Shown here: positions 1 to 64,000 of the stretch, piece by piece | Numbering within the stretch: the first letter of the stretch is position 1 | How the letters are laid out: every line of letters begins with the position of its first letter | IMG/VR virus record: IMGVR_UViG_3300025012_000028 | Location: 62,001-126,000 of that record | Reading direction: 5' to 3' (one strand) | DNA: 64,000 nucleotides | The notes under the pieces: model-generated | Seen by the model: only the letters and a program-made list of their open reading frames with translations | The model's database searches: none | What the model was told of the DNA's origin: nothing | Made by a program: the position numbers and the translations under genes

Positions 1-866
1 CGTTCTGATTCATTGTCGATTAGCAATCTCAAATTCTCATACCAGTTTTCAAATAAGCCAGTCTCATTTTCCAAGATGGTGTGGACGTATGGGTAAACTC
101 TGTCTGAGATAGTAGCGATGGAGTGTAGAGAATATTCTAAGAACTTAATGTTGGATTTACTTTGGTTGAATAAATTATTTTGACAGGGGATCAAACCTAT
201 ATCCAATTTTAATTTATCTATTGTGTTGTGGTATTCATTCACTTCTGTCCAAGGTTGATTTGTGATTTTGATGTGGGACAAGCAATCTGGGATTTCACCA
301 TAAATTATAATCTCAACTTCTTCTTGAATTCTTTCCAGAGCAGTTATAAGTTCATTAGAGAAATCCCCATTGTGTGAACGACTTCCTACCCACCCAACTT
401 TTAGTTTTGTGTTGTGGTGTGGTGTTAGTGGTCTGGATTGAATATTGTTGGGTATTACTATGACACGTCTATTGAAATGATCGTGGATATATTGTGCCAG
501 TGGTTCGGTGGAACATATCACCCCATCTACCAATTCAATATTTGTTGACAGGATTTTTAATTTGTTCTCTGTACAGAACCTTTTTGCAGGATTATAATCT
601 GGAAGTTCAAAGAGATTATCATCCACGTCCACATAAACCTTTTTAATTCGTTTTCGGTTTCTCAACCAAGGGTATAACTTTTCGTGGTAAAAATCCGAGA
701 ATGGTCTTTGGATTATAAACAGATCGTAGTTTAAAAGCTGCAAATCAATTTCTTTGGGAGTTTTTAATATTGAGACGTTGTGGTTTTGAGAAAGGTAATT
801 GGATGGATAACTTACCCGATATAATCCACACCCTCCGGTATCGTCTGTCATAAAACAAATATTCAT
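1..866 (-). CDS. Glycosyltransferase, GT-B/GT4-like (runs off the window edge)
   Basis: Hand translation from ATG 866: MNICFMTDDTGGCGLYRV...YVDVDDNLF...KVGWVGSRSH...DIGLIP...FNQSKSNIKFLEY; absent from ORF track; late promoter at 904-911. Confidence 0.8.
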   Translation of the reverse strand, partial: MNICFMTDDTGGCGLYRVSYPSNYLSQNHNVSILKTPKEIDLQLLNYDLFIIQRPFSDFYHEKLYPWLRNRKRIKKVYVDVDDNLFELPDYNPAKRFCTENKLKILSTNIELVDGVICSTEPLAQYIHDHFNRRVIVIPNNIQSRPLTPHHNTKLKVGWVGSRSHNGDFSNELITALERIQEEVEIIIYGEIPDCLSHIKITNQPWTEVNEYHNTIDKLKLDIGLIPCQNNLFNQSKSNIKFLEYSLHSIATISDRVYPYVHTILENETGLFENWYENLRLLIDNESE

Positions 867-874
867 ATTTTCTC

Positions 875-911
875 TTGACTTTAATTTAAAATGGTGGTAA
901 TATTATTTATA
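875..911. promoter_or_regulatory. Sigma70 promoter (+) fused to T4 late promoter (-)
   Basis: TTGACT(875-880)-17 bp-TAATAT(898-903) with TG extension, directly followed by TATTTATA(904-911). Confidence 0.85.
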
Positions 912-924
912 CCAACAAGGAGGA

Positions 925-1140
925 GTGATTATGAAACGAGTTAAAGGACATACTGCATCATATACTCGCACTGGTGCCAACGATTCGTATCATATGGTAC
1001 GGTGTTCTTGTGGATGGCAACCCTCTCATTCGCGCAACACCAAAGAGGGAATTGTGGCAGCGTTCGATAACCACAAAGCCATCATAATTTCCGAAATGGA
1101 AAATATAACTGTGTTAGCAGTTTTTCAAAAATATTCTTAA
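925..1140 (+). CDS. Small early protein with CSC motif
   Basis: AGGAGG RBS; first gene after promoter; likely ATG at 931. Confidence 0.65.
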   Translation: MIMKRVKGHTASYTRTGANDSYHMVRCSCGWQPSHSRNTKEGIVAAFDNHKAIIISEMENITVLAVFQKYS

Positions 1141-1150
1141 GGAGGAAATT

Positions 1151-1318
1151 ATGAAAGAATCCATCTTCAAAGTCGGTGATGCTGTCAAATATTGTCCCAA
1201 AGATTCGATGTTGGTGTGGTATGGAACGGTGGTTTCCGTGGGTAAAAAATATATGAAAATAAAGTATAGTGATGAAACCATTGAAAAAGTTGCCATCAAT
1301 TTAGTAAATTTCGATTGA
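1151..1318 (+). CDS. Small SH3/KOW-like hypothetical protein (55 aa)
   Basis: GGAGG RBS; MKESIFKVGDAVKY...; hand translated. Confidence 0.65.
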   Translation: MKESIFKVGDAVKYCPKDSMLVWYGTVVSVGKKYMKIKYSDETIEKVAINLVNFD

Positions 1319-1342
1319 CTTTATTTTAAATCCTGATATAAT
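1315..1342 (+). promoter_or_regulatory. Sigma70 early promoter
   Basis: TTGACT-16 bp-TATAAT with TG extension. Confidence 0.75.
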
Positions 1343-1356
1343 CTTTCCATAAACCA

Positions 1357-1566
1357 ATGAGGGAGGAAGTTATGGAAGAGAAAATGGTCGAGGTTGAAAT
1401 GTCGTGTGGCTGTTTTTTTCAAGTTCCCGAATCCATTTCCGAGGATATGGGGGAAGTTGAAGGTTATCTTCTCGATGAAAAATATATCAACGTTCAACAA
1501 ATGGACGTATCGCGCTTCGATGCGGTCTGCTCCAAATGTCATAGAACCATAATGAAGGATATTTAA
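1357..1566 (+). CDS. Small Zn-binding hypothetical protein
   Basis: CGC and CSKC motifs; GGAGG RBS before MEEK. Confidence 0.6.
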   Translation: MREEVMEEKMVEVEMSCGCFFQVPESISEDMGEVEGYLLDEKYINVQQMDVSRFDAVCSKCHRTIMKDI

Positions 1567-1791
1567 ATGGAACTGGTTAAAGTGGTTGTTCACACCATCT
1601 TTGAACATGATGGTTTGACCTTCAGTGTAAGTGTGACTGCGGTTCAGAAACACAAAGAAATCATCGGGGTCTATGTTGATCGTGAAGGGAATCAGAATGA
1701 TCTGTACGCTAAATCAATCTATGGTAAACAAGTAATCGAAACGTTGGGGGCTTATACTAAAGAACATGGAATTTTAAGTAAGGAGAGATAA
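1567..1791 (+). CDS. Hypothetical protein
   Basis: AAGGA RBS; abuts neighbours. Confidence 0.6.
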   Translation: MELVKVVVHTIFEHDGLTFSVSVTAVQKHKEIIGVYVDREGNQNDLYAKSIYGKQVIETLGAYTKEHGILSKER

Positions 1792-2226
1792 ATGGAAAAT
1801 CTTGGGTGTAAAGTTAAACTAATACATTCTCGTTATGGGTTTCTTATGATTAGGAATGTCACAGAAATTCATTTCAACCATCATCACGTCAAAGAGCGGT
1901 TCCTGAAAAAGATCAGTCTTGCAATCGAATCTGATATCCACGCGACAGGCGGAACGTATGATATGGATGAAGTAATGGAATTCGAAACTGAATTGGAAAT
2001 CGAGAAAGCAGAGAAACCCGAAGAGTATTATACAGACGAAACCTTTACTAATTTGGTGGATGATGTTAAACCCACAATGGCTGTTCAATTTGAGAAACAT
2101 TATAATGTTAACCATCTGCTGTCATATATGATTGGAAACCAATCTAAATTTGATTGTGATAGTAATTATCTATATATAGAGTTCTCCGATGGTTCAATAT
2201 TCAGACGGCATTTAAAGGAGATATGA
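1792..2226 (+). CDS. Hypothetical protein
   Basis: AAGGAG RBS; operonic spacing. Confidence 0.65.
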   Translation: MENLGCKVKLIHSRYGFLMIRNVTEIHFNHHHVKERFLKKISLAIESDIHATGGTYDMDEVMEFETELEIEKAEKPEEYYTDETFTNLVDDVKPTMAVQFEKHYNVNHLLSYMIGNQSKFDCDSNYLYIEFSDGSIFRRHLKEI

Positions 2227-2636
2227 ATGAGTTTAGATAGAAGTTCTACCAAATGGAGCAAGATATTGTTGGGAATGTCGCAAACCAGTTCTCAATTGTA
2301 TTGATTTGATTCCAATATGTTCTGCCGAGAATGTCACGACAAAATGATTAAGAAAAGTCAAGAAGCTTTATCGGATTATTGGGAAGGTAAAGGAGATATA
2401 ACTTCAACGATTGTAAACAAATTGTCGCTGTGGATAGGGCAACCGGTGATCAGTATGTCATAGGCTCCAAAAAGATTATAGATGGGTATGGGGATGTTAA
2501 GACTGAGTTCATGAACTACACCTTCGAACTCTATGATTTAAGGATTGATTATTTTCTGAAAAAACCTTGTTTCAGAGTCGTAAGATGTAAAGAGACAATT
2601 GGCAACCAAGAAACTATGGATCTTATTTTCGAATAA
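2223..2636 (+). pseudogene. Frameshifted Zn-finger gene (three apparent single-base deletions) or sequence error
   Basis: AAGGAG RBS; CWEC and CREC halves lie in successive frames and join ORF 2430..2636 if one base is restored near 2235, 2306 and 2390. Confidence 0.55.
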
Positions 2637-2650
2637 AAAAGGAGTGAGTT

Positions 2651-3025
2651 ATGGAACAGAAAATGCCGAAGCTTGATAGGGATGGGTTTGCTTATTGGTT
2701 TATTCTTGCGGCTGTATCTAGGAAAGCCAAAAAAACATCTCCTGATGCACCTTATCCTAGCACAAAAGCCGTCATTGGGTGGGAAGACCTATCGTTTGAT
2801 AATTGTAACATTGAATTTAAAATTAATGGTGTCGATGTTGATTTCCTCGACATGATGGAAAGAATTGAGGAAAGTCATGATCATGCAATTAAAAGAGTTG
2901 CGGAAGATTTAGTTAAAGATAAACTCAAACAGATCGATGATGAATTTGAGGACATCAAAGATATGACTCTTCGGGCAATCAGAGAGAAGTTTGAAAATAA
3001 AGAAGAAAGTGATATACATGATTAA
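2651..3025 (+). CDS. Hypothetical protein
   Basis: AGGAG RBS; 124 aa. Confidence 0.65.
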   Translation: MEQKMPKLDRDGFAYWFILAAVSRKAKKTSPDAPYPSTKAVIGWEDLSFDNCNIEFKINGVDVDFLDMMERIEESHDHAIKRVAEDLVKDKLKQIDDEFEDIKDMTLRAIREKFENKEESDIHD

Positions 3026-3233
3026 ATTCATTTCTCTTGTGTTAAATATTATCATGGGAAGTATGGTGGTGGTTTTAGTCTCTATTCTCCTGATTAAACT
3101 TTATTTTTCTTTCATGTCTTTCATTTGTTTTAATTTTGGTCATAAGTGGAAACATGTTCAGGAGTATAAGGGTCTGTTTGTTTACTGTTCTCGGTGTGGT
3201 GAAGAGGGTCTTGATTTGGGTGAGACGAAATAA
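3018..3233 (+). CDS. Small membrane protein with C-x3-GHKW...CSRCG motif (DUF1660-like)
   Basis: Hydrophobic N-terminus plus Cys/His motif. Confidence 0.55.
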   Translation: MIKFISLVLNIIMGSMVVVLVSILLIKLYFSFMSFICFNFGHKWKHVQEYKGLFVYCSRCGEEGLDLGETK

Positions 3234-3267
3234 AAAACCCCACTAAATTTCTCTAGTGGGGTTTTTT
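3232..3267. terminator. Bidirectional intrinsic terminator
   Basis: AAAAAACCCCACTA...TAGTGGGGTTTTTT between convergent genes. Confidence 0.85.
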
Positions 3268-3284
3268 GGTTATGAACTTACCTC

Positions 3285-4895
3285 TTAAAAGAAGTAAGTA
3301 TCGTTGATGAAGCTGGAACCGGTGAAGTCACAGAGAACTTTTCTGTAATACTTCTCTGCGCCCCAAATGCTACCCATGATGGCGTCTCTCGACTGGAAAC
3401 CGATTACGTTGGCAAAGGTGTTAGGATCGGTTACTTTGATCATCTGAAGCGGGATGTATGGGCAGTACATGATACCAGAGTCGGTATTCGCGCTTCCTTT
3501 GTAGCCCACGATGAAGTAATCACTCCAAGAGAAGGTATCGAGATAGACACTAAATCTTCCATCCAGAGTACCAACTTTAGCAACACCAAACTGAGGCTCG
3601 ACATTACCGGGAACCTGAGAGTACATAAAGTTACTCAGAGTCTCAAGAGCGGTTACGACATTCAGAGAAGCCAGAATGAAGTTAGCGGGACCACGGCGAG
3701 TTGAGAGAGCAACCCTGTTTGCTTCGTTCACGATACGGGTGTACAGTGAGCGGAATTTCTCAAGTTCCCAACGACCATCAGCGGTCTGTGCAGTCTGACC
3801 AGTAAGATCAGAAGGTTTGCCCATGATCTGACCCGGAGTTCCGTAGAACCAAGAACCAGCGTTGGTTGCTACACCGTGGATGGTATCAACGATATCCCTA
3901 TCCAGTTCAGCAGAGATTTCGTACTCAAGAATGTTAATCAGTTCTGCTTCAGCATTCAGGCCGAACTGTGCTTTAAGATCCTGTGCCAGTTCCATTGAGT
4001 ATTCTGCTTTGTACTTACGAGTTTCAGCGGTGACACTGAATTTCTCAACAGAAACTTTCATAGACTTCATTGCGGAACGCTGCATATATTCGGCAGATGC
4101 AGTTGTCTGATAAGGAGCGTAAGCAGTTCCGAACAGCAGGTTGTAACCAGCTTCGTTGTTGAACAGACCACGGATGTTGGTATCCGTTCCAAGTTCTACA
4201 CCAGCGCCACCGAAGGAAACGACTGCACCAGTAGCGAGTGCGGTTTTAGCAGCAATCGAATCTTTACCGGCTTTAAGCTGAATCAGCATTTTGGTTACGT
4301 TCTGACCAGCATCATACTGTGCGAGAACCACGTTACCCCAATCGGCAGCAGCGCCAGAAGCAGCACCATCAGCATCAATGGTAAAGTTGTAAGTGTTGGT
4401 CGCATCGGTGATTGCAACGGCAGCAGCAGGAATCTGACCACTCACAACAACACCGATGGACTGGAAGGACTGATCAGGAAGTTGGGTGCGTGGATTCAGT
4501 TTGTTGGTGCTCAGATTACCGGGATAATCAGCGGTGTTGTAATTCTGAAGGTTGTTCTTAGCAGCGCCCTTAACACCAGTTTCGTACCCATTGCGGATTG
4601 CAAACACAAACCCGTTAGGAGAATTCATCGGCTGAACACCAACGAGGTCATTAGAAACAAGGTTGGGGAAAATCCTACGAACAGCAGGAACCAGAATCGG
4701 GGTATACTGAGTGAAGTCGTTCAGGGAAGTCGAACCATCTTCCATCAGGTAATTTTGCTGATTCTCAAGCAGACGTGCCAGCGGCTCTCTCATGTCATGG
4801 CGGATAGGTTTGATTTTACCTGCGACATTAATTTCAGGATTTTTATCTGCATCCAGAATCGGTTTCCACTCTTCGACTAAAAGTTTTTCGGACAT
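3285..4895 (-). CDS. gp23: Major capsid protein (gp23-like)
   Basis: LLENQ, DLVGVQPMNSPNG, AETRKYKAEYSMELAQDLKA, EISAELDRDI, YCPYIPL motifs. Confidence 0.97.
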   Translation of the reverse strand: MSEKLLVEEWKPILDADKNPEINVAGKIKPIRHDMREPLARLLENQQNYLMEDGSTSLNDFTQYTPILVPAVRRIFPNLVSNDLVGVQPMNSPNGFVFAIRNGYETGVKGAAKNNLQNYNTADYPGNLSTNKLNPRTQLPDQSFQSIGVVVSGQIPAAAVAITDATNTYNFTIDADGAASGAAADWGNVVLAQYDAGQNVTKMLIQLKAGKDSIAAKTALATGAVVSFGGAGVELGTDTNIRGLFNNEAGYNLLFGTAYAPYQTTASAEYMQRSAMKSMKVSVEKFSVTAETRKYKAEYSMELAQDLKAQFGLNAEAELINILEYEISAELDRDIVDTIHGVATNAGSWFYGTPGQIMGKPSDLTGQTAQTADGRWELEKFRSLYTRIVNEANRVALSTRRGPANFILASLNVVTALETLSNFMYSQVPGNVEPQFGVAKVGTLDGRFSVYLDTFSWSDYFIVGYKGSANTDSGIMYCPYIPLQMIKVTDPNTFANVIGFQSRDAIMGSIWGAEKYYRKVLCDFTGSSFINDTYFF

Positions 4896-4936
4896 TGTAT
4901 ACTTCTCCTTATTAAGTTTTGATGATTAGTTTCTTT

Positions 4937-4944
4937 TATTTATA
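4937..4944 (-). promoter_or_regulatory. T4-type late promoter
   Basis: TATAAATA upstream of gp23. Confidence 0.85.
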
Positions 4945-4959
4945 ATTCTCAAAAAGTTT

Positions 4960-5643
4960 TTACCACTTGAATTGTTTAACCTTGTCTTGTGTCTCAGCAA
5001 TCGGAGGAGTTTCTTTCTCTTCAATGATCACAATCTTCTCTTCTTTTTTGCTGAACGGTTTCTTCTCTTCAGTCAGAACAGTGGTGGAGAAAGCAGCAAC
5101 TTTCCTTTCGAACAGTTCATCAAACGGAAGCTTCTTGGCATACTCAACCAGTTTAGATTTCTGCATGTCAGTATCAAGTTTAGAACAAGCTTCAGTAACC
5201 AGAGCAGCTTTTTCACGCATCTTGATTTCTTTCTTTGCTTCAACGAGTTGGTTGGTAACTTTGTTCAGTTCAGCTTTAGCTTCAACCAGTGCTTCTTCAT
5301 CCGTGACTTTCTTTTCGTCCAGTTGAATATTAAAATCTTCAACGATCTGATTGAAAGCTTTGAGTACACGTTCAGCAGTTTTTACTTTTACAGACTCTTC
5401 GATTGTCTTAGCATTTTCTTTGGTGAATTCTTCAACAAAGAGGTTGATATAATCGTCAAGTTTGTTGGTAAGGGATTCTTGGAACTGTTCAGTATCGATT
5501 TTGTTCTTAGCTTCCAGTTCTTCTTCTTTTACCTTAACGGCTTCGTTAATAGCATTTTCAAAAAGAACCGCCATCTGAAGTTTTACATCTTCAGTAAGAA
5601 CATCGCTCTGAATGGATTCAAAAAGTTTATCGATGTCGTTCAT
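4960..5643 (-). CDS. gp22: Prohead core scaffold protein (gp22-like)
   Basis: Coiled-coil acidic protein between gp21 and gp23; AAGGAG RBS before ATG 5643; late promoters at 5673-5680 and 5706-5713. Confidence 0.85.
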   Translation of the reverse strand: MNDIDKLFESIQSDVLTEDVKLQMAVLFENAINEAVKVKEEELEAKNKIDTEQFQESLTNKLDDYINLFVEEFTKENAKTIEESVKVKTAERVLKAFNQIVEDFNIQLDEKKVTDEEALVEAKAELNKVTNQLVEAKKEIKMREKAALVTEACSKLDTDMQKSKLVEYAKKLPFDELFERKVAAFSTTVLTEEKKPFSKKEEKIVIIEEKETPPIAETQDKVKQFKW

Positions 5644-5719
5644 GTTTAATATCTCTCCTTTGTACTTTGTTTTATTTATAAAATTGAAAAACTTTTTTCT
5701 AATTCTATTTATAAAAGTG

Positions 5720-6406
5720 TTAAATGTGTTTTGTCTTAATTTTGTTGATGGTTTCATTGAACAGTTTCAGGAAAGCGCCTTGACGATCCTCTTTTGAGAA
5801 TTGGTGTTCTAAAACTACCTTATCAACTTCAGCAACAATGATGTCGCGTTCCCTTTCTGTGAGCAGACCATTTTCAAAAACCCACTCTTTATTTTCACAG
5901 ATATTATCCAACAGACAGGAAGGACCGGAATTGTCATGAACCAGATCATTTGTTTTCCAAAACCAATCACCCTGAACAATCGAGTTCTTGACTGTGCCGG
6001 TTCCCCTAGTGGATGTTCCGACCTTAACACCCTCATCCATCAGAGACTTGATCACTTTACCAAGAGGAGTATCCAGAACTAATGAACGACCATATGCAAT
6101 ATTACCATCCATCTTAAGTTCTTTGATAAGGTGACTGACTCTCTCATAAGTAATATCTACATTCTGAGGATGTCCACATTCACCAAGTAATCTGTTCTGA
6201 GGAATTTCTTTCAGGTTCAATCTTTGTACATTCTTTTCTACTACAACTCTAGGATAGGTACGACCATTCCCATTTTTAATTTCACTGTCGGCGTGAGGAC
6301 CATTGAGCCAATATTTTTTGATTGGTTTACCATCATTGGTACTTTCGGTGATGATTTTGTTTTCCACACTCTGAAAATCAATTTCTTCTATCAGAAGTTC
6401 TGCCAT
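5720..6406 (-). CDS. gp21: Prohead protease (gp21-like)
   Basis: NGNGRTYP, LGECGHP, VSH, DTPLG, GTSTRGTG motifs. Confidence 0.95.
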   Translation of the reverse strand: MAELLIEEIDFQSVENKIITESTNDGKPIKKYWLNGPHADSEIKNGNGRTYPRVVVEKNVQRLNLKEIPQNRLLGECGHPQNVDITYERVSHLIKELKMDGNIAYGRSLVLDTPLGKVIKSLMDEGVKVGTSTRGTGTVKNSIVQGDWFWKTNDLVHDNSGPSCLLDNICENKEWVFENGLLTERERDIIVAEVDKVVLEHQFSKEDRQGAFLKLFNETINKIKTKHI

Positions 6407-6436
6407 ATGTTATTCTCCATTAATAAGAATTTCTTT

Positions 6437-6497
6437 TATTTATATTCTGAAATTATTTATATTTTGGGTTGACTTAATTCTGAAATGGTGGTAATAT
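6437..6497. promoter_or_regulatory. Two late promoters (-) back-to-back with a sigma70 promoter (+)
   Basis: TATTTATA 6437-6444 and 6454-6461; TTGACT(6469)-17 bp-TAATAT(6492). Confidence 0.85.
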
Positions 6498-6532
6498 TAT
6501 TTTGTAAACCAAATCCACTCTAGGAGGAAGTT

Positions 6533-6691
6533 ATGGCAAAGAAACTTGTTTATTGGAAACAACTTGATAATGGTAAATTTGTGATCGTGGATAAAAATGG
6601 TAGACATCTAACCACCGAGCAGGGTTTTAAAAATACTGTTATTGAACTGGCTAAAGTAAATCATCGTTGGGAACTTAAAGGAGAACTTTGA
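6533..6691 (+). CDS. Small early hypothetical protein (52 aa)
   Basis: AGGAGG RBS; MAKKLVYWKQ...; hand translated. Confidence 0.6.
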   Translation: MAKKLVYWKQLDNGKFVIVDKNGRHLTTEQGFKNTVIELAKVNHRWELKGEL

Positions 6692-6692
6692 T

Positions 6693-7199
6693 ATGGAACT
6701 TTTAGAACATTATCCTTTTTGGGATTTGGTGGCACACACTCTCAAACCTGTAACCAAAACTCCTAAATTGCGCCATTATGGACATGCTTTATCTTTAAGG
6801 TGTAATACCAAGCAACAATTCACCAAATCCCTAAATCTCTTAAATAAATCTGGGGTATTTGAATGTGACACAATCAAAGACACATTTACAATTTACATAT
6901 CACAGAAAGCGTTTTCTCAAAGAAAAATTTTCAAGTTGCCGAAGTCGCTGGCGATGTTGGAACCATTACTTGAAACTATGGGTTACAGGTGGTCTAACCA
7001 TTACATCAACCCAAGCACTCCTAATGATTGTTGGGCAGTAATCAATACTTCATCAAACCATGCGGGACAGGTTGGAATGGATGAATATACTGCAATCGAT
7101 TGTGTAATACGTATGGCGATTACCAGATTGAATTCAAAACAGAAACAGACTGAAGCTTTGAAGACAACTCTGACAGAAGTTTTAGAAGCATTGAAATAA
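6693..7199 (+). CDS. Hypothetical protein
   Basis: AAGGAG RBS; 168 aa. Confidence 0.65.
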   Translation: MELLEHYPFWDLVAHTLKPVTKTPKLRHYGHALSLRCNTKQQFTKSLNLLNKSGVFECDTIKDTFTIYISQKAFSQRKIFKLPKSLAMLEPLLETMGYRWSNHYINPSTPNDCWAVINTSSNHAGQVGMDEYTAIDCVIRMAITRLNSKQKQTEALKTTLTEVLEALK

Positions 7200-7209
7200 G
7201 GAGAACCTT

Positions 7210-7380
7210 ATGAAATTTAAAATCCGTGGTGACTGGCAACCAGATTTTGTGGAGGTTGATCTTTTGGTTTACCTCGATGTCGCAAACTCGTTGGGCATAC
7301 CTATGAGAAAAGGCTCTCCTGAAAATTTTCAAAAGGCATGTGTGCTCGGATTGGTTGAATATGAAGATAAAGATTTTTGA
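7210..7380 (+). CDS. Small hypothetical protein (56 aa)
   Basis: AAGGAG RBS; hand translated. Confidence 0.55.
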   Translation: MKFKIRGDWQPDFVEVDLLVYLDVANSLGIPMRKGSPENFQKACVLGLVEYEDKDF

Positions 7381-7387
7381 AAAATCC

Positions 7388-7416
7388 TTGACTTTTAAAA
7401 TGAAGTCTGGTACTAT
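7388..7416 (+). promoter_or_regulatory. Sigma70 early promoter
   Basis: TTGACT-17 bp-TACTAT with TG extension. Confidence 0.75.
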
Positions 7417-7450
7417 TCATTTAGATTTTAAACCACACTAGGAGGAAGTT

Positions 7451-7702
7451 ATGATCGAAATCACCATTAACACCAAACAGCAATCTATACAGGTTCAATC
7501 TGCAATCGATGTCGCCACAATAGCACTAACGGATTATAATAAGTTTTCCGGCAAGGAAGAGGGAATTATCGAAACTGTTATGGGTTGGGCAGAGAAAAAT
7601 TTGGAAATGGCTAAAGCCGAACATCTGGACGTTTTCGAACGAGAGAAATATATCAACAAGGCAATTGCTTACGCAAACGTTCTGGAAATCTTAATTCAAT
7701 AG
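7451..7702 (+). CDS. Hypothetical protein
   Basis: AGGAGG RBS. Confidence 0.65.
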   Translation: MIEITINTKQQSIQVQSAIDVATIALTDYNKFSGKEEGIIETVMGWAEKNLEMAKAEHLDVFEREKYINKAIAYANVLEILIQ

Positions 7703-7713
7703 GAGGTCAAGCA

Positions 7714-8274
7714 ATGAAACTCATTGATATGATGAAACGAGTTGACCGTTCCAAAGGAAATTCAGTTGATGGTGACATTGATGATTTCTGTCGGGAACTC
7801 GGGATTGAAAATTATTTCGGGTGGGATCAGGCTTTTTCTGAGCGGGTTCAAGGATACTACCTGATTAAATGGTTCTGCACCGATTCGTGGGTGGGTGCGG
7901 TTGTTTACATCATGGATGATAAACCTGTCGCAATTTCTTACCAATCTGGAAGAAAGAGTGGTCGTGAATTTGAATTTGTCAGCAAAGAAGCTGTGGAGAA
8001 GGTGAGAGCATTTATCCTGTCTCTGATTGAACAGGAAGATCGTTATTCCCTTCTGAATCTGGAAGAAGAACTTGATGAATTCTACACTGTGGATTATACA
8101 TCACAACTTCTGGTGAATAATGGGTTTGTGGATGGAAAACCCTGTGTGGTAGAAACAAATGTTCTAAGAGGTTGGGAATATACAACTTGCAAAGAGGTTG
8201 GAGTGAAGTTTGAAGATGGAAGTACCAAGACAGTATCAATCAAAGACTTCAAAATTCCCTGTCACTTTATCTAA
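7714..8274 (+). CDS. Hypothetical phage protein (KWFCTDSWVG motif)
   Basis: AGGAGG RBS; 186 aa. Confidence 0.7.
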   Translation: MKLIDMMKRVDRSKGNSVDGDIDDFCRELGIENYFGWDQAFSERVQGYYLIKWFCTDSWVGAVVYIMDDKPVAISYQSGRKSGREFEFVSKEAVEKVRAFILSLIEQEDRYSLLNLEEELDEFYTVDYTSQLLVNNGFVDGKPCVVETNVLRGWEYTTCKEVGVKFEDGSTKTVSIKDFKIPCHFI

Positions 8275-8278
8275 TATC

Positions 8279-8315
8279 AAAAACCCTCTAGAGTTTATAA
8301 ACTCTAGAGGGTTTT
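8279..8315. terminator. Bidirectional intrinsic terminator
   Basis: AAAACCCTCTAGAGTTT/AAACTCTAGAGGGTTTT. Confidence 0.85.
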
Positions 8316-8477
8316 GTTTAAGCAGTTTTAAATTGTCGCATGACCAGCTTTTCTTTTTCCTTAACAATCTCTCCAATCCTTGTTTTAAGTTTGTCGGCCA
8401 CAACCAGACCAATATTTTGTTTAAAATCTACCGGTGTTTTTTCTGATGCATTGTTAATTGCTTTCCTGATAAGTTCC

Positions 8478-10124
8478 TTAGACATTAGTTTCTTCTCCTT
8501 TAAGATCTGTTGGTTTTTCTGAATCTATTGGTGTTTCTTTTTTGCTGAACGATCCCCCTCCCATTCCCATCGTTGGGGATGAAGAACCTCTACGAGACAC
8601 ATTATATTCGTCTCCAAAATCTGAATTCTCTACGTCCGAGTTAAATTCATCGTCCGATTTGGCAGCATTAGCAATTGCGTTTTCCTGATCAATGCGTTTC
8701 ATCTCTTCGTCGGTCAATCTTAAAATATTCTCTTGAACAAATACTTTTGAAAGGTATCCATTCCCAACCAACTGGTCGGCGTTGTTTGCTGTTGCAATTC
8801 TCATATCGAGAATTTGGTTGTTTTTAATTTCCGAATACTCATTGGAGTTTGCATAGGTGAATTTAATCTTTTCCTGAATCTGCATCCAATCTTCAAGGGA
8901 CATAACTTTTTTAGCAAGCAAATCTTTCTTGAGCAGATCAACAAAGAGATTATTGAAACGCCGTCTGAGTTTCAAAATGAATTTGAAGAATTTCAATTCA
9001 TCCTTTTCAATGTCTACCTGATTAGTTACGGTCATGCGCTGATCAGGAGCGCGTCTAGAGATAGGAACCTTGAGTGACCTATACACCTTATTAACCATAT
9101 AGTCAACGTCTTCAAAAGAGGTAAATCCGGGCGCTGTACCTGCTACATTTTCTACCCTTGGGCCAGAACCACTAGCATCCACCGGAAACCAAAAATCTTC
9201 AAGAACACTAATACTCCTGTTTTTGTTTTCTACTTGTCCAGTATCCAGATTATAAATCTTCTTCTGGCGATATTTATTGATCACCGATTGAAGATATTCT
9301 TCGGCTTTATACTTATTCAATCCCTTGGTCGGAATGTAGAAAGCTCTCTTCTCAGCAGATTTGGTAATCCTCGCAATTACCAAACTATCTTCCACCAAAC
9401 CCAATTGGTTGATAACCTTCATAGCAGAATTTAGATAAGAGATATGAAACTTTTTATCTATACTGGATATTCCAGAATTGATGTGGGTTATCTGTTCATC
9501 TGTATAAAACTTGGTATCATTCTTTATCGATTCACCATAGAAGTATCTCTTCTCTCCGGTGGGAGTAGTAGCTATGTTCATTCCGAAAGGTGTGAGTAAT
9601 ACAAGTTTCTTTATACCATCTCTGATCTTCGCATTATCAAAAACCGATTCAACATTCAACTGTCCATCTACATACCACTGTCTGAATAGATCATCGCCAC
9701 GTTCATTGAAATCCAACATATACAGAATCTTATTCCACGACTCTTGCATTTTTTCTTTGACTGGATCTGGAATCTCGATGTCAGATAGATTCAACTTAAC
9801 TGGTTCTTCGACTTCATCATAAACAATAGCTTCGTTGGCAACTTCATTCACAGCATATTCGACTTCTGGAAGATAAGATGCTTGACGCCATCTCATGATA
9901 CATTCCGTCTTGTTGGTACTTAAAGCTTGTTCTTGGCCGTAAGAGTTGAGAGAGTAGGAGTTGAATGGGTTGTACGAAATGTATGGTGATTCAACTTCCT
10001 TTTCCGTTGATGATTGGGAGCTATCGGGGATCACCATAATCTCTTGTTCAGCCCTTGAATAGAAGGGGAACTTTAGTGTCTCGGTTAAGAAATCCACAGA
10101 CCTTTGTTTAAGTTTATCAAACAT
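8478..10124 (-). CDS. gp20: Portal protein (gp20-like)
   Basis: FRQWYVDG, EDSLVIARI...EKRAFYI, LEDFWFP, LKVPISR motifs. Confidence 0.96.
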   Translation of the reverse strand: MFDKLKQRSVDFLTETLKFPFYSRAEQEIMVIPDSSQSSTEKEVESPYISYNPFNSYSLNSYGQEQALSTNKTECIMRWRQASYLPEVEYAVNEVANEAIVYDEVEEPVKLNLSDIEIPDPVKEKMQESWNKILYMLDFNERGDDLFRQWYVDGQLNVESVFDNAKIRDGIKKLVLLTPFGMNIATTPTGEKRYFYGESIKNDTKFYTDEQITHINSGISSIDKKFHISYLNSAMKVINQLGLVEDSLVIARITKSAEKRAFYIPTKGLNKYKAEEYLQSVINKYRQKKIYNLDTGQVENKNRSISVLEDFWFPVDASGSGPRVENVAGTAPGFTSFEDVDYMVNKVYRSLKVPISRRAPDQRMTVTNQVDIEKDELKFFKFILKLRRRFNNLFVDLLKKDLLAKKVMSLEDWMQIQEKIKFTYANSNEYSEIKNNQILDMRIATANNADQLVGNGYLSKVFVQENILRLTDEEMKRIDQENAIANAAKSDDEFNSDVENSDFGDEYNVSRRGSSSPTMGMGGGSFSKKETPIDSEKPTDLKGEETNV

Positions 10125-10154
10125 TTCATTTCCTTTAGGAATTAGGTTTTATTT

Positions 10155-10201
10155 TATTTATAAAAGAAAATGGTTGACTTTTAGATTCAGACTGATATAA
10201 T
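10155..10201. promoter_or_regulatory. Late promoter (-) back-to-back with sigma70 promoter (+)
   Basis: TATTTATA 10155-10162; TTGACT(10174)-16 bp-TATAAT(10196). Confidence 0.85.
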
Positions 10202-10233
10202 CAATTTATAAATTAAACTTACAGGAGGAAGCT

Positions 10234-10551
10234 ATGGTATCCAAAACTGAATTTTACAATAATTACATCAGCAGAATTGGTTTCAAATTAAATGGTGTTT
10301 ATGTTCCGAAGGGTACTATTGCGGATCTTATTCACATCTCCTGCGACAAACATAAAAAATGTAAATGCCCTCATATTTACCGTTTGCAGGGTCTTGTTAA
10401 GAAAGATATACACTCGGTGGGTAAACCATTTAGTGTGGATATCATCAACCAAGACGATGCTACAAATTATGGGTTTGATGCTTGTTATTCACTTGCAGAT
10501 TATCCAACCAGCTTTTCTTATTTTCATAATCCTACGGAGGATAGAATATGA
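10234..10551 (+). CDS. Hypothetical protein
   Basis: AGGAGG RBS. Confidence 0.6.
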   Translation: MVSKTEFYNNYISRIGFKLNGVYVPKGTIADLIHISCDKHKKCKCPHIYRLQGLVKKDIHSVGKPFSVDIINQDDATNYGFDACYSLADYPTSFSYFHNPTEDRI

Positions 10552-10757
10552 TTATGAATAGAGAAACATTCGAATCGATTCTTTCTTGTAATCACCACAT
10601 CCAAATCGATTGTCCGGTATGTGAATACACCTATGCTGGTGAGGATGATGCACAAACCACTTGCCATGTTTGTGGGAAACCTCTGGGTGAGGGGAAGATT
10701 ACACTACTCGAATTTGTGGATATGATCTTAACTAAAATTGGAGGAGAAAGGAAATGA
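10548..10757 (+). CDS. Small Zn-ribbon protein
   Basis: CPVC...CHVC. Confidence 0.6.
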   Translation: MIMNRETFESILSCNHHIQIDCPVCEYTYAGEDDAQTTCHVCGKPLGEGKITLLEFVDMILTKIGGERK

Positions 10758-10960
10758 CACATAAAGAAAACTGTCCGTGGAAAGAGGGTTTTAGTTTGCT
10801 GGTGACTGCAAATAATCCCGGTGGTGGGGATGAATATATCTCTATCACAGACGAAAGCATTTATTACAGATCCAATTACCACACAATCAACGATGATGAT
10901 CAATATATCAGCTTTGATTTTTGCCCTAAATGCGGGGCTTCTCTAACTCAGGAGGATTAA
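10754..10960 (+). CDS. Small Zn-binding protein
   Basis: C-terminal FCPKCG. Confidence 0.6.
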   Translation: MTHKENCPWKEGFSLLVTANNPGGGDEYISITDESIYYRSNYHTINDDDQYISFDFCPKCGASLTQED

Positions 10961-10967
10961 AAAGAAT

Positions 10968-11375
10968 ATGGATAATGAAGATTTTACAGTTGAGGAACTA
11001 GAGATAGCTTTAAAAATAGTTTCTTCAAAAGGAAATAGTTGTCTCCACTCTATATGTGATGGGCATTATAGACTTAAAAAATCTTTAGAATTTGATGTAG
11101 TGGTTGCGAAAGCTAAAGATTGCAAAATCCAGAAGAAAACAATCTGGGTTTTGGATCACTACGAAAATTCGTATGAAGGTACACAAGGTATCATTTGTTG
11201 GTGGTCTGAAAAGCCCACATATCAACAACTGTTTGATAAGCTTTTGTTCTTGAAAGCTTTAGATGAAGATCAGAAGGATATTTATAAAACGGCTGTTGTG
11301 ATCAGTCTTCTTGAAGGTATAGAGGTTAGATGCCACAACACAGATTATACTCTATGGGTAATGGAGGAAGGTTAA
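10968..11375 (+). CDS. Hypothetical protein
   Basis: AGGAGG RBS; converges on gp4. Confidence 0.6.
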   Translation: MDNEDFTVEELEIALKIVSSKGNSCLHSICDGHYRLKKSLEFDVVVAKAKDCKIQKKTIWVLDHYENSYEGTQGIICWWSEKPTYQQLFDKLLFLKALDEDQKDIYKTAVVISLLEGIEVRCHNTDYTLWVMEEG

Positions 11376-11848
11376 GTAAAGGGGAAATCTTTCTCGGTTA
11401 ATACACTGAAAAAAATCACCCTTCCTTTTTTCCTCTCGGATTCACACCACGCTTCTGCTGCTTTCCATTTCACTTGATTTTTGATAAAAGTGTTTACCCT
11501 TTCCTTGTATGCTTTATTCTGCCTCTTAGGAACCTTGGGGGGGAACCGCTCCGCTTCGGGCTTGATTTCTATTAAATGTTCTACTATCTTTCCTTCTTTG
11601 GTTCTTACGGACATTAATATATCAGGAAAGTATCGATGTACCTTACCGTCTACAGGATAGAAATAATTTATAAAAAAATCTTCTGAAGACCAATTCACCA
11701 CATCAGATCGTCTATCTAAGAACTTCATAATAAATTGAATTTCCCATCCTGAACGAGCCGTGATAACTTTATTCTCAGAAAGGTACTTCTGGGGATTCTT
11801 AAGATGCTTATACATGTCACCAATCTGCAAATAATTCCTAGCCACCAA
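11372..11848 (-). CDS. gp4: Head completion nuclease (gp4-like, TnsA-type)
   Basis: NPQKY, RSGWE, WSSE, HRYFPD, LIEIKP, NQVKWKAA motifs. Confidence 0.92.
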   Translation of the reverse strand: MVARNYLQIGDMYKHLKNPQKYLSENKVITARSGWEIQFIMKFLDRRSDVVNWSSEDFFINYFYPVDGKVHRYFPDILMSVRTKEGKIVEHLIEIKPEAERFPPKVPKRQNKAYKERVNTFIKNQVKWKAAEAWCESERKKGRVIFFSVLTEKDFPFT

Positions 11849-11918
11849 ACCCTCTCAGTTTCTATCCATTGTCCTATAATAAAAGGCAGTAGATGTCTAT
11901 GTCCTAACGGACAAGATT

Positions 11919-11947
11919 ATTTTAACTCCGAAATCCGTAATTGTCAA
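11919..11947 (-). promoter_or_regulatory. Sigma70-type promoter upstream of gp4
   Basis: TTGACA-17 bp-TAAAAT on minus strand. Confidence 0.55.
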
Positions 11948-11976
11948 ATAATTAATGATTATTTTTCTTTAATGTT

Positions 11977-12456
11977 TTAATTGTCAGCTTTTTCAATAAC
12001 ATAGTAATCATATTTCGTTCCGATGGTGAAAGATAAATTATTATCATCGGTGGAAGTGGTCATGAACTGAATATCCGAAACAGTTTCGATCCACATGTTG
12101 AAAAATGTAATTTTAAATGAAACGTTATTCTTGTTGGTTGTGATAAACAGAATGCCATCAAACATCGGTTCTTGACTCCGCAACACGTTATCAATGGGAT
12201 CATGTGCCAACGTGAGTGCTTCATAAACTTCCATATAACTTTTTAATTCTTCATCGAGGAGGATGGTGACAGCTAGATCGTTATAGGTTAAAGAATCTCC
12301 CGGTATTTTTCCTCTCATAGATTGGAAACCACTTTCAATAGTTCCAACAGTAAAACCGGGAATACTAGTTTCAACATTGAAGAATGTCAGTTCCCGCTGT
12401 TTGGGGAAGATCATTTTAAAGTTACAGACTTTAAGTAAAGATTGTTTACCTGCCAT
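11977..12456 (-). CDS. Tail tube-family protein, gp3-like tube terminator
   Basis: SIPG...IPGDSLTYNDL.V..LLDEELKSY.E pattern. Confidence 0.8.
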   Translation of the reverse strand: MAGKQSLLKVCNFKMIFPKQRELTFFNVETSIPGFTVGTIESGFQSMRGKIPGDSLTYNDLAVTILLDEELKSYMEVYEALTLAHDPIDNVLRSQEPMFDGILFITTNKNNVSFKITFFNMWIETVSDIQFMTTSTDDNNLSFTIGTKYDYYVIEKADN

Positions 12457-12465
12457 AATAAACCT

Positions 12466-12972
12466 CTATTCGATAATAAAACGTGTGAAAGAAAAGGTGA
12501 CTGTAAATTCTTCAACCTGATCTGCACTATCCATTGACAGTTCTATTTCAGAAATTTCTTTGGGGTGGGCATATAACAGAACATAAGTTTTTACGGTGTT
12601 GCCCAAATTATCTAACTGAGAAATATGAACGGTCGATTTATATAAGTCGTGGGGGGTTTGAATATTATCTTCACCCGAAATTATATTGAACCAAGTTTCA
12701 AATTTATCTCTAATACCAATTCCATTCTGATCGATTGTATTATAAAAATGGAATGTGATATCATTAAATTGGACATCAGTTAAGATTTTATATTTGTAAC
12801 CCTGCCAACAAAGTTCAACTTCTCCGAATGTCTTACCGGGGATAGCACTACCCTTACAGGTATAGAATTCTCTCTCATCAAAGAGTGTATTATCGATGGA
12901 AATTGAGAAGCGATTGCCTCTCAAGAATTTACCTATATTACTTTTAAAATCATCTAATCTAATAGAAATCAT
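12466..12972 (-). CDS. Tail tube protein paralog (gp19-like)
   Basis: RGNRF, CKGSAIPG, FETW, HPKEISEIELS..S.DQVEEFTVTF. Confidence 0.88.
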   Translation of the reverse strand: MISIRLDDFKSNIGKFLRGNRFSISIDNTLFDEREFYTCKGSAIPGKTFGEVELCWQGYKYKILTDVQFNDITFHFYNTIDQNGIGIRDKFETWFNIISGEDNIQTPHDLYKSTVHISQLDNLGNTVKTYVLLYAHPKEISEIELSMDSADQVEEFTVTFSFTRFIIE

Positions 12973-12990
12973 ATCGAACCCCTTTCAATT

Positions 12991-13028
12991 TATTTATATT
13001 TGACATTTATGGTGGGGTCTGGTATATT
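12991..13028. promoter_or_regulatory. Late promoter (-) back-to-back with sigma70 promoter (+)
   Basis: TATTTATA 12991-12998; TTGACA(13000)-17 bp-TATATT(13023). Confidence 0.85.
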
Positions 13029-13059
13029 ATATTTAAATTAAACCACCGAGGAGGAAGGT

Positions 13060-13284
13060 ATGGATTGGCATTATGAAGAAGGCCAGAGGGTAAAACAAGA
13101 AATAGATATTTATGACCCAAGTAGAGGTACGAAGAAAGGCACCATTATTGGTCGTTATTCAATACCCGAACATACAATTGGGTATGTGGTTTTGGGTCCA
13201 TATCCCGAACTTTATAAAGTTAGATTTGATGATGGGTCTGTCGAACAAGGGTTCTTCTGGTTTGGATTAACACCCATTAAATAA
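13060..13284 (+). CDS. Small SH3-like hypothetical protein
   Basis: GAGGAGG RBS; YKVRFDDG. Confidence 0.65.
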   Translation: MDWHYEEGQRVKQEIDIYDPSRGTKKGTIIGRYSIPEHTIGYVVLGPYPELYKVRFDDGSVEQGFFWFGLTPIK

Positions 13285-13296
13285 AAGGAGGAAGGT

Positions 13297-13440
13297 ATGG
13301 AATTCACGAAAGAAGAGTTGGAGTTGTTGAGGGGTGCGGTATTTCATACGATTTGTGACCTCAACCACCCACCGGAGAGAGAAAAGAAATTGGATGCCTT
13401 ATATGAGAAGCTGATGGAAAGTGTTTTGAAAACAGATTAA
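13297..13440 (+). CDS. Small hypothetical protein (47 aa)
   Basis: AGGAGG RBS; hand translated. Confidence 0.55.
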   Translation: MEFTKEELELLRGAVFHTICDLNHPPEREKKLDALYEKLMESVLKTD

Positions 13441-13476
13441 AAAGAACCCCGATGAAATCAATCATCGGGGTTCTTT
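13441..13476. terminator. Bidirectional intrinsic terminator
   Basis: AAAGAACCCCGATGA...TCATCGGGGTTCTTT. Confidence 0.85.
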
Positions 13477-13481
13477 GGTTT

Positions 13482-14006
13482 TTAAGCGACTTCCCAAGTA
13501 TCAATACAGAAATCAATACTCAGATCTTCTAATGTATCAGAAGAATCGTGGGAAAGTTCAATCGAGTTCATTTGTTTCGGCCACGCACCTAAACATTTCC
13601 AACCCTTAATAGTTTCCCCCACATTACCCAACTGTTGTACATTAATAGAGGCTTTATAAAAGTCAGGATCGGAGCGAACATTTTCTGTACCTTCCATCAT
13701 TGCAATACTTTCCATCCACACTTCAAAATATTCTTTGATCCTCATATCTTGATCCATATGACAAACCATCGTCACATCTGAGACTGTCATATCACCAGCA
13801 ATTTTGGCGGTCTGACCCATAAACGGAACAGAGATTTCACCAATTGAACGATCAGGAATCGGGAACGATTTAACAAGAAATGAAAAGGGTTGTTCAGCCC
13901 ACGAAGCATCCCCCTGTCTTCCGGTGATTGTTACCCAGAATCGGTTGGGTCTGCAACCCGATTTGAGTTGTGATTTAAAACTATCTAATTTAATATTATC
14001 AGCCAT
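13482..14006 (-). CDS. gp19: Tail tube protein (gp19-like)
   Basis: RPNRF, VPFMGQTAKIAGD, GAWP...IELS; follows sheath gene. Confidence 0.92.
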   Translation of the reverse strand: MADNIKLDSFKSQLKSGCRPNRFWVTITGRQGDASWAEQPFSFLVKSFPIPDRSIGEISVPFMGQTAKIAGDMTVSDVTMVCHMDQDMRIKEYFEVWMESIAMMEGTENVRSDPDFYKASINVQQLGNVGETIKGWKCLGAWPKQMNSIELSHDSSDTLEDLSIDFCIDTWEVA

Positions 14007-14046
14007 TCATATTCTCCTTTATGTTAACATCGACAAACTTTTCTTT

Positions 14047-14099
14047 TATTTATAATTCTAAAAAAGTTAATTGACTTGGGAGATATACCAATGTAGGAT
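14047..14099. promoter_or_regulatory. Late promoter (-) back-to-back with sigma70 promoter (+)
   Basis: TATTTATA 14047-14054; TTGACT(14071)-17 bp-TAGGAT(14094). Confidence 0.75.
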
Positions 14100-14121
14100 G
14101 GATGAAAATTGGGGGATATCT

Positions 14122-14298
14122 ATGGAAAGAAAAGAGTGGTTGGAAAGATGTGCTGCGAGGTTTGTTGAAAGAGCCGAAGTTTCCCAAGAATTTGCTGCGG
14201 AATGTGCTTTAGCAGCATATGAAGAAGGTGATGAAATTTATGAAGATTTTACACCGGAAGAAGCTGCTGATGAAGAAATGAGTTATTGGGGTGATTGA
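14122..14298 (+). CDS. Small acidic protein ending PEEAADEEMSYW
   Basis: GGGGG RBS; recurrent phage C-terminal motif. Confidence 0.6.
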   Translation: MERKEWLERCAARFVERAEVSQEFAAECALAAYEEGDEIYEDFTPEEAADEEMSYWGD

Positions 14299-14323
14299 AT
14301 ATAAAAACCAAGGAGGGAAGTAA

Positions 14324-14542
14324 TTGAAGAACATCGTGATAGCAACAGCGGCACTTTCCAAACGTATTTATGCAGGACGGCTAAACAAGAAGGGCAACGC
14401 TTTCACCGATGGCAAACAGGATGTAACCAGCGATGTACTCAAGGCCATCATCGACAAGATCGGGGTAGGAAATACTGAAGTGGTACACGTTGATGGCAAA
14501 CCCCAATTTCAAATTGAAGTGCGAGAGGCGGAAAATGAATAA
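14324..14542 (+). CDS. Small phage hypothetical protein
   Basis: AGGAGG RBS, TTG start; RIYAGR...KQDVT. Confidence 0.65.
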   Translation: MKNIVIATAALSKRIYAGRLNKKGNAFTDGKQDVTSDVLKAIIDKIGVGNTEVVHVDGKPQFQIEVREAENE

Positions 14543-14573
14543 AAGAGGGAGGCCAAATAGAACCTCCCTCTTT
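14541..14573. terminator. Bidirectional intrinsic terminator
   Basis: AAAGAGGGAGG...CCTCCCTCTTT. Confidence 0.8.
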
Positions 14574-14584
14574 ACTGAAATCTC

Positions 14585-14965
14585 TTAACGAGAGTTCGCT
14601 GCCTGTTGTAACTCGGGGTTCTTTTTGGGTCGCCCAACACCCCTTTTAATAGACGGAGGAGTTACGATGGGTGCGGATTGGGTCAGTTTTTTGGGCCGAC
14701 CAACGGGGCGCTTACCTTCCTGTGGAACAGTTTTGGCTTTGCGAGTGTCTGAGGTTTCCCCTATGCTTTCGATGATCGATGCGAATTTGAAACCCGCATT
14801 GATTTCGTCGGAAAGGGATTTGACAGTCACATCACCATTCTTATGATCCTCGATAACTTTGGTTAAAAGGTTTGCAACAGTTTTATCGTTGATGGACAGG
14901 CCGGAAGATGCTGCTGCATTTTTGATGTCCTGCATTGCAAGAAAAATCATGTCGTTGAGTTTCAT
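14585..14965 (-). CDS. Double AT-hook DNA-binding protein
   Basis: KRPVGRPKK and KRGVGRPKK; AGGAG RBS; own promoter TTGACA(15147)-16 bp-TATGAT(15125). Confidence 0.7.
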   Translation of the reverse strand: MKLNDMIFLAMQDIKNAAASSGLSINDKTVANLLTKVIEDHKNGDVTVKSLSDEINAGFKFASIIESIGETSDTRKAKTVPQEGKRPVGRPKKLTQSAPIVTPPSIKRGVGRPKKNPELQQAANSR

Positions 14966-15167
14966 TGTTGGTTCTCCTTTTAAAAGGTTGAAAGAATTGT
15001 GAAGAATAACCAGTATAGAAGACACTAATCATATTTCATAGTTGCACCCCTTTCGTGGTCCATTCCCATTTTTACCACTTGTCTAATTTTTCAATCATTT
15101 TATTTTCCAGATAGTTATGATCATACCAATATCAAAATTTATGTCAAGGAAAAAACGCCATATAACG

Positions 15168-15199
15168 AAAAAAGGCTAGGTCAAATGACCTAGCCTTTT
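15168..15199 (-). terminator. Intrinsic terminator after sheath gene
   Basis: AAAAGGCTAGGTCA/TGACCTAGCCTTTT. Confidence 0.85.
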
Positions 15200-15224
15200 G
15201 TAAGTACACGAAGATACTTGTTTT

Positions 15225-17948
15225 TTATGCCGCCTTTTTACCGACCGATTCGGTAAATGTTACAGAGTTCCCATAAATATTCATATTGAGTTGGATGTAT
15301 TCCGCAGTTTTGTTAGGGAGAATTCCGACATCCATAACCAAACCGTTGCGCTCAATAACCTCTGGGGTATTATTAGTACCATCACATGTAACGTCATATA
15401 ACACCACACCACGTCTAGCTTTGACCGTTCTCAAGAATGGTTCCACTATGCCCTCTAATCTGGCTCTGGTGAATGCATCATTGAAATCGAATATTGCAAA
15501 CTTAACAGCAGTTGCAACAGCCTTTTCAATTGTCAGCAGCAACCTACGGACGTTGGACCTATCAGTGGCAGAAGGTTTGTTGGTTGCGGTTTTATTACCG
15601 AATTTGATTGCAGCACCTTCACCATTAATGTTGATGATCGGGTTGATGGCGTTATCATGCAGATCATCTTTGTTGGTTTTGTTCGGGTTGAACGCAAGCT
15701 TGATGCAATTTTTAATCTTACCTCTATCCAGACCCGCAACAGCCCACCAATCATCATGGGTAACTCCGGTCTGAGCATAAAGACCAGCAATATCACCACC
15801 AACAGACATCCAACGATTGACATCATTAAATTTATCATACTGGTATTTCAAGTTGCCCTGAATTTCCGAGTATGTTCCAAACGTGGTGAACGCTTCAGCA
15901 GCAGAGCTACCATTATAAGCCGTCTTAGTACCGAAGAAGTTTAAGAAGTTTCCGGTAGCATCATTGGGAGATTTGCCCACCAGCAATTTAATGAAGTCAG
16001 AACCCGGTGCAACAATTGCAAAACAATCTTTACGATCTTCAGCAATGAGAGACATACCATTAATATCCAGTTCATGAGAAACCAAGAGGTTGATGTCAAA
16101 TGAATCAGCATCAGAAAAGGCACTCTGAGCATTCATGATATCCGCTTTGCTATATCCATTCGGATTGTAGAAAGCATTACCATTTTTAAACCCGATGGGG
16201 TAGACGTTACCATACACCACATTTTCCTGATTGGTTCCAGTACCCAAATCAGATTTAAATTCCACAATGGAAATGTTGGAGGTTTCTACTTTAGCTAACG
16301 TTTCGTCTTCAGTTACTTTGCAGTAAACGAATTTGGAGTTGTAGTAGAAAACTTCGTTAGCAAAGATGTTGTGGTTCTGATGATCCCTACCATCCGAATT
16401 ATAGGAAGCTAAAGTTTTATCTACAATTTCAAACTTATTCGAAGCATTTTTCTGAAGGGTAACAACCACAAACTGATCATCCACCCACACCGGCTCATAT
16501 TCGAACAGTTGGTTATAAGTTACTAATGATTCTTCAAACAGGTTCACATTCTGCTCTGTCTCCACATCAAACAAGGTAGTGGCAGTTTTCTTGATGATAG
16601 AATCGTCAAAAACGGTCGAATAAAGGTTGATACCACGGAGGATGGTAGGGTTGGTAGCAATGTCCTTAATTAGTGCGTTAGAAACGGAAATTTGGGCGTC
16701 ATTGGTAGTACCATCACCAAGCACACCGATTCCCCTATCCAAAGTGATTGTGTTGTTGATGGTATCAACAGCGATCACCTGAAAGGTTTCAACGTTGGTA
16801 GAATTACCTTCGTCTAATGGATTCATAGCATCGTGAACGTCTGTGGGGTCACTATAAGTTCCAGCGGTATTGAGCAACTTAACAAACCCACCAACAGGCA
16901 TGTTAAAACCATCTTCGACTTTGATGGTAGAAGTGCTGGTAGGAACAATGTAATCATTCCCATCAAAATAATCAGAAGACAGATTGAAGAAATAATAATC
17001 AGTGTTAGAATAGAGTTCACCGGCTACTAAACTGTAAGCTGCACTACCAGTCGATGTTCCAATCTTGGTGAAGGTCAGAACAGGATCAGCATCGGCTGAA
17101 ATATCAGTCACATAAAACAGAGCATCATCAATGTAGAAAATATTATTCAGAGAGATGTTAAATCTTTTAGTCGAGTCGAATACGGCAGTAAAGGAAGCAG
17201 CAGAGGTATCAACGTTTCCGGTAGTTTTCACCGACCCATAATATTTTGCGATGTCACCCCTAGTCAGGGAAGTATTTACAAGAATGTCGCCATTCGTGTA
17301 GGTCTGTTTAACAGTGACAACCTTATTGCCGTTGATTTTAAACTTAGAACCAACGACCAGAGTGCTACCGGAGTTCAGACGAATTTTGTTGGAAGCTAAA
17401 TTAGCACCACCAATTTCATTAGTGGTTGCGGCAGTAGTACCATCATAACTCACAACACCATTGAACTGGTTGGCGATTGGGTTGTTCCAAGTCGCAGAAC
17501 TAGAGCATACCGAAAAACCTACGTTCTGTTTAGAAGTGATGTAACGATTGAAGAACGAAAGTCTGTCAGTCGAATTCAGTGCAGAATCCTGTAAAGACAG
17601 TTCAGCGACATCGGGGTTGAACATATTATCAGCATCAGCAGCGACAAATGTAGAACCAGTAATCTTAACACCAGCGTTCTTGACAGTAGCGTTCATCGGA
17701 CGCACAAGGAAACCGGAAGAAGCATACTGTGAGAAGTTCCAGCAGTTGTACCAATCGATGTAGTTGTATGCTGTCGGTTTACCTAAGAGAGTAAGCAAAT
17801 CCCCTTCGGAAGTGAACGGAAGAATTTTATTGCAATATCCGGTATCTGCTCTAACAACAAAACCAGTCAATGCAGACGGAGGACTGATCACATATTGAGA
17901 ATAGTTATTCTCATTGACTGTGACACTAGGGATGCCAGTAAATTTCAT
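15225..17948 (-). CDS. gp18: Tail sheath protein (gp18-like), 907 aa
   Basis: RKDCFA, KYQYDKFNDVNRW...GDIAGL, AGLDRG, NVRRL, NNTPEVIERN. Confidence 0.96.
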   Translation of the reverse strand: MKFTGIPSVTVNENNYSQYVISPPSALTGFVVRADTGYCNKILPFTSEGDLLTLLGKPTAYNYIDWYNCWNFSQYASSGFLVRPMNATVKNAGVKITGSTFVAADADNMFNPDVAELSLQDSALNSTDRLSFFNRYITSKQNVGFSVCSSSATWNNPIANQFNGVVSYDGTTAATTNEIGGANLASNKIRLNSGSTLVVGSKFKINGNKVVTVKQTYTNGDILVNTSLTRGDIAKYYGSVKTTGNVDTSAASFTAVFDSTKRFNISLNNIFYIDDALFYVTDISADADPVLTFTKIGTSTGSAAYSLVAGELYSNTDYYFFNLSSDYFDGNDYIVPTSTSTIKVEDGFNMPVGGFVKLLNTAGTYSDPTDVHDAMNPLDEGNSTNVETFQVIAVDTINNTITLDRGIGVLGDGTTNDAQISVSNALIKDIATNPTILRGINLYSTVFDDSIIKKTATTLFDVETEQNVNLFEESLVTYNQLFEYEPVWVDDQFVVVTLQKNASNKFEIVDKTLASYNSDGRDHQNHNIFANEVFYYNSKFVYCKVTEDETLAKVETSNISIVEFKSDLGTGTNQENVVYGNVYPIGFKNGNAFYNPNGYSKADIMNAQSAFSDADSFDINLLVSHELDINGMSLIAEDRKDCFAIVAPGSDFIKLLVGKSPNDATGNFLNFFGTKTAYNGSSAAEAFTTFGTYSEIQGNLKYQYDKFNDVNRWMSVGGDIAGLYAQTGVTHDDWWAVAGLDRGKIKNCIKLAFNPNKTNKDDLHDNAINPIININGEGAAIKFGNKTATNKPSATDRSNVRRLLLTIEKAVATAVKFAIFDFNDAFTRARLEGIVEPFLRTVKARRGVVLYDVTCDGTNNTPEVIERNGLVMDVGILPNKTAEYIQLNMNIYGNSVTFTESVGKKAA

Positions 17949-17998
17949 TTGTGTTTCTCCTTATTTGTAAAATTTGTTAGTCTGGTGAATTTTTACTT

Positions 17999-18096
17999 TA
18001 TTTATAAAATTCATAATTATTTATGTTTTTTAATATGAGGGGTCGAGAAATATAAATAATTAATTACTTGACTTTCAGTGGAGAAGTGGGTAGAAT
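17999..18096. promoter_or_regulatory. Late promoter (-), late box (+) and sigma70 promoter (+)
   Basis: TATTTATA 17999-18006; TATAAATA 18051-18058; TTGACT(18068)-17 bp-TAGAAT(18091). Confidence 0.8.
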
Positions 18097-18125
18097 TGAT
18101 TAAACTAAACCAAAGGAGAAAGGTT

Positions 18126-18257
18126 ATGTTCAAACTCATATTTGAAAAGGATGGTCGTGCGATTTGGGTAAAACTAGTAAATAAAAACGGTGATGTGATG
18201 CAGTATGGTGTTGGTTCGACCAAAGAGAAAGCCTTAGCAGATTTTAATGTTCAATAA
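18126..18257 (+). CDS. Small early hypothetical protein (43 aa)
   Basis: AAGGAG RBS; hand translated. Confidence 0.55.
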   Translation: MFKLIFEKDGRAIWVKLVNKNGDVMQYGVGSTKEKALADFNVQ

Positions 18258-18268
18258 GGAGAGTAAGA

Positions 18269-18415
18269 ATGGATTTCCAAACCGCAATCGATCAGTGGCG
18301 CAAATGTGCTAATGACTCCACATTTCCACCAGCATTACAACGAACAGCACAGGCACTAGAAATTCAACGTGATACTGGTGTTGCTGTGTGTTCGTGTTGT
18401 CATAAGAGGGTGTGA
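18269..18415 (+). CDS. Small hypothetical protein (48 aa, CSCC)
   Basis: AAGGAG RBS; hand translated. Confidence 0.55.
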   Translation: MDFQTAIDQWRKCANDSTFPPALQRTAQALEIQRDTGVAVCSCCHKRV

Positions 18416-18433
18416 TGATACTGGTAGAAAAGT

Positions 18434-20083
18434 TTAATTAAACAACCAAGCCCATTCCGATGGGAGTGCAGTTGGTTGATCCATATAATCGCCCATCTCA
18501 GGAAGCACAACCAAAATTGTGGGTTCTTGTGACTCACTATCTTCTTGGGTTCTTTGAAGAATACCTTTAGCATAATCTAAATTGGCTTCATCAAATCCTT
18601 CGAAGTCTTTAACTTGCATGAAGAATATAGCACCAATAAGCGCCATAACAGCATCGTCTTTATATGTTTTATCTGCTTTATAAGAAGTACCAGATTTAAT
18701 AAAAGTTCCTATTTGTGAAATGGTATCAAAATCATTAATGATCAATCTTTGGTTTTCTATTAAGAGTTTTAAATTTGAACATCCAAGTTTTTTAGTTTTT
18801 CTTGAAGTTTTATATCCCGGTAAATTGCCCTTCTGATAAAAAATATTTTCATATTCAAATTCATCGACAATTTTATTTGCAATCTCAAGACCCGTTGAGT
18901 TTTGTTCTACAAATATATAACCAGTGTTATAAAACTTAGCAAATTCAACAACTGGTTCGGGAACCTCTAAATAGTTTATTCCCTCACGGATCAACATACA
19001 TCCAACCTGAACAAATGGAAATGTTGTGATATCCAAAATTTGAAGTGATATCGAATCGGATGTTGAATCTTCTTGCATCTCAGAAGAATCTAACCCCAAG
19101 GCATATGTATGTTTAGGTTTAGGTAGTTCATATAATTTAATATGTTTGTGATATCGTTCATGAACATTAAGATTGGTTGGAATTTTAATAGGTTCCTGAA
19201 ATGTGAGGTTAGCAATGTACTTACCACTAATTAAAGTTAGTGCAGACCCAAGGAAACTACAGTCTTGTTCCTGTGCAAAACTAAGTTCAGAAGTTTTGGC
19301 TATTTCATTAGTTTTCCAAGCTTCATCACGTCCCGGCACATCTTGCCAATAAACTCGGATTGGATTATAACCGTTTCGTTTTTGGATCGCCTCTGTCCAA
19401 ATTTTATACCAATGATTCAAACCTTTGGCAGTAGAGGAAAGAAATATTTTAGATTCTTTAAATGATGAAAGAGTTGGAAAGTTACTGTCATAAAATTCCC
19501 AAAATTTATCTTGGCTGATTAATCCAATTTCATCCATGTAAAGAATGTTAATGGATTCGGAACGAAGACCAGAAGCAGATGTTGTATCTGCAATGATGGA
19601 ACACCCATTCTCTAATTCAATATATCCAGCATTCCACACTTTAATACCCTGTTGAAGAAAATGGGGCAGGTATTCGTATGCTCTTTTTATATCCTTCAGA
19701 ATTTTTCTAGCTACCCTACCTTTGTTGGCGAGAATAGCCGCTTGTTTTTGATCTGAGAATAAAATGAACCAGAGAATATATAATTGGACAGATGTGGTCT
19801 TGCCACATTGACGTGGTGCGAGTAAGCAGTTGTACCTAAACTCATGAAAATCATCAAGAATTTTATTCTGATAATCTCGCAGTTTAACAATTTGCATTCC
19901 CTTTTCAGTGAGAACACGACAATATTTTTCAATGAAGTATCTATAATCTTCACTACATTTCTTATATTCTAAAATATGTTCTTTAGTCCAAGGGAGAGCG
20001 CAGTTAATTGGTTTTAACTTAACGTTCCGCTCAAAATGAATCTTTTTCCCATTAATATCTACATCAAAATCTTTTAAATACAT
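18434..20083 (-). CDS. gp17: Terminase large subunit (gp17-like)
   Basis: LRDYQ, APRQCGKTT Walker A, ILANK, LYMDE Walker B, DDAVMAL; no intein seen. Confidence 0.97.
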   Translation of the reverse strand: MYLKDFDVDINGKKIHFERNVKLKPINCALPWTKEHILEYKKCSEDYRYFIEKYCRVLTEKGMQIVKLRDYQNKILDDFHEFRYNCLLAPRQCGKTTSVQLYILWFILFSDQKQAAILANKGRVARKILKDIKRAYEYLPHFLQQGIKVWNAGYIELENGCSIIADTTSASGLRSESINILYMDEIGLISQDKFWEFYDSNFPTLSSFKESKIFLSSTAKGLNHWYKIWTEAIQKRNGYNPIRVYWQDVPGRDEAWKTNEIAKTSELSFAQEQDCSFLGSALTLISGKYIANLTFQEPIKIPTNLNVHERYHKHIKLYELPKPKHTYALGLDSSEMQEDSTSDSISLQILDITTFPFVQVGCMLIREGINYLEVPEPVVEFAKFYNTGYIFVEQNSTGLEIANKIVDEFEYENIFYQKGNLPGYKTSRKTKKLGCSNLKLLIENQRLIINDFDTISQIGTFIKSGTSYKADKTYKDDAVMALIGAIFFMQVKDFEGFDEANLDYAKGILQRTQEDSESQEPTILVVLPEMGDYMDQPTALPSEWAWLFN

Positions 20084-20111
20084 AAAACCTCAATTAATTA
20101 TTTTCTAATGT

Positions 20112-20150
20112 TATTTATATCTTGACAACCAAACTAAAATCCTATATACT
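20112..20150. promoter_or_regulatory. Late promoter (-) back-to-back with sigma70 promoter (+)
   Basis: TATTTATA 20112-20119; TTGACA(20122)-17 bp-TATACT(20145). Confidence 0.85.
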
Positions 20151-20182
20151 CACCATATAGAAAATAAACCAAGGGGTCAGTT

Positions 20183-20424
20183 ATGAAAATTTATGTGATG
20201 GGTCCTGAAGTATCGTTGGAAGAACTTCAGGAAGATGTAATTGCTGCACGCCAAAAGGGTTATAGTGGAAATTCGCTTTCACTCCCGAAACTGTTCAAGC
20301 ACTTATCGACAAGCTAAATGGGATGGAATTGCTTCTCAAAGATGCAATCGATTTGGTCGAATATCGTGAAGGTGTTGGTTTTGGATATGATGAGATTTCT
20401 GAAAAATATAATAATTTCAAATAA
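20183..20424 (+). pseudogene. Frameshifted small early gene (one apparent base deletion near 20268) or sequence error
   Basis: MKIYVMG...GYSG joins FAFTPETVQALIDK...NNFK* in the -1 frame; 242 nt +1 = 81 codons ending at the next RBS. Confidence 0.55.
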
Positions 20425-20436
20425 GGAGAAACTAAA

Positions 20437-20646
20437 ATGGCATTTTCGAAAAGGGAATTTGGGTATGTGACAGTATGGACCGAAGATGTAGGTTCATTTG
20501 GAGTAGATAAACCTACTGTCGAAATTTCTTGGTCAAGTGTGGGGAGTGTATCTATTATGGGTGCCATTGAGTTTGCTGAAGACATGACCAAGGCAATTAG
20601 ATTCGCAGCATCAGAATCTAACAGACTTGGGATTGGGGTTAAATGA
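20437..20646 (+). CDS. Hypothetical protein
   Basis: AAGGAG RBS. Confidence 0.6.
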   Translation: MAFSKREFGYVTVWTEDVGSFGVDKPTVEISWSSVGSVSIMGAIEFAEDMTKAIRFAASESNRLGIGVK

Positions 20647-20735
20647 TATGAAACTCGAAATTGGAAATATGTATCTAACAGACTTGGGATTGGGGTTAAA
20701 TGATATGAAACTCGAAATTGGAAATATGTATCTAA
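20616..20735. repeat. Perfect 57-bp tandem duplication with ATCTAA microhomology
   Basis: 20616-20672 = 20673-20729; ATCTAA recurs at 20730. Confidence 0.95.
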
Positions 20736-20872
20736 GTGAAAATGATGATGTGGTGGAAATAATTGGTTTCCATGCAGTCGATGATTTATATGAGGGTGAT
20801 GATGGGCATTTCTATGAAGAAGATGGGATAGGGTTCACTTCACCATACGACCTGATTGGGGAGATAGACTAA
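20648..20872 (+). CDS. Small acidic protein with duplicated N-terminus
   Basis: MKLEIGNMYL occurs twice. Confidence 0.6.
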   Translation: MKLEIGNMYLTDLGLGLNDMKLEIGNMYLSENDDVVEIIGFHAVDDLYEGDDGHFYEEDGIGFTSPYDLIGEID

Positions 20873-20883
20873 TCTATCTCCCC
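20858..20883. terminator. Hairpin between convergent genes
   Basis: GGGGAGATAGA-CTAA-TCTATCTCCCC; lacks a clear U tract. Confidence 0.55.
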
Positions 20884-20934
20884 TCATGACCAATAAAATT
20901 GGCTAAGTCTTTGACCATTTGTTTTTGAATGGAT

Positions 20935-21855
20935 CTATCTATCTATTTCAATATCATCTACAGTATCTACCCATTTACCAAAGTTTACAGTTTTGTTTGT
21001 ATAGTTGAGTTTGGTCAAACCATCCTCAATCATATCTTTTCGCCACGGATCAGTGCTAATGATAAAGATTTCTTTGATGGTAAATTTATCAATAAGAACC
21101 TCATTATACGATTCATTTTGTTGGTGTTTGAATTTCCGCGATATTTCTTTAATTTCTTCTTTATTGTCAATTAAGAACTGCTTACAAAAAATATAAAACT
21201 CATGTTGGATTTTATAAAAGAATGCGCTTATTAATCTGGACGTTTGATTATTTTCTTTTTTCAGTTCTTTTAATAATTTATAATTTTCCCACGGACTTTT
21301 ATAATTGCTTATTGAAGAAGATTTTAGACCCCCATGTTCGGAAACTTTAATATACTGAAGGGTTGGGTTGTCGTTTATAAATTGCTTAAACAAATTTTCT
21401 ATTAAAATACTTTTTGGATAATGATAATTAACATTCAGACCATTAAATAAAAAATGTACTCCTCTGGTTCCTTTTTCATCTGGAACCGAATAAATATCAT
21501 CATCACCAGCAACTACAAGTTCCCCACTTAATTTACATAAAACATCATAAGCCCTCACATCTTCTTTATAATTTCCTGAAAATGTTTGACCGATAATATT
21601 AGCAGGGTGGCTCAATGACGTAAAAGAACTGACACTTTTCCTAGTATGCTGAATCGCTTTTAAATTTCTAAGACCGTTGATTGTCGTTCCATGAAAGCTT
21701 TCTATTTCCATTTCCCCCAATATTTTTTTGGTTGTTGTGGGCGGAAGATAAAAATATCCGTCTTGTCTAACGATATGTTCAAGATAAGTTTTCTTCCACG
21801 AAATATCCCAAGGATCGATTGGTGCTTCAGTCAGGTATTGTTTGAAAGAAATCAT
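20935..21855 (-). CDS. Putative capsid-internal ADP-ribosyltransferase-like protein
   Basis: Leader MISFKQYLTE|A; FHGT...SVSSFT...YNEVL. Confidence 0.6.
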   Translation of the reverse strand: MISFKQYLTEAPIDPWDISWKKTYLEHIVRQDGYFYLPPTTTKKILGEMEIESFHGTTINGLRNLKAIQHTRKSVSSFTSLSHPANIIGQTFSGNYKEDVRAYDVLCKLSGELVVAGDDDIYSVPDEKGTRGVHFLFNGLNVNYHYPKSILIENLFKQFINDNPTLQYIKVSEHGGLKSSSISNYKSPWENYKLLKELKKENNQTSRLISAFFYKIQHEFYIFCKQFLIDNKEEIKEISRKFKHQQNESYNEVLIDKFTIKEIFIISTDPWRKDMIEDGLTKLNYTNKTVNFGKWVDTVDDIEIDR

Positions 21856-21857
21856 AT

Positions 21858-22760
21858 TTACCACTGTTCCTTTTCTGGTATATGACTTATAAACTCTATA
21901 AGATCAGGTAAAATTATTTCTTTTAATTGATATCGATCGTAGTCGTGTTGATCCATAATTTGAAACCATTTATCTTTATTAACAAATTTAAGCTGGCCTA
22001 GTTTTGTTATTACTTCCGTGATATGATCGACACGTTCTTTTTGTGGGCATATCAACATCACTTCTTTTATGGTGAAGTTGCTAATGAGATATTCATTATA
22101 AAAAATATGTTTCTGTTCTTCCGCATAATGTGTGTTGAAAATTTCTTCACGGTTTTCGTTTAAAAATTCGTCTAACATTTTATGATAGAGTTGAATGATT
22201 TTTAATTTATATCTCTTAACTGCATTTACACTGATACTGCTATTCAATTCCTCTTCGATGCGGTAGCTACTGGTGGCAGGTTCACCCATTATTTCTCGGA
22301 ATGTTTCCAAACACATATTAGTAACTTCACTTCTGAAATCTGTGAATAAAGATAAATTAGCTATACCCGCCCCTCTCATTCCTTTATGATCCGGAATTGA
22401 TCCTATATCACTATTCCCCGGAAAAATTAATGTGCCTTGAAGTTTAGCGACAACATCCATTCCACTATGTTCATCTTTATAATCGCCCGAAAAGGTTCTA
22501 AAAAGACTAGCCGGACTTTCAATCTTGGTGAATGAAGAAACGGTTTTTCTGGTGTGTTGGATTGCCCTCAGTTTATACAAACCGTCTATGGTAGTTGAGT
22601 GAAATGATGTGACCACTTTTCCAATTAGGTGTTTCTTAACGAGACTAGGTGGAAGATAAATTTGGGTTCTATCAAGAATTATCCTCCACGCATCTCTTTT
22701 CCAAGAAATATCCCAAGGATCGATTGGTGCTTCTGTCAAAAATGATTTAAAAGTGATCAT
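21858..22760 (-). CDS. Paralog of the preceding ART-like protein
   Basis: MITFKSFLTE|APIDPWDISWK; FHST...TVSSFT...YNEYL. Confidence 0.6.
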   Translation of the reverse strand: MITFKSFLTEAPIDPWDISWKRDAWRIILDRTQIYLPPSLVKKHLIGKVVTSFHSTTIDGLYKLRAIQHTRKTVSSFTKIESPASLFRTFSGDYKDEHSGMDVVAKLQGTLIFPGNSDIGSIPDHKGMRGAGIANLSLFTDFRSEVTNMCLETFREIMGEPATSSYRIEEELNSSISVNAVKRYKLKIIQLYHKMLDEFLNENREEIFNTHYAEEQKHIFYNEYLISNFTIKEVMLICPQKERVDHITEVITKLGQLKFVNKDKWFQIMDQHDYDRYQLKEIILPDLIEFISHIPEKEQW

Positions 22761-22768
22761 AAATTCTC

Positions 22769-24124
22769 TTATTTAAAATTAGGGATTGATATGTTGGCAA
22801 AGTTTTTCAATTCGGTTGTACCATAATCAATCAACATCATCTTAAAGAAGTCAGAATTGCTTTCGTTATCGGAATGCCAGATATTATCTTTGTTTATATT
22901 ACCGACATCCTGTGGATGTCTTGTCATGGCGTAGCGGTCAAGGTAAAGAACGTTCTCTTTCAGATTCGTGTCAGTCACTTGATGGATGGATGTGTTGTAG
23001 GGTGAATAAACCACACCAGTATCACCGTCACCATCATTATCACCCTGATATCCCACTAAGATGAAGTATTCCCCCACATCAGAAAACAAATCGCTGTAGA
23101 GGGGATATGTGCCAACCGTACCTACTTTATAGGGGTTCTGTTCATCCGAGTATGCTTTAGTCACCACAGCATTTGTCTGAAGGAATGCACAAGTAACCGG
23201 ATCAGCAAGAACAAAAATTGTCCTGTTACGTTTGGTGTCACGAACAATTTGCTCACCAGCTAAGAAAATGTTAACCACAAGATCATCAGTGACATCTTTT
23301 AATCCACCACCACCAACAGCAATTGAAGACTTCAAATCAATTTTGGTTGGGGGCAGAACAACATATGATGCGATAAATTTAAGATAAGAAATAAATTCCT
23401 TATCAATCTCCTGTCTGATTTCGTTGGCAATCGATTCGGAAACTAAATCAATTCCCTTTTCCTTATAAACTGCTAACCAATCCTGAAGTTGTTCCTGAGA
23501 CAGTTTGGATTTCAGTTTCCTAGATTTGGCTTTAATATCAACAGTTCTAGTTTCAAAACCAATGAACCTGACTTGGGTATTATCATCATTAGAATAGCCC
23601 ACAAAATTACCATCGGCATCTGTAGTACCAGAGTAACCATGAAACAATTTTTTGATAGCTGCTCTGTTAAATGTTGCATATGAGGCGGTGAATGTGGCAG
23701 AATTGAAAGTATCGTCTTTGACTGGAACACCCTCACCGGAAGTTCTGGCAACCAACAGTTTCTTACCTTCAATAAATCTAATGGTAAATTCAGATGAATC
23801 GGAATCGGCAGTCAATACATCATCGACACTCATACTGCTCACATCTTCTTCCACTACAATTAGGAAGGATGAATCAGGATGAGTATTGGTTTCTGCACTT
23901 GAACCCGAACCAGAATAAGTAGAAAAGAGACTAGCAATTTTACCGACCGGTCCTTTCAGTGGTTGAACATCTGCGACTTGACTGATTAAAGAGTCCAGAT
24001 ATATCTTTTTGAGTAGAGGTAAAATCAGTTGAGCAAAAACGGATGAATCGGCAGAAGATGATAATGCAGATTCTTTAAGAAAATTTTGCTCCAATTGCTC
24101 TAACATCATTTCTATTTTTCTCAT
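22769..24124 (-). CDS. Capsid protein paralog (gp24 vertex/gp23-like)
   Basis: VADVQPLKGPVG, KSRKLK, EIRQEIDKE, VYSPY; late promoter 24153-24160. Confidence 0.85.
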   Translation of the reverse strand: MRKIEMMLEQLEQNFLKESALSSSADSSVFAQLILPLLKKIYLDSLISQVADVQPLKGPVGKIASLFSTYSGSGSSAETNTHPDSSFLIVVEEDVSSMSVDDVLTADSDSSEFTIRFIEGKKLLVARTSGEGVPVKDDTFNSATFTASYATFNRAAIKKLFHGYSGTTDADGNFVGYSNDDNTQVRFIGFETRTVDIKAKSRKLKSKLSQEQLQDWLAVYKEKGIDLVSESIANEIRQEIDKEFISYLKFIASYVVLPPTKIDLKSSIAVGGGGLKDVTDDLVVNIFLAGEQIVRDTKRNRTIFVLADPVTCAFLQTNAVVTKAYSDEQNPYKVGTVGTYPLYSDLFSDVGEYFILVGYQGDNDGDGDTGVVYSPYNTSIHQVTDTNLKENVLYLDRYAMTRHPQDVGNINKDNIWHSDNESNSDFFKMMLIDYGTTELKNFANISIPNFK

Positions 24125-24164
24125 GTATGATATCCTTATATAAGTTTTATTTTATTTATAAAAA

Positions 24165-26570
24165 CTAAATAGAGCGAACCGGAATACACCAGTTGGCGTT
24201 GAACTTTACTGACCTTGCATCAACCTCTCCATTTTTAAAACTGAAAACAAACCTAACCCGATTAAAATCACCATTTTTTAGTTCAGGATCATCACACCAA
24301 CAAAACATATCTAAGTTTAAGTTCCTGAGTTTATTTTTATGTTGATATAACATCTGACATTCTTTCACCGATGGTAATCTCCAATCAGTAAAACCACCGG
24401 CGTTAAAATTGAAACAGAAATTGTCTGCCTCTTCGAATGTATAATATTCATTTCTATATTCGTAGAAGTTGGCAAGTGTCATAATGTTTTCGATTGTCAC
24501 TACGGAATTTTCATCCTTACCTTCCAACGCATTGTTATTCTTTTCAATCACGTCTGTCACCAACATCAGTGGTGGTTTACTGTCTTCTTCGAAGAATATA
24601 ATTTCTTTCCTTGCCATTTGTTGTTTTGTGATTGCTTCTTTAAACAAACCCATCAGTTCCAAAAATTGGTCTGATGTCTCAAAAATTCTTCTGAAATAAC
24701 TCATCAGAACATCCCACATAGGATAGAATAACACATTCTTTGTAACTCTGTCCGAGAATTTCAATTCATCTAATACCATATAAATGTGGTTTTCCATATC
24801 AACGGGACGTTTCAATTCGGCCTCGTATAATTTAAAAAAGTGTTCCGTCACTATCGGCAAGATTTTTACCTGTGGATAAGATACTAAAGTTCCGATGGGA
24901 GATGGAAGTTTATTTAAATCTTTCACACCAAGAAGATATTGGTTCAATACTTTAGTCAGTTTTTTCCCTTCGGGAGAATCTGGTTGCATATTGACAAATA
25001 TTTTGTAAAATTCGTTGGGATCTTTAGTAATGAGTTCTGGTCCGATCTTATTATAATCTATTTTAGAAATTTTGGAATCATTATTATCCTGATAAATTTG
25101 TTTCGTGTTCAGACAGTAGATACCTTCCTTCTTGCCCTGTTTAGAATCCAACCATTGCTGAACAGTCTCTCTAAATCCTTCTATATGTCTTCCATAAACT
25201 GATTCAGAAACATAAAGGAATGTATCGTCGGGATTATCCTCATTGTAATATGGGATAATGAGGTAACGAGCAATTGGATCTTTTAGTGGATCTTTACTTG
25301 TTGGATTTTTTTGTAGACCATATTCTTCGTATAGTTTTGGATACTCTTTTTTAATATCAATTAATGGAAAAATAGATAAAAATTCGTCCTTAAAATAAGA
25401 TTTCCAATTTAATGTAATTTTTGTTTTAGCATCTTGGAGTCCTAATATTTCAAAAAATAAATTTTCTTTCATTGAATCACTAATTTTTCCTACTTCATTT
25501 ATTTTTTTATTGATTACATAAGCAACCAAACACCCCTCATTAATCTCGGTTGGTAGATAATGGCGGTTACTCCCATCTTCCAGATTCTTACAACTGTGCC
25601 ATTCTTTATCATACGATTGCCCTAATATATCATATGGGTGTCGGCTAATTACTACTTCATATTTGTCCGTGTTATCATCTGCGACTTTACCCCTGAAACG
25701 TTCATTGAATTTTTGAAGTAAATCAGATTCACCTTTAGACTGTAATAGTTTCCCGATGCGCATCTGTCTAGAAGAATTAGTAGCCTGAGCTAGACCAGCT
25801 TTCCAATCTACTATCTTATAATCAAATTCACTTAGCTTATCATCAATCTCAACATAAAGATCAGAACTTAAATCCTTATTAATCGGAAGGAACTTGCGCC
25901 ACTTACCATCGAACCATTCTTTATACCGATGTTTATAATCCTCAGAAATACTTTTCCACCATGTTCTACCATAGATGTCTTCATTTGCACCATCTATCAC
26001 TTTTCTATTTGAACCTTTCTTAATCGGCATGTGCATCGCATTACGGTAAGTAGAAAGTTTTATGGCTTCTAACATCAATTTATCACCAATACGATCAACT
26101 AATGGTATATTCCTTTCATCACACCACTCTTTAATTACTTTTGCGTCTTGGTGAATATGTATATGATCTATATTTGGTTTAAACATAATTTCTACAATAT
26201 AATCACTCAGGTTTTCGATACTGGTAGATAAAATTCGTTCTTCCATTTCATCAATTCTATCTTGAGCAGATTTAAACCCAAAATATTTAAAATCATGAAA
26301 AGGTACTATCTTATATTTGTGAGAAAGTTTATTACCATCCAGAGCAATTCTAATATCGGATGGTACACCAGTCCCATGAACTCTTCGATGAAAGTTTTTA
26401 TCTCTGGTTACGGATATTGATGCACCACTTAACACAGAATTATATGATAATAAATCAATTGATTTTAAACTATTATCTTCCAAAATTGATTTACCATTTA
26501 AAATGGTGGTAAAATGGTAAACAATTCCAACCTGTTTCGCTTCGTTGATATAATTTTTAAATGGGATCAT
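24165..26570 (-). CDS. Multidomain putative internal head protein: ART-like, central SRHPYD domain, C-terminal DUF1566/Lcl-like
   Basis: MIPFKNYINE|A; YHFT...SVTR...EMEERI; GGFTDWRLPS..E...PVR. Confidence 0.65.
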   Translation of the reverse strand: MIPFKNYINEAKQVGIVYHFTTILNGKSILEDNSLKSIDLLSYNSVLSGASISVTRDKNFHRRVHGTGVPSDIRIALDGNKLSHKYKIVPFHDFKYFGFKSAQDRIDEMEERILSTSIENLSDYIVEIMFKPNIDHIHIHQDAKVIKEWCDERNIPLVDRIGDKLMLEAIKLSTYRNAMHMPIKKGSNRKVIDGANEDIYGRTWWKSISEDYKHRYKEWFDGKWRKFLPINKDLSSDLYVEIDDKLSEFDYKIVDWKAGLAQATNSSRQMRIGKLLQSKGESDLLQKFNERFRGKVADDNTDKYEVVISRHPYDILGQSYDKEWHSCKNLEDGSNRHYLPTEINEGCLVAYVINKKINEVGKISDSMKENLFFEILGLQDAKTKITLNWKSYFKDEFLSIFPLIDIKKEYPKLYEEYGLQKNPTSKDPLKDPIARYLIIPYYNEDNPDDTFLYVSESVYGRHIEGFRETVQQWLDSKQGKKEGIYCLNTKQIYQDNNDSKISKIDYNKIGPELITKDPNEFYKIFVNMQPDSPEGKKLTKVLNQYLLGVKDLNKLPSPIGTLVSYPQVKILPIVTEHFFKLYEAELKRPVDMENHIYMVLDELKFSDRVTKNVLFYPMWDVLMSYFRRIFETSDQFLELMGLFKEAITKQQMARKEIIFFEEDSKPPLMLVTDVIEKNNNALEGKDENSVVTIENIMTLANFYEYRNEYYTFEEADNFCFNFNAGGFTDWRLPSVKECQMLYQHKNKLRNLNLDMFCWCDDPELKNGDFNRVRFVFSFKNGEVDARSVKFNANWCIPVRSI

Positions 26571-26578
26571 GATTTACC

Positions 26579-26615
26579 TTGACATTAAATTAGAGTTGTG
26601 GTAATATTATTTATA
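26579..26615. promoter_or_regulatory. Sigma70 promoter (+) fused to late promoter (-)
   Basis: TTGACA(26579)-17 bp-TAATAT(26602) then TATTTATA(26608-26615). Confidence 0.85.
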
Positions 26616-26638
26616 TTAATTTTTTAGGAGGAAGGGGA

Positions 26639-26911
26639 ATGAAATTTCAAGATATGTCACATGAAGAATTTTTGTTTTTCTTGAAGTGTGTGGTGGATAA
26701 CACCCACCAACCCATGAAAACTACTACCAATCTAACATTTCAGAAAGTATATGAAATGATGATTGGTAGCAGAGAATTCATGAGTATTAAATATTTCAGT
26801 GATACAGCAATAAAAGAAGTTTTGAGAAATAATTGTTTAGCAATGTGTTATATAGAGGCAAGAAAACGTTATCAAAAATTCTTTAATGTCAAGACTCTGG
26901 AATACTACTAA
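26639..26911 (+). CDS. Single-gene early island, hypothetical protein
   Basis: AGGAGG RBS. Confidence 0.6.
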   Translation: MKFQDMSHEEFLFFLKCVVDNTHQPMKTTTNLTFQKVYEMMIGSREFMSIKYFSDTAIKEVLRNNCLAMCYIEARKRYQKFFNVKTLEYY

Positions 26912-27443
26912 CATCAACTATCTTTCCATTGCCCTGACCTTGGATAATACTCAACAGATCGGCTGTCGATCCTGAAAAAACATTGATGGTCTGGTTCAAA
27001 TCTCCATTTACATTAGGGACATCTTTGGGTGTCCCTTTTGGTGCTGGTTGTTGTCTTGATTTCTCGATTGCTGCTATATCTTTATAACTTGAAAGCAACA
27101 ATTGAATGTTACTTCCTAAAGCAGTTTGTAATTGAGCCAGTGCCATAAGGTGACTTGGTTTCAGATCGTCCAATTCTACCACACTCACACCATCCAAAAT
27201 CCTATTTCCGGCGTTGACAACCTTCATGATGTTCTGTCTGACTATCTGAAAATCCATTTTAAGTTGATTTAAATCTAAAATAGATTCGTTGGGTTTATAT
27301 TCCACCAACTCTCCACCTGTTTCATAAGGAGCGGGAAGAAGATCGTCCGTGGAAAAATCGTCCACCAGTTCTGAAAGGTCTTCAACCAGAGTTTGAGCAA
27401 GAGAAAACTTCTCTTCTAGTCTTTGTAATTTTTCGTTTTTCAT
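26889..27443 (-). CDS. gp16: Terminase small subunit (gp16-like)
   Basis: DFQIVRQNI...G..IL and C-terminal FSGSTADLL; synteny between gp15 and gp17. Confidence 0.8.
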   Translation of the reverse strand: MKNEKLQRLEEKFSLAQTLVEDLSELVDDFSTDDLLPAPYETGGELVEYKPNESILDLNQLKMDFQIVRQNIMKVVNAGNRILDGVSVVELDDLKPSHLMALAQLQTALGSNIQLLLSSYKDIAAIEKSRQQPAPKGTPKDVPNVNGDLNQTINVFSGSTADLLSIIQGQGNGKIVDVSSIPES

Positions 27444-27502
27444 TTAACCGTCCTTAAGGTGGTGAGGCAGAGCGCCAGAATCAGGTTATAAAATAGTTTC
27501 AT
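27440..27502 (-). pseudogene. Truncated signal-peptide gene remnant (MKLFYNLILALCLTTLRTVK*)
   Basis: GAAGGA RBS; stop overlaps gp16 ATG. Confidence 0.5.
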
Positions 27503-27511
27503 TTTTTCCTT

Positions 27512-29194
27512 CTAACGAATGAAACATTTAAATTTAGCACGGTGGGCAGTGCTGGTTGGGGGGGCCGAACCTCCATAAATCTCAGGAGGAATCTGATTTC
27601 CCAAAGACTCCCAAATATAGGAGGTTAGCGTAACGGGGTTTATACCATCGAGCCGTTTTGCAGTAGCCGAAGCAAAACCCCTAGTTGGTGCTGGCATTGC
27701 ATCCCCACCAATAACTGTATCTGCTGCCGCCATTTGAGCTTTTACCCATTCTTCTAAAGGCCAAGGCCATAAATTCCCTTGTGGCGTATTCCAATCAGTA
27801 CTGCCATATTCTGTTCCATCAATGCCTAATTTCTGTAAAATATTAGCTCCTACCTGCCCGCCATTTCCAGCCGTAGCAAGAGGAGAACCTGTTTCAATTC
27901 TAACCGGATAAAGTAAACCGTTTGTAAATGGATTTGTTGTTATTTTTGTCCCGGCATAGGTTCCAAGACTGGTGTTATAGTAATTTAAATTATTCCCTGT
28001 AAAATTCGGAGCTGAAAATTGAGCAACGGCTGTTCCGGTATCTACAATAATAGAATCATTTATAGATTGTTGTGGACTCCCCCCGCTATAATAACCCCAT
28101 CCACATCCGTCTGCACCGCATAAATCGGTACTTAGATTTACAAAAGTTGTCCCATTAGTCTGATAGGTGAAATTATCTGGCCGGATATGTGCCATTGTGA
28201 CTCGGTTAGAACTAGTGCCGGAATACAAAACACCACCCCCGATATTAATCCCTGCTACGTCAATAAGATTTATCCCAGTCGCCCCGTTATGCTGGCTAAA
28301 GACCAAGGACTTTCCGTCATTAATAGCAAGACTTCCTTGAATAGTAAACTCTTGATTATCTTCATTATTTTCTTCAGAAAAAGCAGCTTGAATAGCAGAA
28401 CCAGTTACCCAGTAGTTAGGATCTCCGTCTATAACAATGCTATTTAAAAGCGCAACTCCGTGGTGATGATAGATAACAAATCCGCCTATAGGATCATTAT
28501 ACCCGGCGTCTACATAATCTTGCCTAGCAATACATCTTCTGCATACAGAATGGGTATTTTTGCCCGTATAAGAATCATCGAACCATACCATGTTAAATCG
28601 GCCTTTTCCATTAATAATAAAATCCTCAAAAATTGTATAATCCGTTTCATCTACAGAAATACCAGGATTATTCCCGTCCTTATCTCCCTGTACTGCGCAT
28701 TGTTTGAAATACCAATGAGTCGGCCCCCATATATTTTGCGTTTGTTTAAACCAAAGACCCTCAAATTTTACGTAACTGGAAGAAACTTTGCTACCTTGCC
28801 AAATGCCAGTTTCAGTGGCACTCCCCGGAGTACCAAAGATTACTTTTAACGGTTGTGCGCAAGCAACTCCATTCTGACAAGGAATATTACGAGCTTTGAC
28901 TATTGTATACTTTGCGTCTCCTTCTCCTGTCCCAGGGCCGTTAGGCGGTTTATCTGTAGTTTGTATTACATCCGTAGCTTTGTTATAAATCCCATCATCA
29001 ATTGTAAGCACATCCCCGCTGGACATAGCACTCATAGCAGCCTGAAGGTTGTTATAACAATTAGCATTTGTCCAATTGCCAGCAATAGATTTGCCGCTAG
29101 TTTTTGTCCCTGTTGTGGACATATAAACATCGGCCGCAAAAGTTGTAGTCGGGAGTAATAACCAAACAAAGAAGAGAGCAGTTATTCTATCCAT
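27512..29194 (-). CDS. Signal-peptide beta-helix (pectate lyase-like) protein
   Basis: MDRITALFFVWLLLPTTTFA|AD; LQAAMSAMSSGDVLTIDDGIY cap motif. Confidence 0.65.
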   Translation of the reverse strand: MDRITALFFVWLLLPTTTFAADVYMSTTGTKTSGKSIAGNWTNANCYNNLQAAMSAMSSGDVLTIDDGIYNKATDVIQTTDKPPNGPGTGEGDAKYTIVKARNIPCQNGVACAQPLKVIFGTPGSATETGIWQGSKVSSSYVKFEGLWFKQTQNIWGPTHWYFKQCAVQGDKDGNNPGISVDETDYTIFEDFIINGKGRFNMVWFDDSYTGKNTHSVCRRCIARQDYVDAGYNDPIGGFVIYHHHGVALLNSIVIDGDPNYWVTGSAIQAAFSEENNEDNQEFTIQGSLAINDGKSLVFSQHNGATGINLIDVAGINIGGGVLYSGTSSNRVTMAHIRPDNFTYQTNGTTFVNLSTDLCGADGCGWGYYSGGSPQQSINDSIIVDTGTAVAQFSAPNFTGNNLNYYNTSLGTYAGTKITTNPFTNGLLYPVRIETGSPLATAGNGGQVGANILQKLGIDGTEYGSTDWNTPQGNLWPWPLEEWVKAQMAAADTVIGGDAMPAPTRGFASATAKRLDGINPVTLTSYIWESLGNQIPPEIYGGSAPPTSTAHRAKFKCFIR

Positions 29195-31205
29195 AATCTA
29201 ACCCCAGTAGTTAACGGAGAGTTGCTTTGAAGAGTCAAAGTGGTCGGGGGAAAAGAAGCAAAAGCACTATCTGCAAAAACCCCTAATGCTGAACCGCTAT
29301 GAGATTCAGTAGCCCAAGTAGCACTGCATTCGACCATTACATGATAAGTAGTTCCGGAAGTAACGCCGTAGTTACTAATAGTAACATCATTCCAGCCTAC
29401 TGTAGAGGTAAAAGCATTACCAGTAGAAAGCCTGGTAGAATCAGAAGTAGCTCCGTCATAAAGTGCAATTTCACAAGATGCAGAGTTTGTTACCATGTTA
29501 ACAGATAGTTTAGTAACATTCCCTGTTGCTCCTGCTACGATTGGAGAACCGGCAGTATGGGTAGCCCCCCAAGAATCGTTGGTGGTAAAACTACTAGAAG
29601 TCATAGCCGTGGGATAGTACCAAGCCCCACTAGCCGCTAAAGTTGTAGAGGTAAATGTATCGCTTACTCCACCAATAGTTATAACAGTATTTGTAGCCGT
29701 TGAATTACTGCTACTAGATGTATGTTGTGCTCTTACAGTATCTCCATTGGAAACTGAACCACTGCTAGTTACAAAACTGCCACTGCTGTTTATATCATAA
29801 GCCCCCCACTAACTGTTATTGTTGCAGGACTATTTACCCCTGCAACAGCTATACCTGTAGAGGTTATAAGAGTAGACAAAGCCACGTTCGTTTGATCTGT
29901 AAAGTTAAAAGCATCCGGAGTAGTATCTGTAGGTTCTTCAGGTTCCGAAGGGGTTTCAACCCAAATAGGATCTTGATTAGCCGTTACATAGTGGATACTA
30001 TTTAATGTCGTGATTTTTGCTACTGTTCCGGCAAGGAGTTTAATTCTAGTAGCGGTGTAGTTTTCAAAAGGAGTGGTGGATTTCATCACAGTAAAACCAC
30101 CACTAGTAGCAGCTACTAGGGCAATAGAATAATTTCCAAAAACACTAACTGTGCTTATTCCTTCTGTGTAGTCCTCAAAAGTTTGAGTAGAGGAAGAAGC
30201 CGGAATAAAAGCAAATCCGGATCGAATGAAAGCATCGGTGAAAGGAGTCGGAACTAAACCAGAGTTACTCACAAGAAGATTTATTTGATCCTGGATACTT
30301 GATGTTACTCCATTCAAATATCCAGCCTCAGTAGCACTAACGTTAGGGGGCCAGTCGGAGAGTTCAGAGAGAGAGGAAGCACCACCAGCACTAGAAGAAC
30401 CAATACGTCTACAATTGTTATCAGTCTCACAATAATTAATTGTGGTCATATTGTGAAAAATAACACCTTTAGATCTGGGTCCAGTATAAGGAACATTTCC
30501 ATTAGAAAAATCGCCCATATGTTCACCATTGGGAGTATTTGTTATAAACCCCTTACTAACTATTTCATTATCTTTGAGTGCAGAAGTCATGCGATCAAAA
30601 GCTATATTACCCGTTCCATCTGCTCCTGCTGGACCCTGTTCACCTTGAATTCCTTGTAAACCCTGTTCACCGGTATCACCTTTTAAACCTTGAATTCCTT
30701 GTAAACCCTGTTCACCTTGAATTCCTTGTAAACCCTGTTCACCTTGAATTCCTTGTAAACCCTGTTCACCGGTATCACCTTTTAAACCTTGAATTCCTTG
30801 TAAACCCTGTTCACCTTGAATTCCGGTTGCGCCAGCATTTCCGGTATCCCCCTTATCACCTTTAGGAATTCTAACATCGAAAATTGCTGCTGTCGGTGTA
30901 CCAACATTAGTAAACTGAGCATCACTACCCGCCGCACCAGTTGTCACACTTCCAACAGCGATTGTTGGTGTGGTTCCCGTTTGACCTTGATAATTATTCT
31001 GTATATAAGATAAAATTTGATTCATATTTATAGTATATGCTACACCCTTTCCATCCAATGAATTGTCTGAAGGTCTACCCATTGGCACTTTGTCGGTAGA
31101 TCTAAGTGGACCCACTACGAGTGGTGTATGGGAAATATCAGCAGCAAAAGCACCAATTGTTATTAACAAAAAGAAACTAACTATCACCCAACCTTCTTTT
31201 TTCAT
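29182..31205 (-). CDS. Signal-peptide collagen-repeat fibre/adhesin, split by a -1 frameshift at a G6 tract (29802-29807)
   Basis: GxQ collagen repeats; EAGYLNGVTSSIQ; DTTPDAF domain continues in the -1 frame into ORF 29182..29604. Confidence 0.75.
30633..30824 (-). repeat. Collagen-coding tandem repeats
   Basis: Repeated units encoding GEQGLQGIQ and GLKGDT. Confidence 0.9.
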
Positions 31206-32075
31206 TTAACCCTCCGTTATAGAACTGTCATCGTCGTATGTTGCAACATTCCCATCATCGTATGTAACAAAGATGTCAGAAGAATTACCAACCAGATTAT
31301 TAATAATATTTTCAATAACCGGAATGTCCTCTTTGGGAGTATCGGGATAATCAGACGGCAATGGTGTTTTTGCTGTTGCTGTATATTTTTCCCAAAGAGT
31401 ATTAGTATAATCCTTGCAATTAACTTCAACAGTTTCGATTCGTTTGCCAGTTTTTTTCTGAAGATGGTAGTTGGCTCTTATTGTAAAATAATATGAAGTA
31501 GTAAAAAACCTTTCATCGGTTTCAGTAAGTTCAGTAGGCCAATCAAAACTAATAGTATTAAGGCCAATCGGAACCGATTCTGATTCACCAAACAAGTTTA
31601 AATCTAAAGATAGTGTGGGGGAGAAATAAGGAATCAAAGTCTCCATTAACTGTAAAGTATCGTCCAATGACTTTGTGATGATTGAAACTTCCATTTCCAA
31701 GTTGTATGGGACCGGAGCTATAGTATAATCATTCCCCGCCTCAATTCGGTTGAGCTTATTCATGTGCCTATCGGTATCATATAAAATGCCGGTTAGACTC
31801 ACACCAATTCTAGGAACAATGCGTTGCATTTCTACTGGTGCCTGTGAATCTTCGGGTGGAAAGGTTTTCCTAGCAGAAGATGAATTAACAATAGTATAAT
31901 ATTTGTCATGAACACCAAATTGAATTGGAACCTGTAATACTTTTCGGGTCGCGTAAGTTTGAGCGTCGGTGTCCCATGAAAGCTTTTCCAAACGGATATG
32001 ATCGTCCAAAAATTTGAGAAATCCAACAATGATTTTTTTAGTTATAAATTGGTGTGTTATTGCCAAGGGATTCAC
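31206..32075 (-). CDS. gp15: Tail sheath stabiliser/terminator (gp15-like)
   Basis: VPIQFG, PRIGV, YD.DR, PVPYNL, E.LIPYFSP. Confidence 0.92.
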   Translation of the reverse strand: MNPLAITHQFITKKIIVGFLKFLDDHIRLEKLSWDTDAQTYATRKVLQVPIQFGVHDKYYTIVNSSSARKTFPPEDSQAPVEMQRIVPRIGVSLTGILYDTDRHMNKLNRIEAGNDYTIAPVPYNLEMEVSIITKSLDDTLQLMETLIPYFSPTLSLDLNLFGESESVPIGLNTISFDWPTELTETDERFFTTSYYFTIRANYHLQKKTGKRIETVEVNCKDYTNTLWEKYTATAKTPLPSDYPDTPKEDIPVIENIINNLVGNSSDIFVTYDDGNVATYDDDSSITEG

Positions 32076-32092
32076 TCCACATATTTTTCTTT

Positions 32093-32138
32093 TATTTATG
32101 ATAATTTTGTTGACTTTAAAAGAGAATGGTGGTAAGAT
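32093..32138. promoter_or_regulatory. Variant late promoter (-) back-to-back with sigma70 promoter (+)
   Basis: CATAAATA (minus, 32093-32100); TTGACT(32110)-17 bp-TAAGAT(32133). Confidence 0.75.
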
Positions 32139-32180
32139 ATTTTAAATTCGAACCAAATAACTAATTAAGAAGGAGTATAA

Positions 32181-32357
32181 ATGATCCAGAAAACTCAGCG
32201 CAGGTATAAGAGACAGGTCAACTCTTATAAACCAAACCACAAAAAGAGCAAAACTTCATCACTCAACCATTGGGAAGTTGTGATACGAGAAACGTGGTGG
32301 TTGCTGGGTATCATTCCTATTTACAGCAGAGACACCATCATCACATCTACCATGTAA
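32181..32357 (+). CDS. Single-gene early island, basic protein with WWLLGIIPIY (58 aa)
   Basis: AAGGAG RBS; hand translated. Confidence 0.6.
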   Translation: MIQKTQRRYKRQVNSYKPNHKKSKTSSLNHWEVVIRETWWLLGIIPIYSRDTIITSTM

Positions 32358-32397
32358 TAAGAAAAGGCTTAGAGTTTCCTCTAAGCCTTTTCTTATT
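32356..32397. terminator. Bidirectional intrinsic terminator
   Basis: AATAAGAAAAGGCTTAGAG...CTCTAAGCCTTTTCTTATT. Confidence 0.85.
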
Positions 32398-33128
32398 TAA
32401 AATAAAGCATCTTCTTCGGTATCATCCACCACCGATTCTGCTTCTGTGGAAATTGGATCGTTGTATGCTGTTTTCTCCTGAGTCTCCACATCATAAATCT
32501 GTTGGTTGATGGTTTTAATTAACTCTAATGCTTGTAATTCGGATGGCATTGAAACATCTGTTGATACTTCGGAATGGTCGTACATATAAACCTTACATTT
32601 TAATTGATAAGCATTCCTATTCCCAAAGATATATCCCAAAGCAACTTCATCTTCCACATGACTCACTTCAAATAGCTTCTTGCTGTTCACATGATACACC
32701 AAATCCCCCTGTTTAGGATAGAAGGGTAGATAGGGTTGGGTTTCATTGGTGGACGGATCAGGATTCGTTTTCGCTTGCGAGAAGGTTATCTTTGGGCATG
32801 TGAATGTTTCTTCATCTGTGGTTCCCAAACCCAACTTAGAATATATATCCGCATTCTGCCAACCACCATTATTATTCAAGTTGTCTGCTTGTAAAAACAT
32901 TCTGGTTGCGGTCTGAAGCTTAGATGTAAGATATTCCCCAAAGATTGGTTCTGCTTCACCAAGATCTCTCTCAATATAGAATACTTCTACACCATGAAGA
33001 CAATTTGATTCATTCCATATATTCGAATACAAATTGGCTTCTCCTAACTCATTTACATTGAAGTTTCTGGTAAATCTAAATTGACCATCGTTGGGGTTAT
33101 TGAAAAATTGGGGTATTTTAGGATTCAT
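32397..33128 (-). CDS. gp14: Neck protein (gp14-like)
   Basis: GVEVFYI.R...IFGE, SKLG, PKQGDLVY, LFEVSHVE. Confidence 0.92.
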   Translation of the reverse strand: MNPKIPQFFNNPNDGQFRFTRNFNVNELGEANLYSNIWNESNCLHGVEVFYIERDLGEAEPIFGEYLTSKLQTATRMFLQADNLNNNGGWQNADIYSKLGLGTTDEETFTCPKITFSQAKTNPDPSTNETQPYLPFYPKQGDLVYHVNSKKLFEVSHVEDEVALGYIFGNRNAYQLKCKVYMYDHSEVSTDVSMPSELQALELIKTINQQIYDVETQEKTAYNDPISTEAESVVDDTEEDALF

Positions 33129-34221
33129 TAATTACCTCCGCAATCAAACTTGTCGAGGTATAAACCATCAATTTAAAATTGAATCCTAAATCCCTCACCC
33201 TTTTAAATTTAGCTTTATTTTTTTCAATATCACAGGAATAAGTATAATTGGATTTCACTTCTATTATTAAATTTTCCGATGGTATGTAAATGTCGGGGTA
33301 ATATCTATGATGTTTTTGATCTAATATATACCAAAAAGAGGGCATATCCTTTCTTGATGTAATTATATCTTCTTCATTATATTTCAATAATAATTCATCT
33401 AAAGCTTTATTTTCATACCCTTGTATTTTGATAATTGTACCTGACGGAAGTACATATTCTTTCCATCGGTGTGATTGTGTTTTTGCATGAATTTCGGGAA
33501 TTTGCATGGTATATTCGACACCATATAATTTCATCATAGTATGTCTATTGATACACCCCTGTGGTTTTGTTTTTTGTAAATTGCTTATATATGATCTATA
33601 TTCTGTGGTCTTGAAAAAACAATCGACACCATAACGATCCATACATGTTTTTCTTTTTCGATCTACCATTCCTTCTATTTGAGAATTAAAAAAAACACCA
33701 TGATTTTTAAATGTAGTTAGTTGACACTTTTTAATATTATTAACAGAACCATATTTTTTAAGTTTTTTATCTGAACTTTCTTTTATAAAAACATCATTCT
33801 GTAAGTTCCATTTTCCACCATGATTTTTTAAATTAGAGTCTTCCTTTTTATTCTTGACTATCATATTATTTGCCGAACATCCATAAGAACAATAAGTCGA
33901 ATACCCGTTCTTATAATCAAAAAAGTGTTTTTTATTATGTTGATTACACGTTGGACAAATTGGATAATCATAAATATCGTTCATAAACCAAAACATTTTT
34001 TCATTGAAAGTAGATGAATCGGGTAATTTTTCTCTACCTATCAACATCATTTGATAAAATTTATCGGGCAAGGTTCTTGAAATATTGCTATTTATTCTTC
34101 CATCATCATTTATCATATAGGTTCTAAATAGAGACCTAAGATCATTTTGTGTTTCAATCAAAGACAATTTATCGACAAATTCTTTCCACTTTTTTCTTTT
34201 TTCTGTTCTTAATAAATCCAT
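33118..34221 (-). mobile_element. Free-standing PD-(D/E)XK endonuclease between gp13 and gp14
   Basis: CPTC...YCSYGC, T...KYG repeats, C-terminal RYYPDIYIP...IIEVKS. Confidence 0.8.
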
Positions 34222-34222
34222 C

Positions 34223-35026
34223 TCAACCCACCAAGAATGATACAGGAATTTCCATCGTTTCTCTTAATTCTGTTTCTAGTTTTTCCATACTTTCTTTAGC
34301 TTCAGCCAGAATAGTAGGAACATCCAAAACAACCCCACCGGGAAGTGTGCTACCAGCATATTTCATTAAATTTGTCGCCCATTGATATTTTGCTTTAGCT
34401 ACCGAATAACCTCTTACCCAACCTTCTGAGTAAATATTCGATGATTCGTTTCCCGATTCATCGTAGGTGGGAACGTTCCTCAGATAAGTGTGAACCAACG
34501 CTGTGCTGCTTATTGTCGGTGGTTCGAAAAGTGTTAATGTTCTGGAAATTGAATTGAACTCATAAGAAACCTTTTTACCAAATATAACATCGATGGTACT
34601 TAACATATTATTGACCAATTCATATGTGAGCAAATCAATTTTTCCACCACGATACAAGTCACTGGCGACAAATTGGTTCATGGAAAACATATTGGAAGGT
34701 ACACCACCAATAATCCCCCCATCGACACCCATCATATGAACACCCAAGATTGCAAATGTCTCATAAGGTAATTTATAACTTTGTGTTCCCGCAACAATTT
34801 CTAATGGAACATACCGCTCAACCATACCATCATAAGCATATCTCATGAATAATTCTAAAGCATCATCGATAGCATCATTCAGGTTATCATCCGTCAATTC
34901 CAGATTGACGGCTTCTCCACCCAATTTCCTCCAAATGTATCGCTTCAAATCTGCCTTGGTTTTAATATATGGGGAATAACCAGACAACGACGGTGGAATT
35001 ATAATTGGCGAACCTGTAACTGGCAT
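34223..35026 (-). CDS. gp13: Neck protein (gp13-like)
   Basis: LKRYIWRKLG...LELT, KYQWATNLMKY...LPGGV.L. Confidence 0.94.
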   Translation of the reverse strand: MPVTGSPIIIPPSLSGYSPYIKTKADLKRYIWRKLGGEAVNLELTDDNLNDAIDDALELFMRYAYDGMVERYVPLEIVAGTQSYKLPYETFAILGVHMMGVDGGIIGGVPSNMFSMNQFVASDLYRGGKIDLLTYELVNNMLSTIDVIFGKKVSYEFNSISRTLTLFEPPTISSTALVHTYLRNVPTYDESGNESSNIYSEGWVRGYSVAKAKYQWATNLMKYAGSTLPGGVVLDVPTILAEAKESMEKLETELRETMEIPVSFLVG

Positions 35027-35027
35027 G

Positions 35028-35342
35028 TTAGATTCCTTTATTTTCGTTGATGATTTTATTTACTTCTGCCAGTTCTTCATTCAATTTGGCGGTCTTATCT
35101 TTTAAATTGGTATAATGGTTTATGATCGTTATGGCGTCAGATTTGTAGCTAGATGAATCTTTAGAAACAACACCAGCAACACCGGCAGATATCAGACCAA
35201 TAGTAATAGCAATGGATTCTTGATTGATTGGAGTTGTTCCGGTATACATTCCATAACCCATTAGAGCAGCAGCACCCAAGGCACCAATGCCACTAGTCGT
35301 TGATTTGGGATCTCTAAAAAAATTCTTTAAATCTATTTTCAT
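35028..35342 (-). CDS. Putative holin (two TM segments)
   Basis: PKSTTSG + two hydrophobic helices + SKD; lysis context. Confidence 0.65.
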   Translation of the reverse strand: MKIDLKNFFRDPKSTTSGIGALGAAALMGYGMYTGTTPINQESIAITIGLISAGVAGVVSKDSSSYKSDAITIINHYTNLKDKTAKLNEELAEVNKIINENKGI

Positions 35343-35353
35343 AAATCTCTCCT

Positions 35354-35971
35354 TTAAATTTCATAAATTCTTTTTTTATAAACCGCAATTCCGTGATCTT
35401 TACTATTTACAATTTCTCCATCATGATCACACAAAACTCTATCATCAGATTTGTGGATAAATAAAATTTTAAGTAACATAGGAACAGGATCGTCATCACA
35501 TACAATGCGAGTGTGATTTACATTGGGTGAAGAACCGAATCTAAAATGGACTTTGGGACATCCAAATGTTATTGTGGGCACTTTAAAATATTCCGCAAAC
35601 AAAAGAGCTAATGCACCACCCAACGAATGACCAGTGATGTATAATGGTATATGTTCCTGTCCCTTAATCAAATCGACAACATCAGCAAATAAATCTTCTT
35701 CTGCCTCACCGAAACCTTTATGAATCAAATAACCACATTTAGATTTAGAAGGAAAAATGTTAATATCCGTTAAAACATTTTGAAAATTGGCCGTGCCTCT
35801 GAATACCAAAAAGTTTTTATTGTCCTTTTTAATTAAACCAAACCTTTTATGATGTTTATTAATAAAATTTGGATTTGTATCATCATAACTTAATTCACAC
35901 AATTCGACACATATTTTCCATAGATTATGTTCTTCATCAGACAATACCCACGGTTGACAATTATCGCTCAT
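35354..35971 (-). CDS. Lipase class 3
   Basis: VFRGT, HKGF, TGHSLGGALA, TFGCP, DPVP, terminal His. Confidence 0.92.
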   Translation of the reverse strand: MSDNCQPWVLSDEEHNLWKICVELCELSYDDTNPNFINKHHKRFGLIKKDNKNFLVFRGTANFQNVLTDINIFPSKSKCGYLIHKGFGEAEEDLFADVVDLIKGQEHIPLYITGHSLGGALALLFAEYFKVPTITFGCPKVHFRFGSSPNVNHTRIVCDDDPVPMLLKILFIHKSDDRVLCDHDGEIVNSKDHGIAVYKKRIYEI

Positions 35972-36553
35972 TCAATCCACCTTCTTCGACATTACCGCAA
36001 CCAGATTATTATATCTACGTTTGCAATCGGACGGATGTTCTTTGCCATATTTCGTTTGTGTCAATTTGAAATTGAGAACATCCTTTGCTGTTATGGGCCT
36101 ATTTAATTTTTTATAGTATGCAGCAGAACCTTCGCCCTGACTACCATATTGATTGACATAATCTGCTTCAGCCAAGAGTGCAGCATCGTCGGCCACTTTA
36201 ATTCCATATTTGGCATTAAAATTTTTGGCTTTATCTACACAATATGCCAATTGTTTTTCATCGTAGATTGCAATGATGTCTGCTTTTGCTGCTAATCTAG
36301 GACTGAATTGTTTGACGTCTTCAATAGTTTGATTTACAATTCCTTTTATTTCAGTAGGAGTGAATCCACAATCAGAAAGACAACGTAATGCCGCATCATT
36401 ATTTTTCGTATCAAACTGACATACACCAAAAGACCAACCAGATTTTCCCGATCTAATACCATCTGGATCACTGAACCTATAAATGAATTTTGTGTTACTG
36501 TCTAGTTCGTTTGCAAAAATGATTTTTCTGAATAAAGAATAAATTGTTTCCAT
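35972..36553 (-). CDS. Putative endolysin (lysozyme-like)
   Basis: NE...SGWSFGVCQFD...DYVNQYG...RR; next to lipase and holin. Confidence 0.65.
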   Translation of the reverse strand: METIYSLFRKIIFANELDSNTKFIYRFSDPDGIRSGKSGWSFGVCQFDTKNNDAALRCLSDCGFTPTEIKGIVNQTIEDVKQFSPRLAAKADIIAIYDEKQLAYCVDKAKNFNAKYGIKVADDAALLAEADYVNQYGSQGEGSAAYYKKLNRPITAKDVLNFKLTQTKYGKEHPSDCKRRYNNLVAVMSKKVD

Positions 36554-36566
36554 TGTTTGTACCTCT

Positions 36567-37610
36567 TTAAGTTGTAATTTCTTTTGATGAAATTGTATAT
36601 TCACCTTGTTTGTAAAATTCAACAACATATATCATTCCACTATCAAGATAAATCGGTGAACTCCATCTACCATCTGATCTAGTAGATGATGAACCTTTTA
36701 TGAAAGTTTTAGATTTTTTATTTAACACATAATCTTCTTTTAAATAGACCACAATAGAAGCATTATCAATTCCACTTCCAGTTTCATCAACATACCGCAA
36801 ATTATCTTGAGTTGGAAAATCGTGGCTTATAGGTACACTTCCATCTACAAAGACACCCAAGTTTTCTAAAATGGTGGTGGTTGTTTGATTTAATTGTTGT
36901 GTTGTTGCCAACGGTGTTAAATCTAAATTTATTGTTGCGTTTGCGTCAACTTTATTGTCGGTAAAATTTAATAGATTAGTTTTGTTTTTAATTGTGGCAA
37001 TTGAAGTATTGTCCGGTGCGACATAATCATTTGTGGATAATTTAGTATTGATGATGGCCAGTAAAGCATTTAAACCAAAAGATGTACTTCTAATATCATT
37101 TTTTATAGATATGATATCTGCATTGTTTGGTGCATCGTATGATGCACTTGATAATCTAGTATTGATTGCTGTTAGTAGTGAATCAAGACCATACGATGCA
37201 TCTTGGAGAGTCGATAATATTACACTTATGTTATTGTTATCTGGTGCGTTAACCATATTGGTTGCTATACCAGAAAAGTTAGATTTATCTGTCAATGATC
37301 TAGAAGTATACAACCACATTTCTTCTGGAATATTGTTGAGAGTAGATTGTCTAGCAATATTACCATCAGACAAAGTTATCGTTCCAGTGGTGTAAATGTT
37401 CACATCTGTTGTTAAATGAATGCGAAACAAAGTATCTTCTGTCACGTTTGGATTATCAATCAAATAACACCCATTACCCAATTCCTGTAAAGTAGACCCA
37501 CTGGTCGATACAACAGACCCATCGGAGAATTTGTTAGAGTAATCCCACTCAAAATCATCAATAATTTTACCAATAATTGAAGGTGCAAACTCTATTAAAC
37601 ATTTAGCCAT
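36567..37610 (-). CDS. Putative virion structural protein with internal APDN repeats
   Basis: Three ~37-aa repeats; late promoter 37646-37653. Confidence 0.55.
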   Translation of the reverse strand: MAKCLIEFAPSIIGKIIDDFEWDYSNKFSDGSVVSTSGSTLQELGNGCYLIDNPNVTEDTLFRIHLTTDVNIYTTGTITLSDGNIARQSTLNNIPEEMWLYTSRSLTDKSNFSGIATNMVNAPDNNNISVILSTLQDASYGLDSLLTAINTRLSSASYDAPNNADIISIKNDIRSTSFGLNALLAIINTKLSTNDYVAPDNTSIATIKNKTNLLNFTDNKVDANATINLDLTPLATTQQLNQTTTTILENLGVFVDGSVPISHDFPTQDNLRYVDETGSGIDNASIVVYLKEDYVLNKKSKTFIKGSSSTRSDGRWSSPIYLDSGMIYVVEFYKQGEYTISSKEITT

Positions 37611-37661
37611 TTTAAAACCCCAAGGACGAATTGATTAATTTGTTTTATTTATAATAATTTA

Positions 37662-37697
37662 CCCCACACCCCTCCAAAATTCAGAGGGGCGTGGGGG
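37662..37697 (-). terminator. GC-rich hairpin after GC-rich gene block
   Basis: CCCCACACCCCTC...GAGGGGCGTGGGG. Confidence 0.6.
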
Positions 37698-37703
37698 TAG
37701 GGG

Positions 37704-38201
37704 TTATGCCGCTGCACCCGCCGTGAACTTGATCGGGTTAACGAGAGTGGGGATGGTGAAGTTGCCAACTCCGGTCCCTGCCGGGGATTTCATCACGTCG
37801 AACTTGCCGAGGCCGAGGACCGGGGAAGTGGAGAGGGTGCCAGTAGCCCGCACGATGGCGTAGGCGTCGGCATTCCATTCTTGGTTGTCCAGGGAGATGG
37901 GGGCGAAGTCAACAGCCTTGCCTCTGGTGATAGCGGCGATGTTTGCACCGGTAAGAGTAATGCCAGTTCCCTTGGTGTACCCGCCAGCGGTAGCGATTTC
38001 GCAAGCGGTCAGATCGTCCCAGAAGTCCGTACCGGCGGCGGTGAGGGTTGCGGCCCCCAGGGAAAGGTTGAGCAGGACCAGCTTGTAGCGCCCTGCTGCG
38101 GCGATGCCTGCGGCGGCGAACTGCCCCTCCACAAATTCATCCACACACTTGTCGGTCATGATTGCTTGTCCTGCTGCGAGTTCTGCGATGGTAGATGCCA
38201 T
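37704..38201 (-). CDS. Putative virion appendage protein, GC-rich
   Basis: YKLVLL...EIATAGGYT...GNFTI pattern; AAGGAG RBS. Confidence 0.6.
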   Translation of the reverse strand: MASTIAELAAGQAIMTDKCVDEFVEGQFAAAGIAAAGRYKLVLLNLSLGAATLTAAGTDFWDDLTACEIATAGGYTKGTGITLTGANIAAITRGKAVDFAPISLDNQEWNADAYAIVRATGTLSTSPVLGLGKFDVMKSPAGTGVGNFTIPTLVNPIKFTAGAAA

Positions 38202-38205
38202 GTTG

Positions 38206-39723
38206 TTATTCTCCTTTTACTTTTAGCCCTGTTTGAGAGCCTTTGATATACATTTTGTAAGTTAATCCGTTCGGGCCTTTGATGGCCGCAAACGGTGCGA
38301 TTGTATTTGTTGCTACGGAAGTAATGGGAGATAAGCCCCCTTCTGCTGAAGCTGTACCTAAGCTTGCTGTGGTGTAACCGCCATGATGAGCAGTTAAGGA
38401 GGTATTTATTCCCTCAGCTAAAGCCTCCCCCAGTGTGGCTGTCACGTAGCAGGCGAAACCAGCAACCAAGGGGCTTGCTCTACCCTCCGCGTTAGAACTG
38501 TAGACTTCAGCGGTGATAAACCGTGAATAGTCGGCAGTTATAGGCGTGCATTGACCTTGTGCCTTGCTTTCAGATAGTGAAGCGGTAGCGTATCGTGTGT
38601 GTTCAGCAGCTATTGGAGTCAATTGTCCATTAGCTTGAACAGAAGATAATGACGCAGATGTGTATCTAGTAAACGTCGCCCCTAAAGAAGTTACTGAGCC
38701 TACCGCAGTAATTGGAGATAACGTAGCTGGAGCGACAAATAGTGGGGATATAGCAGAGGCAATAGCTGCGTGTTCTGCTGCCAAGGGGTGTAAGTGTCCG
38801 TTAATTAGTGAATCCCAACTGGTGGCGTCTATCCATACAAGGCCATTGGACTGAGCTAGCGATTGGATATTTGCCGCTTGTGTTAAGAACATCGGAATAG
38901 GCATGGGTCCAATGCAATATATCATTGCGTTCGGCCACTTAGCCTTGATTGTGTTTATAAATGTCTGGTAGGTGGAGGCAAAAAGAGACGTGCTTGCGTC
39001 GTAGTCGTTTACTCCAACCTCAATGACAACCCAATCAAACACAGGATCATCGTCGGCAACTACGCCCGACATCTTGTATCCGAAGTTATTGGGAAGGATA
39101 GGCATTAATCGGGGTCCGCCAACCCCTTGATTGTGAGGATACCACTGCGTCATGCCCATGCCACCGAACGCCCAGGTGTGGTATTCCATATTATGATTAC
39201 GGCTAACTTGCCAACCGTATGTTTCGCGAGAACCTTTCTTGAGATTGCTTAAATCACCTGCGGCAATCGATTGCTCGCCCTCTATAATAGAATCCCCGAT
39301 CCACAACGCTTTGCCACTCCACTGCCTGTTCCACTGTAGCAAAAGGCCGCCATCATCAACCAAGATTCCCTTTAACTGTGCTCCGAGATGAGCGGACCAT
39401 GCATTGTAATAATATGGAATATTAAATACGATTTCAATGGTATGCTCATTTGCGGATAGACCACTTACGAGGACGACCGGAGTTTCTGTGATTTCACCGG
39501 TCCTGACAAAACTCCCACCATCTACTGAGTATTCAAAGATCATACTCCCACCACCGTTGGTATCTTCAATAGGGTTAAAAGACAACCCTACGGTGGAGGT
39601 ATTCGAAACCTTGAAGTATATACTGTTTCCACTAGAAAAACAGATATGTACCAACTCTGAATTGAGTAGTTCAGTATGCCAGCGACCTGTAAATTTAACT
39701 GTCGATAAATCAGTGTTAATCAT
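38206..39723 (-). CDS. SGNH/GDSL esterase (CE2-like) with C-terminal Ser/Ala stalk repeats
   Basis: FTGRW N-domain; WIGDS, GVND, HLHP blocks. Confidence 0.85.
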   Translation of the reverse strand: MINTDLSTVKFTGRWHTELLNSELVHICFSSGNSIYFKVSNTSTVGLSFNPIEDTNGGGSMIFEYSVDGGSFVRTGEITETPVVLVSGLSANEHTIEIVFNIPYYYNAWSAHLGAQLKGILVDDGGLLLQWNRQWSGKALWIGDSIIEGEQSIAAGDLSNLKKGSRETYGWQVSRNHNMEYHTWAFGGMGMTQWYPHNQGVGGPRLMPILPNNFGYKMSGVVADDDPVFDWVVIEVGVNDYDASTSLFASTYQTFINTIKAKWPNAMIYCIGPMPIPMFLTQAANIQSLAQSNGLVWIDATSWDSLINGHLHPLAAEHAAIASAISPLFVAPATLSPITAVGSVTSLGATFTRYTSASLSSVQANGQLTPIAAEHTRYATASLSESKAQGQCTPITADYSRFITAEVYSSNAEGRASPLVAGFACYVTATLGEALAEGINTSLTAHHGGYTTASLGTASAEGGLSPITSVATNTIAPFAAIKGPNGLTYKMYIKGSQTGLKVKGE

Positions 39724-39745
39724 ATTATGTACACCCCATTGAGCA

Positions 39746-41611
39746 CTACCTGAATCCTAACCATGTTAACTGGCTGTGTCCTCCAGTGTAGACTCGAACA
39801 TCCTCTTCAAGCTCCTCGTCGTACTCCAGTACACTCGGACGTTCCCCGAAGTAGATTTCGATATTGTTGAACGTCTGAGTTATTGGAGAAACCCAGGAGT
39901 AAACGCTGTTATCATAAAGATCGGTTAGGCTAACGTATAATTTTCCATCAGATTTAAATTCAAAAACTCCGGTATAGAGCCCATTTGACCTCAGGGAAGC
40001 CCCGCCTAGCGTGGGGACAAGGTTAGAGAAGAAGGCGCCCGGTCCGTAGAACATCTGAGCGCCATTGTTTGCTTTGTTTATTGCTAATCCTATTCTCTGT
40101 AGGTAGGAACTAGCCGCCGACCCAGCCGTGTTCGTATTCATTCCTATGAAAATCTCGCTAGACGTATCAGAACCAAGGGTAATTTCGAACTCAAGTCTTC
40201 GAGTGACTAACGCAGGATCTATCGCTGAAATGCCCTTCCACACAAACCTATAACCATCCCCATATAAAGTATCTGCATACCAAGACCCGTCAGCTATAAG
40301 ATGGTCAGCACTTTTACCCCAGCTATTAGTTGTGAAATCATCACACGTTTCATAGATAATATACGTTAAGCTCTCATAGGAAGCCACAAGTGGTATGACG
40401 GAGCCGCTTGCATTAGCTGATCCGAGAGACGCCGTAATGTACTTGACGGTCGAAGCCGATAGTCCGTTTACGTTACCAACGGCAGACCCGCCTGAAACAG
40501 CCCCCGAGATATACCTTGCAACAACCGAGGATAGTACATCAGAAGTACCCAAACAAGTTCCGCCCGATATGGACGCTGTTGCGTGCTGGGCGAATGCAGC
40601 CGATATCGACTCCAAAGTACCCGAAGCTTCCACCGAACCCAAAGCCCCGGTCAGGTATCGAGCATACTCACCTACAACGGGTTGAACAAAGCCTGATCCT
40701 TCCGCCGACCCTAGCTCTGCTACCACATTAACCACACTGCTTCCCGTAGCTTCCGCAATTAAGGAGTCAACAGAACCTAGCGCCGAAATGGAGGTTATGT
40801 CCGCAACGGAATACTTGGCATACTCGGAAACTAACGGGGAAGCGGCCCCTTCTCCTATGACCTCGCCAACCCCTGCCGTGATGTACTTAGTGAATGAGGC
40901 CGTTATTGGGTCAGACGAACCGTGCGCCGAAATATTCCCTAGAGACGCCGTTACGTTGGTAACCCCTTCTTCAGAGTAAGATGCCAGCAATACTTCAGAG
41001 GAACCACTCCCCTCAGCCGAACCAAGAGAAGCTGTTACATATCGACTGAAAAGGGTGACTATTGGAGTGCAGGAGGCTTCGCCATCGACGCTTGCGATAT
41101 CGCCGGATGAGAACTTGATACTATTCGCAACAAGAGGCGTTACACTACTAGACGCTTCAAATGCGGTAAGGCTACCTTGAATATAGCGAGTGTAAGAAGC
41201 AGCAAGGGATGAAGAACTCCCCATCCCCTCAGCAGAAGAAAGACTGGCAATTACGTATCGCGCTATTGATGCCAGTAATACAGACGCCGAACCAGAAGCA
41301 GTAATAGATGAAATGGAAGCTGTGACACCTTCAACCGTACCGGAAGAGGTATCAATCCAAGCCCAATACCCTACACTACCCCCAGCAAGCCACGCTGCAT
41401 ATGAATCTTTCAGTTCAGGTTCTACAGATCCAATGTAAACCCCACCGTTGTTCCAAAAGTTAGCAGGAGTATTAGAAGGAATATCTACAAACTCAGGCCC
41501 ACTATTGTCTGTTTTCCATCCCAATATTTTATTTGGGACACCAGAAGAAATTAATGGCGCAATATCAATCAATTCCCCAAAAGATTTTGGTGTCCAAGGT
41601 TTACTAGGCAT
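39746..41611 (-). CDS. Repeat-rich fibre/stalk protein with C-terminal beta domain
   Basis: ~23-aa repeats (ASL.S..G.G....L.A...RY) shared with the esterase. Confidence 0.6.
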   Translation of the reverse strand: MPSKPWTPKSFGELIDIAPLISSGVPNKILGWKTDNSGPEFVDIPSNTPANFWNNGGVYIGSVEPELKDSYAAWLAGGSVGYWAWIDTSSGTVEGVTASISSITASGSASVLLASIARYVIASLSSAEGMGSSSSLAASYTRYIQGSLTAFEASSSVTPLVANSIKFSSGDIASVDGEASCTPIVTLFSRYVTASLGSAEGSGSSEVLLASYSEEGVTNVTASLGNISAHGSSDPITASFTKYITAGVGEVIGEGAASPLVSEYAKYSVADITSISALGSVDSLIAEATGSSVVNVVAELGSAEGSGFVQPVVGEYARYLTGALGSVEASGTLESISAAFAQHATASISGGTCLGTSDVLSSVVARYISGAVSGGSAVGNVNGLSASTVKYITASLGSANASGSVIPLVASYESLTYIIYETCDDFTTNSWGKSADHLIADGSWYADTLYGDGYRFVWKGISAIDPALVTRRLEFEITLGSDTSSEIFIGMNTNTAGSAASSYLQRIGLAINKANNGAQMFYGPGAFFSNLVPTLGGASLRSNGLYTGVFEFKSDGKLYVSLTDLYDNSVYSWVSPITQTFNNIEIYFGERPSVLEYDEELEEDVRVYTGGHSQLTWLGFR

Positions 41612-41681
41612 TGATGCTCCTAAAACATAAGAAGTAATAGACCTTTACAATCTATTACTTCTATTTATGATCTATCTTTTA

Positions 41682-42101
41682 TTAATTTTTCTTCGGTCTT
41701 CCTCTACCACCCTTTTGTTTTTCGGGCGCTTCATCTCCTACAGGCAGAGATTCAGATTCGGTGGTAGGAGTCTCAACTTCAGATTCTTCATCTTGAACGG
41801 GTTCCAAAACCTTTTCATCTTGTGTCGGAACTTCTTCTTCCTCGATAGTTTCGACTTCTTCCTGAGAAGGAATTTCTTCTTGAATGGGGTTTTCAACTTC
41901 TTGGACAGGTGTATCAGGAACTTCTTCTGGATCAGCAATTTTCAAGAACAGTTTAGGAAACAGTTTGACTAATTCATCAATTACTGGAAGTTGTTCTTTG
42001 GTCAAGATCTGCCCACCCACGAATGAATAATTTCCTAATTTACACGAAAGTGAAACATCTGATCTGTTGGTACTGTTAGAATCCACAACGTACTTTGTCA
42101 T
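41682..42101 (-). CDS. Acidic protein with C-terminal AT-hook
   Basis: Glu-rich tract; GRGRPKK. Confidence 0.65.
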   Translation of the reverse strand: MTKYVVDSNSTNRSDVSLSCKLGNYSFVGGQILTKEQLPVIDELVKLFPKLFLKIADPEEVPDTPVQEVENPIQEEIPSQEEVETIEEEEVPTQDEKVLEPVQDEESEVETPTTESESLPVGDEAPEKQKGGRGRPKKN

Positions 42102-42113
42102 TAGTTCTTTCTC

Positions 42114-42344
42114 CTATCGATTTTTGAGTAATAGACTATCGCTACCATATTTAACTACTATCTGTGAGTGTCGTTGGTTGTTGACCACAACATTTTGAAG
42201 CTCCCTAGTTTCTTCGTGGCGCTGCCACTGTCTGAAGTCGTTTGTCTGATAACCCATTTTAAAAGCAGAATACGCTTCGGGGGTTTCCAATTTGAAAGTG
42301 GTCACATTATTTGATGGATCATAAGTTACTTTTTCGTCCGACAT
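42114..42344 (-). CDS. Hypothetical late protein
   Basis: AAGGAG RBS. Confidence 0.6.
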   Translation of the reverse strand: MSDEKVTYDPSNNVTTFKLETPEAYSAFKMGYQTNDFRQWQRHEETRELQNVVVNNQRHSQIVVKYGSDSLLLKNR

Positions 42345-42538
42345 TTCTTTCTCCTTAGTTTCAATCTTCGTTGTACTTTAGTTTTATTTATATTTAGAAT
42401 TGGTGTGAACTGTGAAACGTCTCCCAAAGAAGTAGAACCTTCCATATCTTCATAGATGTTTTGTGAGGATGTTTCTTCTAAAAAAGAAACATCGATATCT
42501 TCTTTCAGTAAACCAAGTGCATTTAATAGTTTATTCAT
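42326..42538 (-). CDS. Small putative head protein
   Basis: LLKE, FLEE, IYE motifs; basic tail. Confidence 0.5.
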   Translation of the reverse strand: MNKLLNALGLLKEDIDVSFLEETSSQNIYEDMEGSTSLGDVSQFTPILNINKTKVQRRLKLRRKKCRTKK

Positions 42539-43340
42539 AATGTTTAAACCCCATAACCCACCCAAGATTTAAATAGGATTGTAATTCGTGGGGATGTACT
42601 ACTTTAATTTTTTTGGAACTGTCGTTATGTATATATTTACGTCCCTTACGTGATTCCGACATCTGCACAGATCTTTTTTGTCTATATTCTTCGTCTTGCC
42701 ACAACCGAATATTCGTTTCACTGACCGATTTACTTTTTCTAACTCTATATTCTTCATTCTCCCATAATAATTTGTTTGCGTTGGATATTGTCTGTTTAAA
42801 TTTTGGGTCTTCGTGGAGTTTTTTCATGTTATTAGATTGAATTGGTTTCATCTTATTTTTAAATTCTTCATTTGACCACATATTAATCATATGCGTCGAA
42901 CTTTTTTCTTTCATTTGAAGTTTGAATAATGGGTTCGTCCACAGTAGACTAATAGATTTAGTCATGTTATTAGATTGGATTGGTTTCATCTTATTTTTAA
43001 ATTCTTCATTTGACCACAATTTTTGTAATGCTTTTCGTGTTACTTCTAATGTAATATGATCAAAACCACCCTCACCTCCCAATTTTATATTATAACAATT
43101 CGGATCGTTGGTTTCTTTGTTTGTGACCAACTCTTTTTCTTTATCTACCATTTGTTGTTTATTTTTCAATTCAAATAATATTTCTTTTTTAAAATTTTCC
43201 CTGCCGTGTTTTTTAATAGCTCTTTTTAGTAACAGACCCGATCCAAGATACCCATCATCTTTGTTGGGAGTTTGGTGCATTCCAATGTAATAATTATTAT
43301 TTATTATGTTTGTGGTTTTATATATAATATAATATTTCAT
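42531..43340 (-). mobile_element. GIY-YIG (Seg-like) homing endonuclease
   Basis: IIYKTTN...YYIGMH...YLGSG...F.KEIL...YNI..GG; 57-bp internal repeat 42824-42880/42962-43018. Confidence 0.92.
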
Positions 43341-43832
43341 CTAATATCCTCTTTTAATAAAAATATCCAACACACCTTTAACAGTATCTTTTATTTTAAT
43401 AGCGTTTGTTTCCAAATCCAAATGTTGTTCGAAGATAATATTTTTCTTTTCTATGGTAGATATAATTTCATAAAGGAGTTGTTGTTCTCTGATATCAAGT
43501 TCTGACAACTCTTCTTTATATTTTTCTAAGTTTTGATTGAACACCGGAACATAATTTTCTTTCATCAGGTATGCTAATGAGAAGAGGTAAGCAAGTTTAT
43601 TGTCACCAAGGAACTTGGACATTACTCTTTTGAGTTGCCAGCAAAAACGATCTAGAATGTCCCATGAAGCACGTTCTTTTGATGTGCGAGGTCTACGTAA
43701 CCTTTTACCGTCTGTGGACGATATGATACCCAATTTTGCGCTAGGCCACTTATCCCAAGGACGCATGACACGTTTCAAAATCATCCAGACAACCAATGTC
43801 GAGGAAAGTTTTTCGGTTATTAAATAACTCAT
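43341..43832 (-). CDS. Conserved T4-like hypothetical protein
   Basis: PW.KW..AKLGII...GK.L...KE...LKR pattern recalled from T4-like phages. Confidence 0.65.
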   Translation of the reverse strand: MSYLITEKLSSTLVVWMILKRVMRPWDKWPSAKLGIISSTDGKRLRRPRTSKERASWDILDRFCWQLKRVMSKFLGDNKLAYLFSLAYLMKENYVPVFNQNLEKYKEELSELDIREQQLLYEIISTIEKKNIIFEQHLDLETNAIKIKDTVKGVLDIFIKRGY

Positions 43833-44113
43833 TTGACCTTCTTAATAATGAAAGAAATTTTCTCTCTTATATCTTCTTCGATGTAATATAAAATAAACTG
43901 TTCCGCTTCTTTTAAATCCAGATGATTACTCAACCCAAGAAGGATATTGTAAATTTCTAGTACATATATTTCTTTTCCAGTTCTGGTATATTTCAAATAT
44001 GTATTGTTGATCTTCCTTATACTTTTTATATCCAACTCTAACAGTTGAGTGGACATAAAAACATTATACATATTTGCTAATGCCGCTTCATTATTCACAT
44101 TAATTCCTTGCAC
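43829..44113 (-). CDS. Conserved T4-like hypothetical protein
   Basis: Late promoter 44125-44132; KY.RTG...N pattern. Confidence 0.6.
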   Translation of the reverse strand: MQGINVNNEAALANMYNVFMSTQLLELDIKSIRKINNTYLKYTRTGKEIYVLEIYNILLGLSNHLDLKEAEQFILYYIEEDIREKISFIIKKVK

Positions 44114-44137
44114 TATTTTAATTCTATTTATAATAAG

Positions 44138-44168
44138 AAAGGCACCTGAAAAAGATCAAGTGCCTTTT
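44138..44168 (-). terminator. Intrinsic terminator
   Basis: AAAGGCAC...GTGCCTTTT. Confidence 0.7.
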
Positions 44169-44190
44169 GGTTCATCAAATATGTTGGTTG

Positions 44191-45207
44191 TTAAACCACA
44201 TCTTCTCTAGGAAGGACATTCTCTGTTCTAATAATCTTATGAAGTGCATTTGCAATCATAGGATTATTATCGGCCAGTTCTGCAAGCTTACGCAGGAAGA
44301 TGAGAACACCTTGTTTCTGTAAACGAGTAAGTTCAGTCAGTTCAAATGTCTGAAGCAGTTGCATAAAAACAGGAGACATAATTTTTGTTGGTTCGATATC
44401 CAGAAGCATTTTATAATTGAATCTCTGTGCTTTCGCCTCAGTCAGTCTTTTCAGAAATTCACTATATGTTTCTTTGGATTCTCTGAATTCATCCATACAC
44501 TCTTCACCTTCACACTCTTCTTCGGGTGTGGAGAAAAGTCTATTGACATATTTCCTTAAGGCACTACGAAGCAGGGGATCTTCCTCAGTTGCTTGAAGCA
44601 GATTTTTAACAGCAGATGCCATCATTTCAATCGCTTTGGTAGGAAGACGTTTAACATCTTCGGGGTTCAGACCAAGTAATTCGGCTTCAAGGTCAAACAT
44701 GATAGGAGATTTTGGGTGTGCTTTTTTAGCAACTTCAGCAGTAGAAGCATTAATGTCCCTACGTTTGCCCTGTCTCTTTTCCAGAATCGTTTTAGTATAA
44801 AGATCTTGTAAGGATTTTGCTTCGGTCACTGGTTTCTCCTCTCCTTCTATTTTAGTTTCGACCGGCTTTTCTTCTTCAACGGGTTTCTGTTCAGCAGGAA
44901 GAGTTTCTGGTTTTGGGTTGGTGTTGGTAATATCTTTCAGTTCGGGATACTTGGTAAAAAGTTCTTCTTCAGTATTAACCGGATTGGCTTTATCGAAAGC
45001 TTCGACATCTTTGGATGCTGGTTGAAAAAGATACTTAGCTTTGGATTCTGTATCCTGAATTAAAAACAGATCACCTTTAGCTTTGGTAGCATCAAAGGAT
45101 TCTTTTTTGATGAACACGGGCCAGCCAGTAGACTTCCCATATTTCTGAGCATCTTCAAAAGTTTCAAGAGACACAGCTTTACAATTACCATATTGTTTAA
45201 TTTCCAT
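44191..45207 (-). CDS. Putative internal head polyprotein
   Basis: Internal VTE|A, ILE|K, YSEFLKRLTE|A; two similar helical modules. Confidence 0.55.
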   Translation of the reverse strand: MEIKQYGNCKAVSLETFEDAQKYGKSTGWPVFIKKESFDATKAKGDLFLIQDTESKAKYLFQPASKDVEAFDKANPVNTEEELFTKYPELKDITNTNPKPETLPAEQKPVEEEKPVETKIEGEEKPVTEAKSLQDLYTKTILEKRQGKRRDINASTAEVAKKAHPKSPIMFDLEAELLGLNPEDVKRLPTKAIEMMASAVKNLLQATEEDPLLRSALRKYVNRLFSTPEEECEGEECMDEFRESKETYSEFLKRLTEAKAQRFNYKMLLDIEPTKIMSPVFMQLLQTFELTELTRLQKQGVLIFLRKLAELADNNPMIANALHKIIRTENVLPREDVV

Positions 45208-45209
45208 AA

Positions 45210-45668
45210 TTACAGATCCTCATCTTTTTCTTCGGGTGGAGTTCTGAACTGATCGTCTGCGCCCCTCAATTCTTCTTCGGTGCTCGGTGGTGCATTCTCA
45301 TCGACTTCATCGGTAGAAGTGGGTTCACCTTTTTTGGAAAGGATATACTCATACTTCAGACCTTTCTTGAACTTATCAAAGTCTTCATAAGCTTTGGTGA
45401 TTGCGTCAACCAACTTATCAATTGCTTTGATGATTGATTTATCAGCGGTAGTAAGTTCAAACTTCTCAAGGTTGCGAAGTTTTTCTTTAATACCTTCTGA
45501 ATCAATTTCGGTTTTGATGGTTGAAGCAAAATCCGTCATGACTGCTTCAACATCAGCATGAATAGAATTGTTAGCTTTAACCGCTTCATCCAATTGACTC
45601 TTCTTCTTGTTAAACATCTCTTGGTAGAGTTTGTTCATCGTTAAGTTTTCTTCTCTAAACAGTGCCAT
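45210..45668 (-). CDS. Putative internal head protein
   Basis: LDE|A; charged; late operon. Confidence 0.55.
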   Translation of the reverse strand: MALFREENLTMNKLYQEMFNKKKSQLDEAVKANNSIHADVEAVMTDFASTIKTEIDSEGIKEKLRNLEKFELTTADKSIIKAIDKLVDAITKAYEDFDKFKKGLKYEYILSKKGEPTSTDEVDENAPPSTEEELRGADDQFRTPPEEKDEDL

Positions 45669-45679
45669 ATGGTATTCTC

Positions 45680-45868
45680 CTATATGAAAGTAATGATTCC
45701 TGATTTGGGGTCGTAATGTCTGCCTCTATGATCTTTTTTAAATTTGAGTGATTTACATTTTTCTTTAACTTCTTTGTCGGTAAGATTCTTTCCAATATCA
45801 AAGGATTCAGAATCATCGGCATTAACTTTTTCTTGTAGGAGATTAAGAGTTTTTATAAAATTATTCAT
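45680..45868 (-). CDS. Small putative internal head protein
   Basis: MNNFIKTLNLLQE leader; follows late promoter. Confidence 0.55.
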   Translation of the reverse strand: MNNFIKTLNLLQEKVNADDSESFDIGKNLTDKEVKEKCKSLKFKKDHRGRHYDPKSGIITFI

Positions 45869-45886
45869 TAGTGAATCCTTTGAGTT

Positions 45887-45943
45887 TATTTATGATTATT
45901 TATAAAATAATTTCTTGACTTCTGGTGTGGGTTCTGGTAAGAT
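45887..45943. promoter_or_regulatory. Late promoter (-) back-to-back with sigma70 promoter (+)
   Basis: TATTTATA 45897-45904; TTGACT(45915)-17 bp-TAAGAT(45938). Confidence 0.85.
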
Positions 45944-45969
45944 AAATTTATAAAACATTTGGGGGAATT

Positions 45970-46290
45970 ATGAGACAAGGAAAAGTTGGGGATAGATTTT
46001 ATGAAGGTGAAGTGGTGTTAACTATAACCGGAAAAGAAACTACTCCGTTTCCTAAACTGACGCTCGATTCTAACCGCAAGACAATCAATACACTCAAAAG
46101 AGTTGATAAATGGTTGTTGGAAAATACTCAGAAAGAAGCACACTCACGAAACGATGAATTTAATAGCACAACATTTGATAGAATGAACTCCACCAAACTT
46201 AGTATGTCGGATAAAGACACTCTCGAATATTATCTGTTTGGTGAAGATCAACCAGTAGTTCTGAAACCTTTTCTCAAATCACTTTTTTAA
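45970..46290 (+). CDS. Early hypothetical protein
   Basis: GGGGG RBS; first gene of island. Confidence 0.65.
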   Translation: MRQGKVGDRFYEGEVVLTITGKETTPFPKLTLDSNRKTINTLKRVDKWLLENTQKEAHSRNDEFNSTTFDRMNSTKLSMSDKDTLEYYLFGEDQPVVLKPFLKSLF

Positions 46291-46314
46291 TAAAAATATA
46301 ATATAGGAGGAAAT

Positions 46315-46449
46315 ATGTTTCGAATTGTTTGTTTCAACGGAACCACCGACGAAATTTGGGGAAATTCAATTTCCGAAGCAGTGGAACGGTTTGTTAAAAA
46401 ACACAAACTTCATGAAGTTGATATTGAATCTATAGTGAGGGTAATTTAA
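46315..46449 (+). CDS. Small hypothetical protein (44 aa)
   Basis: AGGAGG RBS; hand translated. Confidence 0.5.
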   Translation: MFRIVCFNGTTDEIWGNSISEAVERFVKKHKLHEVDIESIVRVI

Positions 46450-46450
46450 T

Positions 46451-46690
46451 ATGACCACCAACCAAATGATTAACGAAATTCGAAACACGGTAGGATATAT
46501 GGAATCTGAAAATAAAAAAGAATTTATTAAAGGTGCCAAGATGGGATATGATATATGTAGTAATGCGGCATGGAAAATGATTGGTGACACACAAAAACAT
46601 GCTGAGTCGCTTGCAGAACTGTTGTCAAACCGTGAAGAAGATCTTCAGACTCTAGCCAACATTATCCAGAAATATACTTCTAATGATTGA
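46451..46690 (+). CDS. Hypothetical protein
   Basis: Operonic. Confidence 0.55.
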   Translation: MTTNQMINEIRNTVGYMESENKKEFIKGAKMGYDICSNAAWKMIGDTQKHAESLAELLSNREEDLQTLANIIQKYTSND

Positions 46691-46699
46691 GGAGAATAT

Positions 46700-46879
46700 A
46701 TGAACATACCAAAACATCGACACGAAGATGTTATTGCTGTTCTGTGGCAACTTTTAACAGAAGTGGAAGGATCAGTTAAGGAAACTGATGCAGTTGGAAA
46801 AGCGATGGTGGTTAGCGGTTATAACCTCATGAACGATCTGGGTGTAACGGATGCTAGACCTCGTTGGGAATCAAAATAA
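46700..46879 (+). CDS. Small hypothetical protein (59 aa)
   Basis: GAGGAG RBS; hand translated. Confidence 0.55.
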   Translation: MNIPKHRHEDVIAVLWQLLTEVEGSVKETDAVGKAMVVSGYNLMNDLGVTDARPRWESK

Positions 46880-46899
46880 CTACTGGTTAAGGAGAATTT

Positions 46900-47181
46900 A
46901 TGAACGAAAATTATAATGAGTTTTATCAGAGAAAGAAACTACCCAAAGGTCTGTGTCGTAAGATGTGGACAGACTATCCTTTTGTGAATTATCTCAACGG
47001 TGCTCTAGTTACAGTTCTCAATTACGATGGGAATAAGTATTGTGATGTGCAGCTTCCTGATGGTACTTTTGCAGATGTGAAACGGGGATACCTACATCGC
47101 ACCATCAAGGATCTGAATGTTTGGCGCAAAAGAATGTTGGGTGACTATTACAGGCGAACAAAACAGAGGATGTATCTATGA
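46900..47181 (+). CDS. Hypothetical protein (WTDYPF...YDGNKYC...KRGY)
   Basis: AAGGAG RBS. Confidence 0.65.
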   Translation: MNENYNEFYQRKKLPKGLCRKMWTDYPFVNYLNGALVTVLNYDGNKYCDVQLPDGTFADVKRGYLHRTIKDLNVWRKRMLGDYYRRTKQRMYL

Positions 47182-47546
47182 ATACTTTTCAGGGTGATAA
47201 TTATCGATTTGATATAACTGCTACCGGTGACGATCTACTTAGAATAGCTATACAGGTAGCTTTCATGAAAGAAAATGAGGTTGTTGATATTAAAGAAGTA
47301 AACAACACTTTAGTTCTTTATTGGTCAACGGAAAAAGCAAATCCTTTCATGACTCTTGATTTTGAAGCAACATTCAAAGTCGTTAAAGAGTGGTTGGATA
47401 AACAAACACAATATCCCAATGAACCCAATCACGATGGAGACAACAAAAAGGGATTTAGGGTTTATAATGAAGCGTGGGGTGAAGTGAAAAACGATTGGAG
47501 AGCATTTTGTGGTATTGAACCAGTGCGGATGATGTATGGTAAATAA
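47178..47546 (+). CDS. Hypothetical phage protein (DGDNKKGFRV...MYGK)
   Basis: GAGGA RBS; overlap with previous gene. Confidence 0.65.
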   Translation: MNTFQGDNYRFDITATGDDLLRIAIQVAFMKENEVVDIKEVNNTLVLYWSTEKANPFMTLDFEATFKVVKEWLDKQTQYPNEPNHDGDNKKGFRVYNEAWGEVKNDWRAFCGIEPVRMMYGK

Positions 47547-47549
47547 AAG

Positions 47550-47582
47550 AAAACCCTCTAAGATTTCTCTTAGAGGGGTTTT
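47550..47582. terminator. Bidirectional intrinsic terminator
   Basis: AAAACCCTCTAAGA...TCTTAGAGGGGTTTT. Confidence 0.85.
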
Positions 47583-47601
47583 CTATATTAAAAATCCTTT
47601 T

Positions 47602-47707
47602 TATAAATAAAAGAAACGGATAAGTTCAGTTGTTGACGCAACCGAACAACAGGAAGGGGAAACCCGCTGTCTCCGTTCACTTCTATTTATATAAGGGGAA
47701 TCTGATG
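47602..47707. ncRNA. Structured endonuclease leader, copy 1 (putative cis-RNA)
   Basis: Near-identical to 52331-52436; folds as three-way junction; late boxes at both ends. Confidence 0.6.
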
Positions 47708-48802
47708 AACAAACCAGAAGTTGTTGAAGTCAAAGCCTACCATATTGTCTACCTCACCACAAATCCTTTTAACAATAAAATCTATGTTGGTAAACATTCA
47801 ACCAACAATCTTAACGATGGGTATAAAGGTTCTGGTAAATATTTAAATAAAGCTTTTAAGAAATATGGAAAGAAACATTTTAAATTCCAAATTCTTCATT
47901 ACTGTCTTACTTTGATGGATGCTTATGAAGTTGAGGGGTGGATTGTAGATCAAGCTTTTATTGATAGACCAGATACTTACAATGTGGTCGTTGGTGGAAG
48001 AATGACCCCAGATTGGACAGGAAAGAAACGATCTGAAGAATGTATAGCTAAACATAAAATGTATAGAGCAACAGAAGAAACAAAGAAATTAATCAGTATT
48101 GCAAATACTGGAAAAATTAAAACTCCAGAACAACTTGAATTAATGAGAACATTATCGACTGGAAGGAAAGATTCGGAAGAGACAAAACAGAAAAAGAGGT
48201 TGGCAAACTTAGGAAGGAAACATACCGAAGAAGCATTAAGAAAAATGAGAGGAAGGAAATTAACAAAAGAACACATTAATAAATTAACCGGAAGAAAACG
48301 TACAGAAGAGACATTATTAAAATTAAAATGTAGAGTTGTAAAACCAGAATCAATTTTACAAGGAGTTCAGACTAGAAGTAATTATTTCCCAAAACTTTTA
48401 TTAATTTCTCCTACTGGTGAAACTCATATAATACAATATTCCCTTCAAACTTTCTGTAGAACGCACAATCTTTCTTATACGACCATTTTTACAAATTTAA
48501 ATAAAGGACCAATTAAGTTTTATTACAATAGTAAAAGTGAAAAATATATCAATTCAATTGGGTGGGAACTAAGAGACGATTCATTTTCACAATCAAATAT
48601 AAAATTACCAAAAGAATATTTGATCATATCCCCAGATGGAAAAGAACATAAATGTAATTATATTTCTTCATTTTGTCGGCAACATAATCTATCCAACCAT
48701 ATTTTATCGAGACATATAGACAAGGGAATTATATCATGTAGAAACGGGAAATCTAAAGAGTATATGAACAATAAAGGTTGGGAGATACGAAGTATAAAAT
48801 AA
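47705..48802 (+). mobile_element. GIY-YIG homing endonuclease with NUMOD3-like repeats
   Basis: IVYLTTN...IYVGKH...YKGSG; repeated G(R/K)K.(S/T)EE; start at MNKP after AAGGGG RBS. Confidence 0.92.
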
Positions 48803-48832
48803 GCAGTTCTATATTTTAGAACTGCTTATTTT
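48796..48832. terminator. Bidirectional intrinsic terminator
   Basis: AAAATAAGCAGTTCTA...TAGAACTGCTTATTTT. Confidence 0.85.
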
Positions 48833-49098
48833 TAGTGTTTTTTGAATCTAACGCCCCGTCTTTGTACAATTTTATGAAGCTTGCCATCAGCGCCATAACT
48901 GAAACCCTTACGTCTTGGCTTGTTCTTAATTTTCATTTTATATTTTTTAGAGCGTCTCTTCAGTTTGGATTTATTTTTCATTCTATAACGCTTTGCTAAT
49001 AATTTCTTTTTTTGTGTGAGATGGCGCACCTTTATTATTTTCTCTTCTATCACTTCATCACATAAAACTTCATTTAGAATACTTTCTAATATACTCAT
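48832..49098 (-). CDS. Lys/Arg-rich putative prohead core protein (gp68-like character)
   Basis: MSILESILNE leader; highly basic body. Confidence 0.55.
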   Translation of the reverse strand: MSILESILNEVLCDEVIEEKIIKVRHLTQKKKLLAKRYRMKNKSKLKRRSKKYKMKIKNKPRRKGFSYGADGKLHKIVQRRGVRFKKH

Positions 49099-49592
49099 TT
49101 CGAAAATGCTCCACCCGCCTCTTCTGGAAGTTTGTCTTCTTCGAATGCAGTTTCATCTTCTTTGGTAGGGGGTTCCTCGTAATATTCTTCATCCGGTTCT
49201 TCCCCAATTTCTGTTTCGATTTCGAAGTAATCGGAAAGAATTTTAATAATCTCCAAGCAGGTAGCATCATCAAACTTATCCGCATACTTGGCAAGAATCT
49301 CAGTAGAAATATCCACACTTTCATCTTCATCGGCAACCTCACCATCAACCAATGCTTCATTTTCCATGATATCCAGAATATTGAAACAGATGTCGCGCAA
49401 CTGTGATTGTGGGGTATCTTCATCTTCTACAACCGTTTCTTCCGGTTCCTCAGTAGGTTCGGTGGGTTCTTCAATAACCTCTTCCTCTTTAGGTTCTTCA
49501 GTAGGAGCGGGTTCTTCTTCAGACGAAAATGCACCTTTCTTTTCTTCGGTTTCCTCAACTGCCTCTTTTAAAATACTATCAAATATATTCAT
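49095..49592 (-). CDS. Highly acidic putative prohead core protein
   Basis: MNIFDSILKE|A; Glu/Asp-rich. Confidence 0.55.
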   Translation of the reverse strand: MNIFDSILKEAVEETEEKKGAFSSEEEPAPTEEPKEEEVIEEPTEPTEEPEETVVEDEDTPQSQLRDICFNILDIMENEALVDGEVADEDESVDISTEILAKYADKFDDATCLEIIKILSDYFEIETEIGEEPDEEYYEEPPTKEDETAFEEDKLPEEAGGAFSK

Positions 49593-49595
49593 TGA

Positions 49596-50162
49596 TCAAT
49601 CCTTTTTAGTTAAAGTATAATTATAGCGCCCATTGTCGCCTTTTACATAAGCCCATTCGATCATAGAGAATTTTTTTAACTCATTATAAACTCTCTTCTG
49701 AATCGAATCAAATTGATTTATAGCTTTATTTATATCTGATTTATTTCTAACCTTTGTACCCAGAACTTCATAACTCCCATAGTTCAATTCATTTTTAGTG
49801 TCGTTGGATATCAAAGCTTCCGGTTTGATATTATCATCTCCATCAACCAATATACTAGAAATGTGGTTGTTGATTTTATAATTCACCTTGGCTTTAGCCA
49901 GCGCAGCAGCAACCTCATTTATTTCAGATTGGGAAACACCAACAAAAGAAAGTGTGATTTTTATACTTCCTCGCAACGAAATTGACTTGTAGGAGTAACC
50001 ATGTCTAGAAGGTTCCACATATCCATCCGACGACTTTTTCTCCTTATAAGAGGCAAGAGAGGACTTCCTGAGAACAGATCGGATTGCCTTTATCAAATCC
50101 TCTTCCGTGTCAAACGATTTCTCGTTGAGTGCTTCCGATAGAATTTTATTTAAAATTTTCAT
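49596..50162 (-). CDS. Putative internal head protein
   Basis: MKILNKILSE|ALNE leader. Confidence 0.55.
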   Translation of the reverse strand: MKILNKILSEALNEKSFDTEEDLIKAIRSVLRKSSLASYKEKKSSDGYVEPSRHGYSYKSISLRGSIKITLSFVGVSQSEINEVAAALAKAKVNYKINNHISSILVDGDDNIKPEALISNDTKNELNYGSYEVLGTKVRNKSDINKAINQFDSIQKRVYNELKKFSMIEWAYVKGDNGRYNYTLTKKD

Positions 50163-50170
50163 GATGATCC

Positions 50171-52303
50171 TTATGACAAGTAGCAACTAAAATTAAAAGT
50201 TTCCGTTCCTTCGATCTTTGAGAAATAAAGTATAATTACACTATTCATGATCGTTCTTCCATCCGTGGTTATGATATCCAAATCCACATCACCATTATCG
50301 GAAGGGAGAACATAATTCTCATTGGCTAGAGATAAATCATATTTATTTAGAATGTTTTTAATTTCATCCAACGGCAACTGAGGAAGTGGTTGAGCTATGA
50401 TTTGTTTCAGTTCCTCGTTGGCATTGACTCTATCAAATGAAAGAAGTCTAGCAGTTTTCTTTTCGGGACGCTCGACCAGATTGTTTGAATCCAATTCGGG
50501 TTCTGGTTCCTCTTCTGGAATTAATTCTTCGGGTTCCACATCAACAGGTTCTTCTAATGATTCATCTTCCATTGGTGGTTCTTCACTGAAAGCACCTTCT
50601 AACATTATATTAAAAACATTAACATTTGATATTTCTTTACTATTTTCAATAAGATTTATATTTTTCCAAGCTTTGAAATTATCCCATTCTGGAAGAATAC
50701 CAGCACATATCATAGCAAGTTTATTTCCATATGCTCTTGCTTGATCTGAATAATCAAATGCAGTATTGGAAGTATATATAATTAATTGTGAATCTTTCCA
50801 CACTTTACAATCATACATCCCCCCGTCAACTTTAAAAACAGATACTTTAAATCCTTTGGGACATTTTACTTTTATATCTTGTTTATGGTCTTCTGTCTCA
50901 CATAAAGCACCTTCCAAAAGTTTCCCAAATAAATTCTTACTCTCAAATTTAAATTTGAGTTGTTCTGATTCATTATCTTTCATGTAGGTCAAAGAATCAG
51001 GAAGAGGATGAACAAATTTAAAATCGTGTGGGAAAGATTCTAAAAAGAATTCAATGTATGCAAACAAATCTGAATTATCTTCTTTAAAAGCTTCTAAATC
51101 TTCTTTAGTCCAATTGGAAAAAGCAGTATGATAGTCTTCGGTGTGTTGAAAAGATTGTTCATCTGGTTCTGAATCCGATTCCATCTCAATCCAATACATC
51201 CATTTGTCCTGCAATTGATCATAAAAATCATACACCGATTCCTTGGCTTCTTTTTCATGCCAAGCTTTATCTTCATCTTCAGTCGGCCACCAAGGATCTA
51301 AAAACATATCAACAAAACTTGGCATTCTATCGTCGGCCCAATTATCGTGGTGGTGGTATTTATGATTACGGGTGAAACTATATTTAAAAATATCAAACCC
51401 TTCTTTAATCACGCGATCCCAATGATTGATTTGCCATTCTTCTTCAATATTATAATCCTCATATTCATCCTCATCTCTGGGACGATTCAGATAATCATCT
51501 TCATTCTCCCAATTCTCATCCAACATTCTATGTGCTGCTGCTTCTTCATCAAAGATAAACTTTAGCGGAGTTCTTTCTTTTATCTTTCCATAATTTTTGG
51601 TGAAGTTAGGCAAATCTTCGATGATACTATATGGTTTGTTGTCGCTGCGATCATTATAATCCCTACTTTCTTGGATTTCGCCATTCTTAATATAAATCTG
51701 GTATTTTTCGAATGGATCATCCACATTGATGAACTGAAGAAGATCACCACTTCTGCTATATGCTCTCCAATGTGAATCGGTGTTTAGATATGCAGTACAC
51801 CAGTTTGCTTGCGGATTGGTCTTATATTGAGCACCTTTAATATTCCCTTCTTGTGTTAGGGTTTCAATACAAATCCATTCATCGGTAACATCAATGACTG
51901 TGATATCATCTGGCATATTGAAGATATCTTTTTCTTTTTTCTTCTTCTGCCTGTTGGATTCAGTTTCTTCTAATGTATCAACATAAGCAAAGAACTCTCT
52001 CCAAGTTTTGAATGAAGTGAAAGAGACACCTTTAGATAGGCGATGGAATTTTTCAAGATCATCTTTGATAGTTTCATGTTCAGCGACATGATGAAGGTCT
52101 AATTCTTTATCTCTCTTTATGAGATTGATAATACCTTCAAGATATTTACCACGCTGACCATTCTTTGAGGTAGGGTCTTGTGCTGCTAGATCATTGAATA
52201 CATCGAGAGGGATAAGTTTATGATCGACATATGAATCATAAAATTTTTGTAATGAAATCTCGATTAAAAATTGTTCTTCTAATATTTTGTGTAAAATTGA
52301 CAT
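50171..52303 (-). CDS. Large putative internal head polyprotein with WCT domain
   Basis: MSILHKILEEQFLIE; DPT....GKY; NWCTA; internal LLE|G, LIE|N, MLE|G; late promoter 52327-52334. Confidence 0.6.
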   Translation of the reverse strand: MSILHKILEEQFLIEISLQKFYDSYVDHKLIPLDVFNDLAAQDPTSKNGQRGKYLEGIINLIKRDKELDLHHVAEHETIKDDLEKFHRLSKGVSFTSFKTWREFFAYVDTLEETESNRQKKKKEKDIFNMPDDITVIDVTDEWICIETLTQEGNIKGAQYKTNPQANWCTAYLNTDSHWRAYSRSGDLLQFINVDDPFEKYQIYIKNGEIQESRDYNDRSDNKPYSIIEDLPNFTKNYGKIKERTPLKFIFDEEAAAHRMLDENWENEDDYLNRPRDEDEYEDYNIEEEWQINHWDRVIKEGFDIFKYSFTRNHKYHHHDNWADDRMPSFVDMFLDPWWPTEDEDKAWHEKEAKESVYDFYDQLQDKWMYWIEMESDSEPDEQSFQHTEDYHTAFSNWTKEDLEAFKEDNSDLFAYIEFFLESFPHDFKFVHPLPDSLTYMKDNESEQLKFKFESKNLFGKLLEGALCETEDHKQDIKVKCPKGFKVSVFKVDGGMYDCKVWKDSQLIIYTSNTAFDYSDQARAYGNKLAMICAGILPEWDNFKAWKNINLIENSKEISNVNVFNIMLEGAFSEEPPMEDESLEEPVDVEPEELIPEEEPEPELDSNNLVERPEKKTARLLSFDRVNANEELKQIIAQPLPQLPLDEIKNILNKYDLSLANENYVLPSDNGDVDLDIITTDGRTIMNSVIILYFSKIEGTETFNFSCYLS

Positions 52304-52330
52304 ATTTTACCTCTATTATTTTTCTTTATT

Positions 52331-52436
52331 TATAAATAAAAGAAACGGATAAGTTCATTGCCTCGGAAACAATGAACAACAGGAAGGGGAAACCCGCTGT
52401 CTCCGTTCACTTCTATTTATACAAGGGGAAGTCATG
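52331..52436. ncRNA. Structured endonuclease leader, copy 2 (putative cis-RNA)
   Basis: Near-identical to 47602-47707 except the P2 hairpin interior and bases around the RBS. Confidence 0.6.
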
Positions 52437-53504
52437 TCAAAACAAAAACTCACAAATGAAATTGTAGATTTTAGATTGAAAAATAGGAATATAATTAGGC
52501 TTGATGATTATATTAATGCCAGAACTAAAATTAGATTCCAATGTACCATTGACGGTTATATTTGGAATGCAAAATCTGATAGCATATTTCAGGGAAACGG
52601 ATGCCCCGAATGTGCGGGTCTAGCCAAGCTAAACAACAAAATTATAGATGATCGATTAATTAAAAGAAATATTCTTAGAAAGGGAGAATATATAAATAAC
52701 AAAACCATAATTCCATTTCAATGTTTGATTGATGATTATATATGGGATGCTAGTCCAGATTACATTCTTAATGGTAATGGGCGTTGTCCAAAGTGTTCGG
52801 GTAATATTCCAGTAACTAATGATTCTTTGGATGTAAAATTAGAAGGAAGAAATATAAAAAGACTTGGAGATGTAAATGGTCTGACGACTAAAATTTCATT
52901 TCAGTGTTTGATTGATAATCACATTTGGGATACATTACCATCCATTATTTTAGCAGGACATGGATGTTTGGTGTGTTCGGGCAAAAAACCAATTTCAAAC
53001 GAACTTATAGATTTGAGATTAGAAGGAAGAAATATAAGAAGACTTGATGATGTTATTAATGACATCACAAAAATACAGTTTCAATGTACCACAAAAACTT
53101 GTAATCATATTTGGTTCACTACCCCTAATAAAATTACAAGTGGTGCTGGATGCCCGATGTGTAAGAAGAAAAATGAGAAAAGAATTTTAGAATATCTTAT
53201 CGAAAAATATGAGCATGAAAATATAGAACCACAATTTTATATTTTTGCTAATGATAGAAAATATTATATCGATTTTGAAATTAATGGAATTTTAATTGAG
53301 TATCATGGCAAACAGCATTACGAGCCAGTGCGCTTTGGTGGACGTAGTGAAGAGAAAACAAAAGAAGCATTCATCAAACAAGTTAAACGCGACTACGAAG
53401 TTAGAGAATATTGTAGAGAGCACAATATAAGACTGATTGAAATCCCATATTGGCTCTCCCACAAAGAACAATATAAGTTATTGGAAGAATTATTTATAAT
53501 TTAA
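52434..53504 (+). mobile_element. Endonuclease with four Zn-ribbon repeats and C-terminal PD-(D/E)XK/Vsr-like domain (Hef-like)
   Basis: 4x FQC...W.......G..CxxC; IDF...IEYHGKQHY...D...LIEIPY. Confidence 0.85.
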
Positions 53505-53528
53505 TAATCTCACTCATCCACATAAACT

Positions 53529-53702
53529 TTAAACCTCACACCAATCCACATAATTGGTCGAACCATCCACCTTAATACCGGTAAGTTTCTCAACCTCATT
53601 GGCTAGATAATATTCACCCGGAACTTCAATCACCAATATAGGCGATAACATTATCTTTGTGTGTTTCACGCAAACACATACGAGATAGGTTTTGATCATC
53701 AT
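53529..53702 (-). CDS. Small hypothetical protein (57 aa)
   Basis: AGGAGG RBS; hand translated. Confidence 0.5.
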   Translation of the reverse strand: MMIKTYLVCVCVKHTKIMLSPILVIEVPGEYYLANEVEKLTGIKVDGSTNYVDWCEV

Positions 53703-53710
53703 AAACCTCC

Positions 53711-53896
53711 TTAGCGGATTATCCTACCATTCTTGGTGATAAGGAAAGATCTGTCGTTGGGAAATCTTACTGAAATATTTTTCTCATTACATCCCATAGG
53801 TGCGGGAATGTGAACAATTTTCACGGTTTCAATCTCAATTTTGAAGTTTTTAGCCAACCCCGCAATCACTCGTTCTTGGCTCTTTGTAATATTCAT
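53711..53896 (-). CDS. Small early hypothetical protein
   Basis: AGGAGG RBS; promoter TTGACT(53956)-17 bp-TATATT(53933). Confidence 0.6.
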   Translation of the reverse strand: MNITKSQERVIAGLAKNFKIEIETVKIVHIPAPMGCNEKNISVRFPNDRSFLITKNGRIIR

Positions 53897-53965
53897 AACT
53901 AAATCCTCCTTGGTTGGAATATAAAATAATATACCACCGAGGAGGATTAAAGTCAAGAGTTTAAT

Positions 53966-56479
53966 TTAAAAGAATTCGGATAGGTCAACTCTGGTTTCCG
54001 TATCATACCCGATGGTAGAGAAAATCTTTTCTAACGGTGCCATGAAAGTTTTCTGGAACATAACCGGATAATCTATTTCAAATTTAGGTAGCAACTCTTT
54101 GGGCATTTTCTCTAGACACCCAACAATATCACTTTGAATATAGTTCGGTTTCTTGATATAAGCGAACTTAATCTTATCACCATTTTCAATAACCGGATAC
54201 TTCTTTTCCAATTTAAAATCTTTCAGTGCCTTATTGTAGATCAGTGCAGCACGGACCTGAATGGGAATTCCTTTACCCCCCAATGTATGAAGAACAGTTG
54301 ATGTTGTACCAGTTTGTTTATCTCTTCTGTTCCCATAAAGGTTGATACCCCTTGGCATACCAACTTCTTCGAAAGACATCTTATAAAACTCTTTCCTGAA
54401 CTGTTCGATAAAATCAATCAGGATTTTGTTGTCGCCGGTCTGGAAAATTAGATTTAATGTTTCCCTGATCTTTTCCCTGACAACATAAGGTGTGGAAGTT
54501 CTAACAACCTCAATCCCTTTGATTTTCATCTTGGGTTTATCCAGATACCATTTACCATCACAGTAAATCTGACTCATGCAGTATTTTTTCTTCTCGACAA
54601 AGATAACTGCATTACTCAGTCCCTCAAATTCCATTTCCAGACTGAAAGCAAACATGTTGAGGTTTTTATTAAGTTTATCAAAGAAGGTGTTGATGGTTGG
54701 TTCAATCACCTTGTCGTGATATTTAATTAAGAATTTAGCAACTGTCTCTTTGTCCGGTTCCTTTTCACCAAAACGTTTTGTCACGATACCATTAAGATTT
54801 ATGAAAATGGAATCTGTATCCTGATAATCCCATTCAATATCCTGAACATGTTTCATGAGATAAGTTGCAGCACCCCTAGCACACAACTGTCCTTGCCAAG
54901 TAATAGCTGTTGCAATACGGATATCATAATACCTGAAGTGGTGGGACGCCATTGCACCATAGATACTGTTCAGGAAGATCTTCAGGGTGTACTGAAGGTT
55001 GTCCAGAACACTCATCATGGCTTTATCAATGTTGGGATCTTTCATTAGCTTCTTGGTGGCAATACGGCGCTGGAACAACCTACTAACAATCTTCGGAATG
55101 AATCCCTGTTTCTTCTTTGAGAAGAAATGACCATTGGAAGTATAAGTGACATTATGCTTTCTTAATACTTCCGAAATCTGTTCCAGAGAATCTATATCCA
55201 GACACTTCACAACTCCGGTATAAGTTTCTCTAATTTGTTTCAGTTCATCATTTACTTCAGATTCAGACAGAACTGTTTCGGGTGACATATTTGAACCGCA
55301 GATCTGGTTAGGATAGCTGGAAATGATATCATCAACCGATACCCATTTCCTAAAACCTCTTATAGGTTCTTTGACATACCCACCTTCAAAATCCTCTTTA
55401 TGAGATGTTTTGTTGGGAGGACAGAGAATATTTTCCTTGAGCAATTCACAGTAAATAAGCGAATCCCAAGGTTTGGTTGTACCAAAAATATTCTGAGGTT
55501 CACACTTCGCCATGTAAAAGTACATAATGGCGTTGTCGATATACTTTAATTTTTCATCCAGAAGATAGATAAGCTGACAGTCACGAATGTTATATTCCAT
55601 AAACAACTGAAAGTTTTTGTTGTACAAACCTTCTAGAGTATCATATTCTTCTTTATAAGAAGTTTTTTCTTCTCCCAATTCAAATTGAGAAATGAAGTTA
55701 AGGGAATAAGATTCGCGCAAATCTTTGGTGAATTTTTTATATAGAGTCTGGTAATCCCAAGATATGATACCTTCAATGCGGTAAACAGTTTGCATCTTCT
55801 TGTTTACCATCTTTTCGGAACGGACAATTTTCTTTATTGGAGAAAGTTTATTTGCTTCATCTTCCCCCAGAATCTTTTTAATTCGGTTGTAGGTATACCC
55901 AACATCATAACCATCAATGTTCCATCCGGTTATAATATCGATATCCTGTCTGACAAAGAAATCAACAATACTTCTTAATAAATGTGTCTCGTCTTTACAT
56001 TTGAAGTATCTAATATTATCGGCAAAGGGAGTGAAACCTTCCGCATAGGCGAACACATAAAATATGTTAGTATTCATATTTTGGAATGTGATAGAGCGGA
56101 TTGGTTCGGGGGTTTCTTCGGTATCCAAGCTGAACGCTTCTATATCAAAATCATAAATGTTAAATTTAGATTTTCTTACTTCAATTTCATCTGGGTAATT
56201 TTCTCCAATGAACGCAATGGGATATTGAATGTCACCATAGATATCCAACAAGCCACTGTTCTCTTTCTTCCACTTGCTTGCTTCAGACATGTTGGGGAAC
56301 TGAAGTACCTTTAAATTGTTCCCTGCTAGGTCTTTCCAGCCAGTTTCTTCTTTGACCATATACCCAAGGGTGGGTTCATAGTTTGTTGCCTCAAAATGGC
56401 GGGTTCCGTCCGGTGAAATGTATTTGTGGTAGATTTTGTTTTGGTGGTAATAGGCATTGATCAAACTGTTTCCCGACAT
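53966..56479 (-). CDS. gp43: Family B DNA polymerase (gp43-like)
   Basis: FDIE, GWN...YD, YNIRD exo motifs; DIISSYP, KIFLNSIYG, YQDTDS, KKKY, KGIE..R.STP. Confidence 0.97.
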   Translation of the reverse strand: MSGNSLINAYYHQNKIYHKYISPDGTRHFEATNYEPTLGYMVKEETGWKDLAGNNLKVLQFPNMSEASKWKKENSGLLDIYGDIQYPIAFIGENYPDEIEVRKSKFNIYDFDIEAFSLDTEETPEPIRSITFQNMNTNIFYVFAYAEGFTPFADNIRYFKCKDETHLLRSIVDFFVRQDIDIITGWNIDGYDVGYTYNRIKKILGEDEANKLSPIKKIVRSEKMVNKKMQTVYRIEGIISWDYQTLYKKFTKDLRESYSLNFISQFELGEEKTSYKEEYDTLEGLYNKNFQLFMEYNIRDCQLIYLLDEKLKYIDNAIMYFYMAKCEPQNIFGTTKPWDSLIYCELLKENILCPPNKTSHKEDFEGGYVKEPIRGFRKWVSVDDIISSYPNQICGSNMSPETVLSESEVNDELKQIRETYTGVVKCLDIDSLEQISEVLRKHNVTYTSNGHFFSKKKQGFIPKIVSRLFQRRIATKKLMKDPNIDKAMMSVLDNLQYTLKIFLNSIYGAMASHHFRYYDIRIATAITWQGQLCARGAATYLMKHVQDIEWDYQDTDSIFINLNGIVTKRFGEKEPDKETVAKFLIKYHDKVIEPTINTFFDKLNKNLNMFAFSLEMEFEGLSNAVIFVEKKKYCMSQIYCDGKWYLDKPKMKIKGIEVVRTSTPYVVREKIRETLNLIFQTGDNKILIDFIEQFRKEFYKMSFEEVGMPRGINLYGNRRDKQTGTTSTVLHTLGGKGIPIQVRAALIYNKALKDFKLEKKYPVIENGDKIKFAYIKKPNYIQSDIVGCLEKMPKELLPKFEIDYPVMFQKTFMAPLEKIFSTIGYDTETRVDLSEFF

Positions 56480-56488
56480 TAACGCTCC

Positions 56489-56674
56489 TTATCTTTCGTA
56501 CCAGCTTTGAATTCTCACAGCACTTATATTTACACGGCGATCATCGAAGTCTTTTCCATCCCATTCTAGGTTATTTTCCATAGCGTTAACCCAACAATAA
56601 AAATCATAATCTTCATCTTCTGGTATGATATACCAATGACCATCATTGTCCGAAATAATTCTTTGTGATTTCAA
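56489..56674 (-). CDS. Small hypothetical protein (DNDGHWY)
   Basis: AAGGAG RBS; TTG start. Confidence 0.6.
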   Translation of the reverse strand: MKSQRIISDNDGHWYIIPEDEDYDFYCWVNAMENNLEWDGKDFDDRRVNISAVRIQSWYER

Positions 56675-56692
56675 AAAATATTCTCCTTAAAT

Positions 56693-56725
56693 AAAAAATG
56701 GCTACTCGATTTCAGTAGCCATTTT
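56693..56725 (-). terminator. Intrinsic terminator
   Basis: AAAATGGCTACT...AGTAGCCATTTT. Confidence 0.75.
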
Positions 56726-56749
56726 CTCATGGTTATTCAGTTTTGTCTA

Positions 56750-56941
56750 TTATTTTTCTCGGAGGGTTTCCTTGAAAGAGTCGATCAGTTTCCTGCGACT
56801 ATCAGATACATTTTCTATTATCTCCCAACAAAGTGGACACAACCAAAGCCTATAACGGGCCAACCACAAAACTGTGCTTTCTTTCTCACATTCATCACAA
56901 ATACATGCATGTGGGCGACTTAAATTGCGTGGTGTACGCAT
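56750..56941 (-). CDS. Small Zn-finger protein
   Basis: CDEC...CPLC. Confidence 0.6.
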   Translation of the reverse strand: MRTPRNLSRPHACICDECEKESTVLWLARYRLWLCPLCWEIIENVSDSRRKLIDSFKETLREK

Positions 56942-56952
56942 AAATTATCCTT

Positions 56953-57393
56953 TTATTTCCTGAGTTCCATCACCCGTTTTTCCAACCACGAAACATATGA
57001 TTCACCGGCTACTCGACTGGTGGTATATTCTTCATACAGTTCATTTTTAGTTTCCGAGTCGATTGAGAAGTAATGAATAACTTCATCATTCCAATCAAAC
57101 CAGACATCTTCCTTTTTATTTTTGGGATAACAATTTGTTTCGTACACCTTCAGGCAAGGCTCACCATTTTTATCGTAGTAGTTTGGCTGATAGAACTCCA
57201 TGTTGTAATCTTCATATTTAGAAAAGTCACACGTCAAACAGATACAATCATGGTCAGTGTGGTTTTTATTGAGAGAAATGGTTGCTCGACAACCTTCATC
57301 GAACATTGTTTCCAGATTTTCAATCCTCTTTTTGAACGTCACTTCAAAGGTGTTGCATTTATCAAAATCCTTCAGTAGCTCTCTGAAATTCAT
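56953..57393 (-). CDS. Early hypothetical protein
   Basis: AGGAGG RBS; promoter TTGACA(57456)-16 bp-TATTAT(57434). Confidence 0.65.
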   Translation of the reverse strand: MNFRELLKDFDKCNTFEVTFKKRIENLETMFDEGCRATISLNKNHTDHDCICLTCDFSKYEDYNMEFYQPNYYDKNGEPCLKVYETNCYPKNKKEDVWFDWNDEVIHYFSIDSETKNELYEEYTTSRVAGESYVSWLEKRVMELRK

Positions 57394-57457
57394 AAATCCT
57401 CCTTGAGAAATTAATTTAAGATAGAAACATAATACCAGTTTAAATTAATTTGTCAAT

Positions 57458-57483
57458 AAAAAAGACACCTTCGGGTGTCTTTT
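57458..57483 (-). terminator. Intrinsic terminator
   Basis: AAAGACACC-TTCG-GGTGTCTTT. Confidence 0.85.
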
Positions 57484-57485
57484 CT

Positions 57486-57779
57486 TTAAACCCTTATCGT
57501 GTAGGTTTCTTGCCGTCCGGTAATTCCGTCTATACGGATTTCTTCCAACCCTTCCGCAACAAATCGGGTAGGTTCGATGCGTTTCCACAACATCACTTTT
57601 CCTCGCCATTCGAATCCTAAATTTGTTCCACCAATTTCATCATTCATATTTTTGATGATAATTGCATCGAATTTAAGGTAAGTGCGCCCACCTTCAAATT
57701 CAACCGGATCTTCTAATGGAGAAACACCTTCAAACTTTTTACCAGACAAAAATGCTAATGCCCTTTCAGACAACGACAT
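57486..57779 (-). CDS. Hypothetical protein
   Basis: Abuts dsbA stop. Confidence 0.55.
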   Translation of the reverse strand: MSLSERALAFLSGKKFEGVSPLEDPVEFEGGRTYLKFDAIIIKNMNDEIGGTNLGFEWRGKVMLWKRIEPTRFVAEGLEEIRIDGITGRQETYTIRV

Positions 57780-57780
57780 C

Positions 57781-58035
57781 TCAGACACATTTCTCTCCTG
57801 TGAGCACGTCAACAAGCTGATCGGTTTCGTTAATCTCTTCCAGAAACTTGGTCCGATCCTTCTGCCACTTGAAATACTGCTTCAGTGCATCGTTCAGGGG
57901 CTTTTTCTTGATGTCATGTTCTTTGCAGAATTCATCTTTCACATCCTTGATGTCGGCCATGATATCTTTGCGCTTATCATCAAGTTCCTTAATACAAGTT
58001 GCGAGTGCTACGATCTGTTCCTGAGTGTAATCCAA
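57781..58035 (-). CDS. dsbA: dsDNA-binding protein (T4 DsbA/GapR-like)
   Basis: IKE....K.I..DIKDVKD...E..I..K.LN pattern; 84 aa. Confidence 0.7.
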   Translation of the reverse strand: MDYTQEQIVALATCIKELDDKRKDIMADIKDVKDEFCKEHDIKKKPLNDALKQYFKWQKDRTKFLEEINETDQLVDVLTGEKCV

Positions 58036-58036
58036 T

Positions 58037-58567
58037 TTACTTCTCCTTCGTGAATTTAGATTTGTTTGCGGTCATGGCATCGTAAAGCCCTACCAGATTG
58101 TAATTGGAATTGCGTTTCTGAACCTTGGCAACCCAATAGGAAATGTTGTCACAATTAGTTTTGTCCCGTTCCAGTTCCTCTTTTCTCAGTTGAATCTTTT
58201 TCTCTTTGAGAGCTTCACCATCACGAAGAATATTTTCCCCTTTGTGATGGTTGTAATATTTTATCCCTTTTTCCATAGTGTAAAACGATACAGTTACAGG
58301 AAGGTTAAACCCTTTGTAGTACCGGTGGCAACGCTCATAGAAAATTGCATATTGATTATAGAGACTTTGAGGAATCAGAATGGTACGCACACCACTTGCT
58401 CTACCTTCAGCAATTATCATCGCTTTATTCTTGGTTGCAACATCTTCATCATCACAAAGGGAAAACCCAATAAGAATATTGTTATCAACACCAACAATAT
58501 TTGCTACCAGATACCCCTTGAATTCACCGTCCCTGATAATCCTTTGCCGCAGCTTGTTTTCGTTCAT
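58037..58567 (-). CDS. Hypothetical protein
   Basis: AAGGAG RBS; IGFSLC...D...K.KA..IA..R. Confidence 0.65.
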   Translation of the reverse strand: MNENKLRQRIIRDGEFKGYLVANIVGVDNNILIGFSLCDDEDVATKNKAMIIAEGRASGVRTILIPQSLYNQYAIFYERCHRYYKGFNLPVTVSFYTMEKGIKYYNHHKGENILRDGEALKEKKIQLRKEELERDKTNCDNISYWVAKVQKRNSNYNLVGLYDAMTANKSKFTKEK

Positions 58568-58645
58568 TGCTAATCTCCTTTTTGGTTGTAGGTTTCATAA
58601 AATTCTTTCGCTCGTAATTCATTATGCCGCTTGACTTTATAAAAG

Positions 58646-58948
58646 TCAAATATTATTTTCCACCATTGCAGCTTTGATGTATTCGATATAATCATTTTCG
58701 AATTGGTCGTGGGTCCAGTTCTGACATTCTTCCAACCCTCTGAGATAATTTCTAACCTGCATCCCTTCACGAAAATGAACAGGGTGTGGAATAAAAGATA
58801 TGCCACCTTTTAAATGTAAATTACATTTCACCTTCATGACTGGATCGACATCACCCTTATACAGTTTAGCGAGAGTACGGAAGAAATGTCTTCCCTCTTT
58901 ACCTAACCATTTATGGAGTTTGGAAACTATAATTGGATCTAACTTCAT
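58646..58948 (-). CDS. Hypothetical protein (PHPVHFREGMQVRN)
   Basis: ATGA overlap with upstream small ORF. Confidence 0.65.
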   Translation of the reverse strand: MKLDPIIVSKLHKWLGKEGRHFFRTLAKLYKGDVDPVMKVKCNLHLKGGISFIPHPVHFREGMQVRNYLRGLEECQNWTHDQFENDYIEYIKAAMVENNI

Positions 58949-59154
58949 AATGGAAATGTCCTAACTGAACTATATTGATGATATCCATCATGCATAAGTA
59001 TTGTTTTCTTTTGGATCAATTCATGTCTGGAAATATACATATTAGAATTAGAAATACACATGACCACAAACAAACATATTGCTCCCAAAAAAAAAGAATA
59101 TAACATTATCAATCATATAATCTCCTTTAATTTATAATTCTTTATTTGGTGGGT

Positions 59155-59331
59155 TCATGCTAATTGTTCTCCCAACAACATTGCCAGAACACGATGAACA
59201 CTTTGTTGGCCGTAACCTTTGGCGCATTGATTACACCAGTTCTGCAAAGCAACCTTTTCTTCTTCGGTTTCGATGGTCAGATGTAGATGAATTGGTTGGA
59301 ACTCAATTGGTTTTATAATTACACATCTCAT
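59155..59331 (-). CDS. Small hypothetical protein, possibly leaderless (58 aa)
   Basis: TTGACA(59366)-17 bp-TAAAGT(59343); ATG at predicted +1. Confidence 0.5.
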   Translation of the reverse strand: MRCVIIKPIEFQPIHLHLTIETEEEKVALQNWCNQCAKGYGQQSVHRVLAMLLGEQLA

Positions 59332-59372
59332 AATTTAACTTTACCTTCCTTTGAATTATTTGTCAATTAATT

Positions 59373-60083
59373 CTATTCTCCTTGTTCCACAACACCATTA
59401 ATATATTCCAACCACCACGGACTCATGAGATTGAAATCATAATTTGGTCGAATAGTTTCACCATCTTTTATAAAGAGAGTGCCATTCTTGAATTGTGGTT
59501 CTAGATCATTCCAGTTCTTTCCTTTTTGGAAACACAAATCGTGTAGATCGGGCGTTTTCTTCCCATGCAATTCTTTATGTGAATAAAGAGATTGTGCGAG
59601 CATCTGAATGGAGTTTCTAAGCCAATCCTGATATCTCCACCGGAAATAATTGATAACTTCCTCTTTGGGGATATTAAAACAACGAGAATCGAAATGTGCT
59701 GGCTGATAGAAACCTTTCATATTTCCATATGATATTGTAAAATTTACACTAGCCATCGATGCACTGATGGAACAAATCTTTTGAATATTATAATCAAAAT
59801 AAGCATCCGTATTCAGTTTATCGTAATCGGTAAGAAGCAAACTAATTTCGTCTGATTGAACATAACCCATCTTACATCCTTGGATATTTTCCACCAGATA
59901 TTTACAGGTTTCTTCCATTGATTTGATTATTTTCACATCGAACGGTTTCTGACAACCCTTAGTGAATGTGTGAAACGCCTTACCATCCAATCGAATAATA
60001 ACGGGAGTTCTGCGTGTAAGATGAAACCTAGAACGGTTTTCATAGTTTCCTTTCATGCGATCACCCAACGAATCATTTTTCAT
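59373..60083 (-). CDS. tRNA(His) guanylyltransferase Thg1-like
   Basis: RLDGKAFH, YVQSDEIS, QK..S..AS, FDSR, WR..D..RNS. Confidence 0.95.
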   Translation of the reverse strand: MKNDSLGDRMKGNYENRSRFHLTRRTPVIIRLDGKAFHTFTKGCQKPFDVKIIKSMEETCKYLVENIQGCKMGYVQSDEISLLLTDYDKLNTDAYFDYNIQKICSISASMASVNFTISYGNMKGFYQPAHFDSRCFNIPKEEVINYFRWRYQDWLRNSIQMLAQSLYSHKELHGKKTPDLHDLCFQKGKNWNDLEPQFKNGTLFIKDGETIRPNYDFNLMSPWWLEYINGVVEQGE

Positions 60084-60309
60084 TTATTCACTCCTTTTAA
60101 GTGGGCATCCTGAAGCAACCTTAATATGTGCTATCTTAGGGTAAGACCCGTCTTTATTGATCCTACCCATACCATTGTTTTTGCGTCTGATTTCTCCTTT
60201 AACATAAAATTTGTCCTATACCCACACCGAAAAAGAATGCTGCACCAATAAGAAAAAGGTTTGCCCAAGGGAAAGGAATTGGTTCATACTCATCTATCTG
60301 GTATGGCAT

Positions 60310-60765
60310 TTATATCTCCCCTCTCTTCATTCGTTCCCTGAGTTTCATCAACCTGCTACAGAATTCTTTTCTTGTCAGAACTGTTTCCCTTTCCTTGTCC
60401 CTACCAATAGAATGGGTCAGAACCGCATTTCCTGTCGCCAACAATGCCCTTCTAAAGCTATCGTTGGTAGCAAGAGCATCATAGAGCCTATCAAGCAATT
60501 CTTGGTATTCCTTGGACTCTCTGAGGTATCCCTTACCCTTCCAGAAAAGAATCTGCCGATCCTGCCAGTTGAGAAATTTCCCTCTCTTCTTTGCGGCATA
60601 ACCGACAAGTTTGCACATTTCAATTTGAACTTCGTGGTTCTTTTGTTTGAACGCCTGAAGCGGTCCTTCAGCAGAGTTGCACTTAACACCATCAAAAATG
60701 AATTCGTGGGGCGCGAAATTACTTAATGCACTTGCAGGATAACCACATTTAGATCCAATGTCCAT
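60310..60765 (-). CDS. NADAR-family protein (T4 gp30.3-like)
   Basis: ALSNFA...DG.....EG.LQ..K, LFWKG, FRRALLAT...L.HS, TVLT..EF. Confidence 0.88.
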   Translation of the reverse strand: MDIGSKCGYPASALSNFAPHEFIFDGVKCNSAEGPLQAFKQKNHEVQIEMCKLVGYAAKKRGKFLNWQDRQILFWKGKGYLRESKEYQELLDRLYDALATNDSFRRALLATGNAVLTHSIGRDKERETVLTRKEFCSRLMKLRERMKRGEI

Positions 60766-61108
60766 TTATTTTTCCTTTAACAATTCTTCTCTCTAATAAT
60801 CCTGAGTTCAGTAATACAATCCGAAAGATCATGAGAAATGTTTGTTAGTTCTGGTATTTCTTTACTAATAAATTTCTCCATATTTGAAAGAGTTTTGATT
60901 ACTGAATTCAAATTTAAGATATCTTTTTCATTTAACATTATGAATTCCTTTCCCTAAGAAGCCGCAAACGAGTAATGTTGTTATTAAGATCCGTTATTTC
61001 TCTTTGAGAGTTAGAATAAAATAAGTTCAATCTGGATTTGATTTCTTCCAGATTTGCGATTACCGAGTTCAGACATCTAATTTCATCTTCGCTCAACATA
61101 TGTTCTCC

Positions 61109-61327
61109 TTAATATAAAAGATCGTTGAGTATTTCTTCATCATGTTGTGCTGGTGCAAGTTTCAACGAAACACTTTTACCATACACCTTACATGACCTAA
61201 AACCATCCTTCTCATAAATTTTCACATAGCCAGCAGAAGTTATATTACCCATTCTCTTAAAATCAGAATGGTTTTGGATATCGAAAAAGAGAATGGGCCT
61301 GTCGAAATCTATCATGACATATTTCAT
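61109..61327 (-). CDS. Hypothetical protein (SAG....GKSVSL)
   Basis: GGAGG upstream; ATGA overlap. Confidence 0.6.
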   Translation of the reverse strand: MKYVMIDFDRPILFFDIQNHSDFKRMGNITSAGYVKIYEKDGFRSCKVYGKSVSLKLAPAQHDEEILNDLLY

Positions 61328-61578
61328 TTCGTGTGGCATGAACAACCTCCAAACATTTTATTGAAACGTTCTTCCACAACATCAGGGTGTTCATCACTCC
61401 AATCGACAATTGACTTGGAACTGAACCAACACGTTTTCTCACCACGAATGGAAATTTTAAAGTCCATTGGGCAACCCTCCACTTTTACATACTTAATTTG
61501 AAAATACTCATCAGGATTCAAACAAGTTTTTGGATGATCGACACTGACCCATTTATTTAAGAAACAGTTATCTTCCAT
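61324..61578 (-). CDS. Hypothetical protein
   Basis: GAGG RBS. Confidence 0.55.
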   Translation of the reverse strand: MEDNCFLNKWVSVDHPKTCLNPDEYFQIKYVKVEGCPMDFKISIRGEKTCWFSSKSIVDWSDEHPDVVEERFNKMFGGCSCHTK

Positions 61579-61787
61579 TACCGTTTCCTCTCTGCTCTTA
61601 GAGTGCCACATTTCGGGCAAACAAGAATATGAACACCTTGAGGAGTATCCCACGAATTCTGGGGAAACAGATGGAAAGCGTCCATCACCCGATGGAATTC
61701 TTCATCACCCTTGAGAAGTCCATATGCTCCATCTTCCCCAATACCCCTTTCATATTCGTAACCACAAACACATTTGGCGTTGATCAT
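61578..61787 (-). CDS. Small Zn-ribbon protein
   Basis: CVCG...CPKCGT; GGAGG RBS. Confidence 0.6.
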   Translation of the reverse strand: MINAKCVCGYEYERGIGEDGAYGLLKGDEEFHRVMDAFHLFPQNSWDTPQGVHILVCPKCGTLRAERKR

Positions 61788-61804
61788 AATTAAACCTCCT
61801 CAGT

Positions 61805-61996
61805 TTAAGATTGAAAACCAGCGATCTTTAAAATGTAATATCCAATTGCTTCCGCTTCAGTATTACCATAAGAACCCATAATATCTGTTTCGCTGGTGTG
61901 GTAACAATAATACATCCCACTTTGTGGTTCCACTGTCAAATTCAATTTCGCGTTTAGTAATGTCACCGACAAAGCATCTTTGTTCTTACTTACCAT
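61805..61996 (-). CDS. Small early hypothetical protein
   Basis: AGGAGG RBS; promoter TTGACT(62050)-16 bp-TATAAT(62028). Confidence 0.6.
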   Translation of the reverse strand: MVSKNKDALSVTLLNAKLNLTVEPQSGMYYCYHTSETDIMGSYGNTEAEAIGYYILKIAGFQS

Positions 61997-62086
61997 TTAA
62001 AACCTCCTTGTCATTTTTAGAAATTATAACAGGATTAATTTAAAAGTCAAGAACATATAGGTATGGTAGATTGCCGTATAAACCAG

Positions 62087-62134
62087 AAACTAAGAAGAGG
62101 ATCAGAACTAAATCCAATCCTCTTCTTAGTTTTT
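62087..62134 (-). terminator. Intrinsic terminator
   Basis: AAACTAAGAAGAGGAT...ATCCTCTTCTTAGTTT. Confidence 0.8.
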
Positions 62135-62135
62135 C

Positions 62136-63080
62136 TTAAAGTTTACCACCCGCCAGTTTAGTAGCTATTTCCAGAGCCTTTTGGTTGGTATTAACATCAG
62201 CACCGAACCAGAGAGAATGGAGACGATTATCTTTGGTTCGCCCCTTATCCCAAGTGAGATATTCGGTGATGGCGTTGTATGCGTTCCATGCTGTTCCAGC
62301 ACCCAATTCATGACCTTTACCAGTTTCATAAAAGAGTTCGATTTTCTCTATAGTGGAAGACCGCAGTTCTTTTACTTCACCTTCTTCCTCTTTACCCAGA
62401 ACGGCAGTGACATACTTTTCCAAATCTTTTTTAAGGATGGATTTGGAAGCGAGAAATTTATATTGTTCCATTGTTGCAATGAAATCCCTGTTTGCCAGAT
62501 CCATTACTTCGCGGACCTTTTCCAGTGTGAGTGCTGCACTTTTGGTATGCTTCATTCTGAGAAGCTTACTGGAACTGGAATTGTGAGCAGCAGACAGAGT
62601 GTTCCAACAAACGACTCGTTGTGGAGTAAAACCAGAACGAATAGAAAGAGTGCCGTCATGTGAATGAGAAAGAAGGATGCGCGATTCTACTTCATCACCC
62701 TTAACCACTTCACCCTTAATCGCGGTTTTGGCTTGAACCCAGATCACCCTACCTTCTTTAAGAGAACCAGCAGTTTCAAATTCAGCAGAACGAGATTCGA
62801 TGAATGGTGCAAACCATTGAAATGCTTCATTGTTTTGGAGTATATGGTATCTGTCACCCACGACACCGAAGATTTTGCCGTCCGATTCCCTGCGCGACAC
62901 CTTGGCTTTGGGGATCAGAGTTCCATCGGAAAGATATGCATCTTCAAGAGATACCTTCCAATCCAGACCAGCAACCTTCATCATCTCCGAAGGAGAGATG
63001 AAACCATTCTGAATTTTAGTTCCAAGACCGTGCCAAGGGGTTCCACCAACGTAACCAATGGTTTCGATTTCTGCGCTCAT
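62136..63080 (-). CDS. DUF932 family phage/plasmid protein
   Basis: PWHGLG, AGLDWKV, QN.EAF, ETAGSL, SHDG, RVVCWNT, TAWNAYNA; promoter TTGACT(63151)-17 bp-TATAGT(63128). Confidence 0.93.
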   Translation of the reverse strand: MSAEIETIGYVGGTPWHGLGTKIQNGFISPSEMMKVAGLDWKVSLEDAYLSDGTLIPKAKVSRRESDGKIFGVVGDRYHILQNNEAFQWFAPFIESRSAEFETAGSLKEGRVIWVQAKTAIKGEVVKGDEVESRILLSHSHDGTLSIRSGFTPQRVVCWNTLSAAHNSSSSKLLRMKHTKSAALTLEKVREVMDLANRDFIATMEQYKFLASKSILKKDLEKYVTAVLGKEEEGEVKELRSSTIEKIELFYETGKGHELGAGTAWNAYNAITEYLTWDKGRTKDNRLHSLWFGADVNTNQKALEIATKLAGGKL

Positions 63081-63157
63081 GTCTATCTCCTTTTACTTGG
63101 TGTGTGATTAACTTATGAATAGACTATACCACCAATCTTATTTAAAGTCAAGAGTTT

Positions 63158-63421
63158 TTATTTTAAATTTACTTTCCCCCATACATATTTCGGTTTGACG
63201 ATCTTGTTGTTCCGATCTACCAACTCCCCACGGATATATTCTGCCGTAATCCCATCTTTCTCAAGGAGAATCCTAGTTGGTAGTTCCTCACCATTCGGAT
63301 CACCATCGACTCTCAACAATTCAAATTCAACTCCACCTAAAATAAGTTTACTTATTGGGTTATCTCCTATCCTCGATAAGTTTCCTTTCATCCAGACCAT
63401 CAAAACAACTCGGATCACCAA
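63158..63421 (-). CDS. Hypothetical protein (start uncertain)
   Basis: Fills gap downstream of 63360..63599. Confidence 0.4.
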   Translation of the reverse strand: MVIRVVLMVWMKGNLSRIGDNPISKLILGGVEFELLRVDGDPNGEELPTRILLEKDGITAEYIRGELVDRNNKIVKPKYVWGKVNLK

Positions 63422-63599
63422 ACCTACGTGCAGAGGCTTCTATCTGGTAAGCACATTCTTCACAATACCACTTGTTGGTAGCTTTGTTATAGAAGTGCGC
63501 TGAGTTAGGTTCTTGACAAGCGGTTCTGTTGCAGTTCTCACCTTGCTTCCCTTTGCCCTCAGAAATTCCAATCCAGTTGCCATGTCTATCACGGCTCAT
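63360..63599 (-). CDS. Small Zn-binding protein
   Basis: CNRTACQ...WYCEECA; AAGGAG RBS. Confidence 0.65.
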   Translation of the reverse strand: MSRDRHGNWIGISEGKGKQGENCNRTACQEPNSAHFYNKATNKWYCEECAYQIEASARRFGDPSCFDGLDERKLIEDRR

Positions 63600-63611
63600 T
63601 TAGTTATCTCC

Positions 63612-63833
63612 TTATAATGGTTTCACTAGCCATTCAATGAAAGCTTTGACTTTTGGAATCTGTTTTGTTTTTATACAGAACTCATTAACACCCCACACGA
63701 TCAATATTACCATACCCCAAATTATAGTACCGAGAAATAAAACAAAATAACAAATAATTCTGAGACGGTTGATTTTTGTTAAATCACCTTCCAATCCCTC
63801 ACACTCATTAAAAAGATAGAAAGAGATACCCAC
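63612..63833 (-). CDS. Small membrane protein
   Basis: Hydrophobic segment; start probably slightly upstream. Confidence 0.5.
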   Translation of the reverse strand: MGISFYLFNECEGLEGDLTKINRLRIICYFVLFLGTIIWGMVILIVWGVNEFCIKTKQIPKVKAFIEWLVKPL

Positions 63834-64000
63834 ACCACCATAATTCCAAATTCAGTTTCAGACATTTATTCCCTCGTTAATCATCATACCAACCATCATC
63901 ATAGAAGTCAGGAACCAGTGCGGCCCAATTCCTATGACACTGCTGGTAATATTCATTATCCCTCAAATCCGATTCGGAGATGAATTTACGATCAAGAACA

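What the first reader, a model, noticed from the sequence alone, without database searches (positions are those of the whole stretch)
875..47582. Late structural cluster split by ten plus-strand early islands inserted back-to-back with late promoters
Seen: islands begin at 875, 6469, 10174, 13000, 14071, 18068, 20122, 26579, 32110 and 45915. Each has a TTGAC(T/A)-16/17 bp sigma70 promoter within about 70 bp of a minus-strand late box. Five end in clear bidirectional terminators, one at a hairpin, and the rest converge on the next late gene. In T4 the gp13-gp24 block is contiguous. Inference: late-promoter upstream regions act as repeated safe landing sites for self-contained early modules, reminiscent of the PeSL cassettes of T4-type phages but inside the morphogenesis core.
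Basis: partly seen in the sequence, partly recalled or inferred. Interest (0 to 1): 0.65.

Follow-up and report, generated by a model that had tools for sequence, protein, structure and literature searches.

The report
Early-gene islets splitting T4-like late cluster
In this uncultured T4-like groundwater phage, the normally unbroken block of virion genes is cut in ten places by small opposite-strand gene cassettes, each with its own host-type promoter; related phages show that these cassettes come, go and swap content at the same late-promoter junctions.

Summary
All ten plus-strand islands start at the stated coordinates with a near-consensus sigma70 promoter (TTGAC[T/A]-17-TAnnnT, often with an extended -10). 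Nine lie within 70 bp of an exact minus-strand TATAAATA late box; the tenth has a one-mismatch box. The genome holds 12 such exact divergent pairs, against 0.13 in shuffles. Six islands end in bidirectional terminators and four converge on a late gene.

Relatives keep the same core order (gp13-14-15-16-17-18-tubes-portal-21-22-23). Some have no islands at all. Others have islets at the same junctions with different ORFs. Only 10 of 87 related loci have any opposite-strand run, and none has more than 3.

In island-free relatives the late boxes are already present upstream of gp18, the tube genes, gp17 and gp21. Junctions without a late box almost never carry islets.

Some island genes of relatives map to the small-ORF and replication regions of this genome, including an NAD-ligase. 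One gene family sits at different junctions in two phages.

So these are turnover-prone, self-contained, probably early transcription units lodged at late-operon boundaries. They work like PeSL or moron cassettes, but the ten island heads lack the defining PeSL stem-loop. Early timing and the insertion mechanism are untested. I rate it a new variant of a known kind, of moderate interest.

The parts
875..3267 (+). Island 1 (junction after gp23). Promoter 875-903, interleaved with minus-strand late box 904-911. Internal second promoter 1315-1342. At least 8 small ORFs (931-1140, 1151-1318, 1357-1566, 1567-1791, 1792-2226, 2430-2636, 2651-3025, 2991-3233). Bidirectional terminator 3232-3267.
   Evidence: The cassette P1315 + ORF 1357-1566 is conserved in relative L173 (55.6% aa identity over 54 residues; promoter -35 and spacer identical over 19 nt); the other ORFs differ.
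6469..8315 (+). Island 2 (upstream of gp21). Promoter 6469-6497; minus-strand late boxes at 6437 and 6454. Internal promoter 7388-7416. Five ORFs (6533-6691, 6693-7199, 7210-7380, 7451-7702, 7714-8274). Perfect 36-bp palindromic terminator 8280-8315.
   Evidence: ORF 7714-8274 matches phrog_4518 (E 2e-49). It has patchy homologs in Pseudomonas, Bacillus, Aeromonas and Vibrio phages and a 39%-identical homolog at a different junction in L172.
10174..11375 (+). Island 3 (upstream of portal gp20). Promoter 10174-10201; late box at 10155. Four ORFs (10234-10551, 10548-10757, 10754-10960, 10968-11375). The last ORF overlaps the stop of the converging gene 11372-11848 by 4 nt; no terminator.
   Evidence: Relative L002 (portal 74%) has a 5-ORF opposite-strand island at this junction with no shared ORF.
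13000..13476 (+). Island 4 (upstream of tail-tube paralog B). Promoter 13000-13028; late box 12991-12998, 1 nt away. ORFs 13060-13284 and 13297-13440. Bidirectional terminator 13441-13476.
   Evidence: The 47-aa ORF is conserved at the same junction in L169 (59%) and L170 (54%), but the 74-aa ORF is unique to this genome.
14071..14573 (+). Island 5 (upstream of tail-tube paralog C). Promoter 14071-14099; late box at 14047. ORFs 14122-14298 and 14324-14542 (DUF7446). Bidirectional terminator 14542-14573.
   Evidence: Relatives L169, L170, L172, L092 and L104 each have one unrelated opposite-strand ORF here (72, 91, 53, 86 and 111 aa).
14542..15199 (-). Eleventh module, on the same strand as the late genes: stem-loop 15170-15199 directly after the sheath gene, then sigma70 promoter at 15147, then ORF 14585-15025 (or from the ATG at 14965), then terminator 14542-14573. 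This is the one true stem-loop-plus-promoter (PeSL-type) cassette.
   Evidence: hairpin dG -20.9, about 20 nt upstream of the -35. It is conserved in L169 (68% over 75 aa), which also has a same-strand sigma70 promoter at L169:1196.
18068..18415 (+). Island 6 (upstream of sheath gp18). Promoter 18068-18096; late box at 17999. ORFs 18126-18257 and 18269-18415. Converges on the terminase large subunit gene (stop at 18434) without a strong terminator.
   Evidence: The 79-81% relative has 102-aa and 69-aa opposite-strand ORFs here; L096 and L097 have three each; L005, L007 and L172 have none.
20122..20872 (+). Island 7 (upstream of terminase large subunit gp17). Promoter 20122-20150; late box 20112-20119. 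ORFs 20183-20317, 20318-20470, 20437-20646, 20627-20872. Converges on gene 20935-21864.
   Evidence: A 63-bp perfect direct repeat with a 57-bp offset (20616-20678 / 20673-20735) lies inside the last ORF.
26579..26911 (+). Island 8 (upstream of the 801-aa late gene). Promoter 26579-26607, interleaved with late box 26608-26615. One ORF, 26639-26911, whose end overlaps the stop region of the small-terminase-like gene 26889-27443.
32110..32397 (+). Island 9 (between gp14 and gp15 homologs). Promoter 32110-32138; only a variant late box (CATAAATA) upstream of gp15. One ORF, 32181-32357. A 42-bp palindromic terminator at 32356-32397.
   Evidence: L095 and L100 have no insertion and no late box at this junction.
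45915..47584 (+). Island 10. Promoter 45915-45943; late box at 45897. Six ORFs (45970-46290, about 46315-46446, 46451-46690, 46700-46879, 46900-47181, 47178-47546). Bidirectional terminator 47548-47584.
47600..48832 (+). Not part of island 10: a free-standing homing endonuclease (47630-48802, NUMOD3 / phrog_314) with its own plus-strand late box (47602) and terminator 48796-48832. It shares two leader segments (29 bp at 100%, 57 bp at 98%) with a second endonuclease gene at 52434-53504.
3285..35026 (-). T4-type late morphogenesis block in T4 order: gp13 34223-35026, endonuclease-like 33118-34221, gp14 32397-33128, gp15 31206-32075, small-terminase-like 26889-27443, gp24-like 22769-24124, gp17 18434-20083, gp18 15225-17948, three gp19-like tube paralogs (13482-14006, 12466-12972, 11977-12456), TnsA-like 11372-11848, gp20 8478-10124, gp21 5720-6406, gp22 4960-5757, gp23 3285-4895. 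Minus-strand TATAAATA boxes at 4937, 6437, 6454, 10155, 12991, 14047, 17999, 20112, 24153, 26608.
   Evidence: A gp55 late-sigma homolog lies elsewhere in the genome.

Best explanation
The ten islands are autonomous transcription units of accessory genes, most likely expressed early. Each has a strong host sigma70-type promoter, a consensus ribosome-binding site, 1-8 tightly packed small ORFs (mostly ORFans), and either an intrinsic bidirectional terminator or a convergent end.

They occupy the boundaries between late operons of a T4-like morphogenesis cluster, head-to-head with the TATAAATA late promoter of the next late gene. Each late operon has its own gp55-type promoter, so a cassette lodged there does not break late expression. 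The bidirectional terminators insulate the two programmes from each other.

The junctions act as small hyperplastic sites. Cassettes are gained, lost, replaced and moved between junctions and the genome's canonical small-ORF and replication regions, probably by recombination within the phage gene pool.

Shown: the anatomy, its non-randomness, variable occupancy and content in relatives, and late promoters already present in island-free relatives.

Inferred: early timing, the insulating role of the terminators, the recombination mechanism, and selection for the opposite orientation. The proposed reasons for that orientation are that the host-type promoter does not drive virion genes prematurely, and that late read-through becomes antisense to the early genes.
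For: Anatomy and statistics:
- All ten promoters sit at the stated bases; there are 12 exact divergent pairs against 0.13 expected.
- Six bidirectional terminators.
- A gp55 homolog is present.

Comparative:
- The core order is conserved, but L005, L007, L098, L174 and L176 have one-strand blocks with no islets.
- L002, the 79-81% relative (including L169), L170, L172, L173, L175, L006, L092, L104, L096 and L097 have islets at the same junctions.
- Only 10 of 87 related loci have any opposite-strand run, and the maximum is 3.
- None of the 33 island ORFs tested matched any of 163 related loci. In later island-versus-island and locus-versus-genome comparisons, three island ORFs of this genome found a homolog in a relative's island. 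ORF 13297-13440 is at the same junction (L169, L170). ORF 1357-1566 with promoter P1315 is at the same junction (L173). ORF 7714-8274 is at a different junction (L172).
- Island genes of L002 and L006 map to this genome's small-ORF arrays and replication block; one is an NAD-ligase.
- Late boxes are present at gp18, tubeC, tubeB, gp17 and gp21 junctions in island-free relatives, and islets are nearly absent at box-less junctions.
- On the portal tree, island-bearing and island-free lineages are interleaved within one clade supported at 98/99.
- No island ORF matches an endonuclease family.
Against: - No expression data exist: no RNA run holds this DNA, so 'early' rests on promoter type and on homology of relatives' island genes.
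- There is no sign of island polymorphism or excision in the population, though the evidence is contigs only, from one strain.
- Island GC (37.1%) is like that of the late genes (38.3%), so there is no compositional mark of recent import.
- Most relatives are short metagenomic contigs with 45-81% protein identity, so small-ORF homology could be missed and ORF calls are heuristic.
- At 875 and 26579 the late box is embedded in the early-promoter motif, and gp15 has no late box in L095 or L100. So at some junctions the late promoter may have arrived or evolved with the island rather than preceding it.
- Relatives also have same-strand insertions at these junctions.
Confidence: 0.72

Rival explanations
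1. The cassettes are bidirectional promoter modules. An early promoter and a late box travel together as one unit, so a cassette can split a late operon anywhere and re-supply the late promoter to the downstream gene. On this reading they do not land next to an existing late promoter.
For: At 875 and 26579 the same motif, TGGTAATATTATTTATA, contains both the sigma70 -10 and the opposite-strand late box. In both cases the late start codon is 38 nt from the box. At 6469 there is a decayed copy (TGGTAATATTATTTTGT). gp15 has no late box in L095 or L100, while this genome has island 9 plus a variant box there. Across the wider set of relatives, gp17 and gp21 rarely have an exact box (4% and 12%).
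Against: Within the close clade, island-free loci already carry late boxes upstream of gp18 (9 of 9), tubeC (6 of 6), tubeB (5 of 5), gp17 and gp21. At seven islands the box is separate from the promoter, at variable distances of 9-69 bp. Junctions without boxes (tubeA, hc158, gp22) are essentially never occupied, which a promoter-carrying cassette would not predict.
Confidence: 0.15
2. The islands are ancestral, functionally integrated parts of the morphogenesis programme (for example assembly chaperones or regulators on the opposite strand), and island-free relatives have lost them.
For: A few island ORFs are conserved at the same junction in 70-79% relatives: the 47-aa ORF of island 4, and the P1315 + ORF 1357 cassette. 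On the portal tree, island-bearing lineages form parts of one clade.
Against: Content at a given junction is mostly unrelated between relatives. Outgroups and 77 of 87 related loci have none. One gene family sits at different junctions in two phages. A DNA ligase occupies such an island in L006. The promoters are host sigma70-type, not late-type.
Confidence: 0.06
3. The insertions are footprints of homing endonuclease activity: cargo co-converted with free-standing endonuclease genes that were later lost.
For: The genome has many free-standing endonuclease genes, some inside the late cluster (33118-34221, 47630-48802, 52434-53504). L092 has an endonuclease gene on the opposite strand upstream of the portal. 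T4's only interruption of this block is segD.
Against: None of the roughly 35 island ORFs matches an endonuclease family. The endonuclease genes here use late boxes and a shared leader, not the island promoter motif.
Confidence: 0.05

Closest known systems
PeSL (promoter-early stem-loop) cassettes of T4-type phages (Arbiol et al. 2010, PMC2839356; Comeau et al. 2014, PMC4122927)
   Same: Near-consensus sigma70 early promoter plus Shine-Dalgarno plus ATG in front of small ORFans. Terminator stem-loops of the A3-4G3...C3T3-4 kind. Association with insertions, deletions and replacements between related phages. Promoter-bounded cassettes conserved as units (P1315 + ORF 1357 in L173). Internal repeated promoters in islands 1 and 2. 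One true stem-loop-plus-promoter cassette at 15147-15199.
   Different: PeSLs are described as preferentially in hyperplastic regions and 'usually not structural regions'. Here they sit at nearly every late-operon boundary of the morphogenesis core. They are on the opposite strand. The sequence upstream of the promoter is a divergent late promoter, not a stem-loop (0 of 10). Most islands have a single promoter, so the flanking direct repeats needed for mini-circle excision are lacking. Mini-circles were not tested.
Morons of lambdoid phages (an ORF flanked by its own promoter and terminator inside a late operon; as summarised in PMC1524935)
   Same: Self-contained promoter-ORF-terminator units lodged between late genes that are adjacent in relatives. 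Expression presumably independent of the surrounding late operon.
   Different: This is a lytic T4-like phage, not a temperate one. GC content is like the rest of the genome (37.1 vs 38.3%), so no sign of recent host origin. Many units are multi-gene, and they are oriented against the late genes.
Hyperplastic regions (HPRs) of T4-like genomes
   Same: Arrays of small, fast-turning-over ORFs behind early promoters between conserved core blocks. Genes are shared with this genome's own small-ORF regions.
   Different: HPRs are few and large, lying between core modules. Here there are ten micro-HPRs of 0.3-2.4 kb inside the gp13-gp23 module and on its flanks.
Free-standing homing endonuclease genes in T4 late regions (segD between genes 23 and 24)
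   Same: Opposite-strand interruption of the late cluster at an intergenic site. This genome also has such genes at 33118-34221, 47630-48802 and 52434-53504.
   Different: The islands encode no endonuclease and use sigma70-type promoters. The endonuclease genes here use late boxes.

Membership tests
PeSL cassette | Sigma70-like early promoter followed by a Shine-Dalgarno sequence and the start codon of a small ORF | tested here: met
   Ten of ten island heads, plus internal promoters at 1315 and 7388.
PeSL cassette | Stem-loop (terminator) located just upstream of the promoter, forming one composite motif | tested here: not met
   None of the ten island heads has a stable hairpin next to the -35 in the 70 nt upstream (best dG 0 to -9.6; the -9.6 hairpin at 18068 lies 8-52 nt upstream and spans the late-box region); the sequence upstream is a divergent late box. 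The feature is met only at 15147 (dG -20.9) and at 57456 outside the finding.
PeSL cassette | Located next to insertions, deletions or replacements between related phages | tested here: met
   Occupancy and content differ at the same junctions in relatives with 56-81% protein identity.
PeSL cassette | Recombination between flanking PeSLs yields mini-circles | not testable with these tools
   Needs inverse PCR on infected cells or virions. Contigs of four runs show no deletion joint at the islands; the single joint reported (11951 to 13279, 25-nt side) starts at the edge of the 87-bp repeat.
Moron | Own promoter and own terminator flanking the inserted gene(s) | tested here: met
   Promoter at ten of ten and intrinsic bidirectional terminator at six of ten. 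Four islands end by convergence.
Moron | Flanking late genes are adjacent in relatives | tested here: met
   L005, L007, L098, L172, L174 and L176 have gaps of 30-140 bp at the corresponding junctions.
Moron | [quoted passage not shown] | tested here: not met
   Islands 37.1% GC against late genes 38.3%.
T4-type late transcription unit (for the minus-strand neighbours) | TATAAATA box 20-50 nt upstream of the start codon, and a gp55-type late sigma factor encoded by the phage | tested here: met
   Boxes lie 19-51 nt upstream of gp23, gp21, gp20, tubeB, tubeC, gp18, gp17, gp24-like and the 801-aa gene. A gp55 homolog is at genome 13542-13862 (E 3e-7 within the genome). gp33 was not searched for; gp45 gave no hit.
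Homing-endonuclease insertion | An endonuclease gene (GIY-YIG, HNH, LAGLIDADG) within the inserted segment | tested here: not met
   No island ORF matches such a family in Pfam or PHROGs.

The most novel reading that the evidence does not exclude
The head-to-head or interleaved early/late promoter pairs may be a reusable temporal switch. Occupancy by host sigma70 polymerase would block the adjacent late promoter early in infection. After early shut-off, late transcripts that read through would become antisense to the island mRNAs. The unterminated islands (3, 6, 7, 8) would send early antisense RNA into the TnsA-like gene, both terminase genes and the 309-aa gene. At some junctions the composite motif TGGTAATATTATTTATA would itself be the mobile unit that lets cassettes split late operons. 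On this reading a lineage of T4-like phages has turned every late-operon boundary into a regulated slot for accessory genes.
Probability: 0.15. Interest if true: 0.7.

Novelty: new variant of a known kind. Interest (0 to 1): 0.5.

Why it matters
T4-like phages are the textbook case of a stable morphogenesis core with plasticity confined to a few hyperplastic regions. The PeSL literature states explicitly that such cassettes are usually not found in structural regions.

This lineage shows the core module can tolerate an accessory cassette at almost every late-operon boundary: eight inside gp13-gp23 and two on its flanks. That gives a natural series of fixed, comparable slots for measuring gain, loss and exchange of early ORFans.

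These slots are also likely places to look for host-takeover or anti-defence genes. The design rule they suggest (insert only upstream of an autonomous late promoter, in the opposite orientation, with a bidirectional terminator) could guide the engineering of T4-like phages.

Tried and rejected
- DNA-level searches of the sheath-to-gp15 region and of two late genes against 50,697 phage records found nothing. The MCP is only about 30-35% identical to cultured T4-likes, so no annotated close relative exists.
- tRNA scan: none found.
- Rfam at gathering threshold: no hits.
- The tool's loose sigma70 and terminator scans are not enriched over shuffles. Only the strict extended motif is.
- Sequencing runs: only DNA contigs of groundwater and sediment metagenomes, and no RNA. 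Laying the contigs of four runs on 10001-16000 showed the same strain with zero differences and no island indel. The single 'joint' (11951 to 13279, side 25) begins at the edge of the 87-bp repeat and is taken as a repeat or assembly artefact. This gives no information on mobility.
- Paralogy among island ORFs within the genome: none, apart from the endonuclease genes.
- Compositional evidence for foreign origin: none.
- The contigs of the 79-81% relative from sample ERZ1426697 have gene tables but no DNA, so their island ORFs could be compared only through L169.
- Structure prediction, complex prediction, the large representative protein search and the atlas were not used. The claim concerns architecture, and the ORFan status of the islands does not depend on them.
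- Considered and rejected: spurious ORFs in spacers. Against this are strong Shine-Dalgarno sequences, start-stop coupling, positive coding scores, and several family or relative matches.
- Considered and rejected: segment inversions. The promoters and terminators are cassette-specific, and relatives show presence/absence, not inversion.

Full report
**What the window is.** The window is bases 62001-126000 of a 214,553-bp metagenome contig. The contig ends overlap by 149 bp, so it is a complete, circularly permuted genome. It comes from groundwater. The minus strand carries a T4-type morphogenesis cluster in T4 order:
- gp13 34223-35026
- an endonuclease-like gene 33118-34221
- gp14 32397-33128
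- gp15 31206-32075
- a collagen-like fibre gene and two unknown genes
- a small-terminase-like gene 26889-27443
- an 801-aa gene
- a gp24-like second capsid gene 22769-24124
- two unknown genes
- gp17 18434-20083
- gp18 15225-17948
- three gp19-like tube paralogs
- a TnsA-like 158-aa gene 11372-11848
- portal gp20 8478-10124
- gp21, gp22 and gp23 (3285-6406)

The capsid protein is only about 30-35% identical to those of cultured T4-like phages, and no phage record matches at the DNA level. In T4 itself, genes 7 to 23 form one uninterrupted same-strand run. The only opposite-strand gene in the 13-24 block is the endonuclease segD, between 23 and 24.

**Check of the observation.** A coding-potential gene map shows the strand alternating exactly as described. 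Plus-strand runs of small ORFs begin after 875, 6469, 10174, 13000, 14071, 18068, 20122, 26579, 32110 and 45915. Each of these coordinates is the first base of TTGAC[T/A]. A TAnnnT -10 follows 17 nt later, usually preceded by TG, then a GGAGG-type ribosome-binding site and an ATG.

A minus-strand TATAAATA lies 9-69 bp upstream of the -35 at seven islands. At 875 and 26579 it directly abuts the -10, within the shared motif TGGTAATATTATTTATA. Island 9 has only CATAAATA.

The pattern is far beyond chance:
- The strict promoter pattern occurs 29 times against 5.8 +/- 2.9 expected.
- TATAAATA occurs 69 times against 26.8 +/- 5.2. Of these, 42 lie in the 9.6% of the genome that is intergenic, and 38 have a same-strand start codon within 120 nt.
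- Exact divergent pairs number 12 against 0.13 in shuffles.
- The tool's loose consensus scan is not enriched, so the signal is in the extended motif.

A homolog of the T4 late sigma factor gp55 is encoded elsewhere in the genome.

**Island ends.** Six islands end in symmetrical A-tract/GC-stem/T-tract hairpins that can terminate both strands: 3232-3267, 8280-8315 (a perfect 36-bp palindrome), 13441-13476, 14542-14573, 32356-32397 and 47548-47584. Islands 3 and 8 overlap the stop codon of the converging late gene. Islands 6 and 7 converge without a strong hairpin.

The sheath gene is followed by a stem-loop (15170-15199), a sigma70 promoter (15147), a 126-146-aa ORF and the terminator at 14542-14573.

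The plus-strand gene 47630-48802, right after island 10, is a free-standing homing endonuclease. It has its own plus-strand late box and two leader segments (29 bp and 57 bp) shared with a second endonuclease gene at 52434-53504. It is not part of the sigma70 island.

**What the islands encode.** There are about 35 ORFs of 43-186 aa, and almost all are ORFans. The exceptions are families of unknown function: phrog_4518 (7714-8274), DUF7446 (14324-14542), DUF1660 (2991-3233) and phrog_16252 (18269-18415). None is an endonuclease. They have no paralogs in the genome. Their GC content (37.1%) matches that of the late genes (38.3%). The phrog_4518 protein has a patchy distribution across Pseudomonas, Bacillus, Aeromonas and Vibrio phages.

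**Relatives.** Protein searches with the portal, a tube protein and the capsid protein found a clade of uncultured relatives. Scans of viral contigs with the terminase and sheath added more distant ones. Fetched contexts show the same core gene order throughout.

*Island-free relatives.* L005 and L176 (portal 63%), L007 (57%), L098 and L174 have the whole block on one strand, with 30-140-bp gaps.

*Relatives with islets at the same junctions.*
- The 79-81% relative has opposite-strand ORFs between gp17 and gp18 (102 + 69 aa), upstream of tube C (72 aa), upstream of tube B (45 aa) and upstream of gp21 (49 + 64 aa).
- L002 (74%) has five upstream of the portal.
- L170 and L173 (70-76%) have islets upstream of both tube genes, upstream of gp21, and after gp23.
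- L172 (60%) has one upstream of tube C and one upstream of the terminase region.
- L006, L092 and L104 (56-57%) have two or three each.

In these loci a TTGAC[A/T]-N17-TAnnnT on the islet strand sits 10-15 bp from a TATAAATA on the core strand. Across 87 related loci that span at least 6 kb of the core, only 10 have any opposite-strand run, and none has more than three. This genome has eight inside gp13-gp23.

**Content turnover.** None of the 33 island ORFs tested matched any of 163 related loci, whereas core genes matched up to 135. Later island-versus-island and locus-versus-genome comparisons found only these links:
- The 47-aa ORF of island 4 is conserved at the same junction in L169 and L170. 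The 74-aa ORF in front of it is unique to this genome.
- The internal cassette of island 1 (promoter 1315 + ORF 1357-1566) is conserved after gp23 in L173. The promoter -35 and spacer are identical over 19 nt, while the neighbouring ORFs differ.
- The phrog_4518 gene of island 2 sits in L172 in an islet near the terminase, that is, at a different junction.

Two island ORFs of L002 have homologs in this genome's small-ORF arrays, at genome 35987-36217 and 130009-130353. The second lies among TTGACTTTAATTTAAA promoters. The 628-aa NAD-dependent DNA ligase in an L006 island is the homolog of the ligase in this genome's replication block. So island content is not invariant, and at least part of it belongs to the early or DNA-metabolism gene pool.

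**Are the junctions pre-existing late-operon boundaries?** In the close clade, an exact TATAAATA lies within 200 nt upstream of:
- gp18 in 10 of 10 loci
- tube C in 12 of 12
- tube B in 10 of 11
- gp17 in 3 of 4
- gp21 in 4 of 5
- gp20 in 4 of 7

This includes all the island-free loci for gp18 and the tubes. It is essentially absent upstream of tube A (0 of 10), the TnsA-like gene (1 of 10) and gp22 (0 of 5). Divergent sigma70 promoters occur at the box-bearing junctions (tube C 6 of 12, tube B 6 of 11, gp20 2 of 7, gp21 2 of 5) and almost never at the box-less ones.

This genome's islands occupy exactly the box-bearing classes.

The caveats are:
- In the wider, more distant set, gp17 and gp21 rarely show an exact box.
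- gp15 has none in L095 or L100.
- At 875 and 26579 the late box is part of the early-promoter motif. At some junctions, therefore, the late promoter may have come or evolved with the island.

On a portal tree, island-bearing and island-free lineages are interleaved within one clade supported at 98/99, and the outgroups have none. This implies repeated gain and/or loss, but the polarity is unresolved.

**Mechanism.**

*Shown:* each island has the sequence anatomy of an autonomous unit, and each flanking late gene has its own late promoter.

*Inferred:*
- Host sigma70 polymerase transcribes the islands early.
- The bidirectional terminators stop early transcripts from running antisense into the upstream late gene, and stop late transcripts from running antisense through the island.
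- Opposite orientation is favoured because a same-strand sigma70 promoter would drive virion genes prematurely.
- Late read-through across an opposite-strand island would silence it.
- At the two interleaved pairs, binding at one promoter should exclude the other.

Exchange probably occurs by recombination within the phage gene pool, using the conserved promoter and terminator motifs. The classical PeSL mini-circle route needs two flanking direct repeats, which only islands 1 and 2 have (875/1315 and 6469/7388).

**Comparison with known systems.** PeSLs are defined as a stem-loop just upstream of a sigma70-like early promoter plus Shine-Dalgarno plus ATG. They lie mostly in hyperplastic regions and 'usually not structural regions', are associated with indels, and form mini-circles (PMC4122927; PMC2839356). 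The islands share the promoter, the ORFan cargo, the terminator type and the association with indels. They fail the composite stem-loop-promoter feature at all ten heads, and they sit in the structural core on the opposite strand.

They also fit the moron definition (own promoter and terminator between late genes; PMC1524935), except for composition and phage lifestyle. I therefore treat them as working like PeSL or moron cassettes, but do not file them as PeSLs. The one exception is the same-strand cassette at 14542-15199.

**What led nowhere.** No RNA run holds this DNA. Contigs from four runs show the same strain without island variants. Rfam and tRNA scans are empty. The best relatives' contigs from one sample have no DNA on file.

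**Verdict.** It is a new variant of known T4-type genome plasticity, with micro-hyperplastic slots at late-operon boundaries inside the morphogenesis core, and is of moderate interest.

Noticed in passing
window 11865-11951; 105033-105119 (beyond the window, genome 167033-167119); partial copy at genome 8343-8417: An 87-bp element, 100% identical in inverted orientation at two loci, with a 75-bp copy at 91% at a third. It contains a sigma70-like promoter (TTGACAATTACGGATTTCGGAGTTAAAAT) and a short hairpin. In the window it lies just upstream of the TnsA-like gene. Assemblies break at it. Its fold is not unusual (z -1.8).
   Followed up: partly
window 11372-11848 (-): The conserved gene between tube paralog A and the portal is called 'head closure' by PHROGs (phrog_218), but it matches Pfam Tn7_TnsA-like_N (E 5e-14) here and in relatives. 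It is preceded by a sigma70-like promoter, not a late box, both here and in L170.
   Followed up: partly
window 47600-47700 and 52329-52430; genes 47630-48802, 52434-53504, 33118-34221, 42531-43340: Two free-standing homing endonuclease genes of different families (a NUMOD3 / phrog_314 type and a CapR/HNH type) share two upstream segments (29 bp at 100%, 57 bp at 98%) that contain a plus-strand late box and a hairpin. The genome also holds three further full-length copies of the 47630-type endonuclease, a fragment inside 42531-43340, and a copy of the second type at about window 95700-96550. An endonuclease-like gene also sits between gp13 and gp14.
   Followed up: partly
window 11977-12456, 12466-12972, 13482-14006 (-): Three gp19-like tail-tube paralogs in a row, conserved across the clade. 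T4 has one.
   Followed up: no
window 22769-24124 (-): The gp24-like second capsid gene lies between the small-terminase-like gene and gp17, not after gp23 as in T4. The same position is seen in L005, L095 and L102.
   Followed up: no
window 20616-20735; 30633-30824; 42824-43018: Perfect or near-perfect direct repeats inside ORFs: 63 bp with a 57-bp offset in the last ORF of island 7, a 93-bp repeat in the collagen-like fibre gene, and a 57-bp repeat in 42531-43340.
   Followed up: no
related loci: Island-bearing relatives are AT-rich (29-37% GC: L006, L175, L173, L002, L104, L092 and this genome). Island-free close relatives are 38-50% GC (L176, L005, L174, L098, L007).
   Followed up: no
L175:2401-4203; protein P0030: In relatives, the prohead protease gene carries an intein (L175), and one portal homolog is a 945-aa fusion with HNH and intein domains (P0030).
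   Followed up: no
whole genome: Replication and recombination genes (gp44, gp46, gp47 homologs, ligase) are on the same strand as the virion genes, whereas the gp55 homolog is in a 29-kb plus-strand block. So strand does not equal temporal class genome-wide, unlike the rough rule in T4.
   Followed up: no
window 18051-18058 (+): A plus-strand TATAAATA lies 9 bp upstream of the -35 of the island 6 promoter. Island 6 could therefore also be read from a late promoter, or this could be chance.
   Followed up: no

Follow-up and report, generated by a model that had tools for sequence, protein, structure and literature searches.

What use a T4-like phage makes of an 801-aa protein composed of disparate modules, and whether this protein works whole or in pieces, is the question raised by a single ORF on the minus strand at positions 26570 to 24165 of the analyzed window, that is, the 64,000-nucleotide stretch from 62,001 to 126,000 of IMG/VR record IMGVR_UViG_3300025012_000028. 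The phage is a distant relative of T4 with a record of 214.5 kb, and the target sequence comes from groundwater metagenomes of one study only. A DNA-level search of the target region against cultured phages produced no match, and searches of separate parts of the protein with Pfam, NCBIfam, and PHROGs yielded nothing besides Lcl_C. The motifs quoted in an earlier sequence-only reading of the locus are all found in this ORF: YHFT (residues 18-21), SVTR (53-56), EMEE (108-111), LMLE (165-168) followed by A169, ISRHPYD (308-314), W.SC (324-327), KINE (356-359) followed by V360, WRLPS (730-734), and PVR (797-799). In our interpretation, the product is probably a late, head-internal "polyvalent" effector precursor that is cleaved after its leader and at E168. 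Its layout is as follows.

26541..26570, minus strand: leader MIPFKNYINE, residues 1-10, a predicted T4 IP-type capsid-targeting sequence (CTS), with the cut expected before A11.
26067..26540, minus strand: predicted ART-fold module, residues 11-168 (alignment, AF2 model, Foldseek, VIA-align).
26064..26078, minus strand: junction LMLE|A, residues 165-169, with E168|A169 as the predicted gp21-type cut between two modules.
25056..26066, minus strand: central SRHPYD...WxSC module, residues 169-~505, from a large uncharacterised phage family.
25284..25508, minus strand: lineage-specific helical insertion, residues ~355-429, starting at KINE|V and missing in relatives P0002 and P0004.
24453..25055, minus strand: variable region, residues ~506-706, common to the closest relatives only.
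24174..24452, minus strand: Lcl_C / DUF1566 domain, residues 707-799, Pfam PF07603.

The leader carries F4, Y7, I8, and E10, followed by A11. The CTS of T4 is MKTYQEFIAE (PMC8442874), and in the CTS of T4 IPIII positions 4 and 7 serve targeting, while positions 8 and 10 serve processing (PMC9026906). At least 19 genes of this phage start with M-I-(S/T/R/P)-F-K-x-(F/Y)-(I/L)-x-E, and one paralogue has the leader MIRFKEFIAE. Of 1670 candidate starts, 18 match the strict pattern, all of them ATG starts of long ORFs on a single strand, with ~0.4 expected by a rough estimate; one additional leader gene starts with GTG. Such recurrence is far beyond chance and, together with the match to the mapped T4 positions, bears out the view of the sequence-only reading that the protein has a capsid-targeting signal; this signal is of the T4 type and common to many genes of the phage. 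Enzymes are present among the other leader-bearing paralogues, including ART-PolyVal and GNAT. A supposed homology of the ART module to two adjoining 300-aa leader proteins found no support (no significant BLASTP match; hhalign probability 0.2, E 0.27).

A second feature of CTS proteins, the presence of a gp21-family protease and a gp22-type scaffold in the same phage, is observed as well. The following elements surround the target gene or are encoded elsewhere in the window.

5720..6406, minus strand: prohead protease, Peptidase_S77 (T4 gp21 family; 60.2 bits, cut-off 27), the presumed processing enzyme.
4960..5757, minus strand: T4 gp22-type scaffold protein with several phi-x-E|A motifs (T4_CASP, E 6.5e-20).
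22769..24124, minus strand: Gp23-family paralogue, probably a gp24-type vertex protein, directly downstream of the target.
26608..26615, minus strand: TATAAATA, matching the late-promoter consensus of T4 and located 38-45 nt before the start codon.

The protease, the scaffold protein, and gp23 follow the T4 order within the window, and L-x-E sites lie slightly upstream of the conserved mature cores of both gp23 and the gp24-like protein. Thus, the gp21-type enzyme that release of the effectors had been assumed to need is indeed encoded here. The target gene lies in the head/packaging cluster, between a small-terminase-like gene and the Gp23-family gene, and its pairing with the latter is repeated in a relative's contig; the Gp23-family paralogue has no match in cultured phages at E 1e-10. 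TATAAATA occurs in 69 copies genome-wide with ~42 expected from composition, and its position upstream of the target is weak evidence of late expression.

A very different origin of the shared N-terminus can be imagined: it may be a translation-initiation or recombination cassette, or an export signal, with the protein acting in the infected cell and never packaged. The leader-coding DNA is indeed alike among the paralogues and could promote cassette shuffling. However, synonymous codons vary while the peptide is kept, which points to selection on the peptide, and this peptide fits the functionally mapped T4 positions cited above in a genome that has the matching gp21/gp22 system and places the target among head genes. 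Further, a leader-bearing homologue of the central module has been detected in virions. This protein of phage Atu_ph07 (AUZ95153.1, leader MQYTDLIE|A) is gp394 in Table S5 of the Atu_ph07 paper, as identified by mass, both its own (55.10 kDa) and those of its neighbours, and gp394 was found in Atu_ph07 virions by mass spectrometry with 18 unique peptides and 41% coverage. Given these observations, we regard an unpackaged protein as very unlikely.

The module immediately behind the leader belongs to a family, represented here by 25 members, in which Y18, H19, S53, T55, R56, D78, G79, E108, and E110 are conserved, with H19, S53-x-T55-R56, and E108-x-E110 being invariant or nearly so. The AF2 model of this module (pLDDT 81, pTM 0.80) is matched in Foldseek by Tpt1 (E 2.4e-5), followed by DarT, Scabin, and pierisin. 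VIA-align also places Tpt1 first, with Z 12.6 over 110 residues and rmsd 2.3; the following matches have Z 9.4 (DarT) and 9.3, and nearly all of the best 50 are ART-superfamily enzymes or NAD+-using toxin domains. Judged from these models, residues 11-168 have an ART fold, the split beta-sheet core that binds NAD+ in this superfamily, in line with the ART-like character initially ascribed to the first domain. In the ART superfamily, catalytic positions are conserved on strands 1, 2, and 5 (H or R; S/Y motif; catalytic E). The three most conserved motifs of the module map to predicted strands 1 and 2 and to where a later strand begins; their possible equivalence to the catalytic positions is judged by the order of the motifs and the strand prediction. 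The module may bind NAD+ and transfer ADP-ribose.

At the level of sequence, the ART module stands apart. It reaches none of the Pfam ART models, and Tox-ART-HYD1 (PF15633) gives no match even at E 10. Seven of the 25 family members show weak and partial Tox-ART-HYD1 matches (best E 0.0039), which speaks for the ART fold; the four-copy relative P0005 attains 39.9 bits only by summing its four copies, the best stretch covering profile positions 1-23 of 97. Because the target has no match and those of its relatives are weak and partial, and the gathering cut-off is not reached, we did not file it under this family. Although Tpt1/KptA and DarT are the best structural matches, a profile search of the ART-module alignment against PDB sequences found nothing, sequence homology to them is not detectable, and the module lacks the N-terminal RNA-binding lobe of Tpt1. 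A comparable hydrophobic-Y/H-H-x-T motif is located on strand 1 in the Tpt1/KptA and DarT families. The E-x-E motif is conserved in the target module, whereas Tpt1 is not known to carry one. The biological context differs as well, being RNA repair or a toxin-antitoxin pair for Tpt1 and DarT and a predicted packaged phage effector for the target. These nearest structural relatives of the module act on nucleic acids.

Whether the ART module ends at a processing site can be judged from related proteins. Triplets of the [LIVM]xE type are common, with 20 in the target protein, and hence such sites are meaningful only via comparison with relatives. Most of the 20 cannot be cut; one (INE|G, residues 343-346) is inside a conserved core strand. 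In P0002, P0003, and P0004, which have no ART module, the leader end x-x-E|A joins straight to residues matching those after A169, and LMLE|A is in register with this leader end. In an alignment of 103 N-termini of central-domain relatives, whose leaders have a median length of 10 residues, position P1 is occupied by E in 86, P3 by L/I/V/F/M in 85, and P1' by A in 83; in this family, 14% have S at P1. Copies of the ART module in relatives all begin right after phi-x-E|(A/G/E/Y), both in single-module proteins and in polyproteins. Internal module starts in the relatives' polyproteins are preceded by hydrophobic-x-E|(A/G) in all 22 cases (18 ART and four central); the polyproteins with the 18 internal ART copies range from 361 to 1829 aa and have up to six tandem modules. 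From these comparisons, LMLE|A is a true module junction with a protease-type site conserved across relatives. The claim that the YHFT...SVTR...EMEE domain ends exactly at this site agrees with the ART-less relatives, the N-termini, and the internal starts alike. Conservation of other possible sites in the C-terminal half, such as VIE|K (residues 672-675), is only partial among four relatives, and their P1' is atypical; we do not claim them.

Since the ART and central modules occur separately in relatives as leader-bearing proteins, the fusion event itself is certain, and the LMLE|A motif could be a fossil of the ancestral leader kept after gene fusion. This opens another scenario, in which the protein is packaged in the head, loses only its leader, and acts after injection as an uncut multi-domain polyvalent protein, LMLE|A being what is left from the joining of two genes that each had a leader. 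Known systems offer it some precedent: T4 internal proteins are cut once only, beside the CTS (PMC8442874); polyvalent proteins are often thought to work as single polypeptides (PMC5512222); and the mapped prohead-protease cuts in giant phage SPN3US, self-cleavage excepted, yield N-terminal propeptides and no released enzymes (PMC10052503). Head maturation of the phiKZ/SPN3US type resembles our case in having a gp21-related protease, the short motifs of which are cleaved after Glu, and in the packaging of many ejection proteins, but in the target and its relatives the motif is situated between folded enzyme modules. A passive relic also does not easily explain why the ancestral leader has been reduced to a minimal phi-x-E|A, with its targeting part gone, as expected if cleavage is under selection, or why the same minimal motif precedes every internal module start in the relatives. 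In addition, a second fused relative, independently sampled, has LITE|A at the equivalent junction, with P2 changed and P3, P1, and P1' kept, and the junction segment has lower model confidence than the confidently folded domains flanking it on both sides, as a linker would. On balance, we consider an uncut protein rather unlikely.

The preferred scenario, cleavage both after the leader and at E168, can be outlined as follows. The 10-residue leader would bring the precursor to the prohead and into its gp22 scaffolding core, the structure that CTS proteins bind in T4, as is the case for T4 IP and CTS-fusion proteins. The gp21-family prohead protease would take off the leader after E10, and the same protease would most likely also cut after E168, giving an ART-fold enzyme of ~18 kDa and a remainder of ~73 kDa that comprises the SRHPYD/WxSC module, the variable region, and the Lcl_C lectin-like domain. 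Both products would remain in the head with the DNA and reach the host at infection, where the ART module may use NAD+ for ADP-ribosylation of a host macromolecule. For the target protein, cleavage and virion location are predictions from sequence comparison.

The central module belongs to a very large family with 2,466 cluster representatives, in which R225, D314, W324, and C327 are invariant. Foldseek of its model against PDB and a profile search of its alignment against PDB sequences returned nothing, the matches in ESM Atlas and BFVD are uncharacterised phage proteins only, and in the literature we found no paper on the SRHPYD motif. A GNAT-type acetyltransferase fold was considered and is not claimed, the best VIA Z of 5.1 being under the noise level of the tool. 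The gene of a relative in L011 is interrupted. The KINE|V motif, which the sequence-only reading had treated as another domain boundary, is present, but it opens the insertion of ~70 residues (pLDDT 59-75) inside this module; the conserved blocks flanking the insertion fold together as one domain, and the SRHPYD domain runs on to ~505. Thus, of the proposed division into three pieces by LxE sites, the LMLE|A junction stands and the KINE|V boundary does not; with no boundary there, release of two pieces, namely the ART module and everything behind it, is favored over three.

Family and feature searches with residues 505-705 gave no match and no lead. The C-terminal DUF1566 domain, in contrast, was correctly recognized from its motifs: Lcl_C scores 36.0 bits for residues 680-801 alone, above the Pfam cut-off of 34.9, compared with 31.2 bits in the full-length protein, and relative P0003 scores 40.0 bits. 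A lectin-like domain has no obvious role in the capsid, which counts against the reading of the protein as a head-internal effector. Lectin folds of the DUF1566 type are often targets of diversity-generating retroelements (DGRs), and the target could accordingly be imagined as a DGR variable protein that serves as a diversified receptor-binding protein. Yet the 214.5-kb record (CheckV completeness ~90%) has no RVT_1 match at E up to 0.1 and the C-terminal coding region is not repeated in it, the top blastn match elsewhere being 24 nt, so that the lack of a reverse transcriptase and template repeat first noted for the window extends to the whole record. Contigs from three samples, which hide rare variants, have zero differences over window positions 24165-25244, and the coding sequence of the Lcl_C domain is identical among them. 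With a head-internal leader on the protein and no tail-fibre context, a DGR function is extremely improbable.

The architecture is a variant of three known types: T4 CTS proteins, Alt, and polyvalent proteins. As in T4 IPI, IPII, and IPIII, a leader of ~10 residues has aromatic residues at 4 and 7, I/L at 8, and E at 10, followed by A, and diverse cargo stands behind a conserved leader in a genome that encodes the gp21-family protease and the gp22 scaffold. Unlike T4 with its handful of small basic internal proteins, this phage has 19 or more leader-bearing genes, with many enzymes among them, and the target combines several modules in 801 aa and contains a second protease-type site. What it shares with Alt is the predicted fate of an ART-fold enzyme: loading into the head of a T4-type phage, trimming by the prohead protease, and injection. 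However, Alt is described in the literature as belonging to the Alt/VIP2 family and as modifying RNA polymerase along with other host proteins, and it is not fused to other effector modules; the target ART module has no sequence relationship to it, its conserved residues being H, S-x-T-R, and E-x-E, and its nearest structures are the nucleic-acid-acting Tpt1/KptA and DarT.

Polyvalent proteins (Iyer et al., 2017; PMC5512222) combine disparate domains in one polypeptide, are encoded among late or structural genes, and are predicted to be co-injected with DNA. The target joins at least two such domains in this context, namely the predicted ART fold, the SRHPYD/WxSC module, and Lcl_C. ARTs are the commonest modifying domains of polyvalent proteins (PMC5512222), and the ART-PolyVal domain is found on paralogues in this genome. 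Release of domains by embedded metallopeptidases has been proposed for polyvalent proteins (PMC5512222), in which an embedded peptidase (MPTase) is frequent though not universal, whereas profile searches for peptidase families detected none in any part of the target protein. Instead, its module starts carry prohead-protease-type sites, in addition to a T4-type CTS, and its ART and central modules are outside Pfam models.

These data suggest a more general possibility, to which we give even chances: T4-like and jumbo phages may use effector cassettes, that is, modules with their own phi-x-E|(A/G) start, single or strung to ~1,800 residues behind one leader and cut in the capsid by the prohead protease. 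If true, this would be a polyprotein strategy in which the head-maturation protease, and not an embedded peptidase, does the cutting. If the junctions are cut, head-maturation proteases double as processors of effector polyproteins, and one leader could load several host-takeover enzymes with fixed stoichiometry. The leader with phi-x-E|A gives a simple sequence rule by which proteins of uncultured T4-like and jumbo phages can be predicted to be packaged and injected, and the hypothesis is directly testable with a recombinant protease and the precursor. Two module families without Pfam models were defined in the process, the Tpt1/DarT-like family with a predicted ART fold and the very large SRHPYD/WxSC phage family, in which both the propeptide and the mature N-terminus are conserved. 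The cassette start signal is seen for both the unnamed ART family and the SRHPYD/WxSC family (>2,400 clusters).

The 801-aa target is one open reading frame on the minus strand (window 24165-26570) of a 214.5-kb virus record that is ~90% complete according to CheckV; the window corresponds to bases 62001-126000 of this record, and the target gene occurs in groundwater metagenomes of a single study. All motifs named in the sequence-only reading were found in its translation.

Motifs in the target protein
Residues 1-10, then A11: leader
Residues 18-21: YHFT
Residues 53-56: SVTR
Residues 108-111: EMEE
Residues 165-168, then A169: LMLE
Residues 308-314: ISRHPYD
Residues 324-327: W.SC
Residues 356-359, then V360: KINE
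Residues 730-734: WRLPS
Residues 797-799: PVR

Triplets of the [LIVM]xE type are common (20 in the target), and thus the predicted prohead-protease sites (phi-x-E|, hydrophobic-x-Glu with the bar at the cut) are meaningful only through comparison with relatives. The closest of these, metagenomic proteins P0002, P0003, and P0004, have no ART-fold module (ART, ADP-ribosyltransferase), and their leader, e.g., MISFKTFLNE|A, runs straight into residues matching those after A169 of the target. P0002 also has the position of the target, between the neck genes and a Gp23-family gene that lies directly downstream. On contig stretch L011, a further relative likewise fuses the ART and central modules, and its junction reads LITE|A. 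The N-termini of 103 central-module relatives were aligned: directly ahead of the conserved start, 86 have E and 14 have S; 85 have L, I, V, F, or M at P3 and 83 have A at P1', with leaders of median length 10. Every start of an ART-module copy is immediately preceded by phi-x-E|(A/G/E/Y), either behind the leader in single-module proteins or internally; the 18 internal starts of this kind belong to polyproteins of 361-1829 aa that hold between one and six copies, and one such polyprotein also contains a Nudix domain. Internal copies of the central module (n = 4) likewise start after a phi-x-E motif. In both structure models the LMLE|A junction is a lower-confidence segment between well-folded domains. 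The proposal that LMLE|A is a protease-type site at a module end stands, as it is in register with the leader ends of relatives and conserved at module starts. This strong comparative evidence points to a cleavage signal maintained at module starts. Another scenario, possible and clearly less probable, is that only the leader comes off and the junction motif survives as a relic of fusion; in SPN3US, the mapped prohead-protease cuts take off N-terminal propeptides, self-cleavage of the protease excepted (PMC10052503).

The fusion gene of L011 (676-1770) is interrupted between called ORFs 954 and 1045; possible causes are a frameshift, misassembly, or a genuine break. Relatives P0005, P0014, P0020, P0025, and P0072 are polyproteins (594-1829 aa) in which the ART module recurs two to six times in tandem and/or the central module up to three times, and each module start that a motif scan detected has phi-x-E|(A/G) ahead of it; P0005 additionally contains Nudix and DUF5661 domains.

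Residues 11-168 have two paralogues in the same genome, plus metagenome relatives. In the alignment of 25 copies, Y18, H19, S53, R56, and G79 are invariant and T55, D78, E108, and E110 nearly so. Alignments of 25 and 106 sequences were the input for the structure models, and the AF2 model of this module is confident (pLDDT 81, pTM 0.80). Foldseek ranks yeast Tpt1 first (E 2.4e-5) and then DarT, KptA, Scabin, and pierisin. VIA, an independent all-against-all aligner, gave Z 12.6 for Tpt1 (110 residues, rmsd 2.3) and 9.4 and 9.3 for DarT, and its best 50 rows are almost all ART-superfamily enzymes or NAD+-using toxin domains. By its modeled structure, the module is thus an ART fold, with a plausible predicted active site H / S-x-T / E-x-E. 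The target has no match to the Pfam ART models; partial Tox-ART-HYD1 matches are seen in 7 of the 25 relatives, and in the four-copy P0005 (39.9 bits) the best stretch covers profile positions 1-23 only. Because this sequence evidence for ART identity is weak and partial, we use the name ART-fold module and do not adopt HYD1 membership.

The strict leader pattern M-x(1-3)-F-[KEQ]-x-[FYWM]-[ILMF]-x(1-4)-E was tested on 1670 candidate starts and matches 18 long ORFs with an ATG start, against ~0.4 expected by chance on a rough estimate. All of them lie on the minus strand; a GTG-started gene is one further bearer. The peptide is conserved among paralogues despite varying codons. The capsid-targeting sequence (CTS) of T4 is MKTYQEFIAE (PMC8442874); in T4 IPIII, the first 10 residues are enough for packaging, targeting depends on residues 4 and 7, and processing on residues 8 and 10 (PMC9026906). 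The leader family of this phage keeps exactly F4, F/Y7, I/L8, and E10, and one paralogue starts with MIRFKEFIAE. At least 19 genes of the genome carry a MISFK-type leader, clustered in four regions; some of them lie inside the window.

Leader genes
Genome 57000-60800, minus: cluster (L003)
Genome 137500-147500, minus: cluster (L004)
Genome 166000-168000, minus: cluster (L005)
Genome 197500-200000, minus: cluster (L006)
Window 20935-22760, minus: leader genes inside the window
Genome 138168-139220, minus: ART-PolyVal and GNAT fusion
Genome 141690-142508, minus: ART-PolyVal, GTG start
Genome 59011-59424, minus: GNAT
Genome 59421-59789, minus: weak sub-threshold DUF1489 match

Since two ART-PolyVal proteins, a GNAT, and a weak DUF1489 match are encoded, the leader appears to mark a large arsenal of enzyme-like cargo; several leader-bearing proteins belong to no family. 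Immediately following the gp24-like gene are two leader paralogues of ~300 aa, 38% identical (window 20935-21864 and 21858-22760, minus); they have no family match and no detectable kinship to the ART module (hhalign probability 0.2). Four consecutive genes at window 48832-52303 (minus) share another, less strict type of leader, M-x-I-L-x-x-I-L-x-E (MSILESILNE, MNIFDSILKE, MKILNKILSE, and MSILHKILEE); a borderline match to YscJ/FliF (24.3 bits, cut-off 24.4) is seen in one of the four.

A non-packaging role of such leaders is unlikely beside the virion data for Atu_ph07, whose central-module homologue AUZ95153.1 has the leader MQYTDLIE|A. Its calculated mass (55.10 kDa) and those of its neighbours (11.75 and 11.30 kDa) identify it as gp394 in Table S5 of PMC6102473, with gp390 and gp393 nearby; gp394 was among the proteins detected in purified virions (18 unique peptides, 41% coverage; PMC6102473).

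The window also contains a T4-type head module with genes in T4 order.

Head genes
Window 3285-4895, minus: gp23 major capsid protein (307 bits; ~30% identity to T4-like capsid proteins)
Window 4960-5757: gp22-type scaffold (T4_CASP, E 6.5e-20)
Window 5720-6406: gp21-family prohead protease (Peptidase_S77, 60.2 bits)
Window 22769-24124, minus: second, more divergent Gp23-family gene, 451 aa (140 bits), directly downstream of the target

The Gp23-family gene at 3285-4895 encodes the true major capsid protein; the other, at 22769-24124, probably encodes a gp24-type vertex protein and has no match among cultured phages at E 1e-10. Large terminase and tail sheath genes come after it. NYLME|D in gp23 and NFLKE|S in the gp24-like protein each lie shortly ahead of the conserved mature core, and the scaffold has several phi-x-E|A motifs, as expected from a T4-like (L/I)-x-E specificity. 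Distant from the head module, another stretch (L002, genome 203418-203684, minus) gives a Peptidase_S77-like match below threshold (22.8 bits, cut-off 27).

We consider it fairly likely that the target is a packaged precursor, all functional steps of which we infer. The leader would carry it into the scaffolding core, where a gp21-type protease would clip the leader and also cut after E168; the ART module and the ~73-kDa remainder would remain in the head and then be injected, and the ART would use NAD+ to modify a host macromolecule. Head-packaged ARTs, of which T4 Alt is one, and cargo directed by a CTS are classical findings (PMC9026906). Injected proteins of the polyvalent kind have also been described, and ART, Macro, NADAR, and Nudix domains are often packaged in myovirus virions (PMC5512222, PMC9503650); embedded peptidases were proposed to release the domains of polyvalent proteins (PMC5512222). 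Two features look new: protease-type sites marking each effector module, and up to six modules in polyproteins behind one leader. Both module families are without curated models.

The central module (residues 169 to ~505) belongs to a very large family, of which a search returned 2,466 cluster representatives at E <=1e-3, 988 of them at E <=1e-10; the query of 520 residues included the ART module, and among the matches listed nearly all cover the central region. Members come from jumbo phages of Erwinia, Dickeya, Ralstonia, Pseudomonas, and Agrobacterium and from huge uncultured phages. R225, D314, W324, and C327 are invariant, S309-R-H-P-Y313 is nearly so, and the mature N-terminus is strongly conserved (consensus A-L-K-P-S-Q-Y-R). 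In ~14% of relatives in the family alignment, including Erwinia phage Yoloswag, S replaces E before the conserved start (...SLS|A), which hints at a different protease specificity in their phages. The model is confident (pLDDT 84.7), and no solved structure is a convincing relative of the module: Foldseek gave no match among solved structures, the best hits of VIA were GNAT-type folds at Z 5.1, under the noise level of the tool, and BFVD and Atlas returned uncharacterised phage proteins only. KINE|V, previously read as a domain boundary, instead opens an insertion (residues ~355-429, pLDDT 59-75) that is absent in P0002 and P0004; with conserved strands on either side, it is not a boundary. 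Over window 25215-25292, 8 of the 78 bases are different in a low-depth alternative contig from one sample (runs X2 and X3); this contig overlaps the insertion edge by ~9 bases, and a contig break lies at the same place.

Residues ~506-706 match no family or feature. The predicted C-terminal DUF1566 domain is borne out, residues 707-799 matching Lcl_C/DUF1566 above the cut-off (36.0 bits for the domain alone, cut-off 34.9). As to such a domain being the target of a diversity-generating retroelement, the virus record has no RVT_1 match, the near copy of the C-terminal coding region suggested for a search was not found in the genome (best other match 24 nt), and this region is identical between contigs of three samples; we rejected the idea as unlikely.

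Upstream of the target, TATAAATA (window 26608-26615) is only weakly informative, as the genome has 69 copies versus ~42 expected. Farther upstream, both on the minus strand, are a 560-aa protein that matches no family and has a hydrophobic N-terminus (window 27512-29194) and a 471-aa protein with collagen-like G-x-x repeats (window 29790-31205).

What the first reader, a model, noticed from the sequence alone, without database searches (positions are those of the whole stretch)
47550..47700. Endonuclease leader bracketed by convergent late promoters; possible antisense sRNA and RBS occlusion
Seen: each copy has TATAAATA on + at its 5' end and on - at its 3' end (47684-47691; 52414-52421). In copy 1 a minus transcript would reach the bidirectional terminator at 47550-47582, giving a roughly 130-nt antisense RNA, and the P2 A-C mismatch becomes G-U on that strand. 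In a read-through plus transcript, TCCTTT (47595-47600) plus TATAAATA can pair with TATTTATA-T-AAGGGG and mask the RBS; a transcript started at the late promoter lacks that arm. Established: T4 silences I-TevI, e and soc on early transcripts with RBS-sequestering hairpins. The pairing is weaker in copy 2.
Basis: partly seen in the sequence, partly recalled or inferred. Interest (0 to 1): 0.6.

Follow-up and report, generated by a model that had tools for sequence, protein, structure and literature searches.

The report
Structured leader RNA of phage endonucleases
The two "convergent late promoters" are the two arms of an RNA stem closing a conserved three-helix leader that precedes dozens of homing-endonuclease genes in T4-like environmental phages; it is a new, more elaborate form of the known "silent until late" hairpin, and the proposed antisense RNA is not supported.

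Summary
The sequence observation is correct. TATAAATA lies on + at 47602-47609 and 52331-52338, and on - at 47684-47691 and 52414-52421. A bidirectional terminator lies at 47554-47577.

The two copies belong to a larger family. It has 5 copies in this 214.5-kb T4-like phage, 16 in a related 213-kb phage, and about 50 members on at least 25 viral contigs. Almost every member sits directly upstream of a homing-endonuclease gene.

The architecture is: late promoter (5' arm of stem P0), P1, UAAG, P2, AAC, P3, CUGUCC, P1', 3' arm of P0 (TATTTAT-), SD, ATG. Covariation is strong. G-U outnumbers A-C 43 to 17, so the sense RNA is the folded strand.

Among members not selected through the 3' arm, only 13 of 31 have an exact minus-strand TATAAATA. 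It is therefore a by-product of the stem, and a conserved antisense sRNA is not supported.

RBS masking in read-through transcripts is supported by folding. Predicted SD accessibility in copy 1 is 0.05 in the long transcript and 0.49 in the late one. Family means are 0.34 and 0.51. The TCCTTT extension is specific to copy 1.

One unexpected feature is that the P3 loop repeats each gene's own SD plus 3' flank, about 40 nt upstream of the real one. This is statistically robust and unexplained. The motif is not in Rfam 15. No RNA data exist for this locus.

The parts
47554..47577 (.). Bidirectional intrinsic terminator between the upstream 122-aa gene (+) and the endonuclease cassette. It is probably pre-existing and not part of the leader family.
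   Evidence: 10-bp stem, 4-nt loop and T-tails on both strands. It is absent upstream of copy 2 and of the other members.
47595..47601 (+). Pyrimidine stretch UCCUUUU. In a read-through transcript it extends stem P0 over the SD. Specific to copy 1.
   Evidence: MFE fold of 47583-47720. SD unpaired probability 0.05. Not conserved in the family.
47602..47613 (+). Late promoter TATAAATA, which is also the 5' arm of stem P0, followed by A and AAG (P0b).
   Evidence: promoter usage in the genome. P0 pairing and covariation.
47615..47677 (+). Three-way junction. P1 is AACGGA 47615-47620 with UCCGUU 47672-47677. J1/2 UAA is 47621-47623. The P2 hairpin is 47624-47647. P3 is 47649-47670. J3/1 C is 47671. 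The inferred late transcript start (about 47615) coincides with the first base of P1.
   Evidence: Folds. CM hits. All P1 and P2 pairs show double compensatory changes.
47654..47661 (+). RBS mimic AAGGGGAA inside P3, an exact copy of the real SD region 39 nt downstream.
47680..47691 (+). CUU-C-UAUUUAUA, the 3' arm of P0. Read on the minus strand it is TATAAATA (47691 to 47684).
   Evidence: Exact minus-strand consensus in only 13 of 31 unbiased relatives.
47693..47707 (+). Real ribosome-binding site AAGGGGAA (47693-47700) and start codon ATG (47705-47707).
   Evidence: The homologue on L029 starts at the same ATG.
47705..48802 (+). GIY-YIG/NUMOD3 homing endonuclease gene (365 aa).
   Evidence: phrog_314 at E = 7.6e-45 and Pfam NUMOD3.
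52331..52433 (+). Copy 2 of the leader. TATAAATA is 52331-52338. P1 is 52344-52349 with 52402-52407. P2 is 52353-52377. P3 is 52379-52400. The mimic is 52384-52391. The P0 3' arm TATTTATA is 52414-52421. The SD region is 52423-52430.
52434..53504 (+). Zinc-ribbon-repeat endonuclease gene (DUF4379/CapR; 356 aa).
   Evidence: phrog_559 at E = 1.3e-55 and Pfam DUF4379 and CapR.
52327..52334 (-). Minus-strand TATAAATA, 24 nt upstream of the divergent 710-aa gene (start 52303). It overlaps the plus-strand promoter in the palindrome TTATTTATAAATAA.

Best explanation
Both copies are members of a conserved, multi-copy, structured 5'-leader RNA that travels with homing-endonuclease gene (HEG) cassettes in T4-like phages.

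In the sense RNA an outer stem (P0) closes a three-way junction of P1, P2 and P3. The 5' arm of P0 is the transcript of the late promoter TATAAATA. The 3' arm of P0 is its complement (TATTTAT-), ending 0-7 nt before the Shine-Dalgarno sequence. The minus-strand TATAAATA is simply that complement.

Any transcript entering from upstream contains both arms. It folds P0 and, in copy 1, an extension over the SD, and it is poorly translated. A transcript started at the late promoter begins at about the first base of P1, lacks the 5' arm and leaves the RBS open. This is the T4 I-TevI/e/soc/segB/mobE principle, packaged as a portable module that insulates the endonuclease gene wherever the cassette lands.

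The junction persists at the 5' end of the late mRNA. Its P3 loop displays a copy of the gene's own SD region. I infer that this is a non-initiating ribosome-binding site acting as a standby site, decoy or stabiliser.

Shown: the family, the helices, the strand, and the non-conservation of the antisense promoter. Inferred: the position of the late start, differential translation, and the role of the mimic.
For: Family membership:
- Five copies in the genome and a homologue on L029.
- More than 40 further members on IMG/VR contigs, including 16 in one 213-kb phage.
- Of 41 downstream ORFs, 25 match phrog_314 and 13 match phrog_655, both annotated as homing endonuclease families; others are HNH or Zn-ribbon nucleases.

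Structure:
- 92.9% of cells are paired against 69% in shuffles. 26 of 31 pairs change on both sides. The covariation score is 0.562 against 0.164 (0 of 500 shuffles reach it), and slid controls give 0.05-0.08.
- G-U 43 against A-C 17.

Promoter:
- 30 of 69 TATAAATA lie within 60 nt upstream of same-strand starts, nearly all 17-54 nt away.
- The 5' octamer is (T/G/A)ATAAATA in nearly all members found without requiring it.

RBS access:
- Family means 0.34 (long), 0.51 (late) and 0.44 (shuffled), with p = 1e-4 and 6e-3. Copy 1 gives 0.05 against 0.49.
- Fold z-scores of -4.3 and -2.8.

Other support:
- A second T4-like phage has simple SD-sequestering hairpins with GATAAATA in the 5' arm or the loop before its HEGs.
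- The precedent is documented in PMC2988022.
- Mimic: self LCS 7.2 against cross 4.9, 0 of 20000 permutations. Spacing 39.6 +/- 3.4 nt.
Against: - No transcript data exist: no RNA run holds the locus. The late start site is assumed from T4 rules.
- P0 itself stops short of the SD in most members, and the SD-covering extension is not conserved. The accessibility difference is therefore moderate and partly follows trivially from P0 abutting the SD window.
- At least 10 members, including copy 2, have a divergent gene upstream, where read-through sense transcripts are not expected.
- A plain hairpin would suffice for masking. The model does not explain why a conserved junction with invariant UAAG and CUGUCC, or an RBS mimic, is kept.
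- The alignment used for covariation was fitted to the model, and many members were found with patterns that fix some motifs.
Confidence: 0.6

Rival explanations
1. One reading: the minus-strand TATAAATA is a working late promoter. In copy 1 it makes a roughly 130-nt cis-antisense sRNA ending at the bidirectional terminator, and this RNA regulates the endonuclease mRNA.
For: - An exact consensus octamer is present in copies 1, 2 and 3.
- T4-type late promoters need little more than this octamer (established knowledge).
- A strong terminator is correctly placed in copy 1.
- The hypothetical RNA folds well, at -52 kcal/mol with z = -7.2.
- Such an RNA would carry the complement of the RBS mimic in a loop, so it could pair with the real RBS.
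Against: - The exact octamer is present in only 13 of 31 members not selected through the 3' arm. It is present in 3 of 5 copies in this genome and 5 of 16 in G002.
- The RBS mimic is kept equally in members without the octamer.
- The G-U/A-C asymmetry favours the sense strand.
- Only copy 1 has a terminator. In copy 2 the transcript would run into the 710-aa gene, which has its own promoter 24 nt upstream of its start.
- No RNA data exist.
Confidence: 0.1
2. The three-way junction is the functional core and acts in the late mRNA. It would be a ribosome- or protein-binding (or ligand-sensing) leader that sets translation or stability of endonuclease mRNAs. The P3 loop would act as a non-initiating SD, like STAB-SD, or as a decoy or standby site. 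P0 and promoter overlap would be secondary.
For: - Invariant junction nucleotides (UAAG, AAC, CUGUCC) sit amid freely covarying stems.
- The junction sits at the very 5' end of the inferred late transcript.
- The mimic includes the SD and 3-6 flanking nt, followed 6-11 nt later by CUG, UUG or AUG, so it resembles a whole initiation region.
- The mimic is predicted to be about 57% unpaired.
- J3/1 plus the P1 3' arm is the best local complement of the real RBS, at -6.0 kcal/mol within a 12-nt window. This allows an alternative SD-sequestering pairing if P1 opens.
Against: - No known ligand or protein is implicated.
- There is no Rfam match.
- RegA and RegB homologues were not detected in this genome, although that search had no positive control.
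- Binding of 30S subunits does not require identity of the flanking nucleotides.
- There is no conserved uORF: frames split 12/10/9 and stops are scattered.
Confidence: 0.3
3. A DNA-level element: a repeated promoter cassette, the late-promoter counterpart of PeSL/PmSL modules, whose inverted and direct repeats mainly serve recombination and shuffling of endonuclease cassettes. RNA folding would be incidental.
For: - It is multi-copy, with 5-16 copies per genome.
- The same leader precedes unrelated nuclease families.
- The left boundary of homology between copy 1 and L029 lies at the promoter, with different upstream genes.
- PeSL modules are documented in T4-like phages and are present in this window.
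Against: - Copies within one genome have diverged in sequence while keeping pairing through compensatory changes. That is the signature of selection on a folded strand, not of recombination homology.
- The G-U excess is strand-specific.
- Conserved unpaired junction bases and the RBS mimic have no obvious role in DNA.
Confidence: 0.12

Closest known systems
T4-type late-promoter-embedded, RBS-sequestering hairpins (I-TevI, I-TevII, I-TevIII, segB, Aeh1 mobE; also T4 e, soc, 25, 26, 39)
   Same: A late promoter lies immediately upstream of a late or endonuclease gene. A stem forms only on longer early or middle transcripts, and late transcripts lack its 5' arm so the RBS is free (PMC2988022). 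The gene class (GIY-YIG and HNH HEGs) and the phage group are the same.
   Different: Here the promoter octamer itself is the 5' arm. The 'loop' is a conserved 65-75-nt three-way junction that stays on the late mRNA. The stem usually ends just before the SD rather than covering it. The element is a sequence family with up to 16 copies per genome. It also carries an RBS mimic.
seg43(25) hairpin of Aeromonas phage 25
   Same: A very stable predicted hairpin sits immediately upstream of, but does not include, the RBS of a free-standing seg-like endonuclease (PMC2988022).
   Different: That is a single simple hairpin with no reported family, junction or mimic. I did not compare the sequences.
PeSL / PmSL composite promoter-stem-loop cassettes of T4-like phages
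   Same: Repeated intergenic modules combining a promoter, a stem-loop, and the SD and start of the downstream gene. They are associated with variable or mobile genes (PMC4122927).
   Different: PeSLs use early sigma-70-like or middle promoters with a simple terminator-like stem upstream of the promoter. Here the promoter is late, the structure lies downstream within the transcript, and it is conserved by covariation.
STAB-SD and ribosome standby sites (own knowledge: Agaisse and Lereclus 1996; de Smit and van Duin 2003)
   Same: An SD-like sequence in a 5' leader that is not followed by a used start codon and could bind 30S subunits.
   Different: In the known cases the element is a generic SD. 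Here it copies the individual gene's SD plus flank and sits in a hairpin loop of a conserved junction. No stability or binding data exist.
cis-antisense sRNAs from convergent promoters
   Same: In three copies of this genome the octamer on the minus strand matches the late-promoter consensus.
   Different: The octamer is not conserved across the family, the strand asymmetry favours the sense RNA, and a terminator is present at only one copy.

Membership tests
T4-type late-promoter / RBS-sequestering hairpin | Late promoter (TATAAATA) directly upstream of the regulated gene | tested here: met
   47602-47609 and 52331-52338. Genome-wide positional use of the octamer is shown.
T4-type late-promoter / RBS-sequestering hairpin | The 5' arm of the stem lies at or upstream of the late start, so late transcripts cannot form it | tested here: met
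   The 5' arm is the promoter octamer plus AAG. The start, inferred from the T4 rule of about 6 nt downstream, falls at the first base of P1. The start site itself is not measured.
T4-type late-promoter / RBS-sequestering hairpin | The 3' arm contains the SD and/or start codon | tested here: inconclusive
   Copy 1 meets this through the UCCUUUU extension (SD unpaired 0.05). Copy 2 meets it weakly (0.21). Across the family P0 ends 0-7 nt before the SD and the extension is not conserved. Means are 0.34 against 0.51.
T4-type late-promoter / RBS-sequestering hairpin | Early or middle read-through transcripts cover the region | tested here: inconclusive
   Copy 1 lies behind a terminator. Copy 2 lies behind a divergent gene. 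Copy 3 lies 2 nt after a same-strand gene. Contexts are mixed across the family. No RNA data exist.
T4-type late-promoter / RBS-sequestering hairpin | Translation is lower from long than from late transcripts | not testable with these tools
   Needs reporter or toeprint assays.
cis-antisense sRNA from a minus-strand late promoter | A promoter on the minus strand conserved among homologous elements | tested here: not met
   An exact TATAAATA is present in 13 of 31 members not ascertained through the 3' arm.
cis-antisense sRNA from a minus-strand late promoter | A defined 3' end (terminator) | tested here: not met
   Present only at copy 1. Other members have no terminator upstream of the element.
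cis-antisense sRNA from a minus-strand late promoter | Structure is selected on the antisense strand | tested here: not met
   G-U 43 against A-C 17 in paired cells on the sense strand.
Any Rfam 15 family | Score at or above the family's gathering threshold | tested here: not met
   No hit in the whole window or in 11 member loci. Sub-threshold hits are driven by the terminator.
PeSL/PmSL cassettes | Early sigma-70-like or middle promoter with a stem-loop upstream of it | tested here: not met
   The promoter is the late octamer, and the structure lies downstream within the transcript.
PeSL/PmSL cassettes | Repeated many times per genome next to variable or mobile genes | tested here: met
   5 copies here, 16 in G002, always before HEG-type ORFs.
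STAB-SD / standby site | An SD-like sequence in the leader without a used start codon | tested here: met
   The mimic sits in the P3 loop. No conserved ORF follows.
STAB-SD / standby site | 30S binding and an effect on stability or translation | not testable with these tools
   Needs biochemistry.

The most novel reading that the evidence does not exclude
A previously undescribed class of cis-regulatory leader RNA, specific to homing-endonuclease cassettes of T4-like phages. A three-way junction presents, in a hairpin loop, an exact copy of the gene's own ribosome-binding sequence (SD plus flank plus a pseudo-start) about 40 nt upstream of the real one. The two copies co-evolve, which implies a self-mimicry mechanism: a ribosome decoy or standby site, or competition for one shared partner. 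This mechanism would set when and how much endonuclease is made, independently of the promoter-arm stem.
Probability: 0.4. Interest if true: 0.8.

Novelty: new variant of a known kind. Interest (0 to 1): 0.62.

Why it matters
Homing endonucleases must be expressed late and sparingly so that they spread without harming the phage. The known controls were worked out one gene at a time in T4.

Here the control element is itself a portable, conserved RNA module shared by unrelated nuclease families and present in up to 16 copies per genome. That makes three things testable:
- how mobile genes carry their own insulation;
- why a junction is needed where a hairpin would do;
- what an RBS that mimics itself achieves.

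Practically, a covariance model of this leader marks endonuclease cassettes and late promoters in uncultured T4-like phage genomes. It also corrects gene starts: public gene calls begin the endonuclease inside the leader.

Tried and rejected
- **Rfam.** Gathering and permissive thresholds gave nothing beyond terminator-driven noise.
- **BLAST.** BLASTN of the leader and of a second member against 50,697 phage records found no match.
- **Exact core patterns.** Exact 20-22-mers of the P3 core in IMG/VR gave none.
- **JGI metagenome pattern.** It returned only the phage's own contig plus 5 chance matches, none scored by the model.
- **Prokaryote genome pattern.** There was one true hit, a phage-sized contig binned in a Caulobacterales MAG. 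The other 29 were chance.
- **Protein relatives in IMG/VR.** GIY-YIG relatives were all distant and lacked the motif. The DNA-polymerase search returned nothing.
- **Model R2 on named phages.** No hit in T4, Melnitz-3, S-H38, RHph_I1_18 or Mosig. The same model hit 5 of 5 environmental records.
- **Leader peptide from the conserved NUG of CUGUC.** Rejected. Frames relative to the real ATG split 12/10/9, stops are scattered, and 26 of 31 start with CUG.
- **A cis partner complementary to the shared RBS/mimic sequence.** None found within 2.5 kb in this genome.
- **RegB or RegA involvement.** No homologue was detected here, but the searches had no positive control.
- **Hammerhead or another known ribozyme.** The junction strands (UAA, A, C/GUC) lack the catalytic core, and Rfam ribozyme models do not match.
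- **Expression data.** Only 4 DNA runs from one groundwater study hold the locus and none is RNA.
- **16S resemblance.** Copy 1's P3 resembles 16S helix 45 (GGGGAACCUGC). I judged this coincidental, because P3 loops differ between members and follow each gene's own SD.

Full report
**1. What is at the coordinates**

The window is bases 62001-126000 of a 214.5-kb IMG/VR virus record from groundwater.
- Its family-B DNA polymerase is about 35% identical to those of cyano-, pelagi- and rhizobio-myophages, so it is a deep-branching T4-like phage.
- At 47705-48802 lies a GIY-YIG/NUMOD3 homing endonuclease gene.
- At 52434-53504 lies an unrelated zinc-ribbon-repeat (DUF4379/CapR) endonuclease gene.
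- Both are preceded by an almost identical leader of about 95 nt.

**2. TATAAATA is a real late promoter here**

Of 69 occurrences in the genome, 30 lie within 60 nt upstream of a same-strand ATG, nearly all of them 17-54 nt away, and most are intergenic. The endonuclease leaders are exceptional in placing it 96-105 nt upstream, with a folded segment in between.

**3. The fold**

Between the promoter octamer and its complement the RNA folds as a three-way junction.
- P1 is AACGGA paired with UCCGUU.
- J1/2 is UAA.
- P2 is a hairpin that differs between the copies by compensatory changes.
- P3 is ACAG-GAA-GGG-GAAA-CCC-G-CUGU.
- J3/1 is C.
- The octamer plus AAG pairs with CUU-C-UAUUUAUA to form an outer stem, P0.
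- In copy 1, UCCUUUU just upstream extends P0 over the SD.
- Long-transcript folds are far more stable than shuffles: z = -4.3 for copy 1 and -2.8 for copy 2.

**4. It is a family**

A covariance model built from the two copies found three more copies in the same genome.
- One is at G000:60721-60819(-), just outside the window.
- The others start near 12886(-) and 157589(+).
- Each sits before another endonuclease-type ORF.

A 72%-identical homologue of the GIY-YIG gene on an ENA groundwater contig (L029) carries the same leader.
- It has three double compensatory or mismatch-repairing changes in P2 and a G-U in P3.
- Its upstream gene is different, so the cassette boundary lies at the promoter.

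Structure-guided patterns plus the model recovered more members from IMG/VR. Whole-record searches found 16 copies in one complete 213-kb phage whose polymerase is 43-46% identical to this one, and 3 each in two others.
- In all there are about 50 distinct members on at least 25 contigs.
- Of 41 downstream ORFs, 25 match phrog_314 and 13 match phrog_655, both homing endonuclease families; others are HNH or Zn-ribbon nucleases.
- No Rfam family matches.
- Phage isolates including T4 lack the motif.
- Literature searches found no description of it.

**5. The helices are selected, on the sense strand**

I used a 30-member alignment.
- 92.9% of cells form pairs, against 69% after shuffling.
- 26 of 31 pairs change on both sides.
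- The covariation score is 0.562 against 0.164 (0 of 500 shuffles reach it).
- Sliding the partners by 1-3 columns gives 0.05-0.08.
- Every pair of P1 and P2 shows double changes.
- The caveat is that the alignment is fitted to the model.

G-U pairs (43) far outnumber A-C mismatches (17), and in P3 the counts are 32 against 7. On the opposite strand those G-U pairs would be C-A mismatches, so the folded molecule is the sense RNA.

**6. The minus-strand 'promoter' is the complement of the stem arm**

I took the 31 members that were not found through a pattern fixing the 3' arm.
- The arm reads TATTTATA in only 13.
- The rest read TATTTATC (7), TATTTATG (4), TATTTATT (3), a truncated TATTTA(A/G) (3), or are degenerate (1).
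- P0 still pairs at 7.3 of 8 positions on average.
- Two members with a changed first promoter base have the compensating change opposite: GATAAATA with TATTTATC, and AATAAATA with TATTTATT.
- In this genome, copies 4 and 5 read GATAAATA on the minus strand.
- Only copy 1 has a terminator positioned to end a minus-strand RNA.

A conserved antisense sRNA is therefore not supported. An incidental minus-strand transcript at copies 1-3 cannot be excluded, because no RNA run holds this locus.

**7. RBS masking**

I used partition-function folding on 31 members.
- Mean unpaired probability of the SD window is 0.34 in transcripts that include 40 nt upstream.
- It is 0.51 in transcripts starting 6 nt after the octamer.
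- It is 0.44 when the 5' part is shuffled.
- Wilcoxon tests give p = 1e-4 (long against late) and 6e-3 (long against shuffled).
- Copy 1 gives 0.05 against 0.49, and copy 2 gives 0.21 against 0.51.

Part of this effect follows simply from P0 ending 0-7 nt before the SD.

A second T4-like phage from the same kind of sample has plain hairpins before its endonuclease genes. One is a perfect 16-bp stem over the SD with GATAAATA in the loop. This is the classical arrangement reviewed for I-TevI, I-TevII, I-TevIII, segB and Aeh1 mobE (PMC2988022).

The T4-like logic is thus the best available explanation for P0. It is inferred, not shown.

Contexts are mixed. At least 8 members follow a same-strand ORF and at least 10 follow a divergent one. 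This fits a portable insulator better than a response to one particular upstream operon.

**8. An unexpected feature: an RBS mimic**

In every member the P3 loop repeats the gene's own SD plus 3-6 nt of its 3' flank.
- Shared strings include AAGGGGAA (copies 1 and 2), AGGAGATT (copy 3), GGAGCTAT, GGAGTTAG, TTCGGAGAAC, GGAGAAACCG and ATAGGATAGTATA.
- The longest common substring between P3 and the member's own RBS averages 7.2 nt. Against other members' RBSs it averages 4.9 nt. No permutation out of 20000 reached the observed sum (n = 47).
- The two copies lie 39.6 +/- 3.4 nt apart.
- The mimic is followed 6-11 nt later by the conserved CUG, UUG or AUG of CUGUCC, so it resembles a whole initiation region.
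- No reading frame or stop is conserved after it.
- No complementary partner occurs in cis.
- The mimic is present whether or not the minus-strand octamer is intact, which excludes the antisense RNA as its rationale.
- The segment just 3' of P3 (UGUCC plus the P1 3' arm) is the best local complement of the real RBS. An alternative SD-sequestering pairing is therefore possible if P1 opens.

My working inference, at low confidence, is that the mimic is a non-initiating ribosome-binding site: a standby site, a decoy or a STAB-SD-like stabiliser. Why the flanks must match remains unexplained.

**9. Verdict**

- The pair of octamers is one stem of a sense-strand leader RNA.
- That leader is a new, elaborate, multi-copy variant of the known late-promoter/RBS-masking device of phage endonuclease genes.
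- The 'convergent promoter/antisense sRNA' reading is not supported by comparative evidence.
- What deserves follow-up is the conserved junction and its self-mimicking RBS.

**Limits**
- There are no transcript data.
- The late start site is assumed from T4.
- Several members were found with patterns that fix parts of the motif.
- Members within one genome are not independent.
- Covariance-model E-values are rough.

Noticed in passing
window 857-908, 6451-6502, 26561-26612, 32092-32143 (and 1351-1388, 2630-2667, 6512-6549, 7430-7467): Repeated modules with a TTGAC-N17-TGGTAATAT early-promoter-like sequence, and repeated SD/ATG junctions. They resemble the PeSL cassettes described for T4-like phages.
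   Followed up: no
window 30624-30866: A repeat with 9-nt periodicity. On the reverse strand it encodes Gly-x-y collagen-like triplets, probably within a fibre protein gene.
   Followed up: no
window 20616-20729: A perfect 57-bp tandem duplication.
   Followed up: no
window 52326-52339: The palindrome TTATTTATAAATAA gives back-to-back late promoters. The minus-strand one lies 24 nt upstream of the 710-aa gene of unknown function (50171-52303).
   Followed up: partly
window 47630-47704: Public gene calls start the GIY-YIG endonuclease at TTG 47630 (390 aa; 387 aa in the homologue), which is inside the leader RNA. ATG 47705 with its SD is the likelier start.
   Followed up: partly
G002 (IMGVR_UViG_3300002895_000002) 54835-58665: The DNA polymerase gene of the related 213-kb phage is split between residues 479 and 488 by about 1.36 kb. 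This may be an inserted mobile element.
   Followed up: no
L052:9911-14206: Another T4-like phage carries an endonuclease gene between the gp44 and gp62 clamp-loader homologues, and a TnpB (OrfB_IS605/Cas12f-like) gene next to regA. Its endonuclease leaders are simple hairpins with GATAAATA.
   Followed up: partly
L280:5961-6057: A family member identical to that of L121 lies on a 141,847-nt contig binned as an uncultured Caulobacterales MAG. It is probably a phage genome in a bin, and gives a weak host hint.
   Followed up: no
L233, L246, L247, L253: A group sharing the GGTAAG...CTGTCCC core but lacking a TATAAATA 5' arm and an obvious downstream ORF. It may be a promoter-less or decayed relative of the leader.
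   Followed up: no
window 47658-47674 and 52388-52404, minus strand: The complement of P3 scores as a weak terminator-like hairpin on the minus strand in both copies. It would lie 20-35 nt into any transcript from the minus-strand octamer.
   Followed up: no
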